Numbered from the stretch's first letter, positions 1-64,000 are shown. The stretch: 64,000 bases of DNA from Candidatus Tepidifontimicrobium thermophilum (GCA_031459915.1 JAVKHO010000003.1:32001-96000), one strand, 5' to 3'. A program made the numbers and translations. Notes: generated from the sequence alone by a model not told the origin.

Positions 1-1
1 C

Positions 2-1117
2 GACGTACTGTTCCCCGTGGCCATGGGGGGGACGGCAGCCATTCCCGGCCCCTTCGGGAGCGGGAAGACCGTGATGCAGCAGACCCTAGCCAAGTGGGCA
101 GACGCGGACGTGATCATCTACGTCGGCTGCGGGGAGCGCGGCAACGAGATGACCCACGTCCTGGACGAGTTCCCGGAGCTGGAGGACCCCCGCACGGGTC
201 GACCCCTGATGGAGCGGACCATCATCATCGCCAACACGAGCAACATGCCCGTGGCCGCCCGGGAGGCGAGCGTGTACACGGGGATCACCATGGCCGAGTA
301 CTGGCGGGACCAGGGGTACAAGGTCGCCCTGATGGCGGACTCCACCAGCCGGTGGGCGGAGGCCATGCGGGAGATCTCCAGCCGGTTGGAGGAGATGCCC
401 GCGGAGGAAGGTTACCCGCCCTACCTGTCCAGCCGCCTGGCGGCTTTCTACGAGCGGGCGGGCCGGGTGGTGTGCCTGGGCCGGCCGGAGCGGCGCGGCG
501 CCATCACCGTCATCGGGGCGGTCTCGCCTCCCGGCGGAGACCTTTCCGAGCCCGTCACCCAGGCGACCCTTCGGATCGTGGGCACCTTCTGGTCCCTGGA
601 CGCGGCGCTCGCGAACCGGCGCCACTTCCCTTCGATCCACTGGCTGCGGTCCTACAGCCTGTACACGCCCCTGTTCCGGGAGTGGTACCGGCAGAACCTG
701 CCGGAGGACTTCGAGGCGCTGCGGGAGCGGGCCTCCGCCCTGCTCCAGAAGGAGGCCGAGCTGCAGGAGATCGTGCAGCTGGTGGGGCCGGACGCCCTGC
801 AGGACGACCAGCGCCTGGTCATCGAGGCGGGCAAGATGCTCCGGGAGGACTTCCTCCAGCAGTCCGCCTTCTCCGAGGTGGACGCGTACTGCCCGCCCAT
901 CAAGTCGTACGGGATCCTGAAGGCGATCCTGAGCTTCTACGACGAGGCGAGTGCGGCGTTGCGGCGGGGCGTCCCCATGGACGACATCCTGAACCTGCCG
1001 CAGATCCAGGAGATCGCGCGGATGAAGGAGGTGCCCGCGGACCGGTTCCCCGCCTACACCGAAGAGTTCCTCCGCAGGATGGGGGAAGCGTTCCGGGAGC
1101 CCGCGGGCGCGCGCTGA
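2..1117 (+). CDS. ntpA: V/A-type ATP synthase subunit A (5' truncated by window edge)
   Basis: Walker [46 protein letters not shown] motifs. Confidence 0.97.
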
Positions 1118-1136
1118 GTCGAGGAGGCGAACGGCC

Positions 1137-2561
1137 ATGGAACTGGCGACCAAACGTTACCAGTCCATCTCGTACATCTCCGGCCCACTGCTGTTCGTGG
1201 AAGGGGCGCAGGACCTGGCGTACGGGGCCATCGTGAACATCCACCTGCCCGACGGCAGCGTCCGGGGCGGGCAGGTTATCGAGGTGTCCCGGCAGCACGC
1301 GGTCATCCAGGTGTTCGAGGAGACCACAGGCCTGGATGTGGCCCGGACCTCGGTGAGCCTGCGGGAGGACGTGGCCCGCTTCGGGGTGAGCCCGGAGATC
1401 ATCGGCCGGAGGTTCAACGGGCGCGGGGAGCCCATTGACGGGCTGCCGCCCATCATCCCGGAGAAGCGCCTGCCCATCATCGGGTCTCCCATCAACCCCG
1501 TGGCCCGACAGCGGCCCCAGGAGTTCATCCAGACGGGGATCAGCAGCATCGACGGCCTGAACACCCTGGTGCGGGGCCAGAAGCTACCCATCTTCTCGGG
1601 GGCGGGCCTGCCCCACAACGAGATCGCAGCGCAGATCGCCCGGCAGGCGAAGGTCCTGGGGGAGGCGGAGGAGTTCGCGGTGGTGTTCGCCGCCATGGGG
1701 ATCACCCAGCGGGAGGCGGCGTACTTCATCGAGCAGTTCGAGGCCACGGGGGCCCTGTCGCGCAGCGTGGTGTTCCTGAACCTGGCCGACGACCCTACCA
1801 TCGAGCGCCTCATGACCCCCCGGCTGGCGCTGACCACCGCGGAGTACATGGCCTTCGAGCTGGACAAGCAGGTCCTGGTGATCCTGACCGACATGACCAA
1901 CTATTGCGAGAGCCTCCGGGAGATCGGCGCCGCGCGGGAGGAGATCCCCGGGCGGCGCGGGTACCCCGGCTACATGTATACGGACCTCGCGACCATCTAC
2001 GAGCGGGCGGGTCGGATCCAGGGACGGAAGGGGTCGGTGACCCAGCTCCCGATCCTGACCATGCCCGACGACGACATCACCCACCCCATCCCCGACCTGA
2101 CGGGCTACATCACCGAGGGACAGATCGTGCTGAGCCGGGCCCTGCACCGGCAGGGGATCTACCCGCCCATCAACCCACTCCCGAGCCTGTCCCGGTTGAT
2201 GAACGACGGCATCGGCCCGGGCCGGACGCGGGAGGACCACGCGGGGCTGAAGGACCAGCTGTTCAGCGCGTACGCCAACGGGGTGGACCTCCGGCGGCTG
2301 GTGGCCATCATCGGGGAGGAGGCCCTGACGGAGCGGGACCGGCTGTACCTGCGCTTCGCGGAGGCCTTCGAACGGGAGTTCCTCAACCAGGGCAACACGG
2401 AGCGGAGCATCGAGGAGACCCTGAACCTGGGCTGGAAGCTCCTGTCGCTGCTCCCCAGGGCGGAGCTGAAGCGTGTGAAGCAGGACCACGTGGAGAAGTA
2501 CTACTTCGGCGAAGCCGTAGAGCAGCTGTGGGCGGAGGAGGAGCGCCTGTCCCGGCGCTAG
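1137..2561 (+). CDS. ntpB: V/A-type ATP synthase subunit B
   Basis: [53 protein letters not shown] upstream. Confidence 0.97.
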
Positions 2562-2594
2562 GCGCGCCGGCGTAGAGCCAAGGGGGCCGTCGCC

Positions 2595-3230
2595 ATGCCG
2601 GAACTCGTCAGCCCCACCCGGATGAACCTCCTGCAGCGGAAGAACCAGCTGCGCGTGGCGCAGCAGGGGGTGGACCTGCTCAAGCGGAAGCGGGACGCCC
2701 TGGTGTCGGAGTTCTTCCAGGTGGTGCGTCAGGCCCTGGAGGCCCGGGAGCGGCTGAACACAGTCTCCGAGAAGGCCTACGTGATCCTGAGCCTGGCGAA
2801 GGCGGTGGACGGACGTCAGGCCCTGGAGGCCGCCGCCCTAACGGAACGGCGGCCCGTGATGGTGGACATAGAAATCCGCAACATCTGGGGCATCAAGGTG
2901 CCCGAGGTGCGCAGCCAGCGCGTCCGCCGGTCGTTCCTGGAGCGGGGCCTGAGCCCTACCGCCACCAGCGTGCGGACCCTCGAGAGCCAGGAGGCTTTCG
3001 AGGAGGTGCTGAACGCCATTCTAGAGGTGGCGAGCACCGAGCTGCGGCTGCGCAAGATCGGGGAGGAGATCAAGAAGACCACCCGTCGGGTGAACGCCCT
3101 CGAGCAGGTGGTGATCCCCAGGATCCGGGCGGAGATCCGGTACATCAACGACGTGCTGGAGCAGCGGGCCCGGGAGGATGTGTTCCGGCTCAAGAGGATC
3201 AAGAAGAAGCTGGAGGCACGCCAGGCCTGA
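2595..3230 (+). CDS. ntpD: V/A-type ATP synthase subunit D
   Basis: PTRMNL..., LLKRKRDAL, EIKKTTRRVNALE motifs; follows A and B. Confidence 0.95.
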   Translation: MPELVSPTRMNLLQRKNQLRVAQQGVDLLKRKRDALVSEFFQVVRQALEARERLNTVSEKAYVILSLAKAVDGRQALEAAALTERRPVMVDIEIRNIWGIKVPEVRSQRVRRSFLERGLSPTATSVRTLESQEAFEEVLNAILEVASTELRLRKIGEEIKKTTRRVNALEQVVIPRIRAEIRYINDVLEQRAREDVFRLKRIKKKLEARQA

Positions 3231-3260
3231 GGGCCCGGGCGCAGCCGCTATACTAGAGGC

Positions 3261-4031
3261 GTGCCGACCCGCAGCGAACCCAGGGGAGGACGCCCAGGGT
3301 GGCCTGAGGGCGTGCGGCGGACGCGGCTCCAGCTGGTCCTCACGGCAGCCCTCCTGGCCGCCGGGCTGCTGGTGACCTGGCAGCTCAAGGCGGAGCGGTC
3401 CATCCGCGCGAGCCTTCGGATCCCCTCCCAGCGGCTCGAGGAGCTGGCGTTCCTCCTCCAGGAGCAAAGCCGCCACAGGGAGCGCCTGGAGGACGAGATC
3501 GCCAGCTTGCGGGCGCAGCTGGCCCGTTACGAGGAAGCGGCCACCCGCAACCAGGGGGCGCAGCGGGAGCTGCGGCGCCGGCTAGAGGCGCTGAGGCTGG
3601 CTGCCGGGGTGGAGGCCCTGCGGGGCCCCGGCGTGGTGGTGGAGCTCCGGGACAGTCCCCAGCGCCTGCAGCCGGGCGACGACCCCAACCTGGTCCTGAT
3701 CCACTACACCGACGTCCAGGCCGTGGTGGCAACCCTTTGGGCAGCGGGGGCGGAGGCGGTAGCCATCAACGGCGAACGGGTGGTTTCCACCACGGGTCTG
3801 AGCTGTGTGGGGACCACGATCCTGTGTAACGCGAGGCGGCTGGCACCGCCCTACGTGATCGTGGCCCTGGGCGATCCTGAGGCCCTGCTCACAGCCCTGG
3901 AGGCCGAGGACAGCCCCCTGGCTACCCTGCGGGCGTTCCAGTTCCCCGTGCGGGTGACCCGGTCCACGGACCTGCGGGTACCCGCGTACCGGGGCGGCTT
4001 CCAGTTCCGGTTTGCGCGGGCGGACCGCTGA
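3261..4031 (+). CDS. DUF881 family (YlxW/YlxX-like) protein
   Basis: N-terminal TM, coiled coil, GPGVVVEL.D, LWAAGAEAVAINGER, PPYVIVALGDP. Confidence 0.85.
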   Translation: MPTRSEPRGGRPGWPEGVRRTRLQLVLTAALLAAGLLVTWQLKAERSIRASLRIPSQRLEELAFLLQEQSRHRERLEDEIASLRAQLARYEEAATRNQGAQRELRRRLEALRLAAGVEALRGPGVVVELRDSPQRLQPGDDPNLVLIHYTDVQAVVATLWAAGAEAVAINGERVVSTTGLSCVGTTILCNARRLAPPYVIVALGDPEALLTALEAEDSPLATLRAFQFPVRVTRSTDLRVPAYRGGFQFRFARADR

Positions 4032-4068
4032 GCCTGAGTTTCAGGGCGAACGGAGGGAGGGGTCGTGG

Positions 4069-4449
4069 ATGTGGCTTCCGTTAGGGGGGCTAGCGGCGGG
4101 GGTGCTGCTGGGCCTGCTGGTGGGCGTGGAGATCCCCCTGGGCTTAGTGAAGTACACCGCCATCGCGGTGCTGGCGGCTTTGGACACCCTCCTGGGAGGG
4201 CTGCGGGCGCAGCTCGAGGGACGGTTCGACCTGGTGGTGTTCACGAGCGGCTTTGTGGTGAACACCTCCTTCGCGGCCCTCCTGACCGCCATCGGAGACC
4301 TGCTCGGCGTGGACGTGTACCTGGGGGCGGTGATCGTGTTCAGCATGCGGATCTTCAACAACGTGAGCTTCATCCGCCGGGACCTCCTCCGGGGGTTCAC
4401 GCGGGAGCCCGTGACGGTGCGCGGTACCGGAGCATCCGAAGGGAGGTGA
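4069..4449 (+). CDS. sbp: Small basic protein Sbp (DUF1290)
   Basis: AVLAALDTLLGGLRA...F..VF.SGF..N...RIFNN motif; ATG 4069 after GGAGGG; adjacent to DUF881. Confidence 0.85.
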   Translation: MWLPLGGLAAGVLLGLLVGVEIPLGLVKYTAIAVLAALDTLLGGLRAQLEGRFDLVVFTSGFVVNTSFAALLTAIGDLLGVDVYLGAVIVFSMRIFNNVSFIRRDLLRGFTREPVTVRGTGASEGR

Positions 4450-4453
4450 AACC

Positions 4454-5467
4454 ATGACCGTGCGGGTGGGGATCAATGGGTTCGGCCGGATCGGCCGGCA
4501 GGTCCTGAGGGCCATGCTTCAGAGGTGCCCGGACACCCTAGAGGTGGTGGCGATCAACGACTTGGTGGACGCCCAGATGAACGCGTACCTGTTCAAGTAC
4601 GACACCAACTACGGCGTGTACCCGGGGACCGTGGAGGTCCGGGATGGGGAGATCGCCATCGATGGGCACCCCATCCGGGTGTTCGCGGAGCGCGACCCGG
4701 GGAGGATCCCGTGGCGGGAGGTGGGCGTGGAGCTCGTGGTGGAGTCCACCGGGCTGTTCACCGACGCCCAGAAGGCGCGGGCGCACCTGGACGCCGGCGC
4801 GAAGCGGGTGATCATCTCCGCCCCGGCCAAGAACGAGGACCTCACCGTCGTGCTGGGGGTGAACGAGGACCGCTACGACCCCGCCCGCCACCGGATCGTA
4901 TCCAACGCATCGTGCACCACCAACGGACTGGCGCCGGTGGCGCGGGTTCTGCACGAGGAGTTCGGCATCGAGAAGGGAATCCTCACCACGGTGCACGCGT
5001 ACACCAACTCCCAGCGGCTGCTGGATGTGGCCGCCAAGGACCCCCGGGACGCACGCGCTGCGGCCATGAACATCGTCCCGTCGGAAACGGGGGCTGCCCG
5101 GGCCGTCGGGCTGGTGATCCCCGAGCTCCAGGGGAAGTTCACGGGGATGGCCTTCCGGGTGCCCGTGTCCACGGTCTCCGTCATCGACTTCACTGTGCTC
5201 CTGCGGCGCCAGGTGACGCGGGAGGAGGTAAACGGCGCCGTCCGCCGGTGGGCGGAGGAACGGATCCCAGAAATCCTCGGCTACACAGAGGAACCCCTCG
5301 TGAGCAGCGACCTGAAGGGGGACTCCCGGTCGTCCATCTTCAGCGGTCTGGACACCCTGGTGGTGGGCGGCAACCTGGTGAAGGTGGTGTCCTGGTACGA
5401 CAACGAGTGGGGCTACGCCTGCCGCGTGGCGGACCTGGCTCGGTACATGGCGGAGCGCGGGGTGTAG
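4454..5467 (+). CDS. gap: Type I glyceraldehyde-3-phosphate dehydrogenase
   Basis: GINGFGRIGR, catalytic ASCTTN, WYDNEWGY. Confidence 0.98.
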   Translation: MTVRVGINGFGRIGRQVLRAMLQRCPDTLEVVAINDLVDAQMNAYLFKYDTNYGVYPGTVEVRDGEIAIDGHPIRVFAERDPGRIPWREVGVELVVESTGLFTDAQKARAHLDAGAKRVIISAPAKNEDLTVVLGVNEDRYDPARHRIVSNASCTTNGLAPVARVLHEEFGIEKGILTTVHAYTNSQRLLDVAAKDPRDARAAAMNIVPSETGAARAVGLVIPELQGKFTGMAFRVPVSTVSVIDFTVLLRRQVTREEVNGAVRRWAEERIPEILGYTEEPLVSSDLKGDSRSSIFSGLDTLVVGGNLVKVVSWYDNEWGYACRVADLARYMAERGV

Positions 5468-5513
5468 GGGCCGGGGCCGGGCCCCGGCCGCTGGCTGGCG
5501 GAGAGGCTGCGGG

Positions 5514-6698
5514 ATGGAGAAGCGGACGATCCGGGACGTGGACGTGGCGGGCCGGCGGGTGCTGGTCCGGGTGGACTTCAACGTTCCGCTGGACGAGCAG
5601 GGCCGGGTGACCGACGACCGGCGCATCCGGGAGTCGTTGCCCACCGTGCGGTACCTGCTCGACCGCGGCGCTGCGGTGATCCTGATGTCTCACCTGGGGC
5701 GTCCCGGCGGGCGCGTGGTAGAGAGCCTGCGGATGGTCCCCGTGGGCGAGCGGCTGGCGCAGTTGTTGGCCCGGCCCGTGCAGGTCCTGCCGGACTGCGT
5801 GGGCCCGGAGGTGGAGGCCGCGGTGGCCCGGATGCAGCCGGGGGACGTGGCGCTGCTGGAGAACCTGCGCTTCCACCCAGAGGAGGAGGCCAACGACCCC
5901 GACTTTGCCGGCCGTCTGGCCCGGCTGGCGGATCTGTACGTGAACGACGCGTTCGGCACCGCCCATCGGGCCCACGCCTCCACCGTGGCTGTGGCCCGGT
6001 ACCTGCCCGCGGTGGCGGGTCTCCTCATGGAGAAGGAGATCCGCTACCTCAGCCGCCTTCTGGAGAACCCCGACCACCCCTTCGTGGCGGTGCTGGGCGG
6101 TAAGAAGGTCTCCGACAAGATCGGGGTGCTCAGCAACCTGCTGGAACGCGTGGACGCAGTACTGGTGGGAGGTGGGATGGCCTACACCTTCCTGAGGGCC
6201 TCGGGTCACCGCGTGGGGCGTTCGGTGGTGGAGGAGGACAAGCTGGAGCTGGCGCGGGACCTGATGGCACGGGCGCGGGCGCGGGGGGTGGAGTTGGTGC
6301 TTCCGGAAGACGTGGTGGCGGCGGAGGGGCCCAGTGCCGAGGCGCCGAGGCGTGTGGTCCCGGCGGACGAGATCCCGGAGGGGTGGATGGGCCTGGACAT
6401 CGGGCCGGCCACGGCGCGGCGGTTCGCGCAGGTGGTCGAAGGCGCGCGGCTGGTGGTGTGGAACGGACCCATGGGGGTGTTCGAGCTGGAACCCTTCGCG
6501 GAGGGGACCCGGCGGGTGGCGGAAGCGGTGGCCCGGTGCCGCGGGACCACCGTGGTGGGCGGAGGGGATACCGCGGCGGCGGTGGATCAGTTCGGCCTGC
6601 TGGAACGCTTCGACCACGTGAGCACGGGCGGGGGCGCCACCCTGGAGTTCCTGGAAGGCAGGGAGCTGCCGGGGATTCAGGTCCTGCAGGACCGGTAA
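5514..6698 (+). CDS. pgk: Phosphoglycerate kinase
   Basis: RVDFNVP, SHLGRP, LLENLRF, NDAFGTAHRAH, STGGGA. Confidence 0.98.
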   Translation: MEKRTIRDVDVAGRRVLVRVDFNVPLDEQGRVTDDRRIRESLPTVRYLLDRGAAVILMSHLGRPGGRVVESLRMVPVGERLAQLLARPVQVLPDCVGPEVEAAVARMQPGDVALLENLRFHPEEEANDPDFAGRLARLADLYVNDAFGTAHRAHASTVAVARYLPAVAGLLMEKEIRYLSRLLENPDHPFVAVLGGKKVSDKIGVLSNLLERVDAVLVGGGMAYTFLRASGHRVGRSVVEEDKLELARDLMARARARGVELVLPEDVVAAEGPSAEAPRRVVPADEIPEGWMGLDIGPATARRFAQVVEGARLVVWNGPMGVFELEPFAEGTRRVAEAVARCRGTTVVGGGDTAAAVDQFGLLERFDHVSTGGGATLEFLEGRELPGIQVLQDR

Positions 6699-6701
6699 AC
6701 C

Positions 6702-7484
6702 GTGCGTACCCCCCTGGTGGCCGCCAACTGGAAGATGCACAAGACGCGGGCGGAGGCCGCGGCGTTCGTGGAGGTGGCCCTGCCGGGCCTGGCTGCCGCG
6801 GACGGCGTGGAGGTGGTGCTCTGCCCGCCGTACACGGCCCTGGAGACCGTGGGCCGCCTCCTGGCGGGGTCTGCGGTGCGGCTGGGCGCGCAGAACCTGC
6901 ACTGGGAGCGCCAGGGGGCGTTCACGGGGGAGGTGTCGCCCACCATGCTGGCGGACGTGGGTTGCACGTACGTCATTGTGGGGCACTCGGAGCGGCGGCG
7001 GCTGTTCGGCGAGACCGACGACCGCGTACGGCGCAAGGTGCGGGCGGCCTTCGACGCAGAGCTGGTGCCCATCCTGTGCGTGGGCGAGACCCTGGAGGAA
7101 CGACAGGCAGGCTTCACGGACTCCCGCGTCACCGACCAGCTGGCGGAGGCGACCGCGGACCTCTCCGCGGAGGAGGTGGCGCGTCTGGTAGTCGCCTACG
7201 AGCCCGTATGGGCCATCGGGACCGGGCACGCGGCCACGGGCGAGGAGGCGAACCGCGTGAGTGGGCTCATCCGTGCCTGGCTGCGGGGACGCTTCGGTGC
7301 CGCCGCGGACGCCACACGTGTCCAGTACGGCGGCAGCGTGACCACCCGGAACGCGGCGGAGTTCCTGGAGCAGCCCGAGGTGGACGGTGCCCTGGTGGGC
7401 GGGGCCAGCTTGGATCCGGAGGAGTTCGTGGGAATCGTCCAGCTGGCGGCCGGCGCCGGGAGGGCGCGGGGAGCTACTGGGTAG
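6702..7484 (+). CDS. tpiA: Triosephosphate isomerase
   Basis: NWKM, GHSERR, AYEPVWAIGTG, YGGSV, LVGGASL. Confidence 0.98.
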   Translation: MRTPLVAANWKMHKTRAEAAAFVEVALPGLAAADGVEVVLCPPYTALETVGRLLAGSAVRLGAQNLHWERQGAFTGEVSPTMLADVGCTYVIVGHSERRRLFGETDDRVRRKVRAAFDAELVPILCVGETLEERQAGFTDSRVTDQLAEATADLSAEEVARLVVAYEPVWAIGTGHAATGEEANRVSGLIRAWLRGRFGAAADATRVQYGGSVTTRNAAEFLEQPEVDGALVGGASLDPEEFVGIVQLAAGAGRARGATG

Positions 7485-7532
7485 CGATGCCCCCGGAGCC
7501 CTCCCGCGCCTGTCCTGGCGGTACCTGCGGGT

Positions 7533-7814
7533 GTGTTCGCACCGGCGTTTGCGTCCACGCTGATAGGGCACCGGTGGGTCGAACGAATGGTCGTCCAGCC
7601 ACGCCTGCACGGGTCCCCGGACGGTGTGACGGCCGGGGTCGTCGGTCCCATCGCAACCACCGCTGTGGCGCTGTTCCGTGTCGGCGTGGGCAGCTCGATG
7701 GCGGCCGCCACGTTCGGCCTCTCCTTGGTGGTGCTCTACGCCTGGAAGGCGAAGGCCGCGGCGGCCGCGGTCGTGCTGGGGGCGGGATTGCTGGGAATGG
7801 TGGGGCGGCCTTAG
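7533..7814 (+). pseudogene. Probable C-terminal remnant of a chromate efflux transporter (ChrA family)
   Basis: FAPAF..TLIGH..VE.....P.L....DGVTAGVVG.IA resembles the ChrA C-terminus; only about 90 aa, no clear SD, prolines inside predicted helices. Confidence 0.55.
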
Positions 7815-7895
7815 GGAACTGGCGAGCACGGCCGGTTGCAGGAACGAAGTCGCGTCGGTAGAATGGCCGCGGCACCCCACCGGGAGGAGACAGGC

Positions 7896-8114
7896 GTGGA
7901 CAAGGTCGTGTTGATCCTGCACTTCGTCCTCGCAGCGGCGGCAGTGGGCCTGGTGCTGCTGCAAGGGCCCAAGGGAGAGGGTCTCGGAGCCATCGGCGGG
8001 AGCGCCCGGCTGTTCCACGGGCCGAGGCCCCGCGAGACCTTCTTCACCCGGACCACCGCGGTGGTAGCCGTCCTGTTCGCGCTCACCAGCACCTACCTGG
8101 CGTTCGTGCGCTGA
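7896..8114 (+). CDS. secG: Preprotein translocase subunit SecG
   Basis: [17 protein letters not shown], two TMs, GGAGG SD before GTG 7896; classic tpiA-secG-tRNA-Leu context. Confidence 0.93.
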
Positions 8115-8141
8115 CCTCTGGCCGCGGGTTCACGGCCGGGC

Positions 8142-8147
8142 TATAAT
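8142..8147 (+). promoter_or_regulatory. -10 box (TATAAT) for tRNA-Leu
   Basis: Consensus TATAAT about 30 nt upstream of the tRNA in a GC-rich background. Confidence 0.6.
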
Positions 8148-8176
8148 CGGGCTGGCCGGTCCCAGGCCGGCCACCT

Positions 8177-8261
8177 GCCCGGATGGCGGAACTGGCAGAC
8201 GCGCACGTTTGAGGGGCGTGTGGGGAAACCCGTGGGGGTTCGAATCCCCCTCCGGGCACCA
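8177..8261 (+). tRNA. tRNA-Leu(GAG)
   Basis: Acceptor GCCCGGA/TCCGGGC, anticodon arm CACGT-TTGAGGG-GCGTG, long variable arm, GGTTCGAATCC, encoded CCA. Confidence 0.97.
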
Positions 8262-8265
8262 GGTC

Positions 8266-9138
8266 TCAGTCCGTGTACGGAACTCCCAGGGCCTGTGGCT
8301 TCGCCAGTCCCCAGCGGGTCCGGAACCACGGGGTGCTGATGACGGTGAGGATGGCGATGGTCACGCCGAAGGGGACCGTCCGCCACACGTACCGGGAGAG
8401 CACGCCGGGCAGGACGTACTCGGGGCTCAGGGACAGCTGCCACATGGCGCCGAACAGTACCGATCCCCCCAAAAGAACCCACGGGTTCCACATGGAGAAG
8501 AACACCAGCGCCAGGCTCACGAACCCCCAACCCATGAGGAAGTTGTAGTTCCACACGGGGTTATAGGAGAGGGTGTACGCCGCGCCTGCCAGGCCCGCCA
8601 GGGTGCCGCCGAACACCACGCACAGGTACCGGATCCCGGCCACGTTCACGCCCGAGGCCGCCGCGGCGGCTGGGCTTTCGCCCACGGAGCGGATCGCAAG
8701 TCCCAACGACGTCCGGGAAAGCACGAACCAGACCGCGGCCACCAGCAGGGTTCCGCAGTACACGAAGGGGGACAGGCCCACAAGCGCGGGAAAGCGCGGC
8801 AGGCCCAGCGGGCCGGTGTGGGGGCTTCCCAAGTACGTGGTCAGGCCGAAGCTGAGGATCCATAGGCCCATACCGCTGACCACCTGGTCGCCCCGCAGGC
8901 GGATGGAGAACAGGCCGTGGATCCAGCCCAGCAGGCCGCCCACTGCGATCCCCGCGGCCAGTCCCGCCGGGTAGCTCCCGGTGGACTGGGCCACCAGGAA
9001 AGCGGCGGTCCCGCCGAACAGCATGAGTCCTTCCAGCCCGACGTTGAGGATCCCGGACCGCTGGTTCACGAGCTCGCCCAAAGCCGCCAGCAGGAACACC
9101 GTGGACGCCTCCAGGCTCCGGGCCAGCAGCTCGTTCAC
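8266..9138 (-). CDS. ABC transporter permease (nucleoside/BMP-type, NupC-like)
   Basis: [29 protein letters not shown]...G; GTG start overlapping the upstream stop. Confidence 0.9.
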
Positions 9139-10277
9139 CGGGCACCCTCCGGGCGGGGCGGCGCAGAGGTGGGGGCGGGCGCGGTACGCCGCCACACCAC
9201 CCGGTACCGGTCCACCAAGTGCGAGAACACGAAGGTGGTCATCAGCAGGCCCAGGATGGCGTAGTCCACGCCGAAGGGCAGGCGCAAAGCCCCCTGAGCG
9301 AAGCGCCCCCCCACGGACAGGCCGGCGAACAGCAACGCCATGGGGACCGCTCCCACGGCGCTCCCACGGGCGATGAGGGCGCAGATGATGCCGTAAAAGG
9401 ACAGGTCGCCGTAGTACCCGTAGTTGGTAGGGATCTTGTACAGGCCGGGCACAGCGGCGAAGTAATGGTAACCCGCCAGGCCCGAGAAGGCCCCGCCCAG
9501 CACGAACACCCACAGGGACACCCGGACGGGGTCGATCCCGGCATACCGGGCTGCCTGCGGGTTCAGGCCGAAGGTGCGGACGCGGTAGCCCGCGGCCGCC
9601 CGGGAGAAGACGAAGTCCACGACCACGGCCGCTGCCAGGCCGAGGAAGGCGCTGGGCGGCAGGCCCAGCGGGAGGGGGGGGCGGAAGGCCTCCGGCAGCG
9701 TGAAGCTTTCGCCCTCCGCGGTGGCGCTCATGAACGCACCGCCCTCCTTGATGAAGTCCGAAACCAGCCAGAACATCACGGAGTTGAGCATCATGGTCAC
9801 GAGAATCTCGTTCACCGCCAGCTTCGCCCGCAGCAGGCCCACCAGGGCGCCGAGGGAGGCGCCCGCCAGCGCTGCGGCCAAGGGCATGGACAGGAGCGCG
9901 ACGCCCCCGGCGGTGCCGGAGCCCAGCTCCCGGGCCCCCGCCCAGAAGGGCACCGCGAACGCCGCCAGCGCCCCCGCGTAAACCTGACCCGGCAGCCCAA
10001 TGTTCCACAGCCCGCCCCGCAGGGGGATCAGGAAGGCCAGGGTGCACAGCAGCAGGTAGACCGCCCGGTGCACGGTCGCGCCCAGGCCCGAGGGGTTGGC
10101 GAAGGCGTAGCCGAAGGCGATCCGGTAGGCGGTCCACGGGCCCGACTCTGGAGTCCAGAACAGCACGCTGGCCAACAGGAGCGCCAGAGCCACAGCCAGG
10201 AGGGCACCCAGAGCCACGCGGGGGGGCGAAGGGGCCTCCGCCCTTTCCACGGACAGGCGGTATGCGCCGATCCTCAA
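9135..10277 (-). CDS. ABC transporter permease (NupB-like)
   Basis: GLWNIG..GQ, VNEILVTMMLN, G.NP.AARYAGI; TTG start overlaps the upstream TGA (start approximate). Confidence 0.88.
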   Translation of the reverse strand: MRIGAYRLSVERAEAPSPPRVALGALLAVALALLLASVLFWTPESGPWTAYRIAFGYAFANPSGLGATVHRAVYLLLCTLAFLIPLRGGLWNIGLPGQVYAGALAAFAVPFWAGARELGSGTAGGVALLSMPLAAALAGASLGALVGLLRAKLAVNEILVTMMLNSVMFWLVSDFIKEGGAFMSATAEGESFTLPEAFRPPLPLGLPPSAFLGLAAAVVVDFVFSRAAAGYRVRTFGLNPQAARYAGIDPVRVSLWVFVLGGAFSGLAGYHYFAAVPGLYKIPTNYGYYGDLSFYGIICALIARGSAVGAVPMALLFAGLSVGGRFAQGALRLPFGVDYAILGLLMTTFVFSHLVDRYRVVWRRTAPAPTSAPPRPEGAR

Positions 10278-11818
10278 GCGCGCCTCCCCAGCGAGCCGGC
10301 CATCCACGCGCCCACGGTCTCAGGATCCGCCTCGTTCCGCGGCACGAGAGCCACGAACCGGCCCTCGTACAGGGCTCCCACTCGGTCGCTGACCGCGAAG
10401 ATCTCGTCCAAGTCCTCTGAGATGAGCAGAACCGCAGCGCCGCGTGCCTTGGCTTCCAGAAGCTGGGCCCGCACGAAGCTAGCCGCCTCCACGTCAAGGC
10501 CCTGGGTGGGCAGGTGAGCGACCAGCAGGCGCGGCTGCCGGGACAGCACCCGGCCGAGCACCAGCTTCTGTAGGTTTCCCCCCGACAGGTGCTGCGCCCG
10601 CACGTACGGGTGGGGAGCTTTCACCCGGAAGGTCGCCAGGATCTGACGGGTCAGCCGTTCCAGGCGGGCCCGGTCCAGCATCCCCCGGGGACAGAACTCC
10701 GGGTCGAAGTGGTAGTTGAGCCCGGTGTTCTCCACGAGGCTGAGGGCCGCTACGCTGGCGACCTCGGTACGTTCCGCGGGCACGTAGCCCAGCCCCAGGC
10801 GCCACCGGTCGAGGGTCGGAAGGTGGGTGACATCGCGGCCCAGCAGGCGCACGCGGCCGGAGACGGCCGGTCGAAGCCCCGCCAGCACCTGAGCCAGCTC
10901 CTCCTGCCCGTTGCCGGTGACCCCCGCTACGCCCACGATCTCGCCCTCGTGTACTGTGAGGGAGACGCCTCGCAGGCTCAGCACCCCCTTGTCGTTGTAC
11001 GCAGACAGGTCCTCCACTTCCAGCACCACGGGGCCGCGATGGTCGGGTGCTTGCACGGTGGGGAGGGTAACCTCCTGGCCCACCATGTGCTGGACCAGTT
11101 CGTGGTCGGTGGTGTCCGACACCGACAGCCGGGCTGCAACGCGGCCAGCGCGGAGCACCGTGACGGTTCGGGCCACCGCGCGCACCACGGGCAGCTTGTG
11201 GGTGACCAGAACCACGGTGACGCCGTCCTGGTCCACGAGGGCGCGCAGCGCCCGCAGCAGGGCCTGTACCTCCGGGGGCGTCAGGGCGGAGGTCGGCTCG
11301 TCCAGGATCAGAATGCGGACCCCCGCGTACAGGGCCTTCAGGATCTCCACCCACTGCTTCTCGCCTTCCGACAGCTGCCACACGCGGGCTCCCAGGTCCA
11401 CGTGGACACCGTACCGGGCACACAGGGCCTCGAGCTCCTGACGGGCCCGGCGCAGGTCTAGCAGCCCCCGGGCCCTGGGGTGACCCAGGACCAGGTTCTC
11501 CAGTACCGTGTGGGCAGGGACCAGTCTGCGGGTCTGGTGAACCATCCCGATGCCAGACGCCAGCGCGTCGTGGGGCGAGCGGAAGCGAACGCGTCGGCCG
11601 CGCAGGTACACTTCTCCCTCGTCCGGGTGGATCAGCCCGAAGAGGATGTTCATGAGGGTGGTCTTGCCGGCTCCGTTCTGACCTAGCACCGCGTGGACTT
11701 CCCCCTCCGCCACCTCGAGATCCACGCGGTCCAGGGCCCGGACCCCGGGGAAGGACTTGCTGATTCCCCGGGCGGCGAGAACAGGTGGGGGTGTGCGGTG
11801 CTCCAGCTCCGGCGTCAC
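10274..11818 (-). CDS. ABC transporter ATP-binding protein (duplicated NBD, NupA-like)
   Basis: GQNGAGKTT, LILDEPT, LSGGNLQK, LLISEDLDE. Confidence 0.95.
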   Translation of the reverse strand: MTPELEHRTPPPVLAARGISKSFPGVRALDRVDLEVAEGEVHAVLGQNGAGKTTLMNILFGLIHPDEGEVYLRGRRVRFRSPHDALASGIGMVHQTRRLVPAHTVLENLVLGHPRARGLLDLRRARQELEALCARYGVHVDLGARVWQLSEGEKQWVEILKALYAGVRILILDEPTSALTPPEVQALLRALRALVDQDGVTVVLVTHKLPVVRAVARTVTVLRAGRVAARLSVSDTTDHELVQHMVGQEVTLPTVQAPDHRGPVVLEVEDLSAYNDKGVLSLRGVSLTVHEGEIVGVAGVTGNGQEELAQVLAGLRPAVSGRVRLLGRDVTHLPTLDRWRLGLGYVPAERTEVASVAALSLVENTGLNYHFDPEFCPRGMLDRARLERLTRQILATFRVKAPHPYVRAQHLSGGNLQKLVLGRVLSRQPRLLVAHLPTQGLDVEAASFVRAQLLEAKARGAAVLLISEDLDEIFAVSDRVGALYEGRFVALVPRNEADPETVGAWMAGSLGRRA

Positions 11819-11825
11819 GGTCTGA

Positions 11826-11857
11826 CGGGGGCCGCGCCCGGCCGGGCGCGGCCCCCG
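11826..11857. repeat. Perfect 32-bp GC palindrome between binding-protein and ATPase genes
   Basis: CGGGGGCCGCGCCCGGCCGGGCGCGGCCCCCG equals its reverse complement. Confidence 0.85.
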
Positions 11858-11863
11858 GGGGGT

Positions 11864-13120
11864 TCACTTCAGGACGTTCAAACCGTTCAGGTCGAAGTTG
11901 AACTTCGACAGCAGCCACTCGTCGGTGGGCGTCTGCCCCGCCGGCTTCACCACGGTACCCTTCGGCGGGATGGGGGTCCCCGGGAGCGCTAGCCCGGTCC
12001 CGTTGCTCACCAGGGCGTGCACCTGGAAGGGGTCCCACTGCCCTCTGCGCATCTGCTCCCGCCGCTGAACCACCAGCCGCACGATGGACTCGGGGATCTG
12101 CCGGCGCGCCTTGGGGCTGATCGCGTCCACGCCCACCTTCTTGTTGTTCATGATGTCCACGGTGGACACCACGGTCCCGTCCGCGAGGGTCATGGTGTCC
12201 CGCATCCCGAGGTACAGGAGGTTGCGCGGGCTGCGGTTGCCCGCCAGGTAGTCCCGCACCATCCGGTCGTACAGGACCTCCCACCGGGTGTCGAAGGACA
12301 CCGCTACCGTGTCCGTGTTGGACCAGCCGTAGAAGCCCACGATGTCCATGTCCTTCCCCACGAACCAGATCCCTCGCTGCTGCGCTACGTCCAGGGGCGA
12401 GCCGGAGTCCGTCTGTTGGGTGAGGACGTCCACCCTGTACTGCGTGACCAGGGTCGTGGCCACCTCCCGCTCCTCCGTGGGCTTGTACCAGTCTCCCACG
12501 TACTTCACGTACACGTTCACGCGCTTTCCCAAGGCACGGGCGGCGTCCTGCACGCCCAGGAAGAATCCCGCGGTGCGCCGGAGCACCTGGACGTTGGGGA
12601 AGGCGGAGACCACGCCCACGTTACCGGTCCGGGTCAGGGCGCCCGCAATCAGCCCCTCCAGGTACAGCGCCTGGTACTGGCGGGGGAAGAACCGGATGAA
12701 GTTGGTCTTGCGGCTGACGTCGCTCGCCACCACGGAGCCGAAGTACACGTTGGGGTACTTGTCCGCGATGTCCTTCAGGGGCAGGCCCATGAACTCCGCG
12801 TTGCCGACCACGATGTTGGCTCCCTGACGGATGAGCTCCTCCGCGTACGGGACCGTCAGGTCCGGTCCGACCTCCTCGCGGTACACGTACTTGACGTTGG
12901 GGTACTTCTGCGCGATGCGCTGGCCCGCTCGGTGATGCGCACCCGACCATGTGGTGCCCTTGATGACGCTGAAGTGAAGGATGGCCAGGGTGACGGTGGG
13001 CGGGGCCGCGGACGCGGAGTGCACGTGCCACAGGGAACCTACGGCCAGCACGAGGACCAGGGCCACGGCTGAGGCCCGGAGCCAGGCGCGCGGAGCGCTC
13101 GAACAGGTGTGCCGATCCAT
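11864..13120 (-). CDS. BMP-family ABC substrate-binding protein
   Basis: Signal peptide ending ASA, W...H..A, YLEGLIAGALT..G.VG, GDWY.P..E; ATG 13120 chosen as start. Confidence 0.88.
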   Translation of the reverse strand: MDRHTCSSAPRAWLRASAVALVLVLAVGSLWHVHSASAAPPTVTLAILHFSVIKGTTWSGAHHRAGQRIAQKYPNVKYVYREEVGPDLTVPYAEELIRQGANIVVGNAEFMGLPLKDIADKYPNVYFGSVVASDVSRKTNFIRFFPRQYQALYLEGLIAGALTRTGNVGVVSAFPNVQVLRRTAGFFLGVQDAARALGKRVNVYVKYVGDWYKPTEEREVATTLVTQYRVDVLTQQTDSGSPLDVAQQRGIWFVGKDMDIVGFYGWSNTDTVAVSFDTRWEVLYDRMVRDYLAGNRSPRNLLYLGMRDTMTLADGTVVSTVDIMNNKKVGVDAISPKARRQIPESIVRLVVQRREQMRRGQWDPFQVHALVSNGTGLALPGTPIPPKGTVVKPAGQTPTDEWLLSKFNFDLNGLNVLK

Positions 13121-13277
13121 GGCTGCCCCCCAGAAATGCGAGGCTCGCCGGCGAGCCGCCGGCGGCAAGACGCGGCCTAGATTCTTCGCAGGCGCGCGGT
13201 TCTCCTCCTACGGCGAGAGGGCTCGATGGACAGCGGGTCGAATCCACGCACGCAGGAACGCGTTCCATGGGAGTGCC

Positions 13278-15035
13278 ATGCCGGTTCTCGCGCGGGTCCG
13301 CAGAGGCAGCTACCACGATTCGGTGGCCCTGCTGCAGGCGCAGCAGGCGCTCCGACAGATGCCGGGGGTGGAAGAGGCGGGGGTGGTCATGGCCACGCCC
13401 GCCAACCTCGCGTTGCTCCGGGGGGCAGGCCTGGACGCGCCGGAGCTCCAGGGGGCGGGGCCGGACGACCTGGTGGCGGTGGTCCGGGCGCGGACGCAGG
13501 CGGAGGGTGAGCGGGCGCTGGAACGCCTGGACGAGTTGCTGTCGCCGCGGGGGCCAGCCGGGGGCGCACCCTACCGGCCCCGCACGGTCCGGACGGCGGT
13601 GCGTGCCCTCCCGGGGGCCAACGTGGCCGTGGTGTCCGTACCGGGCCGGTTCGCGGCAGCCGTGGCGGAGGAGGCCCTGCGGGAAGGGCTCCACGTCTTC
13701 CTGTTCAGCGACAACGTGGCGCTGGAGGAGGAGGTGCGGCTCAAGCGCCTCGCGGCCGAGCGAGGGCTTCTCGTGATGGGGCCCGACTGCGGGACCGCCC
13801 TAGTGGCCGGAGCAGGGTTGGGGTTCGCCAACGCGGTCCGTCGCGGCCGTGTGGGAATCGTGGCCGCCTCGGGCACAGGCCTCCAGGAGGTGGCGTGCCT
13901 GGTGCACCGCTGGGGTAGCGGGATCTCCCACGGCCTGGGCACGGGCGGGCGTGACCTGTCCGACGCAGTGGGAGGGGCGAGCTTCGCCACAGCCCTTGCA
14001 GCCCTGGCGGAGGACCCTGGTACCGACGTGGTCGTGCTCCTGTCCAAGCCGCCGTCCCCTCACGTGGCGAGGCAGGTGCTCGCGTTGGCCCGGAGGTGCG
14101 AAAAGCCGGTGGTGGTGAACTTCCTGGGTGCGCAGCCACCGCCTCAGGTGGGGAACCTGTACTTCGCGTCGACCCTGGAGGAGGCGGCACGCTTGGCGGT
14201 CCGGCTTTCTGGTGGGCACCCACCCGCGGAGGCCGAGCTCGAGCCGGAGGCGGTGCCGTGGGCTGCGGGGCAGCGGTGGCTTCGGGGTCTGTTCGTGGGG
14301 GGCAGCCTGTGCGCGGAGGCCCAGCTGGTGCTGCGGGGGAGTCTGGGCCGGGTGTGGTCCAACGTCCCTCTCAGCCCGGACGCGCGGCTACCGGACCCGC
14401 TGGTGAGCCGGGAGCACACCGTGGTGGACTTAGGGTCCGACGAGTTCACCGTGGGGCGGCTGCACCCCATGCTGGACCCGTCCGTGCGCAGCCAAAGGCT
14501 GTTGCACGAGGCGCGGGATGCGGAGGTGGCGGTCCTGCTCGTGGACGTGGTTTTGGGCTTCGGAGCGCACCCGGACCCCGCGGGCGAGCTCGCACAGGCG
14601 TGGGAGGAGGCGGTGGGTACCGCCCGGAGGGCGGGCCGGGAGCTGGTGTGCGTGGCCTCGGTGTGCGGGACGGAGCTGGACCCGCAGCCGCACGGGAGCC
14701 AGGTGGAGCGGCTGCGGGGAGGTGGGGTGGTGGTGGCGCCCACCAACGCCGCGGCGGCCCGGATGGCGGGAGCCCTGTGCGGCCGGTCGGAGCCCCGGGG
14801 AGAAGCGGGGCCGCTGCCGCCCGTGGACCTCCCGGACGGAGAGGGTCGGACCCACGGAGTCCCCGCGGCGGTTCGGGAGCTCCTCCGAGGGCCAGTTCGG
14901 GCCGTTAACGTGGGCCTGGAGTCGTTCGCGCAGAGCCTGCAGTCGCAGGGCGTTCCGGTGGTGTCCGTGGACTGGAAGCCACCCGCGGCAGGCGATGCGG
15001 AGCTGCTGGAGCTGCTGTCGCGGCTGGGCGGCTGA
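13278..15035 (+). CDS. fdrA: FdrA/AllF family acyl-CoA synthetase-like protein
   Basis: SYHDSVALL, VMATPAN, FLFSDNV, MGPDCGTA, ASGTGLQE, GTGGRDLS, DLG.DEFT.GR.HPMLDP, C-terminal NVGLESFA..L...DWKPPA. Confidence 0.92.
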   Translation: MPVLARVRRGSYHDSVALLQAQQALRQMPGVEEAGVVMATPANLALLRGAGLDAPELQGAGPDDLVAVVRARTQAEGERALERLDELLSPRGPAGGAPYRPRTVRTAVRALPGANVAVVSVPGRFAAAVAEEALREGLHVFLFSDNVALEEEVRLKRLAAERGLLVMGPDCGTALVAGAGLGFANAVRRGRVGIVAASGTGLQEVACLVHRWGSGISHGLGTGGRDLSDAVGGASFATALAALAEDPGTDVVVLLSKPPSPHVARQVLALARRCEKPVVVNFLGAQPPPQVGNLYFASTLEEAARLAVRLSGGHPPAEAELEPEAVPWAAGQRWLRGLFVGGSLCAEAQLVLRGSLGRVWSNVPLSPDARLPDPLVSREHTVVDLGSDEFTVGRLHPMLDPSVRSQRLLHEARDAEVAVLLVDVVLGFGAHPDPAGELAQAWEEAVGTARRAGRELVCVASVCGTELDPQPHGSQVERLRGGGVVVAPTNAAAARMAGALCGRSEPRGEAGPLPPVDLPDGEGRTHGVPAAVRELLRGPVRAVNVGLESFAQSLQSQGVPVVSVDWKPPAAGDAELLELLSRLGG

Positions 15036-15139
15036 ACGTCCCCGAGGGTTCAGGTTAAGATGGGGAGGGCCCGGCTCCGGAGGCCCACCGGGCCCGCGCT
15101 CCGCTTGACGCGGACTTTCCCGGGACGTGGAGGCGACCC

Positions 15140-16381
15140 ATGGACGTGGACGCGGCCAACGACGTGGTGGTGCGGAGGATCCTGGATGCGCACCCTGTGC
15201 TGGTCGGCGTGGGCAGGGCCCTGGACGTGGTCCCGGGCATGCGGAAGGATCTCATCCTGCACGCGGGCCCCCCAGTCACCTGGGACCGCATGTGCGGTCC
15301 GCTTCGCGGGGCGGTTATCGGCGCGCTGCTGTACGAGGGCATGGCCCGGGACGAGCGGGAGGCCGTGGAGCTGGCGGCCTCCGGCGCGGTGCGGTTCGAG
15401 CCCTGCCACCACCACGCGGCCGTGGGCCCCATGGCGGGGGTGACTTCCGCGTCCATGCCCGTCTACATCGTGGAGAACCGCACGCACGGCAACCGCGCGT
15501 ACTCCAACTTCAACGAGGGGTACGGCCGGGTGCTGCGGTACGGCGCGTACGCGCCGGAGGTCCTGGATCGGCTCCGGTGGATCAACGAGACCGTGGCGCC
15601 CGCGCTCGGACAGGCGCTTCAGCGCATGGGCGGGCTGGACATGAAGGCGACCATCGCCCGGCAGCTCACCATGGGGGACGAAGGGCACAACCGGAACGTG
15701 GCGGGCTCCAGCCTCTTTGCCCGCCAGCTGGCCCCTGCCCTGGCGGACTGTGGCCTTGCCCGAGACGAGCTGAGGGGCGTGCTCCGCTACCTGGCGGAGA
15801 ACGACCTCGCCATCCTCAACCCGGTGATGGCGGCCTGCAAGGCCACCCTGGACGCAGCCCACGGGGTCACGGGGTCCAGCGTGGTCACCTGTATGGCCCG
15901 GAACGGCACGGAGTTCGGGATCCGGGTCTCCGGCCTGGGAGACCGGTGGTTCACCGCCCCGGCCCCAGTGCCGAAAGGGCTGTACTTCCCGGGCTTCCGG
16001 GAGGAGGACGCCAACCCCGACATCGGCGACTCCACCATCACGGAGACGGCGGGGATCGGTGCCTTTGCCATGGCCGCGGCACCCGCCATCGTGAAGTTCG
16101 TGGGGGGAACCCCGCAGGACGCCCTCGCCGCCACCCTGGAGATGTACGAGATCACCTTGACGGAGAATCCTGCCTTCGCCATCCCCCAGCTGGACTTCCG
16201 GGGAACTCCTACGGCCATCGACGTCCGGAAGGTGGTGCGGACCGGGATCACGCCCAGGGTCAACACGGGCATCGCCCACCGCGAGCCCGGCGTCGGGCAG
16301 ATCGGCGCCGGCCTGGTGCGGCCGCCCGTGGCGCCCTTCCAGGAGGCCCTCCGCGCACTAGCGGAGCTGGTTTCCCCATGA
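15140..16381 (+). CDS. ylbE: DUF1116 family protein (YlbE/AllG/YahG-like)
   Basis: LHAGPP..W..MCGP.RGA, PCHHH.AVGPMAG, MGDEGHNRN, ARNG.EFGIR, DIGDS.ITET.G.G. Confidence 0.92.
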   Translation: MDVDAANDVVVRRILDAHPVLVGVGRALDVVPGMRKDLILHAGPPVTWDRMCGPLRGAVIGALLYEGMARDEREAVELAASGAVRFEPCHHHAAVGPMAGVTSASMPVYIVENRTHGNRAYSNFNEGYGRVLRYGAYAPEVLDRLRWINETVAPALGQALQRMGGLDMKATIARQLTMGDEGHNRNVAGSSLFARQLAPALADCGLARDELRGVLRYLAENDLAILNPVMAACKATLDAAHGVTGSSVVTCMARNGTEFGIRVSGLGDRWFTAPAPVPKGLYFPGFREEDANPDIGDSTITETAGIGAFAMAAAPAIVKFVGGTPQDALAATLEMYEITLTENPAFAIPQLDFRGTPTAIDVRKVVRTGITPRVNTGIAHREPGVGQIGAGLVRPPVAPFQEALRALAELVSP

Positions 16382-17892
16382 GCGCACCCCTGGTCCGGCT
16401 GCGGGGCGTGTACAAGCGCTTCGGGCCCGTGGTGGCTCTGGACGGCGCGGACTTCGAGCTTGCCGCGGGTGAGATCCACGGGCTGTTGGGGGAGAACGGC
16501 GCGGGCAAGACCACCCTGATGAACGTGCTGGCGGGGCTGTACCGGGCGGACGCGGGCGACTTGGAAGTCGCCGGCCGTCCCGTCAGTATCCGGGAGCCCC
16601 GGGACGCGGTCCGGCTGGGCGTCGGGATGGTCCACCAGCATTTCGAGCTGGTGGGCCACTTCACCGCCCTGGAGAACGTGATCCTGGGCCGGGAGGGAAG
16701 CGGCTGGCTCCGACGGGAGCGGCTGCGGCGGGAGGTGGAGGCCCTTATGGAGCGGGTGGGCCTCGCGATCCCCCTGGACCGGCGTGTCCGCGACCTCCCG
16801 GTGGGCGTCCGGCAGAAGGTGGAGATCCTGAAAGCCCTGTACCGCGGCGCGCGCGTGCTGATCCTGGACGAACCCACCACCCTGCTGACCCCGCAGGAGG
16901 TGGACGCGCTGTTCGCGTCCCTCCGGACGCTGGTGGACGCCGGTGTGTCCGTGGTGTTCATCACCCACAAGCTGCAGGAGGTCCTCCGGAGCTGCGACCG
17001 CGTCACCGTGATGCGGCGAGGGCGCCGCGTGGTCACGGTAAATCGGCAGGAGGCGGACCCCGTACGGCTGGTGGAGTGGATGGTGGGCACCGCCCCTCCG
17101 CCCCCTCCGGCCCGGGAGGCTACCCGTCCGGGCAGCCCGGTCCTGGAGCTGGAGGCGGTGCGGGTGGTGGATCAGCGGGGCGTGGCGGTCCTCGACGGCT
17201 GCAGCCTGGCCGTCTGCGAGGGTGAGTTGGTGGGCGTGGCGGGGGTCAGCGGGAACGGCCAGCAGGCCCTGGCCGCGGTGGTGGCGGGCACCGCGCGGCC
17301 GGCGGCGGGCGTGCTGCGGATCCGAGGTCGGCCCGCGGCGCGGCACGGGGTGCTGGACCGCATGGGGGCGGGGGTGTTGAGCATCCCCGAGGACCGCCTG
17401 AGGGACGGGATCCTGCCGCGGATGAGCGTGGCGGAGAACGTGATCCTCGGACGGCACCGCCTGTACTTCCCGGGTGTCCGCTACGACCCGGAGACGAGCC
17501 GTCGGCTGGCCCGCCACGCCATCGAGGAGTTCCGCATCGTCTGCCCGGGACCCGACGCGGCCGCGGGCCAGCTCAGCGGGGGCAACCTTCAGAGGCTGAT
17601 CGCCGCGCGGGTGTTCCACGCCGCACGGGAGCGTGAGGCCCGGCTGCTGGTGGCCCACAACCCCACCCGAGGTCTGGACGTGCCGTCCACCGAGTTCCTG
17701 CACGCGCGGCTCGTGGAGTTCTGCGGCAAGGGTGGCGCGGTACTGCTGATCTCGGAGGACCTGGACGAGCTGCTGAAGCTGGCGGACCGCATCGTGGTGC
17801 TGTACCGAGGCCGTGTGGTGGCGCAGTTTCCGAAAGACCAGTTCGACCGCTACGCCATCGGGCGGGCCATGACGGGGGGCGTGCTGGCTTGA
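16378..17892 (+). CDS. ABC transporter ATP-binding protein (duplicated NBD)
   Basis: GENGAGKTT, LILDEPT, LSGGNLQR, ISEDLDE; ATG overlaps the ylbE stop. Confidence 0.93.
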   Translation: MSAPLVRLRGVYKRFGPVVALDGADFELAAGEIHGLLGENGAGKTTLMNVLAGLYRADAGDLEVAGRPVSIREPRDAVRLGVGMVHQHFELVGHFTALENVILGREGSGWLRRERLRREVEALMERVGLAIPLDRRVRDLPVGVRQKVEILKALYRGARVLILDEPTTLLTPQEVDALFASLRTLVDAGVSVVFITHKLQEVLRSCDRVTVMRRGRRVVTVNRQEADPVRLVEWMVGTAPPPPPAREATRPGSPVLELEAVRVVDQRGVAVLDGCSLAVCEGELVGVAGVSGNGQQALAAVVAGTARPAAGVLRIRGRPAARHGVLDRMGAGVLSIPEDRLRDGILPRMSVAENVILGRHRLYFPGVRYDPETSRRLARHAIEEFRIVCPGPDAAAGQLSGGNLQRLIAARVFHAAREREARLLVAHNPTRGLDVPSTEFLHARLVEFCGKGGAVLLISEDLDELLKLADRIVVLYRGRVVAQFPKDQFDRYAIGRAMTGGVLA

Positions 17893-18923
17893 CCACGGAG
17901 GCGGCAGCGCGTGGCCGCTGGCAGGTGGTGTGGCCGTACGCGGGGGCCCTGGCCATCGCCCTCGCTCTCCTGGCCGCCCTGGTGGCCATGCTGGGAGGAG
18001 ACGCCGCCCAGGCCCTGGCGGGCCTCGTGCGCTCTTCCCTGGGCAGTGGCGCGGGGCTGGGCCAGACTTTCAATAAGACCACGCCGCTGCTGCTCGGCAG
18101 CCTGGCAGTGATCCTGGGGCTGCGGGGCGGCGTGTTCAACATCGGGGTGGACGGACAGATCTACGCGGGCGCGGTGGCTGCCACGGGGGCGGCCTTCGTC
18201 TTGTCCGCAGGGCCGAAGACCGCGGTCCTGCCGGCGGTGTTGCTGGCGGGCTTGGCGGGCGGAGCCGTGTGGGGCTCGCTACCGGGCGTGCTGCGGGCGC
18301 GGCTGGGGGTCAGCGAGATCTTCGTCACGGTCATGCTGAACTTCGTGGCGGTGTTCCTGGTGGAGTACCTGAGCACCGGACCGTGGAATGACCCCACCGC
18401 GGGGGAGGCCATCACCCGGGCCATTCCCCCGCAGGCCACCCTGCCCTACCTCTGGCCCCGCGCCGGTGCCCATGCGGGGATCCTCCTGGCCCTGGCGGCG
18501 GCGGCGGGGGTGTGGTGGTTGCTGTTCCGGACGGTCTTCGGCTACGAGCTGCGGGCTGCGGGAGACAATCCCTCCGCGGCGCTTTTGGGTGGCGTGCCCG
18601 TGCGTCGGGCGGTGGGCCTCGCCCTGGTGGCCAGCGGAGCGCTGGCGGGGCTGGCGGGCGCGGTGGAGGTGAGCGGGTTCCACTACCGGCTCATCCTGGG
18701 GCTTTCACCGGGCTACGGCATGATGGCCATCCTGATCGCGGTCCTCAGCCGGCGCCACCCGCTGCTGGCGGTGCCGGCCGCGATGGGTTTCGCGGCCCTC
18801 TTGGTGGGGACGGACTCCCTGCAGCGGAGCGTGGGACTGCCGGCCAGCGCGGTGTTCGTGGTGCAGGCGGTGGTGTTGTTGGTCCTGCTGGCTACGGAGG
18901 GCGTGCGGCGAGGTGGGCCATGA
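17889..18923 (+). CDS. ABC transporter permease (NupB-like)
   Basis: FNIGVDGQ, VSEIFVTVMLN, GYELRAAG.NP. Confidence 0.9.
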   Translation: MTTEAAARGRWQVVWPYAGALAIALALLAALVAMLGGDAAQALAGLVRSSLGSGAGLGQTFNKTTPLLLGSLAVILGLRGGVFNIGVDGQIYAGAVAATGAAFVLSAGPKTAVLPAVLLAGLAGGAVWGSLPGVLRARLGVSEIFVTVMLNFVAVFLVEYLSTGPWNDPTAGEAITRAIPPQATLPYLWPRAGAHAGILLALAAAAGVWWLLFRTVFGYELRAAGDNPSAALLGGVPVRRAVGLALVASGALAGLAGAVEVSGFHYRLILGLSPGYGMMAILIAVLSRRHPLLAVPAAMGFAALLVGTDSLQRSVGLPASAVFVVQAVVLLVLLATEGVRRGGP

Positions 18924-19858
18924 GCTGGGAGCTCTTCCTGGACCCCTCCCTGCTCCGCCTGGCGGTGGCCATGTCGGTGCCCCTGGTGCTGGCCAGCGCG
19001 GGCGAGCTCCTCATGGAGCGCTCCGGGCTGCTGAATGTGGCCATCGAGGGCATGGTAACGCTGGGGGCAGCGGCGGCGTTTCTGGCCAGCTTCGCCGCGG
19101 GGAGCACCGGGCTGGGGATGCTGGCCGCGGCGCTGTCCGGGGTGGTCGTGGCGGCGGTGTTCGCCCACTACGCGGTGGCGTGGAGGCAGGAGCAGGTGAC
19201 CGTGGGCCTCACCCTCTACGTCCTGTGCCTGGGCCTGTCGTCCCTCCTGTACCGTGTGGTGGTGGGCGTCCGGCTCACGCCTCCGCGGGTGGAGACCCTG
19301 CAACCGGTGGTGCTTCCGGTTCTGGGATGGCTTCCCGTGGTGGGCGAGGTGTTGTTCCACCAGCACGCCCTGGTCTACCTGTCGGCCGCCGTGGTGGCGG
19401 TGGTGCACCTGGTCCTCTTCCGAACGAGCCTGGGGCTGCGGCTGCGGGCGGTGGGGGAGAACCCCGTGGCTGCGGACACGGTGGGTGTGGACGTGTTCCG
19501 TCTGCGGAAGGCGGCGGCAGCAGCGGGTGGAGCTCTGGTGGGGCTGGCGGGTGCCAGCCTCCCCTTCACCCTGACGGGGACCTTCACGGAGGGGATCGCG
19601 GGCGGACGGGGGTGGATCGCCCTGATGCTGGTGATCTTCGGCCGGTGGACGCCGGTGGGGGCCGCCGCGGGGGCCCTGCTGTTCGCGTACGTGGAGGCGC
19701 TGCAGTTCAAGCTGGCCATGGTCAGCCGGGCGGTTCCGCCTCAGTTCCTGCAGATGTTGCCCTACGCGTTCGCGGTGGCGGTGCTGGTCCGCGCCTCCCG
19801 CGGTGCGCGGGCACCGGAGGCGCTCGGGAAGCCGTACCACCGGGAGGCGCGTGCGTAG
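18920..19858 (+). CDS. ABC transporter permease (NupC-like)
   Basis: GELLMERSGLLNVAIEG, LRAVGENP.AADT.G, GRGWIAL, MLPY, PEALGKPY. Confidence 0.9.
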   Translation: MSWELFLDPSLLRLAVAMSVPLVLASAGELLMERSGLLNVAIEGMVTLGAAAAFLASFAAGSTGLGMLAAALSGVVVAAVFAHYAVAWRQEQVTVGLTLYVLCLGLSSLLYRVVVGVRLTPPRVETLQPVVLPVLGWLPVVGEVLFHQHALVYLSAAVVAVVHLVLFRTSLGLRLRAVGENPVAADTVGVDVFRLRKAAAAAGGALVGLAGASLPFTLTGTFTEGIAGGRGWIALMLVIFGRWTPVGAAAGALLFAYVEALQFKLAMVSRAVPPQFLQMLPYAFAVAVLVRASRGARAPEALGKPYHREARA

Positions 19859-19884
19859 GGGACCAACCCGAAGGAGGTGGTGAC

Positions 19885-20865
19885 GTGCGAAGGCTCTTGT
19901 GGCTGCTGTTGGCGATCCTGGTGGTGGCCGGGCCCTCCGGCGCGGGTCCGGCCCGGCCCCGCATGGCCATGATCCTGCCGGGGGTGATCCAGGACGCGGA
20001 CTTCAACGCCGTGGGCTACCAGGCCCTCAAGGAGGTGCAATCCACCACGGGGGTGCAGACCGGGCACTCCGAGCAGGTGGCGGTGGCGGACGCGGAGCGG
20101 GTGGCCCGGGAGTACCTGGGCGCGGGCTACAGCATCGTGGCGTTCCACGGCGGCCAGTACCTCACCATCGTGCAGAAGCTGGCGCCCCTGTTCCCGGACG
20201 CCACCTTCATCATGGAGTCCTCCGGGCAGATCCCTAGCCTGCCCGGAAACGTTTGGAACATCGGCCGGAAGTTCTACGAGGGCTTCTACGTGTTGGGGGT
20301 CCTGGGAGCCCTGGCCACCCGCTCCAACAAGATCGGGTACATCGCGGGGATCCGGTTGCCGGACTTCGTTGCGTCGCTGAACGCGGTGTTCCAGGCGGTG
20401 GGCAAGTACAACCCCCGGGCGGAGGTCCTGTACACCTTCGTGGGCGACCAGAACGACCCCGTGAAGGCCCGACAGGCCGCGGAGTCCCAGATCGCCGCGG
20501 GGGTCGACTTCATCGTGATCAGCGTGAATTTGGGCACGGTGGGCGTCATCGAGGCGGCCCGAGCCGCCCGGCGGCCGGTGCTCCTGACCACCTTCTACAC
20601 CGACAAGAGCAGCTACGCGCCCCAGCACTTCACCACCTCCCTGGTGTCCAACTTCGGCAAGCCCTACGTGGAGGTGGTCCGGCAGATCCTCGCGGGCCGA
20701 CGGTCCGGCTACTACGAGATGCGGCCGGGAGCAGGCTTCGGGCTGACCCCGCCGAGGAACGTGCCGCCGGAGGTGTCCCGTCGGGTCCAGGAGGTGTGGC
20801 GGGCGGTGGTGCTGCGCCAGGAGCGCATCGAGGAGGTGACCGACCGCATCGTGGAGCGCCGCTAG
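19885..20865 (+). CDS. BMP-family ABC substrate-binding protein
   Basis: AAGGAGG SD then GTG; signal peptide; PG.IQDADFN, HGGQY, YVLG.LGAL.T.SNKIG. Confidence 0.88.
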   Translation: MRRLLWLLLAILVVAGPSGAGPARPRMAMILPGVIQDADFNAVGYQALKEVQSTTGVQTGHSEQVAVADAERVAREYLGAGYSIVAFHGGQYLTIVQKLAPLFPDATFIMESSGQIPSLPGNVWNIGRKFYEGFYVLGVLGALATRSNKIGYIAGIRLPDFVASLNAVFQAVGKYNPRAEVLYTFVGDQNDPVKARQAAESQIAAGVDFIVISVNLGTVGVIEAARAARRPVLLTTFYTDKSSYAPQHFTTSLVSNFGKPYVEVVRQILAGRRSGYYEMRPGAGFGLTPPRNVPPEVSRRVQEVWRAVVLRQERIEEVTDRIVERR

Positions 20866-20956
20866 CGGCCGGCCCGCGGATCCAGACCGCGGAGGTGGTA
20901 CGCTCACGGGAGAGGGCGTGGCCTCTAAGGTTGCGCCAGCGGAAGGGAGAAGCGCG

Positions 20957-22696
20957 ATGGCGGAGAGGAAGGCGCCGGGCCAGGTAAGCTGCCCGCGGTG
21001 CGGGAACTCGGTGGACGAGTCGGTGCTGGCGGCTTCCTGGTACGTGTGCCCGAACTGCCACGCCCACCTGCCCATGCCGGCTTCCCTGCGGGTGACGCAA
21101 CTGGCGGACGCTCGGTCCTTCCGGGAGTGGGACCGGGGCCTGACTTCGGTGGACCCCCTGCGTTTCGCGGACCAGAAGCCGTACCGGGAACGTCTGGCGG
21201 AAGCGCGGCACCTGACGGGCCTGCGGGAGGCGGTGGTGACCGGCCAGGCGTCCCTGGACGGCCGGCCCTTCGTGCTCGTCGCCTTCGACTTCCGGTTCCT
21301 GGGAGGCACCATGGGGTCCGCGGTGGGTGAGAAGGTGGCGCGGGCCTTCGAGCGGGCCACCCGGAAGCGGCTTCCGGTGATCGCGGTGACCGCTTCGGGG
21401 GGGGCGCGGATGCAGGAGGGGATGCTGTCCCTGTTGCAGATGGCGAAGACCTCGGCGGCCGCGGGGCAGCACCACTCCGCGGGGCTCCCGTACATCGCGG
21501 TGCTGACGAACCCCACGTTCGGCGGGGTGGCCGCGTCCTTCGGGGTGCGGGCGGACGTGCTGGTGGCGGAGCCGGAGGCCCTGGTGGGGTTCGTGGGTCC
21601 GCGGGTGGTGGAAATGACCACCGGCGAGCCGGCGCCGGAGGAGGCCTACCGGGCCGAGACGCTCCTGCAGCACGGGCTGGTGGACATGGTGGTCCCGCGC
21701 GGACAGCAGCGGCGGGTGCTGAGCTACCTGCTGCGGCACCTGCGCCCCGCCCCGGCGGGCCGCGCTGCCCGGCCGCAGCTGCCTCCCCTGCCGGAAGCCG
21801 CGCACCTGTCCGCCTGGGAGACCGTGCAGCTGGCGCGCCGCGTGGGCAGGCCCACGTCGGTGGACTACCTGTCGCGGGTGTTTGACGGGTTCGTGGAACT
21901 GCACGGGGATCGAGCTTCCGGGGACGACCCTGCGGTGGTGACAGGGCTGGCGGAGCTGGCGGGCCAGACGGTGTTCGTGGTGGCCCAGGAGCGGGGGCGG
22001 ACGGAAGACGAGCAGGCGCGACGTCGGCGGGGGATGGCCCTCCCCGAGGGCTTCCGGAAGGCCTGCCGAGTCATGCGGCTGGCGAGCAAGTTCCAGCTAC
22101 CCCTGGTGACGCTGGTGGACACGCCGGGGGCGTACCCAGGGCCGGAGTCGGAGCGGCGGGGGATCGCGGTGGCCATCGCGGAGTGTCTAGCCACCATGGT
22201 GGCGCTGCCGGTCCCCACGGTGGCGGTGGTGATCGGGGAAGGGGGCAGCGGCGGAGCCCTGGCCCTGGCCACCGCGGATCGGGTGCTGATGCTGGAGCAC
22301 GCCATCTACTCCGTCATCTCCCCGGAGGGAGCGGCGGCCATCCTGTACCGGAACGCCGGCCGCGCGCCGGAGGTGGCGGAGGCGTTGCGGCTGACGTCCT
22401 CGGATCTGAAGCGCCTGGGGGTGGTGGATCGGGTAGTGCCGGAGCCTCCGGGGGGCGCCCACACGGACCCCCAGAAGGCCGCGGAGCTGCTGCGGGATCA
22501 CTTGGTGGACGCCCTGCGGGAGGTCCAGGGGCATCCCCTGAGGCGGCTCCTGCGGGAGCGCTACCGCCGGTACCGGCACATCGGGAAGGTGGGGGCGTAC
22601 TGGAAGGTGGTGCTGCAGGAGGAACTGGAGGACCTCCGGGAGGGCGTGGCGCGGCGGCTTCGCCGGCCCGCTCCGAAAGTCCCGGAAGCGCCTTGA
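20957..22696 (+). CDS. accD: Fused acyl-CoA carboxylase carboxyltransferase beta+alpha (AccD-AccA)
   Basis: Zn finger CPRC...CPNC, FLGGTMG..VGEK, SGGARMQEG, then ELHGDR..GDD, VDTPGAYPG, GEGGSGGALA, YSVISPEG. Confidence 0.9.
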   Translation: MAERKAPGQVSCPRCGNSVDESVLAASWYVCPNCHAHLPMPASLRVTQLADARSFREWDRGLTSVDPLRFADQKPYRERLAEARHLTGLREAVVTGQASLDGRPFVLVAFDFRFLGGTMGSAVGEKVARAFERATRKRLPVIAVTASGGARMQEGMLSLLQMAKTSAAAGQHHSAGLPYIAVLTNPTFGGVAASFGVRADVLVAEPEALVGFVGPRVVEMTTGEPAPEEAYRAETLLQHGLVDMVVPRGQQRRVLSYLLRHLRPAPAGRAARPQLPPLPEAAHLSAWETVQLARRVGRPTSVDYLSRVFDGFVELHGDRASGDDPAVVTGLAELAGQTVFVVAQERGRTEDEQARRRRGMALPEGFRKACRVMRLASKFQLPLVTLVDTPGAYPGPESERRGIAVAIAECLATMVALPVPTVAVVIGEGGSGGALALATADRVLMLEHAIYSVISPEGAAAILYRNAGRAPEVAEALRLTSSDLKRLGVVDRVVPEPPGGAHTDPQKAAELLRDHLVDALREVQGHPLRRLLRERYRRYRHIGKVGAYWKVVLQEELEDLREGVARRLRRPAPKVPEAP

Positions 22697-22762
22697 GCCG
22701 CAGGAGGACGTGGCTCCAACGGCGTACAGGAAATCCCATCCCAGGCTGTGGAGGTGAGGCAC

Positions 22763-23599
22763 ATGGCCTTCGACCTGTTTGACCTGCGGGGCTGCCGGGT
22801 GCTGGACCTCTCCCAGAACTTCAGCATGGACTCCCCGCCCTTCGCGTACTACGACGGGCCCACCATCAAGTGGGTGAAGAAGATCGCCTTCGAGGGGGTG
22901 AACGCCCAGCACATCTCCACCACCAACCACATCGCCACCCACCTGGACTCCCCCCTGCACTTCTACGACCCCGGCCCGGACATCTCCGGGATCCCCATCG
23001 ACCGGCTCGTGGGACCCGCGTGCATCGTGGACCTCCAGCAGTTCGGGATCGGGGACTACGACGTGTACGGTCCGCAGCACTTCGAGGAGTGGGAGCGGCG
23101 CACCGGTATCCGCATCGAACCCGACGACATCCTGGTGATCCACACCGGCTACCACGCCTACTACAACGAGGACTGGTCCCCCCACACGAAGGAGCACCAC
23201 CCGGACGCGGCGCCGGATCTCCCGCGGTCCTTCCTCAAGCATCCCGGACCGCGGGCGGAGTTCTGCGAGTGGGTCCTGGACCGGAAGATCCGCTGGCTGG
23301 CGGTGGACGCCATCTCCACCGACCACCCCTTCAACACCAAGGTCCGGGAGGCGCGCCGGGACCTGATCCCCGAGGTGGAGCGCAAGATCGGCATGTCCCT
23401 GGACGAGGCATTCCCCTGGCCGCGGGACTACCAGGCCACCCACACGAAGCTGTTCCCCCGGGGGGTGTTCCACGTGGAAAACGTCGGCGGCGAGATCGAC
23501 CTCGTGCTGAATCGCCGGGTGTGGGTCGGCGCCTTCCCCTTCCGGTTCAAGGGCGGGGAGGCGGCGTTCTGCCGCTTCGTGGCCTTCGTGCGGGAGTGA
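22763..23599 (+). CDS. Cyclase family (kynurenine formamidase-like) metal-dependent hydrolase
   Basis: DLSQ, HIATHLDSPLH (HxGTHxDxPxH-like), IHTG, VDAISTDHP, HVEN. Confidence 0.88.
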   Translation: MAFDLFDLRGCRVLDLSQNFSMDSPPFAYYDGPTIKWVKKIAFEGVNAQHISTTNHIATHLDSPLHFYDPGPDISGIPIDRLVGPACIVDLQQFGIGDYDVYGPQHFEEWERRTGIRIEPDDILVIHTGYHAYYNEDWSPHTKEHHPDAAPDLPRSFLKHPGPRAEFCEWVLDRKIRWLAVDAISTDHPFNTKVREARRDLIPEVERKIGMSLDEAFPWPRDYQATHTKLFPRGVFHVENVGGEIDLVLNRRVWVGAFPFRFKGGEAAFCRFVAFVRE

Positions 23600-23600
23600 C

Positions 23601-24794
23601 GTGCAACCCCTGGAGGACGTCCTGGTGGTGGACCTGACCCGGGCGCTGGCGGGGCCGTACTGCACCATGATGCTGGCGGACCTGGGCGCCCGGGTGATCA
23701 AGGTGGAGGCCCCGGAGGGCGGGGACGACACCCGCGGCTGGGGTCCGCCCTTCCTCGAGGGCGAGAGCGCGTACTTCATGAGCGTCAACCGCAACAAGGA
23801 GTCGGTGGCGCTGAACCTCAAGCACCCCCGCGGGGTGGAGGTGCTGCACCGGTTGCTGGAGCGGGCCGACGTGCTGGTGGAGAACTTCCGGCCGGGGGTG
23901 ATGGAGCGCCTGGGGTTGGACTACCCTCGGGTGCATGACCGGTACCCGCGCTTGGTGTACTGCTCCATCTCCGGATTCGGGCAGACCGGACCCTACCGGG
24001 AAAAGCCCGCCTACGACCTCATCCTGCAGGGGATGGGCGGGATCATGGGGATCACCGGCGAGGAGGACGGCCCGCCGGTGAAGGTCGGCGTGGCGGTGGC
24101 GGACATCTGCGCGGGCATGTTCGCGGCGTTCGGGATCCTGGCGGCCCTGCGGGTACGGGACCGCACGGGCAGGGGCCAGTGGGTGGACGCATCCCTGCTG
24201 GACGGACAGGTGGCGTGGCTCACCTACGCCGCCGCCAACTACTTCGCCACGGGGAAGGACCCTGTGCGGATGGGGTCCGCGCACCCGAACCTGTGCCCGT
24301 ATCAGGCGTTCCAGACGCAGGACGGATACCTCAACGTGGCGGTGGGAAGTGAGGCGATCTGGAAGCGGTTCTGCGAGGTCGTAGATCCGCGGCTGGCGGA
24401 CGACGAGCGTTTCCGTACCAACGCCGAGCGGGTCCGTCACCGCAACGAGCTGGTCCCGCTGCTGCAGGCGCGCTTCCGGCAGCGCCCCACCCAGGAGTGG
24501 GTTCAGATCCTGGAAGCGGCGGGCGTTCCCTGCGGCCCGATCTACACCGTCTCCCAGGTGTTCCAGGACCCGCAGACCCTGCACCGGCAGATGCGGGTGG
24601 AGCTGGACCACCCGAAGGCGGGGCGCGTCGTGGTCACGGGGGTGCCGGTCAAGTTCTCGGAGACCCCGGGGTCGGTGCGTACCCCGCCGCCGCTGCTGGG
24701 CCAGCACACACGGCCCGTCCTGCGGGAGCTGGGCTACAGCGACGAGGAGGTGGACCAGCTCCGGCGCGTCGGCGCGGTGGGTGTAGGCTCCTGA
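23601..24794 (+). CDS. Family III (CaiB/BaiF) CoA-transferase
   Basis: DLTRALAGPYCT..LADLGA.VIKVE, NRNKES, ENFRPG, catalytic Asp in VADICAG, PPLLGQHT. Confidence 0.93.
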   Translation: MQPLEDVLVVDLTRALAGPYCTMMLADLGARVIKVEAPEGGDDTRGWGPPFLEGESAYFMSVNRNKESVALNLKHPRGVEVLHRLLERADVLVENFRPGVMERLGLDYPRVHDRYPRLVYCSISGFGQTGPYREKPAYDLILQGMGGIMGITGEEDGPPVKVGVAVADICAGMFAAFGILAALRVRDRTGRGQWVDASLLDGQVAWLTYAAANYFATGKDPVRMGSAHPNLCPYQAFQTQDGYLNVAVGSEAIWKRFCEVVDPRLADDERFRTNAERVRHRNELVPLLQARFRQRPTQEWVQILEAAGVPCGPIYTVSQVFQDPQTLHRQMRVELDHPKAGRVVVTGVPVKFSETPGSVRTPPPLLGQHTRPVLRELGYSDEEVDQLRRVGAVGVGS

Positions 24795-24801
24795 GAGGGG
24801 C

Positions 24802-25734
24802 TCAGTCGGGCGCGGGCCAGCGGGGCCCGGCCCCCCGCAAGCCTTCCCAGTTCGTCCACAGCACAGCGGCCAGGATGAACGTGGCACCCGCGGCCTGCAG
24901 TGCCGTCAGGCGTTCCTGCAGGAGCAGGTGGGCGCTCAGGGCGGCCACTACCGGCTCCCACGTGGCCAGAAGGCTGGCCCGGGCGGGGGCCACCGCCCGT
25001 AACCCGTACAGGAACAGCCCGAAGGGCAGTACGGTGGCCAGCACCGCCAGGTGCAGGAAGCGTAGCCACTGGGTGGCGGTGTACGGCCGCAGCCAGGCCT
25101 CCCACGGAGGAACCACCAGGCTCCAGGCCACAGCGCCCGCCGCCAGCGCCAGGGCCAACACGCCCCAAGAGTCCGAATGGAGTACCTCGCGCCGGGCCAG
25201 CACCGTGTACGCGGCGAACAGCACCGCGGAGGCCAGGCCCCACCCCAGCCCCGCGGGCGTGACCAGGAGGCCTCGAGGACCCGCCACCAGCAGGAAGGCC
25301 CCGGACAGGGCTAGGGCCACCGTGGCGGTCCGCGAGGGAGTCATGGGGTCCCCCTCCGCTAGCCGCGCCCAGACCACCAGCAGCACGGGCGCCAGGTACT
25401 GCAGGAAGATGGCCGTGGCCACGTCCGCGGAGGCTATGGCGGCGTAGTACGCGAACTGGGTTCCGCTCAGGCACACGCCCAGCAGGCCCACCCGCCAGCG
25501 GCGCGCCCAGGCGTCCCGCAGGCCCCCCGGGCGGAGGGATCCCGCGTACAGCACGGCCACCGCGGCCGCACCCCAGAGGCGGATGGCTACCAGGGTGTGG
25601 GGGGCGACCTGCTCCGCGAACAGGGTCTTGGCCACAGCACCCGAAACGCCCCAAAGGCTGGCCGCCAGCAACACCGCGGCGTAGCCGGCGGCCCTGGAGG
25701 GAGCGGCCCGGCCCGTGAGGCTCATGGTGTACAC
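24802..25734 (-). CDS. EamA/DMT family transporter
   Basis: About 10 TMs, LWGVSG, ATAIFLQYLAP, EPVVAA; start may be ATG 25725. Confidence 0.88.
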   Translation of the reverse strand: MYTMSLTGRAAPSRAAGYAAVLLAASLWGVSGAVAKTLFAEQVAPHTLVAIRLWGAAAVAVLYAGSLRPGGLRDAWARRWRVGLLGVCLSGTQFAYYAAIASADVATAIFLQYLAPVLLVVWARLAEGDPMTPSRTATVALALSGAFLLVAGPRGLLVTPAGLGWGLASAVLFAAYTVLARREVLHSDSWGVLALALAAGAVAWSLVVPPWEAWLRPYTATQWLRFLHLAVLATVLPFGLFLYGLRAVAPARASLLATWEPVVAALSAHLLLQERLTALQAAGATFILAAVLWTNWEGLRGAGPRWPAPD

Positions 25735-25742
25735 TGGCGGCG

Positions 25743-26366
25743 ATGCTGCAGCGTCTGATCCCCCGCCGGTGGTTTGACCGCTTCGAGCGCTGGTGGGCCC
25801 GTCGGTACGGGGTGTTCGACTACGCGCCCGGCAGCGTGCTGCGGTTGCAGCTGCACCCTTACACGGGGCCTGAGCTGGAGCTTTCGGACGGCACGGTAGT
25901 GCGCCCGGGGGACCCGGTGGCGGAGGTGCATGTGGACAGTGCGCAGGTGGCGCGGCTTCACCAGGAGGCGGGGGATCCCCGCCGGGTGGGGCTGCAGTTC
26001 GCGCGACGGCTGACGGACGCCTTCACCGCCCTGGCCGCGTACTTCCGGGACAACCCGCACGTGGCCGCGGTGGCGGTGTTCGGCAACACCCTGTACTGGC
26101 AGGGCGCCGAACGGCTGGGGTGGGAGGTCCGTGACCTTACGCCGGGGTTCCACCGCTGGTTCCTCAACGTGTGGCTGCGCTTCCTGGTATGGTACTACCA
26201 CCCCCTGGGGACGCGGCGGACCGCGGGTCGGGCCCGCCTGGCTCGGGTGCGCCAGATCTGGATGTCCCGGAGCCGGCTACTCCAGCTGTACGGGTCTGCC
26301 CGCCGGGCCGGCTCCGTGGCCCGCCCTGAGCAGCTCGTCCAGGGAGACCGGTTCCAGGCCCCGTGA
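25743..26366 (+). CDS. YkoP-like protein
   Basis: Y.G....LSDGT.V..GD.V.E.H, GAERLG.E, HP.G pattern as recalled for YkoP; adjacent to deacetylase and glycosyltransferase. Confidence 0.7.
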   Translation: MLQRLIPRRWFDRFERWWARRYGVFDYAPGSVLRLQLHPYTGPELELSDGTVVRPGDPVAEVHVDSAQVARLHQEAGDPRRVGLQFARRLTDAFTALAAYFRDNPHVAAVAVFGNTLYWQGAERLGWEVRDLTPGFHRWFLNVWLRFLVWYYHPLGTRRTAGRARLARVRQIWMSRSRLLQLYGSARRAGSVARPEQLVQGDRFQAP

Positions 26367-27002
26367 GCGCAACCCCTCCACCATGCGGGGTAGGGCTTCC
26401 AGGACGCGCTGCGGAGTGTCCGGGAACCCCCCCCGGTCGTGAAGGTTCACTACGGCCCCGGGGTGAGCCCGCCGGACCACCTCCCGTGCCATCTGCTCCG
26501 CGGCGGGTTTCCACCGATACCCCTCACCGCGCACGGTCCACAGGACCGCCACGAGCCCCAGGCGGCGGCAGGCCGCGAGCGCCGTTAGGTTGAAAGCGCC
26601 CCACGGCGGCCGGAAGTAAATCGGCCGCACGCCCGTGGCTTGCTGCACGGCCCGGACTCCTTCGGCCACCTCGCGCCAGGTGGCGCGAGGTCCCAGCGTC
26701 CACAGGTGGCCGTGGCTGAAGGTGTGGCTGCCCAGGGAGTGGCCTGCCCGAGCGACCTCGCGGGCGACGTCCGGCAACTCCAGGGCGTAGCGGCCGACGA
26801 AGAAGAAGGTGGCCCGCACCCGGTAGCGGGCCAGCACGTCCACAATGCGTAGGGTGTACTCGGGGTGGGGCCCGTCGTCGAAGGTGAGCGCCACCTGGGA
26901 CCGCCCAGGACCGCGTCGCACCGCAAACCCGGCCCTCGCCACCACCTGGGCACCCAGTGTGTACCCCACCCCCGCGGCGGCCAACACCGCCCACGGCCAC
27001 AC
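26277..27002 (-). CDS. Membrane-anchored polysaccharide deacetylase (CE4/NodB)
   Basis: VALTFDDGP, ATFFFVG, GSHTFSH, FRPPWG, LHD; N-terminal TM; AAGGAGG SD before GTG 27002. Confidence 0.92.
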   Translation of the reverse strand: MWPWAVLAAAGVGYTLGAQVVARAGFAVRRGPGRSQVALTFDDGPHPEYTLRIVDVLARYRVRATFFFVGRYALELPDVAREVARAGHSLGSHTFSHGHLWTLGPRATWREVAEGVRAVQQATGVRPIYFRPPWGAFNLTALAACRRLGLVAVLWTVRGEGYRWKPAAEQMAREVVRRAHPGAVVNLHDRGGFPDTPQRVLEALPRMVEGLRSRGLEPVSLDELLRAGHGAGPAGRPVQLE

Positions 27003-27004
27003 GC

Positions 27005-28210
27005 TTACCCCTCCTTGGGCTGCCAGCCACCCCTTGCGCTCTTCCGGCGCAACAGAGGTTCCAAGGAACGGGGCAGCAGCATGAGGTAGTTGACCGCCAC
27101 CAGGAATAGGAACAGTCCTGCGGCGTGGAACGGAGCGGAGGGCCCCACGGCGTCCCACAGGACGCCACCGAGGGCGGTGCCCAGGGCGACCCCCGCGCCC
27201 TCAACGGACATCGCGAGACCCAGGAGGGTGGCGCGCCGGGCAGGGGGCAGCAGGTCCATCAAAAGGGCATTCCACGCGGGCAGCATGGTGGCGTAGCCGA
27301 GCCCCAGGATCGCCACCAGGGGGATCAGGATCCACAGGGACCGGAAGAAGGGGAGGACGAAGAGCACCGCGGCTCCTGCTCCGATGCACATCGGGAGCAC
27401 CTCCAGCCGGTCCAGGCGGTCGATGAGACGGCCCAGGGGGACCAGCAAGAGTACCGTGAGGCCGGGTCCCGCCAGCAGCAGGACGCCGATCCACAGGGGC
27501 GTGAGTTTCAGGACCTCGCGGGCGTAGGGGGACAGGGTGGGTACCAGCATGCCCATAGCCAGAGTCTGCGCCGCCATCCCCGCCACCAGGGGCCACAGAC
27601 GCCCCGCGGTGAGTTCCACGTCGTGAACCGACTCCCGCAGCTCCTGCTGCACGTGACCGCGGGAGCGAGCCTCCAGCCGGCCTGCGAGGGGCAGCGCCGC
27701 CAGCTGGCAGGCCGCCACCAGCCCGAAGGCCGCGGCCGTGTGCACCTCCAGGAGGAAGTTGGCCAGCACGAACCCCAGGCCGGTCCCTACCAGCCAGCTG
27801 GTGAACACCGCGCCCATAGCGCTGCCGCGGCCGCCCTCCTCCGTGGCGTCCGCCACACCGCTCACCACCGCAGGCCAGACGGGGGAGGCTCCCGCCCCGC
27901 CCACCGCCGCCGCCAGCAGCAGCCCCCACACCGCCTCCACCTGAGCAAACAGCAGGGTAGCCAGGAGGGTCAGGGACAGCCCCGCCACCACGGGAAGTCG
28001 CCGACCCCACCGGTCCACCAGCCACCCGGACGGGACCTTCAGGGCCAGCTCCGACAGGTAGTAGACGGAGAGGGTGAGCCCCACCACGGACATTCCGTGC
28101 CCCACGCCGAAGCGCAGGTGGTTGGGCAGGAGGGTGAACAGCAACGCGCCCCGGGCGCACTCCACGAGTCCCACCAGGGCCGCGTGGGCGGTGGCGCGGT
28201 TACCGCGCAC
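27005..28210 (-). CDS. MFS transporter (possible LtaA-like glycolipid flippase)
   Basis: 12 TMs, G.LVDRWGRR motif, ASPVWP, LPAWNA. Confidence 0.85.
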   Translation of the reverse strand: MRGNRATAHAALVGLVECARGALLFTLLPNHLRFGVGHGMSVVGLTLSVYYLSELALKVPSGWLVDRWGRRLPVVAGLSLTLLATLLFAQVEAVWGLLLAAAVGGAGASPVWPAVVSGVADATEEGGRGSAMGAVFTSWLVGTGLGFVLANFLLEVHTAAAFGLVAACQLAALPLAGRLEARSRGHVQQELRESVHDVELTAGRLWPLVAGMAAQTLAMGMLVPTLSPYAREVLKLTPLWIGVLLLAGPGLTVLLLVPLGRLIDRLDRLEVLPMCIGAGAAVLFVLPFFRSLWILIPLVAILGLGYATMLPAWNALLMDLLPPARRATLLGLAMSVEGAGVALGTALGGVLWDAVGPSAPFHAAGLFLFLVAVNYLMLLPRSLEPLLRRKSARGGWQPKEG

Positions 28211-29363
28211 CCCGCAAGGCCTCCGGGAGAAGTTGGGTGATGGCCTCCGCGGCCTCCTCAGCCGCTCGGGGCCTGCGGGCCCGCCGGGCGGCGGCCCGCA
28301 TGGACTCCAGCGCCGCGGGGTCGCTCACCAGCTGCGCCACGACCCGCCGGAGCTCCTCCGGGTCCCGTGCCACCCGTGCCGCTCCGGAGGCCACCAGCAT
28401 CCGCGTGTTCCACTCCTCCTGACCGGGGATGGGACGGTAGATGACCATGGGCAGCTCCCGCACCAACGCCTCGGACACGGTGATCCCGCCCGCCTTGGTG
28501 ACCAGCAGGTCCGCCACCGCCATCCACTCGTGCACGTTGGAGACGAACCCATACACGTGGAAGTCCGGCCGACGCCGGCTCCGCTGCCGCAGACGCGCCA
28601 CCAACGCCTCGTCCCGCCCGCACACGAACACCGCCTGGACCCGCTGCGGGAGTGCCGACAGGACCCGGTGGACGTCCAGGATGCCCCCCAGCATCGCATA
28701 GGCTCCCGCCATCACCAGCACCGTGATCCGGGAAGGGTCTACGCCGAGCCGGCTTGCCACCTGCGCCCGATCCACCGGCTGCGCGAACGCGGGGTCCACG
28801 GGGATCCCCGTGACCCGGATGCGGCCGGGCGGCACCCCACGATCCATCAGTCCCGCGCGGACCTCCTCGGAAGCCACGCAGTACAGGTCCACGTGCGGGT
28901 GGATCCACTGGGAGTGCACCGCGTAGTCGGTCAGCACCACCGCGGAGGGTTGCGACGCCTTCCCCTCACCCTTGAGCTCAGAAAGGGAACCTGCGGGCGT
29001 GGGGTGGACCGAGACCACCACGTGGGGGCAGCGTTGCCGGAGGTACGCCAGGAGCCGGGCCTTCCCCAGGCGGTTGATGAACCGTTGCGTGGTGGAGTCC
29101 GGCCGGATGTTGCCGGTGGCATAGTAGAAGGCGCCCCACAGGCGCGGCGCGTGACGGACGCTGCGGACGTACAGGGATCGGGTGAGCCGGTTCACCGCGG
29201 GGTTCACAAACTGTTCGAAGAAGTCCACCACGTCCACCCGGACCCGAGGCAACACCCGACGCCAAGCGTCCTCGAGGACCTCCGCCACCCGCTGGTGTCC
29301 GCCCCCATAGGAGGCGGAGAGCACCAGGAAGGAGGGTGCCTCGGAGCAAGGGGCGCGATCCAT
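28200..29363 (-). CDS. MGDG synthase/UgtP-YpfP family glycosyltransferase (GT28)
   Basis: SASYGGGH, VLTDY..H..W, TGIPVDP.F, DLLVTKAGGITVSEAL, PIPGQEE.N. Confidence 0.92.
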   Translation of the reverse strand: MDRAPCSEAPSFLVLSASYGGGHQRVAEVLEDAWRRVLPRVRVDVVDFFEQFVNPAVNRLTRSLYVRSVRHAPRLWGAFYYATGNIRPDSTTQRFINRLGKARLLAYLRQRCPHVVVSVHPTPAGSLSELKGEGKASQPSAVVLTDYAVHSQWIHPHVDLYCVASEEVRAGLMDRGVPPGRIRVTGIPVDPAFAQPVDRAQVASRLGVDPSRITVLVMAGAYAMLGGILDVHRVLSALPQRVQAVFVCGRDEALVARLRQRSRRRPDFHVYGFVSNVHEWMAVADLLVTKAGGITVSEALVRELPMVIYRPIPGQEEWNTRMLVASGAARVARDPEELRRVVAQLVSDPAALESMRAAARRARRPRAAEEAAEAITQLLPEALRGAR

Positions 29364-29366
29364 GGC

Positions 29367-30341
29367 CTACGGGACCTCCCCGGAGATCGCTGGCGCGACT
29401 TCCGGGGCCAGCTGGCAGGCGTCCTCCGCGGCCTTCCACGGAAGGGAGTCAGGCGGCAGCAGGATCCGCAGGGCACGGGGGAGCACCCGCGCCTGGATCC
29501 TCCTCGCCGCCTCCATGGGGTTACCGTCCACGTGGGTCTCCACGGGCCGGTCTGCGTCCACGGTGACCCGGCGGCACCTCTGGATCACGATTTCCGGGAT
29601 GGGGGACCTCCGGAGCATCTTGAGCGCCGCGTTCAGGGATCGCATGCGGCGCATCTCCTGGATGATGTACAGGTCCAGCAGCCCGTCACGGAGACTCGGG
29701 GTGGGCAGAGCGGCCACCCGCTCCCCGTACATGCGCCCGTTCACCACCGCTACCAGCAAGACCCGGCCCGTAAACCGCTCCGACTCGGTGGTGACCTCTA
29801 CCTCGAGGGGCTCGCGGCCAGCCACCAGCTCCAGCAGGCTCGCCAGGAAGTAGACCGCGCGGCCCCGCAGGATGCGCCGGTCCCGGAGGCGGTTGGCGCC
29901 CACCGCCACCCGGGCGTCGAAACCGATCCCGAAGACGTTGGCGAAGAATCGGCCGTTGGCCTCCGCCACGTCGAAGGGTGCGGGCTCCGCGTGGATCAAC
30001 GCCTGCGTGGCCCGCTGCAGGCTCCGGGGGATGGGCAACCCCCGCACAAACTCGTTGGCCGTCCCCGCGGGAATGATCCCCAGCGCGCTGCGCCCGCCGG
30101 CGCGCATCACCCCGTTCACCACCGCGTTTACGGTGCCGTCCCCGCCGACCGCCACGACGGCGGGGAACCCAGCCCGGCTCCCGCGCTCCGCGGTCTCCGC
30201 GAGGGCGTGGAACCCCGCGGCCTGTTGGACCTCGTAGGCCACGCCCCGGCTGCGGAGCGCCCGCGTCACCAGGGGCAACGCGTCCGCGATCCGCCCGCCA
30301 CCCGCGTACGGGTTGACCACCAGAAGCAGCGGCTGCACCAC
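29367..30341 (-). CDS. Diacylglycerol/lipid kinase family protein (YegS/DagK-like)
   Basis: VVNPYAG, VGGDGTVN, IPAGTAN, GIGFDA, VDGNP. Confidence 0.92.
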   Translation of the reverse strand: MVQPLLLVVNPYAGGGRIADALPLVTRALRSRGVAYEVQQAAGFHALAETAERGSRAGFPAVVAVGGDGTVNAVVNGVMRAGGRSALGIIPAGTANEFVRGLPIPRSLQRATQALIHAEPAPFDVAEANGRFFANVFGIGFDARVAVGANRLRDRRILRGRAVYFLASLLELVAGREPLEVEVTTESERFTGRVLLVAVVNGRMYGERVAALPTPSLRDGLLDLYIIQEMRRMRSLNAALKMLRRSPIPEIVIQRCRRVTVDADRPVETHVDGNPMEAARRIQARVLPRALRILLPPDSLPWKAAEDACQLAPEVAPAISGEVP

Positions 30342-30350
30342 AAGCCCATT

Positions 30351-31193
30351 CTACGGTACCGGGCCGGGGGGAGCCGGCCGCGAGCCCTCGCCGGCCAGGA
30401 GCCCCGCCAGGAAGCCCGCCAGGGTGTCCGCGCCGGAGGTCTCACCGACCGACAGAACCTCCCGCGCAGCCGCTTCCCAGTCTCCTTCTGAAAGCGAAGC
30501 CGCGAGGCGGTGCCACGCTTCGGAGGCAAACCCTGCCGCAGCGGCCCGCAGGTAGGCTCGGGCGATGCGGTGCGTGCCCCGCGCGTGCTGCAGCAGGGTC
30601 TCCCGCGGCCGGCCCTGCAGGTAGAGGGCCAGCATCCAGCCGCACAGGAAGTCGTCCCCGCTGGGCGTGAGCCCCTGGCCGAGGCCGCAAAGCAGCCCGC
30701 AGCCGGATGCGTGCGCGCCCGCGGCGAGGGCAAGGGCTCCCTCCAGGGCCCTTCGATGCCAGTCGCGTAGGGAGGGACCGCGGCCTTGCAGCAGATGGGG
30801 GACCAGGCACGCGAGGCTTTCCGGCGGAGCTGACGCTACCAGCCACGCGCAGCAACGGCGCACCTGAACGGGGTCGGGCCTTGCGCGGGGCAGCGTGGGG
30901 TCCCACCGCGCCGCACCGTCGAGGTCCAGGGTCTGTTCGCCTGCTTGCAGGCAGGAGGGGGTGATCCGCACAGGATCCCCGGGCTGCAGGGACGCCCACG
31001 ACACACCTTCTGCGAGCAGACTCAGCGGGCCCCGACCGAGGTCCGGCGCCACCAGCGCGGCCACCGTCTCCTCAGGTCCCCAGAAGGCTACGTAGGCGCA
31101 GCGGCGGAAGGTGGCCAGCACGCGGCCCTGGGCGCCCCGGGCGCGGAGCGGCTCCAGCCAACGGGGGTACGCGAGGACGCGCACGGCGTTCAA
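30351..31193 (-). CDS. DUF2877 family protein (YlbF/AllH/YahE-like)
   Basis: GPLS, GLGQGLTPSGDDFLCG, GETSGADTLAG; TTG start overlaps the 2Fe-2S gene stop. Confidence 0.85.
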   Translation of the reverse strand: MNAVRVLAYPRWLEPLRARGAQGRVLATFRRCAYVAFWGPEETVAALVAPDLGRGPLSLLAEGVSWASLQPGDPVRITPSCLQAGEQTLDLDGAARWDPTLPRARPDPVQVRRCCAWLVASAPPESLACLVPHLLQGRGPSLRDWHRRALEGALALAAGAHASGCGLLCGLGQGLTPSGDDFLCGWMLALYLQGRPRETLLQHARGTHRIARAYLRAAAAGFASEAWHRLAASLSEGDWEAAAREVLSVGETSGADTLAGFLAGLLAGEGSRPAPPGPVP

Positions 31194-31678
31194 GTGCGGC
31201 GGGCCTGCAGGCGGCGTGCCGCGTCCTCCACCGCGCGGACGATGTTCTGGTAGCCGGTGCACCGGCAGAGGTGGCCTGCGAGGGCTTCCCGGATCTGCTG
31301 GCGGGACGGAGCGGGGTGCTCCCGCAGGAAGGCGACCACCGTCATCAGGATGCCCGGCGTGCAGAATCCGCACTGCAGCCCGTGGTTCTCCCAGAAGGCT
31401 TCCTGGACGGGGTGGAGCCGATCCACAGTACCGAGCGCCTCCACCGTGGTTACCCGGTGGCCGGCGGCCTGGATCGCCAGCAACAGGCACGACCGTACAG
31501 GCTCGCCGTCCAGCCACACCGTACACGCACCGCACACGCCCTGCTCGCAGCCCACGTGGGTGCCGGTAAGCTGCAGGTCCTCCCGGAGGACGTCTGCCAG
31601 GGTCTTGCGGACAGGCACCGTGACGGTGTAAGCCGCGCCGTTCACCTCCAGCTGCACGGTCCGCAGGGGTTCACGCAT
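31190..31678 (-). CDS. Molybdo-hydroxylase (2Fe-2S) subunit, CoxS-like
   Basis: GCEQGVCGACTV, SCL, QCGFCTPG, CRCTGY. Confidence 0.95.
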   Translation of the reverse strand: MREPLRTVQLEVNGAAYTVTVPVRKTLADVLREDLQLTGTHVGCEQGVCGACTVWLDGEPVRSCLLLAIQAAGHRVTTVEALGTVDRLHPVQEAFWENHGLQCGFCTPGILMTVVAFLREHPAPSRQQIREALAGHLCRCTGYQNIVRAVEDAARRLQARRT

Positions 31679-32558
31679 GGGCGCCTCCGGAGCGGGTCCG
31701 GGCGCGGGTCCAGGCGAGGCGGACGGTGCGCGCGGTCAGCACCGCGGCCAGGTGCCGCCGGAACTCACTGGAGGCGTGGAGGTCTCCGTCCGGCTGGAGG
31801 ACGCGGCGCGCCTCCGCGGAGGCGGCCCGGATTCCCTCTTCCAGGTCCGAGTGTTCTACCAGGGCGGCCTCCGCTTCGCGCAGCCGGACCGGTACCGGCC
31901 CTGCGCCCGCGTACGCCAGCCGGGCGTCCTGAATCCGTCCGTCCCCGGCCCGCACGCCTGCGGCCACCGCACACAGCGCGTAGTCCCCGTGACGGTTGCT
32001 CACCTCCAGGAAAGCCCAGCCCCAGTCCGGACCGGTGCACGGGAAACGTGCCTCCGCCAGCAGCTCGTCGGGCCGGAGGGCGGTGGTGAGAGGGCCGGTG
32101 AAGAACTCCTCGGCAGGGATCTCCCGGACCCCGGACCGGCTGCGGGCCACCAGCCGCGCGCCCACCGCCACCGCCACCGCCGGCAGCTCCGCCGCGGGGT
32201 CCGCGTGGGCCAGGCTTCCGCACACGGTCCCCCGGTTCCGGATCTGTGGGTGGCCCACGAACCGCACAGCCTCCGTCAGAAGGGGGACCATGCGCCTCAC
32301 TTCCGCTTCCCGCTCCAGCCGACGCTGGCGGACCCGGGCGCCGACCCGCAACCAGCCGGACTCCTCCGTCAGGTAGTCCAGGGCGTCGATACGGTTGATG
32401 TCCACCACCACTTCCGGACGGGCCAGCCGCAGGTTGAGCAGGGGCATGAGGCTCTGGCCGCCTGCCAGCACCTTCGCGGCCGCCCCGTGGCGTGCCAGCA
32501 GCTCCAGTGCTTCCTCTACGGAAGCAGGGTCCTGGTAGTCAAAGACCGGCGGCTTCAC
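31671..32558 (-). CDS. Molybdo-hydroxylase FAD subunit, CoxM-like
   Basis: KPPVFDY, LAGGQSL.P, IRNRGT.CGSLAHADPAAE. Confidence 0.93.
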   Translation of the reverse strand: MKPPVFDYQDPASVEEALELLARHGAAAKVLAGGQSLMPLLNLRLARPEVVVDINRIDALDYLTEESGWLRVGARVRQRRLEREAEVRRMVPLLTEAVRFVGHPQIRNRGTVCGSLAHADPAAELPAVAVAVGARLVARSRSGVREIPAEEFFTGPLTTALRPDELLAEARFPCTGPDWGWAFLEVSNRHGDYALCAVAAGVRAGDGRIQDARLAYAGAGPVPVRLREAEAALVEHSDLEEGIRAASAEARRVLQPDGDLHASSEFRRHLAAVLTARTVRLAWTRARTRSGGAHA

Positions 32559-32998
32559 GCGGAGCCCTCCTGCAGCTTCCGGTCCAAACACTGGAAGAAC
32601 TGGCCGGCCAGCATGCGGGCGATGCCCGGGATCATGCGGCTGCCGAGGGTCAAAGCACCCCCCACCTGAACCTCTCCGGACCAGCGCACGCCAGTCTGTG
32701 CGCCCTGGTCTTCCAGCTCCAGGACCCCCACCGCCCGCACGAAGCCCGCGCCGCTGCTGCCCTCCACCTGCACCGCGTAGCGCTCGGGCGGGGTGCGCTC
32801 GGTGATCCGGAGCTTGCCCTTGTACGTACCCCGGACTGCGGCGATCCCGATGGACAGGACCGCCTCGAACTCGTCGGGGCCCGTGGGCCGGAGCTCCTGC
32901 ATGCCGGGCGTGCAGCTGGCCAGGGCCTGCGGGTCGTCCAGCAACGCCCACACGCGGTCGCGGGGTGCGTGCAGGGTCTCGGTTCCCTCGATCTTCAT
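32555..32998 (-). CDS. coxG: CoxG/SRPBCC family protein
   Basis: AP.DRVW..L.DP..LA.C.PG, FFQCL; between the large and FAD subunit genes. Confidence 0.88.
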   Translation of the reverse strand: MKIEGTETLHAPRDRVWALLDDPQALASCTPGMQELRPTGPDEFEAVLSIGIAAVRGTYKGKLRITERTPPERYAVQVEGSSGAGFVRAVGVLELEDQGAQTGVRWSGEVQVGGALTLGSRMIPGIARMLAGQFFQCLDRKLQEGSA

Positions 32999-35334
32999 GG
33001 CGTCCTCCGGGAAGCTTTCTGGATCAGTTCGAACAGCGCGTCCGGGTGCAGCGGCATGCGCAGGATCTCCAGCTCCAGGTCGTCCAGGGCATCCTCGATC
33101 GCCTGCGCCAGGAGCGCGGGAACCGGGATCACACCTCCTTCCCCCGCCCCCTTGGCACCGATGGGGTTCAGGGGCGATGGGGTCTCCTGGTGGATCACCT
33201 CGACCTCCGGGATCTCCACCGCGGTGGGGATGTGGAAGTCCATGAAGGAGCCCGACAGCAGCTGTCCCGAGTCGTCGTACACCAGGCGCTCGAAGAAGGA
33301 TCCCCCGATCCCCTGGGCCACCCCACCGTGGATCTGGCCGTCCAGGATGAGGGGGTTGAGGACGGTCCCGCAGTCGTGCACCACCACGTACCGCAGGAAA
33401 CGCAGGGTGGCCGTCTCCGGATCCACCTCCACCAGCGCCGCGTGCACCCCGTGGGAGAAGGTCCCCCGGGGCGGCGCGAAGTAGCGGGTGGCCTCCAGGC
33501 CCGGTCCCTCCCACTCCGCGGGGATCACGCCCCGCAAAGGGTTCGCCGCGCGGGCGACCTCGCCTAGGCTCACGGAGCGCGACGGCGCGCCGCGCACCCG
33601 GACCCGTCCATCCGCCAGCTCCAAGTCCTCCGGACTGGCTTCCAGGAGGGAGGCGGCCACCTGCAGGGCCTTCTGCCGGACCGCCTGAGCCGCCAGGTGC
33701 ACCGCGCTGCCGGCCACCACCGCGGCTCGGCTGGCAAACGTCCCAGTTCCCCACCCGAAGGCGCCGGTGTCCCCCGTGACCACGTGGACGTCCCCTACGT
33801 CCACGCCCAACGCTTCTGCCACCACCTGGGCCAGCGAGGTAGCGTGGCCCTGTCCCTGGGTCCCCACGCCGGTGGCCACGTACACCTTCCCTGAAGGTTC
33901 CACGGTGACACGGCAGCCCTCGTACGGGCCGATGCCGGAGCCCTCCACGTAACACGCGAACCCGAGCCCCACCCGACGGCCCTGGGCCCGGTAGCGGGCC
34001 TTCTCCTCCGGCCACCGGCAATACCCTACCTCCTCCAGGGCGCGTTCCAGGGCCGCGGGGTAGTTCCCGCTGTCGTACACCAGGGGCGCGTTGTCCTGGT
34101 AGATCAGGCCCACGTCGTAGGGGAACTCGTGGGGCTGGATGAAGTTCCGGCGGCGGATCTCTGCGCGGTCCATGCCGAGCTCGCGGGCGGCGAGGTCCAG
34201 CAGCCGCTCCATGACGAAGACCCCGTGGGGCCGGCCCGCGCCCCGGTACGGGCTCACGATGGTCTTGTTGGTGAACACCGCGCGGAACTCCGCGTGGTAG
34301 TTGGGGATTCGGTACGGCCCCGGGAGCGTGCACTCTGCCACGATGGGAACGATGAGGCCGTAGGGGATGTACGCACCGGCGTCGTGGAGGAACACCGTGC
34401 GGACCCCGAGGATGCGGCCCTCGCGGTCGAGGGCGATCTCCGCGTCGTGGATCTGAGTGCGCTCGTGGTTGGTGGCCACGAAGTGCTCCCGCCGATCCTC
34501 GATCCACTTCACGGGCCGGCCCAGCCGCATGGCCGCCAGGGGCACCAGCACCTCCTCCGGGTAGAACATCATGATCTTCGGCCCGAACCCGCCGCCCACG
34601 TCCGGCGCGATCACCCGCACGTCCTTCTGCGCCAGCCCGAACAGCGCCGCTAGGCCGTTGCGGATCGGGATGGGGGCCTGGGTACTGTCCCACACCGTCA
34701 GCTGGCGTGCCCTGGGGTCCCACTGCGCCACGACCCCGCGGGTTTCGATGGGCGAGGCGCACCCCCGGTCCACCACGAACCGCCGCGCCACCACGAGATC
34801 CGCGCGGGCGCGGGCGGCCTCGTAGTCGCCCACGCGCTGGACCGAGTGGGCGGCCACGTTGGTGCCGATGTCCTCGTGCACCAGCGCAGGCCGGCCGGCG
34901 GCGGCCTCCTCCAGATCCACCACCGCCGGCAGGGGCTCGTAGTCCACCTCGACGAGCTCTAGGGCGTCTTCCGCCGCATACCGGCTGGTGGCCACCACGA
35001 ACGCCACGGGTTCGCCCACGTGTCGGACCTTGTCGGGGGCCAAGGCGTACTGGGTCTTGTGGTGCTTGAGGTCCGGGTGGGGGATGAGCTTCGGAAGCGG
35101 CTCCCGGAGGCTGGGGGGCAGGTCCCCGTGGGTCAGCACCAGGAGCACGTCCGGGTGCTCGAGGGCCCGGCGGACGTCGATCCGCCGGATTCGGGCGTGC
35201 GCGTGGGGGCTACGGAGTACCGCGGCGTGCAGCATCCCCGGCAGCTGGACGTCATCTACGAACAGGCCCTGGCCCACGAGGAGGCGAGGGTCCTCGTTGC
35301 GCTTGATGGGCGCGCCGAGCCAGCGGGTCGCCAT
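32995..35334 (-). CDS. Xanthine dehydrogenase-family molybdopterin subunit (CoxL form II-like; substrate unknown)
   Basis: RNEDPRLL.G, RSPHAHA, VGGGFGPK, active-site loop PYRGAGR, GQGH.T, GAKGAGEGG. Confidence 0.93.
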   Translation of the reverse strand: MATRWLGAPIKRNEDPRLLVGQGLFVDDVQLPGMLHAAVLRSPHAHARIRRIDVRRALEHPDVLLVLTHGDLPPSLREPLPKLIPHPDLKHHKTQYALAPDKVRHVGEPVAFVVATSRYAAEDALELVEVDYEPLPAVVDLEEAAAGRPALVHEDIGTNVAAHSVQRVGDYEAARARADLVVARRFVVDRGCASPIETRGVVAQWDPRARQLTVWDSTQAPIPIRNGLAALFGLAQKDVRVIAPDVGGGFGPKIMMFYPEEVLVPLAAMRLGRPVKWIEDRREHFVATNHERTQIHDAEIALDREGRILGVRTVFLHDAGAYIPYGLIVPIVAECTLPGPYRIPNYHAEFRAVFTNKTIVSPYRGAGRPHGVFVMERLLDLAARELGMDRAEIRRRNFIQPHEFPYDVGLIYQDNAPLVYDSGNYPAALERALEEVGYCRWPEEKARYRAQGRRVGLGFACYVEGSGIGPYEGCRVTVEPSGKVYVATGVGTQGQGHATSLAQVVAEALGVDVGDVHVVTGDTGAFGWGTGTFASRAAVVAGSAVHLAAQAVRQKALQVAASLLEASPEDLELADGRVRVRGAPSRSVSLGEVARAANPLRGVIPAEWEGPGLEATRYFAPPRGTFSHGVHAALVEVDPETATLRFLRYVVVHDCGTVLNPLILDGQIHGGVAQGIGGSFFERLVYDDSGQLLSGSFMDFHIPTAVEIPEVEVIHQETPSPLNPIGAKGAGEGGVIPVPALLAQAIEDALDDLELEILRMPLHPDALFELIQKASRRTP

Positions 35335-35484
35335 GGCTGTCCCTCTTCCGAACGTCCGGAACGGAACGTTTGTATTCGCCGCCGGCCCAGGAAGACCCTA
35401 CCGGGCGGCAGGAGATCTGCCGCCGGCTGCGGAATCCACGGCCAAAAGGGCCTGTTGCGCCCCCGGGACGGTGGGTGGTCGAAG

Positions 35485-36561
35485 ATGCAGGGGGTTTCAC
35501 TGGCGCACGAGCCGCTCGCGCAGCTCCAGAGGGAGCCGTGGATTTCGGGGCTCAGCCTGCGGCACGAGGCCGCGTGGCGGGGATCCCGGGTCTCCCAGCA
35601 GAGCCTCCTGGAGGCCGCGCGGCGCATCCTGCGGCCTATGGACCTGCAGGGGGTCCTGGAGGAGGCCCTGACGGTGATCCACACGGTGTTCGGGTACCGG
35701 ATCTCCGCGGTCCTGCTCCTGGACCGGGAGGCGCGGGAGCTGTGGTGCGCGGCGCACCGGGGATGGGCGCCGGAGGCCGTGCGGCGGCGGTACCGGGTGG
35801 GCCGGGAGGGCGTGGCCGCGTGGGTGGCGTATACCGGCTGGCCCTACTACGCGCCCGACGTGCAGCGGGACCCCAGGTACGTGGAGATCGCGGCGGGGGT
35901 CCGCAGCGAGCTGGCACTGCCCCTGCGGCCGGAGGTGAGCGAGACCGTTGGCGTGCTCAGTGTGGCCAGCACCGAGCCCGAGGCCTTCTCCGAGGACTCC
36001 CGGAGCCTCCTGGAGGCGTACGCCCTGCTGCTGGCTGCGGCGGTCCAGAGGGCGGAGCGGGACGCGGAGCTGAGCCGGCTCGCCCTGACGGACCCGCTTA
36101 CGGGGCTGGCCAACCACAGGGCGCTGTACCAGACCCTGCGGCGGGAGCTGGCGCAGGCTTCCCGGTATTCGTTCCCGCTGTCCGTGGTGCTGCTGGACCT
36201 GGACGGCTTCAAGCAGGTGAACGACCTGTTCGGCCACCCCTACGGGGACGAAGTCCTCCGGCAGGTGGCACGCATGGCCACGGAGGCCTGCCGGGGCATG
36301 GACCTCCCCGCGCGGCTCGGGGGAGAGGAGTTCGTACTGGTCCTGCCTCACGCGCCCAAACTGGCGGCCCTGCAGGTAGCGGAGCGGCTCCGCAGACGGA
36401 TCGAAGAGACGTCTCTGGAGGAGGGGCTCCGGCTGAGCGCTAGCTTCGGCGTCGCCGTCTTCCCCGACGACGGCAACACCCCCGACGCTTTGGTGCGCGC
36501 CGCCGACGAGGCCATGTACCGGGCCAAGCGGGCGGGCGGCAACCGCGTGGAGGCGTCCTGA
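35485..36561 (+). CDS. GAF-GGDEF diguanylate cyclase
   Basis: GAF (PDV..DPRY, RSELALPL), TDPLTGLAN, DLDGFK.VND.FGH..GD, I-site RGMD, GGEEF; start approximate. Confidence 0.9.
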   Translation: MQGVSLAHEPLAQLQREPWISGLSLRHEAAWRGSRVSQQSLLEAARRILRPMDLQGVLEEALTVIHTVFGYRISAVLLLDREARELWCAAHRGWAPEAVRRRYRVGREGVAAWVAYTGWPYYAPDVQRDPRYVEIAAGVRSELALPLRPEVSETVGVLSVASTEPEAFSEDSRSLLEAYALLLAAAVQRAERDAELSRLALTDPLTGLANHRALYQTLRRELAQASRYSFPLSVVLLDLDGFKQVNDLFGHPYGDEVLRQVARMATEACRGMDLPARLGGEEFVLVLPHAPKLAALQVAERLRRRIEETSLEEGLRLSASFGVAVFPDDGNTPDALVRAADEAMYRAKRAGGNRVEAS

Positions 36562-36565
36562 CGGG

Positions 36566-38317
36566 GTGGCCGCCCCCAGACCTGGCGTCACCTTGACCGA
36601 GACCGTGCTCGCAGACCTCCTGCGCACGCCCAGCCGCCGCTTCGTACCGACGGACGTAGACCTGGGAGACTGGTCGCAGGTCGAACCCCTGTTCCGAGGC
36701 CTCCTGCGCCGACCCGTGGACTCCGCGGCCAGCCTGGAGGAGTGGCTTTTGGACTGCAGCGAGCTCGCCTCCGCGCTTTCGGAGGAGCGGAGCCGCCGCT
36801 ACGTGGCGATGACCCAGCAGACGGACGACCCTGCTCGGGAGGCCGCCTACCTGCGCTTCGTGAGGGAGATCCAGCCACGGGCCGAGCCCCTGTGGTTTGA
36901 CCTCCGCCGACGGTACTTGGAGCTGCGGACGCGGTATCCGCTTCCGGAGGACCGGTATTTCGTCCTGGACCGGGAGGTGCGCAACACGGCGGAGCTGTTC
37001 CGGGAGGAGAACGTGCCCCTGCGGGTGCAGGAGGCGGAACTGGAGCAGCGCTACCAGAAGGTCGCGGGCGCGTGGACGGTCCACTTCCGCGGGCGGGAGT
37101 ATACGGTCCAGCAGATGGGCCGCTTCCTGGAAGAGCCGGACCGCGCCCTCCGGCAGGAGGCGTGGGAGGCGGTGGTGCGGCGTCGGCTGAACGATCGCGA
37201 GGTCCTGGACGGCCTGTTCGACCAGCTGGTCCGGCTGCGCGACCGCATCGCCCGTAACGCGGACTTCCCCGACTACCGGGCCTACGCCTTCCGGGCCCTG
37301 GGGCGGTGGGACTACACCCCGGAGGACTGCCTGGCCTTCCACGCGGCGGTGGAGCGGCACGTGGTGCCCTTGTTGGAGGCCGTGTACGAGCGACGGCGGC
37401 GGGAGTTGGGCGTGGATCGATTGCGGCCCTGGGACGTGGAGGTGGACCCCCAGGGCCGCCCTCCGATGCGGCCCTTCGCAGACGGGAAGGAGCTCGCCCG
37501 GAAGGGGGTCCAGCTGTTCGAGCGGATCCACCCGGAGCTGGGAGCACGGTTCCGCTTCCTCGTCGAGCAGGGCCTGCTGGACCTGGACAGCCGCAAGGGC
37601 AAAGCCCCGGGAGGCTACCAGGCCACCTTCGACGAACGGCGCTGGCCGTTCATCTTCATGAACGCCGCGGGGCTGGCCTCGGACGTGCGGACCCTGGTGC
37701 ACGAAGCGGGCCACGCCTTCCACGCCCTCGCGGTGCGGGACGAGCCGCTCCTCAGCTACCGCCACGCGCCCACGGAGTTCTCCGAGGTGGCCTCCATGGG
37801 CATGGAGGTGTTGAGCGTTCCCCACCTGGACGTGTTCTACGCGGATCCTGCAGACCTCCGGCGGGCCCGCCGGGAGTTCTTCGAGGGCGTCCTCCGCCTG
37901 TTGCCGTGGGTCGCCACCGTGGACGCCTTCCAGCACCAGCTGTACACCAAGCCCGAGCACAGCCGGGAGGAACGGGCCCGGTGGTGGGTCACGGTGTTCC
38001 GCCGTTTCCAGCGGGGAGTGGACTGGTCAGGGTACGAGGAAGCGGAGGCGTACCTTTGGCACCGGCAGGTGCACCTGTTCGTGCACCCCTTCTACTACAT
38101 CGAGTACGGGGTCGCGCAGCTGGGCGCGCTGCAGCTGTGGCTGCGCTCTCGGGAGGACTTCGCGGAAGCGGTGGGGCGCTACCAGTCCGCCCTGAGGCTG
38201 GGCGGATCCCGGCCGCTGCGGGAGCTGTTCGAGGCCGCGGGCCTCCGCTTCAGCCTGGGCGAAGACGTCCTAGCCCCCCTGGCTCGTGCTCTGGCGGAGG
38301 AGCTGGAGCTCGGCTAG
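36566..38317 (+). CDS. M3B family oligoendopeptidase
   Basis: R.GKAPGGY, PFIFMN, HEAGHAFH, EFSEVASM.ME, PFYYIEY. Confidence 0.93.
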   Translation: MAAPRPGVTLTETVLADLLRTPSRRFVPTDVDLGDWSQVEPLFRGLLRRPVDSAASLEEWLLDCSELASALSEERSRRYVAMTQQTDDPAREAAYLRFVREIQPRAEPLWFDLRRRYLELRTRYPLPEDRYFVLDREVRNTAELFREENVPLRVQEAELEQRYQKVAGAWTVHFRGREYTVQQMGRFLEEPDRALRQEAWEAVVRRRLNDREVLDGLFDQLVRLRDRIARNADFPDYRAYAFRALGRWDYTPEDCLAFHAAVERHVVPLLEAVYERRRRELGVDRLRPWDVEVDPQGRPPMRPFADGKELARKGVQLFERIHPELGARFRFLVEQGLLDLDSRKGKAPGGYQATFDERRWPFIFMNAAGLASDVRTLVHEAGHAFHALAVRDEPLLSYRHAPTEFSEVASMGMEVLSVPHLDVFYADPADLRRARREFFEGVLRLLPWVATVDAFQHQLYTKPEHSREERARWWVTVFRRFQRGVDWSGYEEAEAYLWHRQVHLFVHPFYYIEYGVAQLGALQLWLRSREDFAEAVGRYQSALRLGGSRPLRELFEAAGLRFSLGEDVLAPLARALAEELELG

Positions 38318-38814
38318 CTCCCTGACGCCGGCCCCCGAGCTGCCGGCACGGTGCGGGGCGAGGCCTCCCGTTTGTAGACCAGGATCGTCCGGAAGAACTC
38401 GATCACCACCAGGCCGTCCTGGTTGTAGCCCGTGGTCTTCACCCGGACGATCCCCATGCCGGGACGCGAGCGGGACTCCCGCTTGTCCACCACCTCGCTA
38501 CGGGCGTACAGGGTGTCGCCCTCGAACACTGGGTGGGGCAGGCGCACCTGGTCCCATCCCAGGTTCACCGCGTTCTGCGAAAGATCCGCCACCGACAGCC
38601 CGGTGACCAGGCTCAGGGTAAAGCAAGAATTCACCAGGGGCCGGCCGAACTCCGTGCGGGCTGCATAGCCGGCGTCGAAGTGGATGGGGTTGGTGGCCAG
38701 GGTGAGGAGGCTGAACCACACATTGTCCGCCTGGGTGACCGTGCGTCCCCAGGGGTGGTGGTACACGTCCCCCACCTGGAAGTCCTCGTAGAAGCGGCCC
38801 AGCGCGTGCGTCAC
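38314..38814 (-). CDS. MaoC-family dehydratase (RipB/itaconyl-CoA hydratase-like)
   Basis: GRFYEDFQVGD, GRTVT.ADN.WF.LLT...PIHFD, EFG.PLVNS, NLGW, PVFEGDT. Confidence 0.88.
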   Translation of the reverse strand: MTHALGRFYEDFQVGDVYHHPWGRTVTQADNVWFSLLTLATNPIHFDAGYAARTEFGRPLVNSCFTLSLVTGLSVADLSQNAVNLGWDQVRLPHPVFEGDTLYARSEVVDKRESRSRPGMGIVRVKTTGYNQDGLVVIEFFRTILVYKREASPRTVPAARGPASGS

Positions 38815-39959
38815 GATTCCACCTCCTCTTCCAGGCCCAGCTCCCGGAGCACCGCACGGGTATGTTGGCCCAGCTCCGGCACCGGGCCCAGCGTCGGCTC
38901 CTCGTCCGGCAGCGCGAACGGTGGCAGCAGGGCCAGCAGGGGACCCACGGGCGAGGAGACCTGCCGCCAGCGGCTTCGCGCCCGCAGCTGCGGGTGGTCC
39001 AGCAGCCCCTGCACCGTCCGCATCTCCGCGTACGCCACATCCGCGGCCTCTAGCCGCCCCGCCACCTCCTCCGTGGTGTGCTGCTTGAAGACGGCGAGGA
39101 TCGCCTCCTCCAGCTCGGCGCGGTGCGCCAGGCGGTCGGGGTTGGTGGCAAAACGGGGATCCTCGGCGAGCTGGGGCTCCTCCAGCACCTGATGGCAGAA
39201 CCGGGCCCACTCGCGTTCGTTCTGGATGGCCAGGAAGATCACGCCGTCCCGGGTGGGGAACGGCCCGTAGGGCGCGATGGTGGCGTGGTGGGCGCCCGTT
39301 CGGGCTGGGGCCTGCCCGCCGTACGCCGTGTAGTACATGGGGTATCCCATCCACTCCGCAAGGGCTTCCAGCAGGGAGACCTCCAGCAGGGCGCCCAGTC
39401 CCGTGCGCTCCCGGCGGTACAGGGCCGCGAGGATCCCGCTGAACGCGTACATGCCGGCGGCAATGTCCGCCACGGAGATCCCGACCTTCACCGGCTCCTG
39501 CGGCGTACCCGTGATGGACATCAGGCCCGACTCCGCCTGCACCAGCAGGTCGTACGCCCTGCGGTCCCGGTACGGCCCGGTACGGCCGTAGCCGGAGATG
39601 CTGCACACCACCAGGTGCGGGTAGCGGCGGTGTACCGCCTCGGGCGCGAAGCCCAGCCGGTCCAGGGCGCCGGGGCTCAGGTTCTGCACGAAGACGTCCG
39701 CCCGCGCCAGCAGGCGTTCCAGCACCCCCCGGCCCCGTTCCGTCTTGAGGTCCAACACCACGGACTCTTTCGAGCGGTTCAGCCAGACGAAGTGGCTGGA
39801 CCAGCCGCGCACCGAGCGATCGTAGCGGCGCGCGAAGTCGCCCTCCGGCCGCTCCACCTTGATAACCCGGGCCCCCAGGTCCGCCAGCTGTCGGGTGGCG
39901 AAGGGGGCGGCCACCGCCTGCTCCAGGCTGACCACGGTGATCCCGACAAGCGCGCGCAT
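38811..39959 (-). CDS. Family III CoA-transferase (itaconate CoA-transferase-like)
   Basis: GITVVSLEQAVAAPFATRQLADLGARVIKVERP, SHFVWLNRSKES, ADIAAGMYA. Confidence 0.9.
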   Translation of the reverse strand: MRALVGITVVSLEQAVAAPFATRQLADLGARVIKVERPEGDFARRYDRSVRGWSSHFVWLNRSKESVVLDLKTERGRGVLERLLARADVFVQNLSPGALDRLGFAPEAVHRRYPHLVVCSISGYGRTGPYRDRRAYDLLVQAESGLMSITGTPQEPVKVGISVADIAAGMYAFSGILAALYRRERTGLGALLEVSLLEALAEWMGYPMYYTAYGGQAPARTGAHHATIAPYGPFPTRDGVIFLAIQNEREWARFCHQVLEEPQLAEDPRFATNPDRLAHRAELEEAILAVFKQHTTEEVAGRLEAADVAYAEMRTVQGLLDHPQLRARSRWRQVSSPVGPLLALLPPFALPDEEPTLGPVPELGQHTRAVLRELGLEEEVES

Positions 39960-41116
39960 CAGTAGGACCGGGGCAGGCCCAGCACCTGGTGGGCCAGGTA
40001 CGCGAGGACCAGGTTGGTGGACACCGGAGCGACCTGGTACAGACGGGTTTCCCGGAACTTCCGCTCGATGGGGTACTCCCGGGCGAAGCCGTAGCCGCCG
40101 AACGTCTGGAGGGCCGCGTTGGCGGCCTCCCAGGAGGCTTCCGCGGCCAGCAGCTTGGCCATGTTGGCTTCAGGGCCACAGGGCAGGCCCGCGTCGTACA
40201 GCTCCGCGGCGCGGAACCGCATCAGGTCCGCGGCCCGCACCCGCGCGTACGCCTGCGCCAAGGGGAACTGGATGCCCTGGTTCTGCCCGATGGGTCGGCC
40301 AAACACCCGGCGCTCTCTCGCGTACGCGGTCGCGCGGTCCAGAAAGTAGTCCCCGTCACCGATGCACTCCGCCGCGATGAGGATGCGCTCCACGTTCATG
40401 CCGTCGAGGATGCACCGGAACCCCTGGCCCTCCTCCCCGATCCGGTCCTCCAGGGGTACCTCCAGGTCCTCCAGGAACACCTCCGCGGTGGGGTGGTTGA
40501 TCATGGTGCGGATGGGCCGCACGTGGAGGGTCTTCCCCAGGTTAGCCCGCAGGTCCACCAGGAACAGGGATAGACCCTCCCCGCGGCGCCGCACTTGCTC
40601 GGGAGGGGTCGTGCGGGCCAGCAGCAGCATCAGGTCGGACTGCTCCACCCGGCTGGTCCACACCTTCTGTCCGGAGATCACGTAGCGGTCTCCGCGTCGG
40701 ACCGCCGTGGTGCGGATGCTGGGGGTGTCGGAGCCTGCCTCCGGCTCGGTGACCGCGAAAGCCTGCAGCCGCAGTTCCCCGCGGGCGATGCGGGGTAGGT
40801 AACGCTGCTTCTGTTCCGGAGTCCCGTGGCGCAGGAGGGCTCCCATGACGTACATCTGCGCGTGGCAGGCCGCGGCGTTGCCGCCGGAGCGGTGGACTTC
40901 TTCCAGGATCACGGAGGCCTCCGCCACCCCCAACCCCGCACCCCCGTACTCGGGTGGGATTAAGGCGGCCAGGTACCCCGCGTCGGTCATGGCCCGGACG
41001 AACGCTTCCGGGTACGCACCCTGTTCGTCCAGCTCCCGCCAGTAGCTGTCGGGGAAGCGGGCGCACAGCTTGCGCACCCCGTCGCGGAGGTCGCGGTACG
41101 GGTCAAGACCGGGCAT
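39959..41116 (-). CDS. Acyl-CoA dehydrogenase
   Basis: LIP.EYGG.G, AFAVTEPEAGSD, GQKVWTS, R.VFGRPIG.NQ, FGGYGF..EY.IER..RE. Confidence 0.93.
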   Translation of the reverse strand: MPGLDPYRDLRDGVRKLCARFPDSYWRELDEQGAYPEAFVRAMTDAGYLAALIPPEYGGAGLGVAEASVILEEVHRSGGNAAACHAQMYVMGALLRHGTPEQKQRYLPRIARGELRLQAFAVTEPEAGSDTPSIRTTAVRRGDRYVISGQKVWTSRVEQSDLMLLLARTTPPEQVRRRGEGLSLFLVDLRANLGKTLHVRPIRTMINHPTAEVFLEDLEVPLEDRIGEEGQGFRCILDGMNVERILIAAECIGDGDYFLDRATAYARERRVFGRPIGQNQGIQFPLAQAYARVRAADLMRFRAAELYDAGLPCGPEANMAKLLAAEASWEAANAALQTFGGYGFAREYPIERKFRETRLYQVAPVSTNLVLAYLAHQVLGLPRSY

Positions 41117-41657
41117 ACGACTGCGAGGCGACCGCGTACAGGTCCCCGCCGTGGGCGTCGTTGACCACCACGGCGGGGAACTCCCGGAACTCCAGCTCCC
41201 AGACGGCCTCCGTCCCCAGCTCCTGGTAGGCCGCGGGATGGGCCCGGACGATGTGCCGGGCCAGCAGCGCCGCCGCTCCGCCCACCGTGGCGAGGTAGAC
41301 GGCCCGGCAGCGCACGAGCGCCTCCTTCACCTCTTGGGATCGCGTGCCTTTCCCCACCGTCGCTTTGAGGCCCCGCTCGAGGAGCGGAACTGTGAACGGG
41401 TCCATGCGGCCGCTGGTGGTCGGCCCGGCAGGCCCCACGGCCCACCCTGCCTTTGCGGGAGCCGGGCCCACGTAGTACAGGACCTGGCCCTCTACGGGAA
41501 TCGGGAGCGCTTCGCCTCTGAGCAGAGCCTCTGCCATGCGCTGGTGGGCCGCGTCCCGGGCTCCGTACACGACACCGGACAGGTACACCCAATCACCGGC
41601 GCGCAGGCGGACTACGTCCTCCTCTCGCAGCGGCGTGCGGAGGTGCCACTCCCTCAC
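41103..41657 (-). CDS. Fe-S hydro-lyase (class I fumarase/tartrate dehydratase) beta subunit
   Basis: ARDAAH.R, YYVGP, GPTTS.RM, GKG, DAHGGDLY. Confidence 0.92.
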   Translation of the reverse strand: MREWHLRTPLREEDVVRLRAGDWVYLSGVVYGARDAAHQRMAEALLRGEALPIPVEGQVLYYVGPAPAKAGWAVGPAGPTTSGRMDPFTVPLLERGLKATVGKGTRSQEVKEALVRCRAVYLATVGGAAALLARHIVRAHPAAYQELGTEAVWELEFREFPAVVVNDAHGGDLYAVASQSYARS

Positions 41658-42496
41658 AGTACCACCTCCGCCCGGCGGGGCGCGGAGCAGTTCAGGTTCA
41701 CAGCCACAGGCAGGGCCGCGATGTGGGTCGGGGAGCTCTCCACGTGGACCGCGAGCGCGGTAAAGCGACCTCCCAGGCCCTGGGGCCCCAAGCCGGTAGC
41801 GTTGATGGCCTCCAGGAGTTCCCGCTCCAACCGCGCTAGGTGCGGCTTGGGGTTCGGGACCCCAAGGGGCCGCAGCAGGGCCTTCTTGGCCAGCAGGGCG
41901 ACCCCGTCGAAGGAGCTGCCGAGCCCCACCCCCACGATCACGGGAGGGCACGCGTTGGGGCCCGCCCGCCGCACCACCTCCACCACGAAGCGCTTCACTT
42001 CTGTCTCGCCCGCGGTGGCTGGGAGCATGCGCAGGGCACTGGTCATCTCCGCGCCGAACCCCTTCACCAGCGCGGCGATGCGCACCCGGTCTCCGGGCAC
42101 GATCTCGTAGTGCACCACCGGAGGGGTGTTGTCTCCGGTGTTCTCCCGGAGCAGGGGGTCCCGGACCACGGACTTGCGAAAGCCGCGGTACGCCTCCCGG
42201 ACCGCTTCTTCCAGGGCCTCCGCCAGCGACCCGTCGGTGAGGTGGACGTCCTGGCCGACCTGCACGAAGAAGACGGGGATGCCCGTGTCCTGACAGGTGG
42301 CGACTCCTTCCCGCTCCGCCAGCTCCGCGTTTTCCAGCAGCATGCGCAGCATCCGCCGTCCGAGGGGCGATTCTTCGCGGGCCTCGGCTTCCCGCAGCGC
42401 CTCCAGATAGTCCGGGGGCAGTCGGGTGACCGAGTCCCGCAGGAGGGCCGCCACCGCCTCCCGCACCTCACCCACGGGCAGCCGTCGGGGCGCCAC
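41654..42496 (-). CDS. Fe-S hydro-lyase (class I fumarase/tartrate dehydratase) alpha subunit
   Basis: CQDTG, NTGDNTP, ACPP..VGVGLG, GPQGLGG, HIA.LPVAVN.NC; GTG 42496 chosen from promoter geometry. Confidence 0.9.
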   Translation of the reverse strand: MAPRRLPVGEVREAVAALLRDSVTRLPPDYLEALREAEAREESPLGRRMLRMLLENAELAEREGVATCQDTGIPVFFVQVGQDVHLTDGSLAEALEEAVREAYRGFRKSVVRDPLLRENTGDNTPPVVHYEIVPGDRVRIAALVKGFGAEMTSALRMLPATAGETEVKRFVVEVVRRAGPNACPPVIVGVGLGSSFDGVALLAKKALLRPLGVPNPKPHLARLERELLEAINATGLGPQGLGGRFTALAVHVESSPTHIAALPVAVNLNCSAPRRAEVVL

Positions 42497-42497
42497 G

Positions 42498-42531
42498 TTG
42501 TCAAGGTATTCGGTATACGGTAAACTGTCAA
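42498..42531. promoter_or_regulatory. Overlapping divergent sigma70-type promoters with a probable GntR operator
   Basis: + strand TTGTCA-17-TAAACT; - strand TTGACA-17-TACCTT; central GTATAC motif. Confidence 0.7.
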
Positions 42532-42539
42532 CTCGAACC

Positions 42540-43241
42540 ATGGCGACCCCTCTGCCCGCGGTGGAACGGGTACGGCTGGACGAGCAGGTGTACCGCGCCC
42601 TACGCCGGGCCATCGTTCGGGGGGAGTTGGTACCGGGGCAGCGGCTGGTCCAGGAGGAGCTGGCGGGCCGGCTGGGGACCAGCCGCTTGCCCGTGCGGGA
42701 CGCCCTGCGTCAGCTGGAGCGGGACGGCCTGGTGGAAGCGGACGGCCGCGGCACGTACCACGTGGTGCGGTGGGGTCCTGAAGAGGTGGCCCGGCTGTAC
42801 GAGGTCCGGCTGTTGCTGGAGCCGCCAGCGACCGCTCGGGCCGCAGGCCGGCTGCGCCCGGACGAACTGTCGGAACTCCGGCACCTCCACGGGGTGCTGG
42901 AGGAGGCGGCCCGTACGGGGGACACGGATGCGTTCGTGGAGTACAACCAGCAGTTCCACTTCTCCATCTACCGCGCGTGCGGCAACCCGCGGCTGGTGCG
43001 GGCCATCGAGGCGGTGTGGTCCGGGCTAGCACCCCTGGCGGCTCTGGCGTTGCCTGAGCAGCTCCCCCGGTTGGTGCGGGACCACGCGGAGATCCTCCGT
43101 CACCTGGAAGCGCGGTCCGGGAGGGGCGCGGGCGCCGCCATGCGCCGACACGTGCGGCAGGCAGGGGAAGTCCTGGTGAGGTCCCTACGGTGCCGCCAAG
43201 GCGGGCCGGCAGGAGTCGGCTCGGGGTGGCGCGTACCGTAG
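42540..43241 (+). CDS. GntR family regulator (FCD domain)
   Basis: VY..LR.AI..G.L.PG.RL, SR.PVR.AL, LYEVR..LE, N.QFH, H..I. Confidence 0.92.
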   Translation: MATPLPAVERVRLDEQVYRALRRAIVRGELVPGQRLVQEELAGRLGTSRLPVRDALRQLERDGLVEADGRGTYHVVRWGPEEVARLYEVRLLLEPPATARAAGRLRPDELSELRHLHGVLEEAARTGDTDAFVEYNQQFHFSIYRACGNPRLVRAIEAVWSGLAPLAALALPEQLPRLVRDHAEILRHLEARSGRGAGAAMRRHVRQAGEVLVRSLRCRQGGPAGVGSGWRVP

Positions 43242-43273
43242 GATAGCCGGACAACCGGAAAGGGGGGAGTCGC

Positions 43274-44254
43274 GTGAAGCGGTGGGTCGTTCGCTGTGTG
43301 GGGGCTGCGTTGGCCCTGGCCCTCGCGGTCCCCGTTTGGGCTCAGGCCCGGGCCAACTGGCCGCGGAATATTACCATCGGCTCCGCTTCCATTGGCGGAG
43401 TGTACTACGTGGTGGCAGGGGGCTACGCCAAGGTGATCCAGGAGAAACTGGGGATCCCGGCCTCCAACCGGGTCACCGGTGGGCCCGTGCAGAACATCCA
43501 GCTCGTCCAGGCCAAGCAGATCGAGCTAGGACTCACCACCATGGGGCCCGCGTACGAAGGCTTGCGGGGCATTGGGTGGGCCCAGGGGACGCGCTACGAC
43601 GCGATCCGGTTCACTTGGCCCATGTACACGTCCTTCGCGCACTGGGTCACCCGGGCGGATAGCCCCATCCGGTCCGTGGCGGACCTGAACGGCCGTGTGG
43701 TGGACTTAGGCCCCCGGGGGGGCTCTGCGGAGTTCGTGGGGCACAAGGTCTTCTCCCTGTTCGGAATCCGGCCGGCCCGCATCGTGAACCTGTCTTTCGC
43801 CGAAGGGGCCAACGCCCTGCGGGACGGGCTGGTGGACGCGAACTTCGGGGTCATCGGGATCCCCGTGCCCGCATGGCTGGAGTTGTCCATCACACGGCCC
43901 GTGCGGTTCTTCGGGTTCACGCCGGAGCAGATCCAGCGGCTGACCGCAGAGTACCCCTACCTTGCCCCTGCTGCCATCCGGGCCAACGTGTACCGAGGCC
44001 AGGACTATGTCATCCGAACTGTCCAGATGTGGAACGCGGCCATCGTGCACAAGGACATGCCTGAGGACTTCGTGTACGAGCTGACGAAGGCCATGTTCGA
44101 CAACCGGGAGCTGCTGGAACAGGTACACCCCACGGGGGCGGAGACCCAGCCCGTCAACATCTACTACATCAACGCCCCCCTGCACCCGGGCGCCCTGCGG
44201 TACTACCGGGAGCGGGGCGTGCAGCTGCGCCCCGCGCACCAGCCGCCCCGCTAA
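43274..44254 (+). CDS. TAXI-family TRAP solute-binding protein
   Basis: Signal peptide, GS.S.GGVYY, TGG.V.N, PLHPGA.RYY.E. Confidence 0.92.
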   Translation: MKRWVVRCVGAALALALAVPVWAQARANWPRNITIGSASIGGVYYVVAGGYAKVIQEKLGIPASNRVTGGPVQNIQLVQAKQIELGLTTMGPAYEGLRGIGWAQGTRYDAIRFTWPMYTSFAHWVTRADSPIRSVADLNGRVVDLGPRGGSAEFVGHKVFSLFGIRPARIVNLSFAEGANALRDGLVDANFGVIGIPVPAWLELSITRPVRFFGFTPEQIQRLTAEYPYLAPAAIRANVYRGQDYVIRTVQMWNAAIVHKDMPEDFVYELTKAMFDNRELLEQVHPTGAETQPVNIYYINAPLHPGALRYYRERGVQLRPAHQPPR

Positions 44255-44293
44255 GGCCGACGGAAGGTCAACTTCTCGCCGGGGGAGACGGGG

Positions 44294-46396
44294 ATGGAGG
44301 CGCGCGGGGAGCCTGGAGCAGGGACCCTAACCGTCACCGAGGAGCAGCTGGGATCCACCGAGGAGCTCCGGGGAAGGCAGCTGTCGGGTCGGTGGTGGTT
44401 GCTGGCCCGCGTGGTGGGGGTGGCCATGGCCCTTTACCACGTGGCGGTGCTGGGCTTCTACTCCACCGACCCTCAGAAGATGTACGCCTTCCACCTGATG
44501 TTCGCGTCCCTGTTGGTGTTCCTGCTCCTGCCCGCCCGCAAGGGACAGGGGTCGGCGCCCCCCACCGCCTGGGACCTCCTCCTCGCCCTGGCCAGCGTGG
44601 GGGTGGTGGTCTACCAGCTGCTGTTCTTCTCGGAGCTGACGAACCGGGCAGGTGTGCTGCCCACCCTTGCGGACGTGGGAGTGGGCGTGTTGCTGTTGGT
44701 CGTCGTGGTGGAGATGGTTCGCCGGACCTCGGGCTGGGCCATGCCTATCCTGGGCGGGCTGTTCGTGCTGTACGCGTTCCTTGGCCCCTACCTGCCGAGC
44801 CTGTTCCGACACAATGGCTTCCCCTTCAGCACCACCATCTCGTTCCTGTTTAGCGACAACGGGATCTACAGCGCGCCCATCGCGGCCTCCGCACGGTACG
44901 TGTACCTGTTCATCCTGTTCGGGGCGTTCCTGGAGGCGTCGGGGATCGGGAAGTTCATCGTCAACCTGGGCCTGAGCCTGGCGGGCCACCGGCGGGGTGG
45001 CCCCGCCAAGGTATCCATCCTGACCAGCGCGCTGTTCGGCACCGCCTCGGGGTCCTCCGCGGCCAACGTGATGGTGGACGGCGTGATCAACGTGCCGTTG
45101 ATGAAGTCCACGGGGTTCCGCCCTTCGGTGGCGGGGGCCATCGAGGCGATGAACTCCACGGGCGGGCAGCTGGTCCCTCCCGTGATGGGGGCGGCGGCGT
45201 TCCTCATGGCAGACATCCTCGGGGTCCCCTACTCCCGAGTGGCCCTGTCGGCCCTGATCCCCGCGCTGCTGTACTACGTGGCGGCCTACTGGATGATCGA
45301 CTTCTACTCGGCCCGCAACGGGCTGCGGGGGTTGCCGCGGGACCGGCTGCCGAAGCTGGGCGCGGTGCTGGTCCAGCAGGGGTTCCTCCTGGGGCCACTC
45401 GCCCTCATCCTCGTCCTCATCATGGGGTTCGACCAGTCGCCCTTCCGGGCGGCCCTGTGGGGACTGGCCGCCACCGTGGTGGCCTCGTGGGCCGGACGCG
45501 GCGAGCGGGTGGCGCATCCGTGGGTGCTGCTGGCGGCGGTGGCGTACGGGGTAGCGAGCCGACTGGGCGCACCGTCCTTGTGGAGCTTTCTGGTCGGCTG
45601 CGCTGCCGTGGCCGGGGTGTACGCGTGGCGCCCGGAGGCCCGGGACGGCATCCGCCGCTTGGTGGACGCGCTGTATGACGGGTCCTGGAGGTCGGTGGAG
45701 ATCGCGGCCACCACCGCGGCGGCGGGCATGGTGGTGGGGATCCTGTCCCTTACGGGCCTGGGGGGTAAGCTGTCGCTGGCGCTGCTCACCCTCGCGGGCG
45801 GCAACGTCCTCCTCATGCTTGGGGTGGCCATGTTGGTGGCGCTGCTTCTGGGGATGGGGCTTCCCACCACGGCCGCCTACGCCATCATGGCCAGCACGCT
45901 CGCCCCGGCCCTGGTGCAGGCCGGGATTCCTCCCATGGCCGCGCACCTGTTCCTCTTCTACTTCGCGTGCCTGTCGGCGCTGACCCCGCCGGTGGCCCTG
46001 GCCAGCTTCGCGGCCGCCAGCCTTGCCCGGGCGCCCATGTGGGAGACGGGCTGGCAGTCGGTGCGCTTCGCACTGGCGGGCTTCATCGTGCCGTACATGT
46101 TCGTGTTCGGGCCCGCGCTGCTCATGCAGGGCCACTGGTACGAGGTGCTGTGGGCGGTCGTCACGGGAACGATCGGGACCCTGTGCCTGGGTGGTGCGGT
46201 GGTGGGCTACCTGCTCAGGCCGGCTGACCGGTTGGAACGCTTGCTTTTGTTCGGCGCCGCCCTGTTGCTCATCAAGCCCGGCCTCCTCACGGACACCGCG
46301 GGCTTTGGACTGCTGGCGGCGGTGGTGGCGCTGCAGCGCCTCCGGACCCCCGTGACGGTCCCCCAACCCGGGGGCGTAAGCACGGAACGCGTATGA
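44294..46396 (+). CDS. TRAP fused 4TM/12TM permease
   Basis: GGPAKV, SGSSAANV, STGGQL.PPVMGAAAF, GMGLPTTAAY, TPPVALA. Confidence 0.93.
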   Translation: MEARGEPGAGTLTVTEEQLGSTEELRGRQLSGRWWLLARVVGVAMALYHVAVLGFYSTDPQKMYAFHLMFASLLVFLLLPARKGQGSAPPTAWDLLLALASVGVVVYQLLFFSELTNRAGVLPTLADVGVGVLLLVVVVEMVRRTSGWAMPILGGLFVLYAFLGPYLPSLFRHNGFPFSTTISFLFSDNGIYSAPIAASARYVYLFILFGAFLEASGIGKFIVNLGLSLAGHRRGGPAKVSILTSALFGTASGSSAANVMVDGVINVPLMKSTGFRPSVAGAIEAMNSTGGQLVPPVMGAAAFLMADILGVPYSRVALSALIPALLYYVAAYWMIDFYSARNGLRGLPRDRLPKLGAVLVQQGFLLGPLALILVLIMGFDQSPFRAALWGLAATVVASWAGRGERVAHPWVLLAAVAYGVASRLGAPSLWSFLVGCAAVAGVYAWRPEARDGIRRLVDALYDGSWRSVEIAATTAAAGMVVGILSLTGLGGKLSLALLTLAGGNVLLMLGVAMLVALLLGMGLPTTAAYAIMASTLAPALVQAGIPPMAAHLFLFYFACLSALTPPVALASFAAASLARAPMWETGWQSVRFALAGFIVPYMFVFGPALLMQGHWYEVLWAVVTGTIGTLCLGGAVVGYLLRPADRLERLLLFGAALLLIKPGLLTDTAGFGLLAAVVALQRLRTPVTVPQPGGVSTERV

Positions 46397-47244
46397 GTCC
46401 CAGCCAGAGGCGGGACTGGCTGCGGCGGCGCCTGCAGGACGGCCCTGTCCTCGTGGCGCCGGGGGTCTTCGACGCGCTCTCTGCTCGCCTGGTGGAGGTC
46501 TGCGGGTTCGAAGCGGTCTATGCCAGCGGAGGTGCCATCGCCCGGACCCTCGGTTTCCCAGACCTGGGGCTGGTGAGCCTCTGCGAGGTGGCGGAGGTGC
46601 TGCGCCGCGTCTGCCGCGCGACCCGCCTCCCCGTGGTGGCTGACGCGGACACCGGCTACGGCGGGCTGCTCAACGTCCACCGGACGGTGCGGGAGTGGGA
46701 GGAAGCGGGCGCGGCGGCGCTGCACCTGGAAGACCAGACGCTTCCCAAGCGCTGCGGCCAGTACGAGGGGATCCGTCTGGTGTCGCCCGAGGAGATGGCC
46801 GCGCGGGTGCGCGCCGCCGTGGAGGCCCGTCGGGACGGTCTTGTGGTCATCGCCCGTACCGACGCCCGGGCCGTGGAGGGCCTGGAGGCGGCAGTCGGCC
46901 GCGCGAACGTCTACGCCGAGGCGGGGGCGGAAGCCCTATTCGTCCAGGGCCTGCGCAGCCTGGAGGAGGTGGCGGAGGTGGCCCACCGCCTGCGCAGGCC
47001 CCTGGCGGTCAACGTGCCGTCGGGAGCACGGTGGCGGCCGGACGAGCTCCAGGAAGCTGGGTGCCGCCTGGCCATCTACGCGGGCGAGCTGCAGCGCGCT
47101 GCCCTGGCAGCCGTGCGGAAGGTCGCGGAGCGGCTGCGGACGCAAGGGTTCGTGGACGCCGCGGATCTGGTGCCCGAGGACGAGCGGGACAGCTTGGTGG
47201 ACACGCACCTTTGGCGGGCCCTGGCAGACCGGTACGGAGGCTGA
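46393..47244 (+). CDS. Isocitrate lyase/PEP mutase family C-C lyase
   Basis: PGVFDALSA, G.PDLG, ADADTGYG, LEDQ..PKRCG, IARTDA. Confidence 0.9.
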   Translation: MSPSQRRDWLRRRLQDGPVLVAPGVFDALSARLVEVCGFEAVYASGGAIARTLGFPDLGLVSLCEVAEVLRRVCRATRLPVVADADTGYGGLLNVHRTVREWEEAGAAALHLEDQTLPKRCGQYEGIRLVSPEEMAARVRAAVEARRDGLVVIARTDARAVEGLEAAVGRANVYAEAGAEALFVQGLRSLEEVAEVAHRLRRPLAVNVPSGARWRPDELQEAGCRLAIYAGELQRAALAAVRKVAERLRTQGFVDAADLVPEDERDSLVDTHLWRALADRYGG

Positions 47245-47286
47245 GCCTGTAGGCCGTGGAGGAGGGTTTCTGGGGCATCCGGCTAA

Positions 47287-48279
47287 CTACCTGCCGATCC
47301 CCGCAGACGCCAGGGCTGCTGCCAGCTCCAGAGCCTGCCGCATCGGCCGTGGGTCCGCCAAGCCGGTACCCACGAGGTCGAAGGCGGTGCCGTGGGACGG
47401 TGTGGTCATGACGAACGGGTAGCCGACGCCCACGGACACGCCGCGATCGAAACCCAGCAGCTTCGTGGCGATCTGCGCCTGGTCGTGGTACAGGGCCACC
47501 ACCGCGTCCAGGGCACCCGACCGTGCGATACGGAAGATGTGGTCGGCGGGGTACGGACCGGAGACCGCCAGCCCCTCTTCCTGAGCTTTTCGGATGGCGG
47601 GGAGGAGGAGCCGCACCTCTTCGTCGCCCAGGGTCCCGCCCTCGCCCGCGTGAGGGTTGAGGGCAGCCACTCCCACCCGCGGCTGCTGGTTCCCTCCTTT
47701 CCGGGCCATACGGTGAGCAACCTGGATCGCCCGCAGCACCCGCTGTTCGTCCAGCAGAGAGGGGACTTCCCGGAGCGGCACGTGGGAAGTGGCGCGCGCC
47801 ACCCACAGCAGACCCGAACCCGCGGGGTGAGGGATCACGTTCGCCTCGTCGTGTTCCGCCACGCCGGCCAGGCGTGCCACGAGCTCGTACTCGTCCCTCA
47901 CCCCAAAGCCCGCTAGGCGCAGGGCTTGCTTGTTGAGGGGTGCGAACACCACGGCGTCCGCGAGGCCCGAAAGCGCCAGCTGCACCGCAGCCCGTAGCCA
48001 GGCGGCAGCTGTTCTCCCGGCCTCCGCGGACGCCCGACCCACTGCCCACCCCGCGACGGGTGGGTCCACCTGGAGGAACGGGACCGCACCCGGACGCCGA
48101 GCGGGACCGTCGGCTGGCGCCAGGGAGAGGTCGGTGCCGGCCACTTGGCAGGCCCGTGCCCAGACGTCCCGGTGCCCGATCACCACGTGCGGGCAGTCCA
48201 GGGGCTGCCCCAGTGCCTTTACCAGTACCTCGGGCCCGATCCCCGACGGGTCTCCCATAGCGATAGCAAGTCTTGCCAA
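47287..48279 (-). CDS. PdxA-family oxidative decarboxylase/dehydrogenase
   Basis: MGDPSGIGPE, APLNK, TSHVPL, LNPHAGE, YHDQ, HGTAFD; TTG start after GGAGG. Confidence 0.88.
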   Translation of the reverse strand: MARLAIAMGDPSGIGPEVLVKALGQPLDCPHVVIGHRDVWARACQVAGTDLSLAPADGPARRPGAVPFLQVDPPVAGWAVGRASAEAGRTAAAWLRAAVQLALSGLADAVVFAPLNKQALRLAGFGVRDEYELVARLAGVAEHDEANVIPHPAGSGLLWVARATSHVPLREVPSLLDEQRVLRAIQVAHRMARKGGNQQPRVGVAALNPHAGEGGTLGDEEVRLLLPAIRKAQEEGLAVSGPYPADHIFRIARSGALDAVVALYHDQAQIATKLLGFDRGVSVGVGYPFVMTTPSHGTAFDLVGTGLADPRPMRQALELAAALASAGIGR

Positions 48280-48310
48280 CCTCCCACCTCCGGCCGGCAG
48301 GAGTCCGGAC

Positions 48311-48329
48311 AGGTATGCTGTATACAGTA
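48311..48329. promoter_or_regulatory. Putative GntR operator matching 42504-42522
   Basis: AGGTATGCTGTATACAGTA, 16/19 identical to AGGTATTCGGTATACGGTA; contains palindrome CTGTATACAG. Confidence 0.65.
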
Positions 48330-48357
48330 CACCAGATCCAGGTCTTGGAGGCACGTC

Positions 48358-49737
48358 GTGGGGCTGACCGCTGAGATCGCGCGCTTCGTGCTGGAGAACC
48401 CTCCGATTCCCGATTCGGTGCTGGAAAGGGCCACCCGCCACCTGGTGGACGGGGTGGCGGTCATGCTGGCGGGCGCGGCCGCAGAGTCCGGCCGGATCTC
48501 CCGCGAGCACCTGCGAGAGCTAGGCGGCAAGCCTCAGGCCGTCGTGGTGGGCTCGAGGCTGCGGGCACCCTTGCAACTGGCCGCGTGGGCTAACGGTACC
48601 GCGGCCCACGCCCTGGACTACGACGACACCCAGCTGGCCACCGACCCGCGGAGCGTCTACGGCCTCCTCACCCACCCCACCGCACCGGTCCTGCCGGCCG
48701 CCCTCGCCGCGGCGGAGTATGTGGGAGCTTCGGGGGCGGAGTTCCTGGACGCGTACGTGGTGGGCGTGGAGGTGGCCTGCAGGACCGCGGACGCGGTGGA
48801 CCCGCGGCACTACCGCGACGGGTTCCACTCCACGGGTACCCTGGGCACCTTCGGGGCCTGCGCGGCCGCGGCGCGGCTTGTCCGGTGCGACCTGGACCAG
48901 ACCCTTCGGGCGTTCGGTCTGGCCGCCAGCATGGCTGCAGGCCTCCGGGAGAACTTTGGCACCATGACCAAACCCTTCCACGCGGGCCGCGCGGCGGAGA
49001 ACGGGGTGCTGGCGGTGCTGCTAGCCCGGCGCGGCTGGACCGCGGCCACCAACATCCTGGAGGCCAAGCGCGGCTTCTACAGCGCCGCCGCGGGCGGCTA
49101 CGACGCCTCGAAGATCGAGGGGAGGCTGGGGAACCCCTACTTCTTCGAAAGTCCCGGGATCTCCATCAAGCCGTACCCGTCCGGGTCGCTGTCCCACCCG
49201 GCGCAGGACGTCCTGCTGGAGCTGGTCCGGGAGCACGAGGTGCGGCCCGAGGACGTGGAGCGCATTGAGGTCGGGGTGAATTCCCACGTGCCCAACGCCC
49301 TCATCCACACGAGGCCGCAGACGGCCCTGGAGGCCAAGTTCAGCCTGCAGTTCCAGATGGCCGTGGGGGTGGTGGACCGGCGGGCCGGACTGGCGCAGTT
49401 CACGGACGACCGGGTCCGGGACCCGCAGGTGCGGGCGCTCATGGAACGGGTGCACGTGTACGTGGACCCTGAGATCGAGGCCCTGGGGTACAACGAGATG
49501 CGCATGAAGGTGGCGATCCACCTCCGTGACGGCCGCGTTCTCTCAGGTCGGGCGGACATGGCCCGCGGACACCCGCGCAAACCCCTGTCCCGCCAGGAGG
49601 TGTCGGAAAAGTTCCTGGAGTGCGCGGCTCTGGTCATGCCGCCGGAGCGGGCGCGCCGGCTGCTGGACGCCCTGTGGAACGTCCGGGGACACTCCGTGGC
49701 AGACCTGGTGCCCCTGCTGGAGGGTGAGGCCCCGTGA
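48358..49737 (+). CDS. MmgE/PrpD family protein
   Basis: NGTAAHALDYDDT, HP..PV, GFH.TG, GTMTKP.HAG, KPYP, AKFS. Confidence 0.92.
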   Translation: MGLTAEIARFVLENPPIPDSVLERATRHLVDGVAVMLAGAAAESGRISREHLRELGGKPQAVVVGSRLRAPLQLAAWANGTAAHALDYDDTQLATDPRSVYGLLTHPTAPVLPAALAAAEYVGASGAEFLDAYVVGVEVACRTADAVDPRHYRDGFHSTGTLGTFGACAAAARLVRCDLDQTLRAFGLAASMAAGLRENFGTMTKPFHAGRAAENGVLAVLLARRGWTAATNILEAKRGFYSAAAGGYDASKIEGRLGNPYFFESPGISIKPYPSGSLSHPAQDVLLELVREHEVRPEDVERIEVGVNSHVPNALIHTRPQTALEAKFSLQFQMAVGVVDRRAGLAQFTDDRVRDPQVRALMERVHVYVDPEIEALGYNEMRMKVAIHLRDGRVLSGRADMARGHPRKPLSRQEVSEKFLECAALVMPPERARRLLDALWNVRGHSVADLVPLLEGEAP

Positions 49738-50792
49738 GGACGTACCGCATCGCGGTGATCCCGGGGGACGGCATCGGCCGAGAGGTGGTCCCGGAAGGCG
49801 TGCGGGTGCTGCAGGCCGCGGCGCGCCGGTTTGGCTTCAGCGTGGACACAGTGGAGTTCCCGTGGGGGTGTGGGTACTACCTCCAGCACGGGGCGATGAT
49901 GCCCTCCGACGGCCTCGAGCAGCTCCGGGCCTTCGACGCTATCCTCCTCGGTGCCGTGGGCGACCCTCGCGTCCCCGACCACGTGTCCCTGTGGGGCCTG
50001 CTGCTGCGGATCCGCAAGGGCTTCGACCTTTATGTGAATTTGCGCCCTGTACGGCTGCTGGAGGGAGTGCCCGGCCCGCTGGCGGGGCGCGGGCCCGCCG
50101 ACGTGGACATGGTGTTCGTTCGGGAGAACACGGAGGGCGAGTACGCGGGCGTGGGAGGCCGCGTGGGGGAGGGGACGCCGGACGAGGTCGCCTTGCAGAC
50201 CGCCGTGTACACCCGCCGCGGGACCGAACGCATCCTCCGCTATGCCTTCCAGCTGGCCCAGCGACGCCGGCGGCGTCTGGCGTCTGTCACCAAGTCCAAC
50301 GCCCTGCAGTACACCGCGGTCCTCTGGGACGAGGTCACGGAGCGGGTGGCCCGCGACTACCCGGAGGTAGAGGTCTGGCGGCTGCACGTGGACGCGGCGG
50401 CGTACCATATGGTGCTCAACCCCCAGCGCTTCGACGTGGTGGTGGGTTCCAATCTGTACGCGGACATCCTCACGGACCTGGGGGCAGCCCTGCAGGGGAG
50501 CCTGGGGTTGGCCGCCAGTGCCAACCTGGACCCTACCCGGCGGTCCCCGTCTCTGTTCGAGCCCGTCCACGGCTCGGCGCCGGACATCGCGGGACGGGGC
50601 GTCGCTAACCCCTTGGCCACCTTCTGGTCGGTGTCCCTGATGCTGGATCACCTGGGGGAAGCGGAGGCCTCGGCGGCGGTGTTGGACGCCGTCCGCAGGG
50701 TCGTGCGGGAACCCGACGTGCGCCCACCTGACCTGGGCGGGCGGGCGAGCACGCGCCAGGTCACGGAGGCCGTCCTGGAGGTCCTTCGGTGA
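49734..50792 (+). CDS. Tartrate dehydrogenase/D-malate dehydrogenase-like beta-hydroxyacid oxidative decarboxylase
   Basis: IPGDGIG.EV, VPDHVSLWGLL, RENTEGEY, TKSNA, FEPVHGSAPDIAG. Confidence 0.88.
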   Translation: MRTYRIAVIPGDGIGREVVPEGVRVLQAAARRFGFSVDTVEFPWGCGYYLQHGAMMPSDGLEQLRAFDAILLGAVGDPRVPDHVSLWGLLLRIRKGFDLYVNLRPVRLLEGVPGPLAGRGPADVDMVFVRENTEGEYAGVGGRVGEGTPDEVALQTAVYTRRGTERILRYAFQLAQRRRRRLASVTKSNALQYTAVLWDEVTERVARDYPEVEVWRLHVDAAAYHMVLNPQRFDVVVGSNLYADILTDLGAALQGSLGLAASANLDPTRRSPSLFEPVHGSAPDIAGRGVANPLATFWSVSLMLDHLGEAEASAAVLDAVRRVVREPDVRPPDLGGRASTRQVTEAVLEVLR

Positions 50793-51460
50793 ACAGCAGC
50801 CTGCTGGTGGAGACGCGTCCGACCCGGGAGCGGGTGCTGGAGAAGCTGCGCGAGGCGATCCTGTCCGGTCGGTTCCAGCCCGGCGAGCGGCTGGTGGAGC
50901 GGGAGCTGGTGGAGCTGCTGGGAGTGAGTCGCACGCCGATCCGGGAAGCGCTGCGCAAGTTGGAACTGGAAGGGCTTGTCACCACGGTCCCGTACCGGGG
51001 CCCGGTGGTGACGCGGCCGACCCTCCAGGACGCCCAGCAGCTGTACGAAGTCCGGGCGGCCTTGGAGGGACAGGCCACGCGGCTGCTGGCGGCCCGGGCG
51101 CAGGCGGAGGACGTGGCGTGCCTCGAGCGCTGCGTGCAGGAAGCGGAGGAGGCAGTCCAGGCGGGCGACGTACGGGCGGTGCTGGCGGCCAACAACACGT
51201 TCCACGACGAGCTGGCACGCCGGTGTGGCAATGCCCTGCTGGAGTCCCTGATCGACAACCTCCGCAACCGCATCATCCTGCTGCGGGTGGAGTCGCTGTC
51301 GTTGCCGGGCCGGCCGCCGCAGTCGGTAGCCGAGCACCGGGAGATCGTCGAGCAGCTTCGCGCGGGGAACCCGGACGGGGCCCGTGAGGCCATGGAACGG
51401 CACATCCTGCGGGCGTGGGAGGCAGCCCGGCGACAGCTCGCGGAGGAGGGTAACCGGTGA
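50789..51460 (+). CDS. GntR family regulator (FCD domain)
   Basis: LREAILSG...PGERL.E, GVSRTPIREAL, N..FH, EH..I. Confidence 0.93.
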   Translation: MNSSLLVETRPTRERVLEKLREAILSGRFQPGERLVERELVELLGVSRTPIREALRKLELEGLVTTVPYRGPVVTRPTLQDAQQLYEVRAALEGQATRLLAARAQAEDVACLERCVQEAEEAVQAGDVRAVLAANNTFHDELARRCGNALLESLIDNLRNRIILLRVESLSLPGRPPQSVAEHREIVEQLRAGNPDGAREAMERHILRAWEAARRQLAEEGNR

Positions 51461-52437
51461 ACCCCAAGATGGCCATCACCGCGCGCCGCGTGTTCGAGCA
51501 GGTACTCGCCGTCCGCCCCGGGGAACGGGTGGTGATCGTGACCGACTTCGAGCGGCCCCGTACCATCACAGACCTCCTGGCCGCGACGGGGACCCTCTTG
51601 GGCTGCGACGTGGTGGTGGTGGCCATGAACGCGCGGGAGATGGGCGGCGAGGAGCCCCCGCCCGCGGTGGCCGCAGCCATGCGGGAAGCGGACGCGGTGA
51701 TCGTGCAGACCAGCCACTCCATGACCCATACGAACGCGGAGCGGGAGGCCCTGCGGGCGGGCGCCCGCGTCTGCAACGTCCGCGAGGTAGACGAGGAGAT
51801 GATGGTCCGAGGCGGCATGACCGCGGACTACGAGGTGGTGGACCGCATCACCCGTCGGGCTGTGGAGCTCCTCACCGCGGCCCGCACCGCCCGCATCACC
51901 ACTCCCGAAGGGACAGACCTGCGCATGGACCTGGACGGCCGGCCCGCGTTCGGGCTGTCGGGGTTCGCCCGGGAGCCGGGCCAGTTCTCAGGATTGCCCG
52001 ACGGCGAGGCGGCCATTGCGCCCGTGGAGGGCACCACGGAGGGGGTTCTGGTGAACCCTTACCTGATCGAGAAGGTCGGCCCGGTCCGGGAGCCGTTCCG
52101 CCTGGAGGTGGAAGACGGGCGGATCGTGCGGGTGGAGGGGGGCGTGGAAGCGCAGACCCTGCGGGAGATCCTGGAGCGCAAGGACCCTGGCGCCCGGAAC
52201 TTCGCCGCGGAGCTGGCCCTGGGCACCAACCCCGCCTGCCGGACGATTCCCAAGAGCCGGGAAGTGAAGAAGCGGCTGGGCCAGGCCCACGTGGCCCTGG
52301 GCGACAACCTGAGCCTCGCGGGTACCGTGGAGAGCAGCGTGCACCTCGACATCATCCTGCTGCGCCCCACGGTCGCCCTAGACGGAGAGGTCGTGCTGCA
52401 GGACGGAGAGCCGTTGTTCGCACGCGGACTGGTCTGA
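51457..52437 (+). CDS. Peptidase M29/aminopeptidase T-like fold protein
   Basis: PGE.VVIVTD, EPP..VAAAM, P.GTDL, LPDGE, ELALGTNP, HVALGDN, HLD. Confidence 0.75.
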   Translation: MNPKMAITARRVFEQVLAVRPGERVVIVTDFERPRTITDLLAATGTLLGCDVVVVAMNAREMGGEEPPPAVAAAMREADAVIVQTSHSMTHTNAEREALRAGARVCNVREVDEEMMVRGGMTADYEVVDRITRRAVELLTAARTARITTPEGTDLRMDLDGRPAFGLSGFAREPGQFSGLPDGEAAIAPVEGTTEGVLVNPYLIEKVGPVREPFRLEVEDGRIVRVEGGVEAQTLREILERKDPGARNFAAELALGTNPACRTIPKSREVKKRLGQAHVALGDNLSLAGTVESSVHLDIILLRPTVALDGEVVLQDGEPLFARGLV

Positions 52438-52458
52438 CGACGGAAGGGGGGATGGTCG

Positions 52459-53418
52459 ATGAAGCGGAAGGCGGTCTGGCTGTCGGTTGCGGGTGTCCTA
52501 GTGCTCGCCGTGAGCGTGGCGGCCCTGGGCCAGAGCCGCTACCCGACCAAACCGGTGGTGCTGGTGACTCACTCGAGCCCGGGGGCGGGTGGGGACATCT
52601 TCCTCCGCAACCTGGCCAAGCACCTGGAGGGCATCGTCCCAGTGCCCCTGGTGGTGGAGAACCGTCCCGGCGGCGCCTCGGCCCGCGCGGTGGCGTACGT
52701 GGCCACGAGCCCCAAGGATGGCTACGTCCTGTACGGCGCCACCCCCACCATGCTCCAGACGCCGCTGCTCACGAAGACCCAGTACTCGTACCTTGACCTC
52801 CAGCCCGTGGCCAACGTCTTCTTCGACCCCATGATCCTGTACGTGCGGGCGGAGTCTCCTTGGAAGAGCCTGAAGGACGTGGTGGACGAGGCGGCGCGCC
52901 GGCCTGGCCAGATCCGGTTCGGGGCGGCCACGCCAGGGTCCGTGGAGCACATGATCGCTTACCACCTCATGTCGGTGGCGAAGGTGAAGGTGCAGCCCGT
53001 GACCTTCGAGGGCGGGGGCGACCTACTGGTGGCCGTCCTGGGGGGCCACGTGGATCTGGGTGTGGGGGAGTACGCCGAGATCGCCTCCCAGGTACAGGCG
53101 GGCAAGGTGCGGGTGCTGAACTCCTTCACGGAGCAGCGGATCCCGGGGACCACCATCCCGACCGCGAAGGAGCTGGGCTTCCCCGTGGTGGTGGAGAAAT
53201 TCCGGGGGCTGCTGGGCCCCAAGGGCATGGACCCGGAGGCGGTGGCCTTCTGGGAGCGGGCCGTCCAGCAGGTGCTCCGCAAGCCCTCCTACCAGATGTA
53301 CTACCGGTCGGTCTACCAGGTGCCTGCGTACATGGACCACGTGCAGTACAAGCTGTACCTGGACCGGATGAACATGACCCTCCGCCGGTACCTGAAGTCC
53401 ATCGGGTTGATCCAGTAG
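52459..53418 (+). CDS. tctC: Tripartite tricarboxylate transporter binding protein (Bug/TctC)
   Basis: YP.KPV, PGAGGD...R, VENRPGG, DGY.L, GG...AVLGGHVD. Confidence 0.92.
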   Translation: MKRKAVWLSVAGVLVLAVSVAALGQSRYPTKPVVLVTHSSPGAGGDIFLRNLAKHLEGIVPVPLVVENRPGGASARAVAYVATSPKDGYVLYGATPTMLQTPLLTKTQYSYLDLQPVANVFFDPMILYVRAESPWKSLKDVVDEAARRPGQIRFGAATPGSVEHMIAYHLMSVAKVKVQPVTFEGGGDLLVAVLGGHVDLGVGEYAEIASQVQAGKVRVLNSFTEQRIPGTTIPTAKELGFPVVVEKFRGLLGPKGMDPEAVAFWERAVQQVLRKPSYQMYYRSVYQVPAYMDHVQYKLYLDRMNMTLRRYLKSIGLIQ

Positions 53419-53431
53419 TTAGGAGGGAGGG

Positions 53432-53884
53432 GTGCGCAGGGCTGACCTGGTGGCGGGCTTGAGCTTCCTGGCTGTCGCCGCAGTGTACTTTCACCAGTCC
53501 CTGTTCATCGTCCGCGGTTTCGCCAGCGACCGGCTCGGTCCCGCGTTCATGCCGAGGCTCCTCGCCGGGGCCCTGGCCCTTTTGGCCCTGGCGCTGCTGG
53601 CGCGGGCCGCCGCGGGAAGGTCGGAGGCCACTCCTCCCTCGCCGGCCCGGGTCGGGCTGCTCGCGGCCACCGTGGTCCTACTGGTGGCCTACGCCCTGGT
53701 GATGCCCAGGGCTGGGTTCCTGGTGGCGACACCGGCGTTCCTGGCGGCGGTGCTGGCCTGCCTGGGAGTCCGGGAGCCGGTTCCACTGGTCCTGGTGGCG
53801 GCGGGGGTCACCGCGGCCCTGTACGGGGTGTTCGGCCGGCTTTTAGGGGTGCTGTTGCCGCCCGGGCCGTTCGGGAGGCTGTGA
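53432..53884 (+). CDS. tctB: TctB small membrane subunit
   Basis: Four TMs, LGPAFMP, F..LLGV.LP.G; between tctC and tctA. Confidence 0.88.
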   Translation: MRRADLVAGLSFLAVAAVYFHQSLFIVRGFASDRLGPAFMPRLLAGALALLALALLARAAAGRSEATPPSPARVGLLAATVVLLVAYALVMPRAGFLVATPAFLAAVLACLGVREPVPLVLVAAGVTAALYGVFGRLLGVLLPPGPFGRL

Positions 53885-55407
53885 TGCTGGAGCGGTTCGC
53901 CCTCGGTGCGCAGGTGGCGCTGCAGCCCTACGCCCTGCTGATGACCCTGCTGGGGGTCGCCTGGGGGATCCTCGGCGGGGCGCTGCCGGGAATCTCCGGA
54001 TCCATCGCCATGGCGTTGCTCCTTCCGTTCACCTTCGGCATGGATCCCGCGGTGGCCCTCATGATGCTGGCGGGCGTGTACGTGGGCGCCATGTACGGCG
54101 GATCCATCACCGCGATCCTGATCAGCACGCCCGGCACTCCTGGTTCCGCCATCACGGTGGTGGACGGGTATGCGCTTCACCAGCGGGGACAGAGCGGCAA
54201 GGCCCTCGGGGTTTCGCTGGTGACAGGGACGGTGGGAGGGATCGCGGGCGTGTTCCTCCTCGTGGCCTTCGCCGTCCCACTATCCCGGATCGCGCTGGCG
54301 TTCGGCCCGCCGGAGTACTTCGCCTTCGGGGTCTTCGGCTTAGCCCTCATCAGCAGTTTCGTGGGCCGGGACCTGGTCAAGGGCGGGATCTCCGCGGTGC
54401 TGGGTTTGATGCTGGCCACAGTGGGGACCGACCCCTTCAGCGGGACCCCGCGGTTCACCTTCGGCAGCGTGGACCTGGTGGGAGGCGTGGCGGCCGCGGC
54501 GGGCATGATCGGCCTGTTCGCGGTGTCGGAGATCTTCTACCAGATCGCCGAGGGCGTGGACTGGGAGCGGATCCGCGGCCGGTACACCACCGCGCTGCCT
54601 TCCCTGCTGGAGCTGTGGCGGCTGCGGGTAGCCACCGTCCTTGGGATCGTCTTCGGGACCATCGAGGGCCTGCTCCCGGGCGGGGGCGGGGCCATCGCGT
54701 CGTTCATCGCTTACAACGAGGCGAAGCGGTGGTCCAAACACCCCGAGGAGTTCGGCCGGGGTTCCCTGGAGGGAGTGGCCGCACCGGAGACGGCGAACAA
54801 CGTGGTCACGGCGACGGCCCTCATCCCCCTGTTGACCTTCGGGATCCCCGGTTCCAACTCCGCAGCCATCCTCCTCGCGGGGATGATGCTCCACGGCCTG
54901 CAGCCGGGTCCGGCCCTGTTCGACCGGACCCCGCACGTGGTCTACGGGCTGTTCGTGGGGCTGCTGGTGGCCAACCTGTTCATGCTGGGGCTGGGTCTGC
55001 TGGCCCTGCGGCCGTCCATCGCCCTGGTCAATGTGCGTCGCCCCTTCCTGCTGGCCGGGATCCTGGGGCTCGTTCTGGTGGGCGCCTACTCGATCAACAA
55101 CAGCATGGTGGAGGTATGGATCGTCCTGCTGACCGGGCTGGTGGGCTACTCCATGCGCCGGTACGGCTACAACGTCCTCGCCATGGTCCTGGGGTTCGTG
55201 CTGGGCTTCATGGTGGAGGCGAACCTGCGCCGGTCCCTGCTGATCTCTCTCGGTGATCCCTGGGTGTTCTTCACGCGTCCCATTTCGGCCTTGTTGCTGG
55301 CGCTGGCGGTGTTGACCTTCGCCTGGCCCATCCTCCGGCGCATTCGGGAGGAACGCCTGTCGGTGGCCGGCGCTGAGCAGGGGCTGGCGGAAAGGGCGGC
55401 CGGTTAG
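53881..55407 (+). CDS. tctA: TctA large permease
   Basis: GALPG, YGGSI.AIL..PG, EGVAAPETANN, P.LT.GIPG. Confidence 0.93.
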   Translation: MMLERFALGAQVALQPYALLMTLLGVAWGILGGALPGISGSIAMALLLPFTFGMDPAVALMMLAGVYVGAMYGGSITAILISTPGTPGSAITVVDGYALHQRGQSGKALGVSLVTGTVGGIAGVFLLVAFAVPLSRIALAFGPPEYFAFGVFGLALISSFVGRDLVKGGISAVLGLMLATVGTDPFSGTPRFTFGSVDLVGGVAAAAGMIGLFAVSEIFYQIAEGVDWERIRGRYTTALPSLLELWRLRVATVLGIVFGTIEGLLPGGGGAIASFIAYNEAKRWSKHPEEFGRGSLEGVAAPETANNVVTATALIPLLTFGIPGSNSAAILLAGMMLHGLQPGPALFDRTPHVVYGLFVGLLVANLFMLGLGLLALRPSIALVNVRRPFLLAGILGLVLVGAYSINNSMVEVWIVLLTGLVGYSMRRYGYNVLAMVLGFVLGFMVEANLRRSLLISLGDPWVFFTRPISALLLALAVLTFAWPILRRIREERLSVAGAEQGLAERAAG

Positions 55408-55478
55408 GAGCGCGGGCGGGGCGGGGACGGAAAAGCCCCTGACCGTGCGAGGTCGCGGACGATCCCCGAGGTGGTGGA

Positions 55479-56249
55479 GTGGATCTCGGGCTGCGAGGGG
55501 AGCGCGTGCTGGTGGTGGGAGCGAGCCGGGGCGTCGGCCGCGCGGTGGCTCGGTTGCTGGCGGAGGAGGGAGCCCGACTGAGGTTGGTGGCCCGCGACGG
55601 AGAGGCGCTGGCGCGGTTGGCGGAGGAAATCCGGAAGCAGGGTGGGGAAGTGGAGTGGAGCGTCGCCGACGTGACCGACGCTGGGCAGACGGCCGCGGCC
55701 CTGCGGCAGATGTGTGGGGATGGGCTTGAGGCCGTAGTGCACGTGGCCGGAAGCGGGGTCCGGGTGCCCTTCTCGGAGGCTACGGAGGAAGTGTGGCGGG
55801 CCGCCCTCGAGTTGAACCTCCTCGCTGCCGTCCGCGTGATCCGTCTGGTCTTGCCCTGCCTGCGGGAAGGGGGCCGCATCGTGCTGCTGGGCGCGGCGTC
55901 CGGGAAGCGCCCCCACCCCGGCCAGTCGCCGTCCAACGCGGCGAAGGCAGCGTTGGCGAACCTCACCGCGAGCCTGGCTGAGGAGCTGGCCCCCCGCGTC
56001 ACGGTCAACTGCGTGGCCCCCGGACGCATCCTTACCGAACGCAGACTGCGGCGCCTGGAGGAAGCAGCGGCGCGTCGGGGGATCCCGCTGCAGGAGGCGG
56101 TGGCAGAGGATGCGGAGGACGTGCCCCTGGGCCGCCACGGGCGGCCGGAAGAGGTGGCGGCGGTGGTGGCCTTCTTGGCCTCCCCGCGGGCCAGCTACGT
56201 CACGGGCCAGACCATCGTGGTGGACGGAGGTTGGGTGAGGTCGGTGTGA
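55479..56249 (+). CDS. Short-chain dehydrogenase/reductase
   Basis: GASRGVG, VNCVAPG, PLGR.G.PEEVA, YVTGQ...VDGG; SNAAK replaces YxxxK. Confidence 0.88.
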
Positions 56250-56770
56250 GCGCGGAGCAGGTCCTGGCCGCAGCCCTAGTGGTGGCCGCAGGAGTCACCG
56301 GAGGACTCGTAGGGATCCGGCTGCGGCTGCCGGCGGGGGCCCTTCTGGGTGGATTGCTAGGTGCCCTCGCAGCCTTGTCCCTGGTGGCGACGCAGATCCC
56401 TCCCGTGGATCCCTCGGTGCGCCGGTGGCTGCAGATCGCGGTGGGCATCACGCTGGGCTCCCGGGTCCGGCCGGATACCCTGCCGAACGTGCGGCGCGCA
56501 TCCCGGGCGGCCTTCCTAGTGGTGCTGGCGGCGTTGGTGGGCGCGGTGGGAGGGGCGTGGCTGCTCCGCGCCTTGGCCGGACTGGAATGGGGGACCGCCC
56601 TACTGGCGGCCACCCCCGGGGGGATGCCGGAGATGGTACTGATCGCCATGGCCCTGGATCGCCCGGTAGATCTGGTGACCACGGTCCAGCTGGTGCGGGT
56701 GGTGACCACCTTGCTGGTGACCCTGCCGCTGGTGCGCCTGTGGTTACGCCGCGCGGAGGTGGACGGTTGA
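56246..56770 (+). CDS. AbrB-family (AidB-regulator type) membrane protein, first half-unit
   Basis: [10 protein letters not shown]...G..LG, ATPGG..EM, VQLVR. Confidence 0.75.
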
Positions 56771-57252
56771 AGGAGCTGCTGGTGACGCTGACTGTGGGGG
56801 TGGGAGCCGGCTGGGCCGCCCTGTGGCTGGGCGTGCCGGCGGGCGGTCTGGTGGGTTCCATGGTGGCGGTGGCGGCCCTGCGCCTCGTAGGGGGGCCCGT
56901 GCGGGAGCTCTCCCTCCACGTGCGGCGTGGGGTGCAGCTGGCGGTGGGGATCATCCTGGCGGTGTCCGCCAGCTGGCACCCGGAGGTCGCACGGCGGGTG
57001 CTTTTACCGGCCCTGGGCCTCACTGCCTACCTGCTGGCTGTCTCCGCGGTCATCGCGTGGGGAGTGGGAACCGTGACGCGCTGGCCGTGGCCGGTGGCGT
57101 TCCTCAGCTCCGCACCTGCGGGCCTGACGGAAATCTCCATGGCCGCGGACGACATGGGACTGGACGCACCCTCCATCGCGTCCCTGCACGTGGCGCGGGT
57201 CATCACCGTGATCGCCTGCGTGCCGTGGCTCGTGGCGTGGGCCGCGGGGTAG
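56767..57252 (+). CDS. AbrB-family membrane protein, second half-unit
   Basis: VPAG.LVG.M, Q..VG, APAGL.E, H..RV; TTG overlaps the previous TGA. Confidence 0.75.
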   Translation: MKELLVTLTVGVGAGWAALWLGVPAGGLVGSMVAVAALRLVGGPVRELSLHVRRGVQLAVGIILAVSASWHPEVARRVLLPALGLTAYLLAVSAVIAWGVGTVTRWPWPVAFLSSAPAGLTEISMAADDMGLDAPSIASLHVARVITVIACVPWLVAWAAG

Positions 57253-57494
57253 GCCCATGGGCGCAGTCGCTGCAGCGCGTTCGGCACCGACACGCTGAGG
57301 GTCAGGCGCGGTAGGGAAGAGCTCCACCTCGCGGTTCCCCCGACCCGAGAGGCGACGAACGTCTGGGGACTGTCCAGGGTCTGGAGCCGCGCCGGGAAAA
57401 CGTGGCGGACCAGCCGGGGCCGAGTTGGTCTGCGCCGTCTGTCAGGCGTTAACCATCCGCGGGCCGGCGTGAAACCGGGCCCTGTGCGCTCCGA

Positions 57495-57569
57495 TGGTGG
57501 AGACGACCGGATTCGAACCGGCGACCCCCTGGTTGCAAACCAGGTGCTCTCCCGCTGAGCTACGTCCCC
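57495..57569 (-). tRNA. tRNA-Ala(TGC)
   Basis: GGGGACGTAGCTCAGCGGGAGAGCA-CCTGG-TTTGCAA-CCAGG...GGTTCGAATCC...CTCCACCA; G3:U70 identity pair. Confidence 0.97.
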
Positions 57570-57625
57570 AAGCCCGTCCTTTAGCATACCACCGCGCCGG
57601 ACCAACCCGGGCGCCGGTGTTGCCC

Positions 57626-57683
57626 CCGTCCCCTTGGCTCTGTCCCCCGGGACCTGTCCCCTGGGGCCCTGTCCCCCTGGGCC
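57626..57683. repeat. Four imperfect 14-15 bp tandem repeats (CYGTCCCC core)
   Basis: ccgtccccttggct / ctgtcccccgggac / ctgtcccctggggcc / ctgtccccctgggcc. Confidence 0.7.
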
Positions 57684-57727
57684 CGTCGCAGTGGTCCCGC
57701 GGCCTTTGGAGGCCTGGCATCGGTAAC

Positions 57728-59278
57728 CTAGCGGTACTTGATGCTGGTCACCTTGGGCTGCAGGAAGTATAGGAGGTAATCGGGGCCGCCGACCTTGGCG
57801 TCCGTTCCGCTCATGTTGAAGCCGCCGAAGGGATGGACCCCCACCAGCGCCCCCGTGCACTTCCGGTTGATGTACAGATTGCCGCAGTGGAACTCGGCTC
57901 GCGCCTTTGCGATGCGGTCCGGATCCCGGGTGAACACCGCCCCCGTGAGCCCGTAGTCGGTGGCGTTGGCGATCTCCAGAGCGTGGTCGAAGTCGCGCGC
58001 GCGGATCACGGCCACCACGGGGCCGAAGATCTCCTCCTGGGCGATCCGGGCATGGGGGCTCACGTCTGCGAACACCGTGGGCTGGATGTAGTAGCCTTCC
58101 CCGTCCCCGGACTCCCCGCCACACAGCAGCCGCCCCTCGCGCTTTCCTACCTCGATGTACTCCAGGATGGTGCGATACGCGCGTTCGTTGATCACCGGAC
58201 CCACGGGGTAGTTGTCCTTCGCGGGCCCCACCTGCAGGGCCCGCACGCGCTCCACAAAGGCCTCCACAACTCGGTCGTAGACCGGACCGGTCACCACCAG
58301 CCGCGAGCCCGCGGAGCACTTCTGCCCTTGGTACCCGTACCCGGAGACCACCGCGGCGGCCACCGCCTCCTCCAGGTCCGCGTCCTCCGCGACCACCACC
58401 GCGTTCTTGCCTCCCATTTCCGCGATGACCCGCTTGAGCCATACCTGCCCCGGCTGGACCCTGGCGGCCTGCTCGTAGATCCGGCAGCCCACCTCCCGAG
58501 AGCCGGTGAAGGCGACCATCCGCACCCGTGGGTGGGTTACGAGCGAGTCCCCGACGACGGAACCGGAGCCGGGGACGACGTTGAGGACCCCGGGCGGTAG
58601 GCCTGCCTGCTCCATGACCTCCACGAACGTGTAGACGGTAGCTGGGGCGTCACTGCTCGGCTTGAGGACGACCGTGTTCCCGGCCGCGATGGCGCCGAGG
58701 GCCATCCCCATGGGGATGGCCAGGGGGAAGTTCCACGGCGGGATCACCGCCACCACCCCCAGTGGCTCGTACGTGTAGTACGAGACCTCCTGCGGGTGGG
58801 GGGTTGTGGGCTTGCCCTCCGCGTACCGCAGGATCTCCCGGGCGAAGTACTCCAGGTGGTCGATGGCCTCCGCCACGTCCGCGTCCGCCTCTGCCCAGTT
58901 CTTGCCCACCTCCAGCACCATCCACGCCGCGGCCTCGAACTTCCGGCGGCGGAGGAGTTCCGCGGCGCGCAGGAACAGTGCGGCCTTCTCCTCCGGCGGC
59001 ACTCGCTTCCACAGGGGAAACGCCAGCCACGCCGCGTCCACCGCGCGATCCACCAGCTCCGGGGAGCCCAGGGGCGCCCGGGCCACCACCTCGTCCTTCT
59101 TCGAGGGGTTGCGGGAGTCGAACCGGTCGCGCGCGTGCAGCCGCTCGCCCCCCACGACCGCGGGGAGCTCCAGGCCCACCCGCGCCTGCACGGCAGCGAT
59201 CGCCTCCCGCATGGCCTTCTGATTGACGTCCGAGCTGAAGTCCGTGAAGGGCTCGTTGCGGAACTCGGGTAAGGCCAT
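57728..59278 (-). CDS. pruA: L-glutamate gamma-semialdehyde (P5C) dehydrogenase
   Basis: FRNEPFTDF, EVGKNW.EADAD.AEAID, PWNFP, AEMGGKN, GQKCSAGSR, NRKCTGALVG.HPFGGFNMSGTD. Confidence 0.95.
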   Translation of the reverse strand: MALPEFRNEPFTDFSSDVNQKAMREAIAAVQARVGLELPAVVGGERLHARDRFDSRNPSKKDEVVARAPLGSPELVDRAVDAAWLAFPLWKRVPPEEKAALFLRAAELLRRRKFEAAAWMVLEVGKNWAEADADVAEAIDHLEYFAREILRYAEGKPTTPHPQEVSYYTYEPLGVVAVIPPWNFPLAIPMGMALGAIAAGNTVVLKPSSDAPATVYTFVEVMEQAGLPPGVLNVVPGSGSVVGDSLVTHPRVRMVAFTGSREVGCRIYEQAARVQPGQVWLKRVIAEMGGKNAVVVAEDADLEEAVAAAVVSGYGYQGQKCSAGSRLVVTGPVYDRVVEAFVERVRALQVGPAKDNYPVGPVINERAYRTILEYIEVGKREGRLLCGGESGDGEGYYIQPTVFADVSPHARIAQEEIFGPVVAVIRARDFDHALEIANATDYGLTGAVFTRDPDRIAKARAEFHCGNLYINRKCTGALVGVHPFGGFNMSGTDAKVGGPDYLLYFLQPKVTSIKYR

Positions 59279-59439
59279 GCGTCACCCCCAAGCGTATTGC
59301 CAGCGGCCCCATTATAGCCGCACGCGACCGGCGCGGGGCGAACCGGTGTCAGCCCCGGCTGGGCACTCCCAGGGCTGGCTGGGGCACGGAGCCAGTTCGG
59401 GGGCCCGGGCCCCCTTGCGGGGAGTCCAGGGATCTGATA

Positions 59440-59461
59440 TTGTCACAATCAACTATGACAA
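59440..59461. promoter_or_regulatory. Inverted repeat TTGTCA-N10-TGACAA, probable operator
   Basis: AT-rich dyad between divergent pruA and GntR genes. Confidence 0.55.
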
Positions 59462-60471
59462 AAGGCCAAAATCGTGCCGCGCTACACCCTCCCCTGGCGG
59501 TGGACAGCCGGCTCGCTGAACCGCTGCAGGCACAGCTGGCAGAGCAGATCCGCTGGCTGGTGGCCCTGGGCGAGCTCAAAGCCGGAGACCGCTTGCCCAC
59601 CGTCGAGGAGCTGGCACGGCACCTGCGGGTGCACCGGAACACGGTGGCCGCGGTCTATGCGAGCCTGCAGGAGGAAGGCTACCTGGTGTCGCGCCGAGGC
59701 GCGGGCACCTTCGTGGCAGACGCCGAGGCGACGCGAGCGGCGCTGCAGCGGGCGGCCCTGCGGGAGGTGGTGGAGCGGGCGCTGGAACGGGCCGCGGAGA
59801 TGGGGTTCACGCCTGAGGAGTTTGCGGAGGCGGCGGGGGCCCTGGCGCGCATGCAGGAGGCGCGTCGGATGCAGCGGCGCGTGCTGTTCGTCGAGTGCAA
59901 CGTGCCGGAGATCCAGCAACACAGCCGTACCCTCAACCGGGAACTTGGCGTGGCGGTGGAGGGTGTGCACCTGGACGACGTCCGTCGTGACCCCGCTGGA
60001 TTCCGTCGGCAGGCTGCGGAGGTCGGTTGCGTGGTGACGACGTTCTTTCACTTCGAGGAAGTACAGCGCGTCATCCGGCGCGCCGCGGAAGTGGTGGGCC
60101 TGGGAGCCGGACTCGAAATTCGGTTCCTGCGCTCCCTAGCACAGCTGCCCGCGGGGACGCGGGTGGCGGTTTGCTGCCTGGACCGTGAGCGGGCTGCGAG
60201 AGTCCGTACCCTCGTGGTCAACGCGGGGGTTCGCCACCTGGCTGTGGTGGCAGTGGGGGTGGACGCCCCGGACCGCTTTCGACGGGCCCTGAGGGACGCA
60301 CAGGAGGTGTACGTGTCCGCCGCGGCCTACCCCGTGGCGAAGCGCTTGGTCGGGGAACAGGGTCGGCTGCACACATACCAGATGGAACTGGACCGCGCCA
60401 GCCTGGAGATGCTAAGGGCCAGGCTGGCGGAGATGCCTGCGAGGCTGCGGCCTCAGCGGAGGCGGACCTGA
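59455..60471 (+). CDS. GntR family regulator with a long C-terminal effector domain
   Basis: QL.EQIR....G.L..GDRLPT...LA..L.VHRNTV...Y..L...G.....G.GTFV; start uncertain. Confidence 0.85.
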   Translation: MTKGQNRAALHPPLAVDSRLAEPLQAQLAEQIRWLVALGELKAGDRLPTVEELARHLRVHRNTVAAVYASLQEEGYLVSRRGAGTFVADAEATRAALQRAALREVVERALERAAEMGFTPEEFAEAAGALARMQEARRMQRRVLFVECNVPEIQQHSRTLNRELGVAVEGVHLDDVRRDPAGFRRQAAEVGCVVTTFFHFEEVQRVIRRAAEVVGLGAGLEIRFLRSLAQLPAGTRVAVCCLDRERAARVRTLVVNAGVRHLAVVAVGVDAPDRFRRALRDAQEVYVSAAAYPVAKRLVGEQGRLHTYQMELDRASLEMLRARLAEMPARLRPQRRRT

Positions 60472-60547
60472 ACCGCGGCGCAGCGGGGTGGAAGATCCCG
60501 CTGGACGGTGCTGCCCCCAAGTCGTGAGCCAGGGGCGAGGAGGCGGG

Positions 60548-61507
60548 ATGAGCGCGCGGCAGGAAGTGCGGGACGGGGCGGAGAGGGGCGTGTGGCTGGC
60601 CCTTGCAACGGTGTACCTCGTGTGGGGATCCTCCTACCTCGGCATCCGGGTAGCGCTGGAAGGGTTCCCCCCGTTCCTGCTCGGGGCTGGTCGGTTCATC
60701 GTCGCGGGCCTGGCCCTGTACGTGTTCCTGCGCTTGCGCGGCGAGCGGGCTCCCACGGCGGCGGAGTGGAAGGGGGCGGGTGTCGTGGGCCTGCTGCTGC
60801 TCGTGGGCGGGAACGGGCTCGTGACGTTCGCGCAGCAGTGGGTGGCATCCGGGCTCGCGTCCGTAGTCGTGGCCACGGTGCCCCTGTGGGCCGGGGTGTT
60901 CTCGGGGCTGTCGGGCCACTGGCCCAACCGGTGGGAGCGCTCGGGTCTTCTCCTCGGGTTCGCGGGAGTCGCGCTGCTGCAGGGGGAACAGGGCCTGCGG
61001 GGCCAGCCCGCGGCTGCCGCGGCCCTAGTCCTCGCGGCGGTTCTGTGGGCCGCGGGGTCCGTGTGGAGCCAGCGGGTGCGACTCCCCTCAGGGCTCTTGG
61101 GGAGTGCGGCACAGATGATCGTGGGTGGCGCGGCGCTGCTGGGGATGTCGCTATTAGGCGGCGAGCGCTTGGACGGCCCCGTACCCGTCCGCGCATGGGT
61201 AGCGGCCGGCTACCTGACGGTATTCGGGTCCCTTCTGGCGTTCAGCGCGTACGCCTACCTCCTGCGGCGAGTGCGGCCGGGGCTCGCTACGAGCCACGCG
61301 TATGTCAACCCCGTGGTGGCGGTGACCTTAGGGGGGCTGGTGATGGGCGAAGCGGTGAGCCTGCCGGGCTTGGGAGGGATCGGGCTGACCTTGGCGGGCG
61401 TGTTGTTGGTGCTGATAGGACGGGAGGTTCGCCAGGAACGGAAGACACGGGTGCAGGCCACAGACAACCGAGGAGGTGCGGGGTGCTACACGACACGTGG
61501 TTGCTGA
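60548..61507 (+). CDS. yedA: EamA/DMT transporter (YedA-like)
   Basis: VYLVWGSSYL.IR, FPPF...RF, GGNGLV..A, FGS..AFSAY.YLL, YVNPVVAV.LG. Confidence 0.88.
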   Translation: MSARQEVRDGAERGVWLALATVYLVWGSSYLGIRVALEGFPPFLLGAGRFIVAGLALYVFLRLRGERAPTAAEWKGAGVVGLLLLVGGNGLVTFAQQWVASGLASVVVATVPLWAGVFSGLSGHWPNRWERSGLLLGFAGVALLQGEQGLRGQPAAAAALVLAAVLWAAGSVWSQRVRLPSGLLGSAAQMIVGGAALLGMSLLGGERLDGPVPVRAWVAAGYLTVFGSLLAFSAYAYLLRRVRPGLATSHAYVNPVVAVTLGGLVMGEAVSLPGLGGIGLTLAGVLLVLIGREVRQERKTRVQATDNRGGAGCYTTRGC

Positions 61508-61689
61508 TGGAGCTGGCCGCGCAGCGTATCAGGCAGGAGCTGCGGGATGCGGAGACTGCTCGCAGGGCGCGGCTGGCGGAGGCAACTTTCCACGCGCCGG
61601 GCGGGGCCCGGGGGGGCAGAGGGGTCGTCTTGGCCGTTTGGGGCGCCGTGCGTGGGGCGGCGTACGCGGTGGCGCGGGCCGTGCGTTGA
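61483..61689 (+). CDS. Small hypothetical protein (about 68 aa)
   Basis: GAGGAGG SD then GTG; charged helix ELAAQRIRQELRDAETARRAR and an amphipathic C-terminus. Confidence 0.5.
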   Translation: MLHDTWLLMELAAQRIRQELRDAETARRARLAEATFHAPGGARGGRGVVLAVWGAVRGAAYAVARAVR

Positions 61690-61696
61690 GAGCGGC

Positions 61697-61871
61697 TTGC
61701 GCGTTGGAGGGCGACGTGGTAGCGTAGCAGGGTCGTCATTGCTGGACCCGGGGTGCGAGAGACCCCCGGTGTGTTTCGCGGGCCTTCTTCGGTCGGGGAC
61801 GGGTCGGGCGAGACACGGGGTGCCGACACCGAAACCCCGCGGCGGTGTCCGCGGCCGAAGGAGGCGGAAGA
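61697..61871 (+). promoter_or_regulatory. Promoter and structured 5' leader of the DEAD-box helicase gene
   Basis: TTGCGC-17-TAGCGT; 18/19-bp stem pairing 61782-61800 with 61847-61865 covers the SD. Confidence 0.6.
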
Positions 61872-63074
61872 ATGTCTACGACTGTTCCGAGGGGTTCGCA
61901 CGCAGGATCCCTCCCCACACACAGGAGCCGGGCGCCCAGTCAGGGTCCCGAATCCTTCACAGCGTTGAACTTGAGCCCGCAGACGCTGGCGGGCGTGCGG
62001 TCGCTCCGCTGGGAGGCCCCGACTCCCGTCCAGCTCCAGGCTGTCCCGCTGCTGCTGGCAGGCCGCGACGTGGCGGTACAGGCGCAGACCGGTTCGGGTA
62101 AGACTGCGGCCTACGGGATCCCGGTGGTGGAGCGGGTGGAGCCTGGTGGCGAGCCCGTGCAGGCGCTCGTGCTCGTGCCGACCCGGGAGCTCGCGCTGCA
62201 GGTGGGAGAACACCTGCGGGCTCTGGCACGGGGACGGCCGATCCGGTTGGCCTGCCTGTACGGTGGCGGGTCCGTGGGAGCCCAGCTGGACGCGTTGCGG
62301 CGGCAGCCGCAGGTGGTGGTGGCCACTCCCGGCCGGCTCCTGGACTTCCTGGGCCGGGGTGCCGTGCACCTGGGCTCGGTACGGATGGCGGTGCTGGACG
62401 AGGCGGACCGCATGCTGGAGGTCGGGTTTCTGCCCGACGTAGAACGGATCCTGGGTGCCACGCCGAAGGGGCGGCAGACAGCGCTGTTTTCTGCCACCCT
62501 GCCTTCGGCGGTCACCGGGCTTGTCCGACGGACGCTGCGGGACCCCGTGTGGGTGCGGATTGAGGGGCCGGTGCCCACCGTGGACGGAGTCCTGCAGTTC
62601 TACGTGGAAGTCGCCGAGCAGGACAAGCTCCGGGCCCTGCGGGCGCTGCTCCGGAGCGAGCCGGTGCGCTCCGCCCTGGTCTTCCGGAGGACCCAGCGGG
62701 CCGCGCAGCGGCTGGCGGACGTGCTGGGGCGCGAGCAGCTGGGGGTGGCCGCCCTCCACGGGGGCATGCGGCAAGGCGCCAGGTTCGCCGCCCTCCGGGC
62801 GTTCGCGTCAGGCCGCACACCCGTCCTGGTGGTGACCAACGTGGCCTCGCGCGGCCTGGACCTCCCTAGGGTGTCACACGTGGTCAACTTTGACATGCCG
62901 GAGGACGTGGAAACCTACGTACACCGGGTGGGTCGCACCGCGCGGGCGGGCGCCACGGGGACCGCCATTACGCTGGTGGGCCAGTACGACATGGAGATGT
63001 TCGACCGCCTGCAGCAGGTGTTGGGACCACGGTGGCAGCGCCACCCCCTGGACCTGTACGCGGGCGGGGGATGA
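61872..63074 (+). CDS. DEAD-box ATP-dependent RNA helicase
   Basis: Q motif PTPVQ, AQTGSGKT, PTRELA.Q, TPGR, DEAD, SAT, RGLD, HRVGRTARAG. Confidence 0.95.
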   Translation: MSTTVPRGSHAGSLPTHRSRAPSQGPESFTALNLSPQTLAGVRSLRWEAPTPVQLQAVPLLLAGRDVAVQAQTGSGKTAAYGIPVVERVEPGGEPVQALVLVPTRELALQVGEHLRALARGRPIRLACLYGGGSVGAQLDALRRQPQVVVATPGRLLDFLGRGAVHLGSVRMAVLDEADRMLEVGFLPDVERILGATPKGRQTALFSATLPSAVTGLVRRTLRDPVWVRIEGPVPTVDGVLQFYVEVAEQDKLRALRALLRSEPVRSALVFRRTQRAAQRLADVLGREQLGVAALHGGMRQGARFAALRAFASGRTPVLVVTNVASRGLDLPRVSHVVNFDMPEDVETYVHRVGRTARAGATGTAITLVGQYDMEMFDRLQQVLGPRWQRHPLDLYAGGG

Positions 63075-63104
63075 GGCCCTCGACGGCGTGTTTCCCAGGG
63101 CCGG

Positions 63105-63656
63105 TCAGCGGCCCCACAGTCCTCGCCGCGTCGCCTGCGCGTCCTGCTGGCAGGCGGTGAAGCGCTCTGCGTAGCGCAGGTTTGGGGGGACTGGGTGAGC
63201 CCACGCGTACCCTTGCCGGACGAGCTCGAGGTTGAACAGCACCTGGCCCGTCCACACGTACGCGAGGAGCCGGCCGAATTCGTCTCGCTGCTGGACGTCC
63301 AGCTCCACGCCCACGGCCCGGCCGGCCAGGGACCGGCGGGCGAAGCTGTACGCGGCGTTCGCCCAGCGGCGGAGCGCTTGGGGGGGCACTCCCGTCTGGC
63401 GTGCCTGATGCTCCAGTCGCGGACCCGGGAAACGCTCGGGCGCGTCCAGCCCGATCAGCCGTATCCGTTCTTCCCCGTCGTCCAACCGGGCCCGGAGGGT
63501 GTCCCCGTCCACCACCCGAACCACGCGGGCCTCGGGTAGCGCGTCCGGCCGCGGGGGGTGGGAGCAGGGAGGGGGTGGCCCCGTGGGCTCAGCGCCAGCC
63601 AGGGCAAGCAGCGCGGCTACGAGGCCGATCAGCCCGCGCACGGCGCGCGAGGTCAC
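63105..63656 (-). CDS. Thermonuclease (SNase) family protein, probably exported
   Basis: N-terminal hydrophobic segment, VVDGDT, RLIGLDAPE, D.FGRLLAYV, LV..GYA, GLW. Confidence 0.9.
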   Translation of the reverse strand: MTSRAVRGLIGLVAALLALAGAEPTGPPPPCSHPPRPDALPEARVVRVVDGDTLRARLDDGEERIRLIGLDAPERFPGPRLEHQARQTGVPPQALRRWANAAYSFARRSLAGRAVGVELDVQQRDEFGRLLAYVWTGQVLFNLELVRQGYAWAHPVPPNLRYAERFTACQQDAQATRRGLWGR

Positions 63657-64000
63657 TTTGCCTGGGCGGCGATCTCCCGAAGCCGGGCCGCAGCGCCCGG
63701 CCCGAAGACGCCTCCGTGGTAGCAGACCACGTACTCCGGCTCGAGGGCGGCGAGCTTGGCCACGGAGCGCAGGGCCTCCTCCATGTTCAGGGTGACCTCG
63801 GGGCGGGGGCCCTGTAACTGTCCGTCGGCGACCACCAAGGCGTCACCGGCTAGCAGGACCCGGTGGGCCTCCAGGTACAGGCTGAGGTGACCGGGGGTGT
63901 GGCCGGGCGTGTAAACGACCCGGATCCCACCGGCAGTGGGCAGACGCTCGCCGTCCTGCAGGTAGCGGGAGACCCGGACCCGCGGTGGGTGGTGAGCCCA
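63653..64000 (-). CDS. MBL-fold metallo-hydrolase (5' part beyond the window)
   Basis: TPGHTPGHLSLY, LLAGDAL, C-terminal CYHGG. Confidence 0.85.
   Translation of the reverse strand, partial: WAHHPPRVRVSRYLQDGERLPTAGGIRVVYTPGHTPGHLSLYLEAHRVLLAGDALVVADGQLQGPRPEVTLNMEEALRSVAKLAALEPEYVVCYHGGVFGPGAAARLREIAAQAK

Follow-up and report, generated by a model that had tools for sequence, protein, structure and literature searches.

The oxidative pyrimidine pathway of Rhodococcus erythropolis, which comprises uracil/thymine dehydrogenase, barbiturase (EC 3.5.2.1) and ureidomalonase, begins with an enzyme of the Mo type. It proceeds through barbiturate and then ureidomalonate, and is described as rare, genes of the barbiturase family having been found in about 3% of genomes (PMC3758960). 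In Escherichia coli, the oxamic transcarbamylase AllF-AllG-AllH, which is associated with AllK, carries out phosphorolysis of an acyl-urea (PMC11326118), and the uncharacterised YahE-YahF-YahG-YahI of the same species represent the same three families plus a carbamate kinase. We analysed a stretch of 64,000 nucleotides (hereafter, the window) from Candidatus Tepidifontimicrobium thermophilum, an uncultured CSP1-3 bacterium whose genome is 96% complete. It most likely encodes a predicted variant of the rare known pathway, with a ring opener unrelated to the textbook enzyme; a literature search found no description of such a pathway.

The genes of interest lie at 8266-35334, which the initial annotation had treated as a single cluster. 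Profile searches recovered every gene that it had listed, each fitting its own family, but the region consists of two neighbouring operons split by 24802-30341, with 5.5 kb of unrelated genes between them. The left operon has the order transport-allF-allG-transport-accDA-cyclase-caiB, and the right operon moL-coxG-FAD-FeS-allH. The intervening block at 25743-30341 (YkoP, polysaccharide deacetylase, MFS, MGDG synthase and DAG kinase genes) is outside the pathway, since at least this interval persists in genomes from which the pathway has been lost and the block is missing between the two halves in other families. An EamA exporter gene (24802-25734, minus strand; PF00892) is possibly associated with the pathway; it adjoins allH in five related loci and yet is retained in genome G013. 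Between 8000 and 26000 there is no sigma-70-like promoter and terminator-like sites are no more frequent than expected by chance, while no Rfam riboswitch was found in the 64-kb window.

The two operons are coupled halves, as comparison with 41 related genomes of the same CSP1-3 order makes clear: allG, cyclase, moL and accDA occur together in 31, and all four are absent in four, where both halves have been deleted. In these counts moL was scored by protein query (34 of 41 genomes), because the NF040766 profile, run at E 1e-250, undercounted it (23 of 41). The gene set is contiguous at loci L046, L049, L051 and L124 of other genomes and, given also that it is lost as a unit, the grouping exceeds chance. 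Want of co-conservation elsewhere had been named as grounds for abandoning the original proposal, which survives, the genes being co-conserved across phyla.

Two BMP-ABC importers flank allF and allG. The first, on the minus strand, consists of two permeases (8266-9138 and 9135-10307; both PF02653), an ATPase (10274-11818; PF00005 twice) and a binding protein (11864-13120; PF02608), relatives of which are also located after Mo-enzyme genes in Chloroflexota loci. The second, on the plus strand, consists of an ATPase (16378-17892; PF00005), two permeases (17889-19858, divided into 17889-18923 and about 18920-19858; PF02653) and a binding protein (19855-20865, start approximate; PF02608). The best PDB match of both binding proteins is 6PI5 (E 7.6e-25 and 9.5e-24 respectively), and the PDB matches do not name their ligands; the PF02608 profile is found in 14 of 80 allG loci. 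BMP importers frequently transport purine nucleosides, which favours a reading of the locus as purine catabolism, that is, an E. coli-like combination of xanthine dehydrogenase with an oxalurate-specific AllFGH.

All three AllFGH subunit families are represented above cut-off: an AllF/FdrA-like protein of 585 aa (13278-15035, plus strand; NF004760, 535 bits, cut-off 433), an AllG/DUF1116 protein of 413 aa (15140-16381, plus strand; PF06545, 322 bits) and an AllH/DUF2877 protein of 277 aa, whose gene closes the Mo-enzyme operon (30351-31184, minus strand; PF11392, 82.5 bits). The initial annotation saw no carbamate kinase; this holds for the window, whereas the genome does encode one on contig C33 (364.6 bits, cut-off 358.25). 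Carbamate kinase was not supported as a tracker of the pathway within the order, being present in two of the four pathway-less genomes and not found in eight carriers. With three subunit homologues and a kinase, the system resembles that of E. coli, and phosphorolysis of an acyl-urea is likewise predicted, although the window allH lies 14 kb away from allG, in the other operon, and allantoin genes are absent. Aligned to the genome's own SucD, AllF displays SucD-like CoA and phosphate sites, with invariant C171 and H396, and nothing in it matches the phospho-His loop of SucD. It is closer to E. coli YahF (44%) than to FdrA (38.5%), and YahG shares Asn184 with the window AllG; however, the yah region has no Mo enzyme, cyclase or AccDA, and YahG falls outside the window's AllG clade. 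A structure model of AllG (pLDDT 82) has 3CLQ as its sole match among solved structures (Z 51.5, rmsd 1.8 over 404 aligned positions; the runner-up has Z 3.8), which yields no mechanistic clue.

The purine reading gains from the 51% identity between the window AllG and that of E. coli, and from the sole assayed AllFGH using oxalurate (PMC11326118). Nevertheless, the single allG of this genome encodes a protein outside the purine-type clade in our tree, with Asn at position 184 where purine-type AllG has Gln (9/9 rows). That separate clade groups with E. coli AllG (support 97), and its genes adjoin those for allantoinase, allantoate amidohydrolase, 8-oxoguanine deaminase and PucD, each of which passes its cut-off. 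The presence of canonical allantoin genes elsewhere in the genome would have counted against the initial proposal, but the route is absent: at E 1e-6 nothing matches AllA, AllC or AllE of E. coli, AllB and AllD find matches of 31% and 34-36% respectively, and the allantoinase model remains below cut-off. PreA, RutA, urease, arginine deiminase and uricase likewise have no match over cut-off in this 96% complete genome, and the window Mo enzyme is far below cut-off for the XdhA and PucD models. Purine catabolism is therefore very improbable.

The right operon encodes the three-subunit Mo enzyme that had been described initially as ending in AllH/DUF2877, together with a coxG gene that had been overlooked (32555-32998; PF06240). 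The large subunit (32995-35334; NF040766, 1038.7 bits, cut-off 950), the FAD subunit (31671-32558; PF00941, PF03450) and the 2Fe-2S subunit (31190-31678; PF01799, PF00111) are, like coxG, on the minus strand. We predict this enzyme to be a uracil/thymine dehydrogenase. Taken at face value, annotation would make it an aerobic CO dehydrogenase and the left operon a separate system: it passes the cut-off of NF040766, an 'aerobic carbon-monoxide dehydrogenase large subunit' that NCBIfam labels 'CODH group 5' (CODH_aero_grp5), and coxG is present; many homologues bear the name. We find this hardly credible, since the cysteine motif by which form I CoxL binds Cu is absent (YRGAGR), while present in a paralogue on contig C28 (YRCSFR), and the large subunit reaches only 591.7 bits on TIGR02416 against a cut-off of 991.15. 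Furthermore, a barbiturase-linked protein reaches 1514 on NF040766, allH ends the Mo operon, and both operons are lost together. The large subunit shares a clade (100/100) with barbiturase-linked subunits; this clade holds other members, including enzymes from Variovorax and Serratia whose flanking 8 kb contain no pyrimidine genes, and exclusive monophyly is not established (p-AU 0.06). Six barbiturase- or cyclase-linked large subunits fall in a second clade, and a third contains four from haloarchaea that are cyclase-linked.

Unlike R. erythropolis, this genome has no AtzD/TrzD-family barbiturase (no match to PF09663), and the window has instead a cyclase-family metal hydrolase of 278 aa (22763-23599, plus strand; PF04199, 115.8 bits, cut-off 23.1). 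It retains the metal-binding motif (His/His/Asp) plus a later His and Glu, and is predicted to open the barbiturate ring in barbiturase's place. A homologue at 69% is encoded at L101, a locus labelled Symbiobacterium thermophilum. A barbiturase-family search was positive in two of the 41 relatives, the one checked being of the cyanuric-acid-hydrolase type. Isatin hydrolase and the kynurenine formamidase KynB share PF04199 and the metal motif, but similarity to solved members is low (E 1e-10 to 1e-3), the arylformamidase model gives 37 bits against a cut-off of 223, and the predicted substrate, a cyclic ureide, differs from theirs.

Barbiturase context was drawn from two named records (Nonomuraea and Embleya) and 80 metagenome loci. 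These two were the top matches when a plasmid collection was searched with the Mo subunit alone, and neither is among the 23 cyclase matches. In each, the Mo subunit gene has as neighbours allH-allF-allG and genes for a PucR regulator and an NCS2 permease. Embleya additionally has caiB-accDA-carbamate kinase-barbiturase, and its barbiturase scores 594.6 bits with that of R. erythropolis (5HWE), compared with 324 for the highest-scoring cyanuric acid hydrolase; in Nonomuraea, caiB, accDA and barbiturase all fall within some 45 kb. The actinobacterial loci match the window in gene content, sharing CaiB, AccDA, Mo enzyme and AllFGH with it, except that barbiturase stands where the window has the cyclase. 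Window genes provide the best match in this proteome for 9/9 barbiturase-linked large subunits of the window's Mo clade, and for 6/6 FAD subunits, 7/7 CoxG, 20/20 CaiB and 19/19 AccDA proteins. Barbiturase is present in all 80 barbiturase loci, among which are found carbamate kinase (46), CaiB (19), AccDA (18), Mo large subunit (12), an all gene (12) and cyclase (0); conversely, of 80 allG loci, 59 have the cyclase and none has barbiturase. Across 160 loci the two are mutually exclusive, an exclusion that is confounded with phylum. This swap is the best clue to the substrate, and the loci with barbiturase in the cyclase slot give independent support to the uracil-like oxidative route originally proposed.

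The same logic of hydroxylation, ring opening and acyl-urea phosphorolysis could also be applied to another N-heterocycle, such as a modified pyrimidine, hydantoin or pyridine-type ring, with barbiturate a side substrate at most. Among solved structures, the Mo enzyme is nearest to CoxL-like, 6-hydroxypseudooxynicotine and quinoline enzymes; the cyclase has only distant kinship with isatin hydrolase and kynurenine formamidase, and the large subunits paired with cyclase or barbiturase come from three Mo clades. Moreover, PMC12625717 places allFGHK beside biuret genes in comammox and AOA, and AllFGH relatives may therefore accept other ureides. We regard another heterocycle as unlikely, given that a 594.6-bit barbiturase fills the cyclase slot alongside the same CaiB, AccDA, Mo enzyme and AllFG, that a C3 malonyl product suits AccDA and that cytosine deaminase is a recurrent neighbour. 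Pyrimidine-related neighbours elsewhere comprise this deaminase (520.8, cut-off 438), dihydropyrimidinase (592, cut-off 393) and, below cut-off, a RutG/uracil-permease-like NCS2 protein, and the pseudouridine glycosidase family occurs in 3 of 80 barbiturase loci. Haloarchaeal cyclase loci lack allFGH; one has a xanthine permease above cut-off plus a cytosine deaminase.

The fused AccD-AccA carboxyltransferase (20957-22696, plus strand; assigned by profile matches) is a paralogue, sister in our tree to the genome's housekeeping pair, and retains the zinc finger and both oxyanion-hole motifs, in common with AccD/AccA of acetyl-CoA carboxylase and MdcD/MdcE. It differs from these in being fused, in being lost with the catabolic genes (searches of the four pathway-less genomes did not recover it) and in its predicted action as a malonyl-CoA decarboxylase. 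The housekeeping accD/accA are with accB/accC on contig C32, and no accB or accC lies near the fused gene. The family III CoA-transferase CaiB (23601-24794, plus strand; PF02515) is predicted to activate malonate (or malonamate). It is present as initially claimed but less pathway-specific than assumed: caiB, kept in G008, G010, G011 and G013, and coxG are retained in genomes that have lost the remaining pathway genes.

Conversion of malonamate to a decarboxylatable CoA ester needs an amidase, and the cluster encodes none; nor does the genome have one of the cluster type, its C-N hydrolases reaching 27-34% and its best amidase, which is unlinked, 41%. In an amidase-free variant, CaiB would produce malonamoyl-CoA and AccDA would cleave the C-C bond to give acetyl-CoA and carbamate or cyanate. 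This would be the amide analogue of decarboxylation, a reaction new to the carboxyltransferase fold, and would add to a new fold with barbiturase activity and a second substrate for AllFGH. We retain this variant, while thinking it decidedly doubtful, because a C-N hydrolase or amidase is missing from all eight AccDA-bearing allG loci, and one of the cluster type from this genome. Thirty-three allG loci without AccDA have one; the pattern follows phylum, and the actinobacterial loci L156, L215 and L272 carry both. Replacement of the amidase by AccDA was unsupported in barbiturase loci, where both occur in 1 of 80, with about 2 expected.

We put a probability of roughly 0.7 on the route from uracil or thymine through barbiturate and ureidomalonate to malonamate plus carbamoyl phosphate, and then acetyl-CoA, each reaction of which we infer from sequence and gene context. 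The BMP importers would take up a pyrimidine base or nucleoside, and the Mo/FeS/FAD enzyme, its electrons relayed by CoxG, would hydroxylate uracil (or thymine) at C6 to give barbiturate (5-methylbarbiturate). The cyclase-family hydrolase, of a different fold from barbiturase, would open the ring to ureidomalonate; these two intermediates would thus be those of R. erythropolis. AllF-AllG-AllH would then phosphorolyse the acyl-urea to malonamate and carbamoyl phosphate, by analogy with E. coli AllFGH, whose oxalurate is one carbon shorter than ureidomalonate. The form in which the ureido group leaves is predicted to be carbamoyl phosphate and not the urea of R. erythropolis, and the genome has no urease; the unlinked carbamate kinase would convert carbamoyl phosphate to ATP, ammonia and CO2. 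The amide nitrogen would be removed next, as a C-N hydrolase or amidase may do in other taxa, after which CaiB would form malonyl-CoA and AccDA would decarboxylate it to acetyl-CoA.

If the cyclase replaces barbiturase, the oxidative route would occur, missed by annotation, in the majority of the members sampled from this CSP1-3 order and in Chloroflexota and others besides. AllFGH would gain a second substrate and ATP would be obtainable from uracil, while the carbamate kinase genes in 46 of 80 barbiturase loci suggest that barbiturase-bearing actinobacteria would often use carbamoyl phosphate over urea. Finally, the NF040766 'aerobic CO dehydrogenase' would be a pyrimidine hydroxylase, and counts of CO oxidisers would be inflated.

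Profile searches recovered every member of the gene list that the initial annotation had drawn up for the window, each above its family cut-off, and gene starts were refined after the first calling. A leftward BMP-ABC importer (8266–13120) is followed by a rightward run of allF (FdrA), allG (DUF1116), a second importer, accDA, the cyclase and caiB (13278–24794); EamA and five genes for lipids or the cell surface (24802–30341) lie between this run and the leftward moL-coxG-FAD-FeS-allH operon (35334–30351), allH encoding DUF2877. Among named genomes, those of CSP1-3 (Sysuimicrobiota) are the nearest to the host. Its genome, 96% complete, has single copies of allF, allG and a cyclase of the pathway type, six Mo large subunits besides moL, and a housekeeping accD/accA pair that is separate from the fused AccDA and adjoins accB/accC. 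The GC content of the cluster is that of the remaining window. A tRNA-Leu(GAG) gene, not picked up by Rfam at the gathering score, lies on the forward strand at 8177–8261 and stops 5 bases away from the cluster's last gene. A second catabolic block (38314–56770) holds MaoC, CaiB, acyl-CoA dehydrogenase, two-subunit fumarase, GntR, TRAP/TAXI, PrpB-like, PdxA, PrpD, isopropylmalate-dehydrogenase-like, M29 peptidase-like and TctCBA genes, and looks like a system for itaconate/methylsuccinate or tricarboxylate use.

The gene set is real, and its two halves are coupled. Across 41 genomes of the host's order, its own included and the unpublished G023 counted as one row, presence was scored at thresholds of our own choosing: the Mo subunit orthologue was found in 34, fused AccDA in 35, the cyclase in 36 and allG in 37, a count that takes in paralogues (G019 gave 54–60% matches only). 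All four markers occur in 31 of the 41, one is missing in six, and all are missing from the same four genomes (G008, G010, G011 and G013; completeness 89–99%). In G013 a deletion scar (locus L258, contig C23) reads secG-caiB-eamA-ykoP...DAG kinase-coxG-peptidase, which is the window frame minus both halves, and the other three retain caiB, the lipid block and coxG despite pathway loss. Scars with both operons gone and caiB and coxG left (L258, L255–L257) fall in two families. Because kin genomes are not independent, loss events number two or three at most; caiB and coxG outlast the pathway and therefore have some role of their own. The set is also contiguous in other families and in one record labelled Bacillota (L046, L049, L051, L124), and the co-conservation that the initial annotation had named as a check on its proposal is borne out.

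With the Mo subunit as sole query, the top matches in a plasmid collection were two actinobacterial records, Embleya and Nonomuraea, in both of which allH-allF-allG, PucR and an NCS2 permease adjoin the Mo genes. In Embleya there is also a C-N hydrolase, together with a caiB-accDA-carbamate kinase-PF09663 run whose PF09663 product matches the R. erythropolis barbiturase at 594.6 bits, compared with 324 bits for its best match among cyanuric acid hydrolases; in Nonomuraea, caiB, accDA and a barbiturase lie inside about 45 kb. Neither is among the 23 records that carry a cyclase relative. Of 577 metagenome loci matching the barbiturase we examined the best 80, a sample biased to its kin and including many short loci. 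Carbamate kinase was found in 46 of them and a hydantoinase A subunit in 20; CaiB and AccDA were found in 19 and 18, a Mo subunit and an all gene in 12 each, and the cyclase in none. One operon recurs (L201, L203, L217, L227, L228), with, in order, a GNAT-like gene, accDA, barbiturase, allH, allF, allG and Mo genes. Hydantoinase/oxoprolinase A/B genes, present in 20 of the 80 (L159–L238), are speculatively a candidate ATP-dependent opener of 5-methylbarbiturate.

When barbiturase-linked proteins from these 80 loci, Embleya and Nonomuraea were compared with the host proteome, the best match was the window gene for main-clade Mo (9/9), FAD (6/6), CoxG (7/7), CaiB (20/20), AllF (11/11) and AllG (10/10), and for AccDA (19/19), where fusion length favours such an outcome; the small FeS subunit maps to the window in 2 of 10 only, and six subunits that belong to a second Mo clade have their best host match outside the window. 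The best 80 of 564 allG loci (3–21 kb apiece, searched with profiles built from those loci) most often contain allF (70 loci) and the cyclase (59), then a Mo large subunit (32), CaiB (26), a C-N hydrolase (22), allH (16), an amidase (11), AccDA (8) and carbamate kinase (one); barbiturase was found in none. Given the shared best hits, one and the same complement of genes accompanies barbiturase in some loci and the cyclase in others, and none of the 160 loci holds the two together; since this exclusion tracks phylum, it marks a replacement and is no statistical test.

One Mo clade (100/100) unites the window, cyclase-linked and barbiturase-linked subunits, and also takes in enzymes of Variovorax and Serratia that have no pyrimidine genes in their vicinity; a constraint keeping the cyclase-linked and barbiturase-linked groups together is neither demonstrated nor rejected (p-AU 0.0625). 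Haloarchaeal cyclase relatives (40–43%) have a different Mo clade adjacent in four of six fetched loci and no all genes at the loci fetched; one locus has a cytosine deaminase and a xanthine permease, both over cut-off. At haloarchaeal plasmid loci L242, L244, L246 and L247 there is no allFGH, and the cyclase is accompanied by NCS2 permeases, a CocE/NonD hydrolase and a Mo enzyme of a distinct kind; these loci may represent a third form of the route. A Rhodococcus relative (36%) sits in an aromatic cluster, and Chloroflexota loci (L107–L152) encode a tandem double cyclase whose metal ligands are gone in the N-half and mostly kept in the C-half. CO oxidation by the host is not in question, because another of its large subunits bears the form I motif; PMC11962464, in the part available, credits all CSP1-3 genomes with CoxLMS.

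A second AllG clade from the same order served as control: it falls with E. coli AllG, with a long branch and a FastTree support of 97, and has allantoinase, allantoate amidohydrolase, 8-oxoguanine deaminase and PucD as neighbours. All nine of its rows have Gln at the position of Asn184 of the window protein. This Asn is common to window AllG, barbiturase-linked proteins and YahG; being the default residue (121 of 131 rows), it says only that window AllG is without the purine-type mark. Five purine clusters (L057, L059, L060, L061, L067) have a lone allG paralogue with allantoinase, allantoate amidohydrolase, a PucG-like aminotransferase and PucD, and neither allF nor allH in the fetched stretches. 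Two further AllG clades comprise a divergent lone allG within another Mo-enzyme operon (L058, L062, L065) and runs of allF-allG-carbamate kinase (L053, L055). In the host genome AllA, AllC and AllE have no match, and allantoinase (not seen in the window by the initial annotation either), uricase, PreA, RutA, urease and arginine deiminase have none over cut-off. Carbamate kinase is present in the host and in 31 of the 41 genomes, a distribution that does not track the pathway. Neighbours in related loci include a cytosine deaminase (520.8 bits; cut-off 438) and dihydropyrimidinases (592 and 469.6; cut-off 393); of three NCS2 permeases tested, two have RutG or uracil permease as best model and one xanthine permease, all under cut-off. 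Elsewhere in the host genome (C19, 3621–10484; L251), a third BMP-ABC importer runs divergently to genes for a pseudouridine glycosidase-like protein and a PfkB kinase, which are a possible source of uracil.

We infer every mechanistic step of the route. The Mo enzyme would hydroxylate uracil at C6; the cyclase, which retains its metal ligands, would open the ring in a metal-dependent reaction; and AllFGH would act by phosphorolysis, by analogy with oxalurate (PMC11326118, in part). AllF aligns with the genome's SucD across the CoA and phosphate sites and not across the phospho-histidine loop, which fits an acyl phosphate that would be released, not captured; a carbamoyl-thioester intermediate on CoA or on the invariant Cys171 of AllF is speculation. 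In trees with one outgroup only, window AccDA, which keeps its carboxyltransferase motifs, is sister to the host's housekeeping pair, and barbiturase-linked AccDA forms a distant clade missing the zinc finger. A fused carboxyltransferase thus seems to have been recruited twice, and malonyl-CoA as its substrate would fit for that reason. The barbiturase-linked fusion at L156 (24296–25699), its zinc finger missing, presumably resembles the actinobacterial AccD3/AccDA type. The nitrogen of malonamate would have to go before the AccDA step; the cluster encodes no amidase, and other taxa place a C-N hydrolase, amidase or GNAT-like gene at this point. A 240-aa protein (L203, 7612–8349; L112, 931–1656), GNAT-like by language-model features and without a Pfam match, occurs where CaiB or amidase is missing and might convert malonamate to malonyl-CoA directly.

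The classical oxidative pyrimidine pathway is treated in PMC3758960 and allFGHK adjoining biuret genes in PMC12625717 (both in part), and the available portions of the main texts of PMC11604079 and PMC11962464 do not mention pyrimidine. A search of the full-text literature, whose coverage leaves out most subscription papers, found no link of AllFGH, cyclase or AccDA to barbiturate, and the gene set is apparently undescribed in print. We consider it probable, at roughly 70%, that the window set is a variant of oxidative uracil/thymine degradation based on a cyclase and AllFGH.
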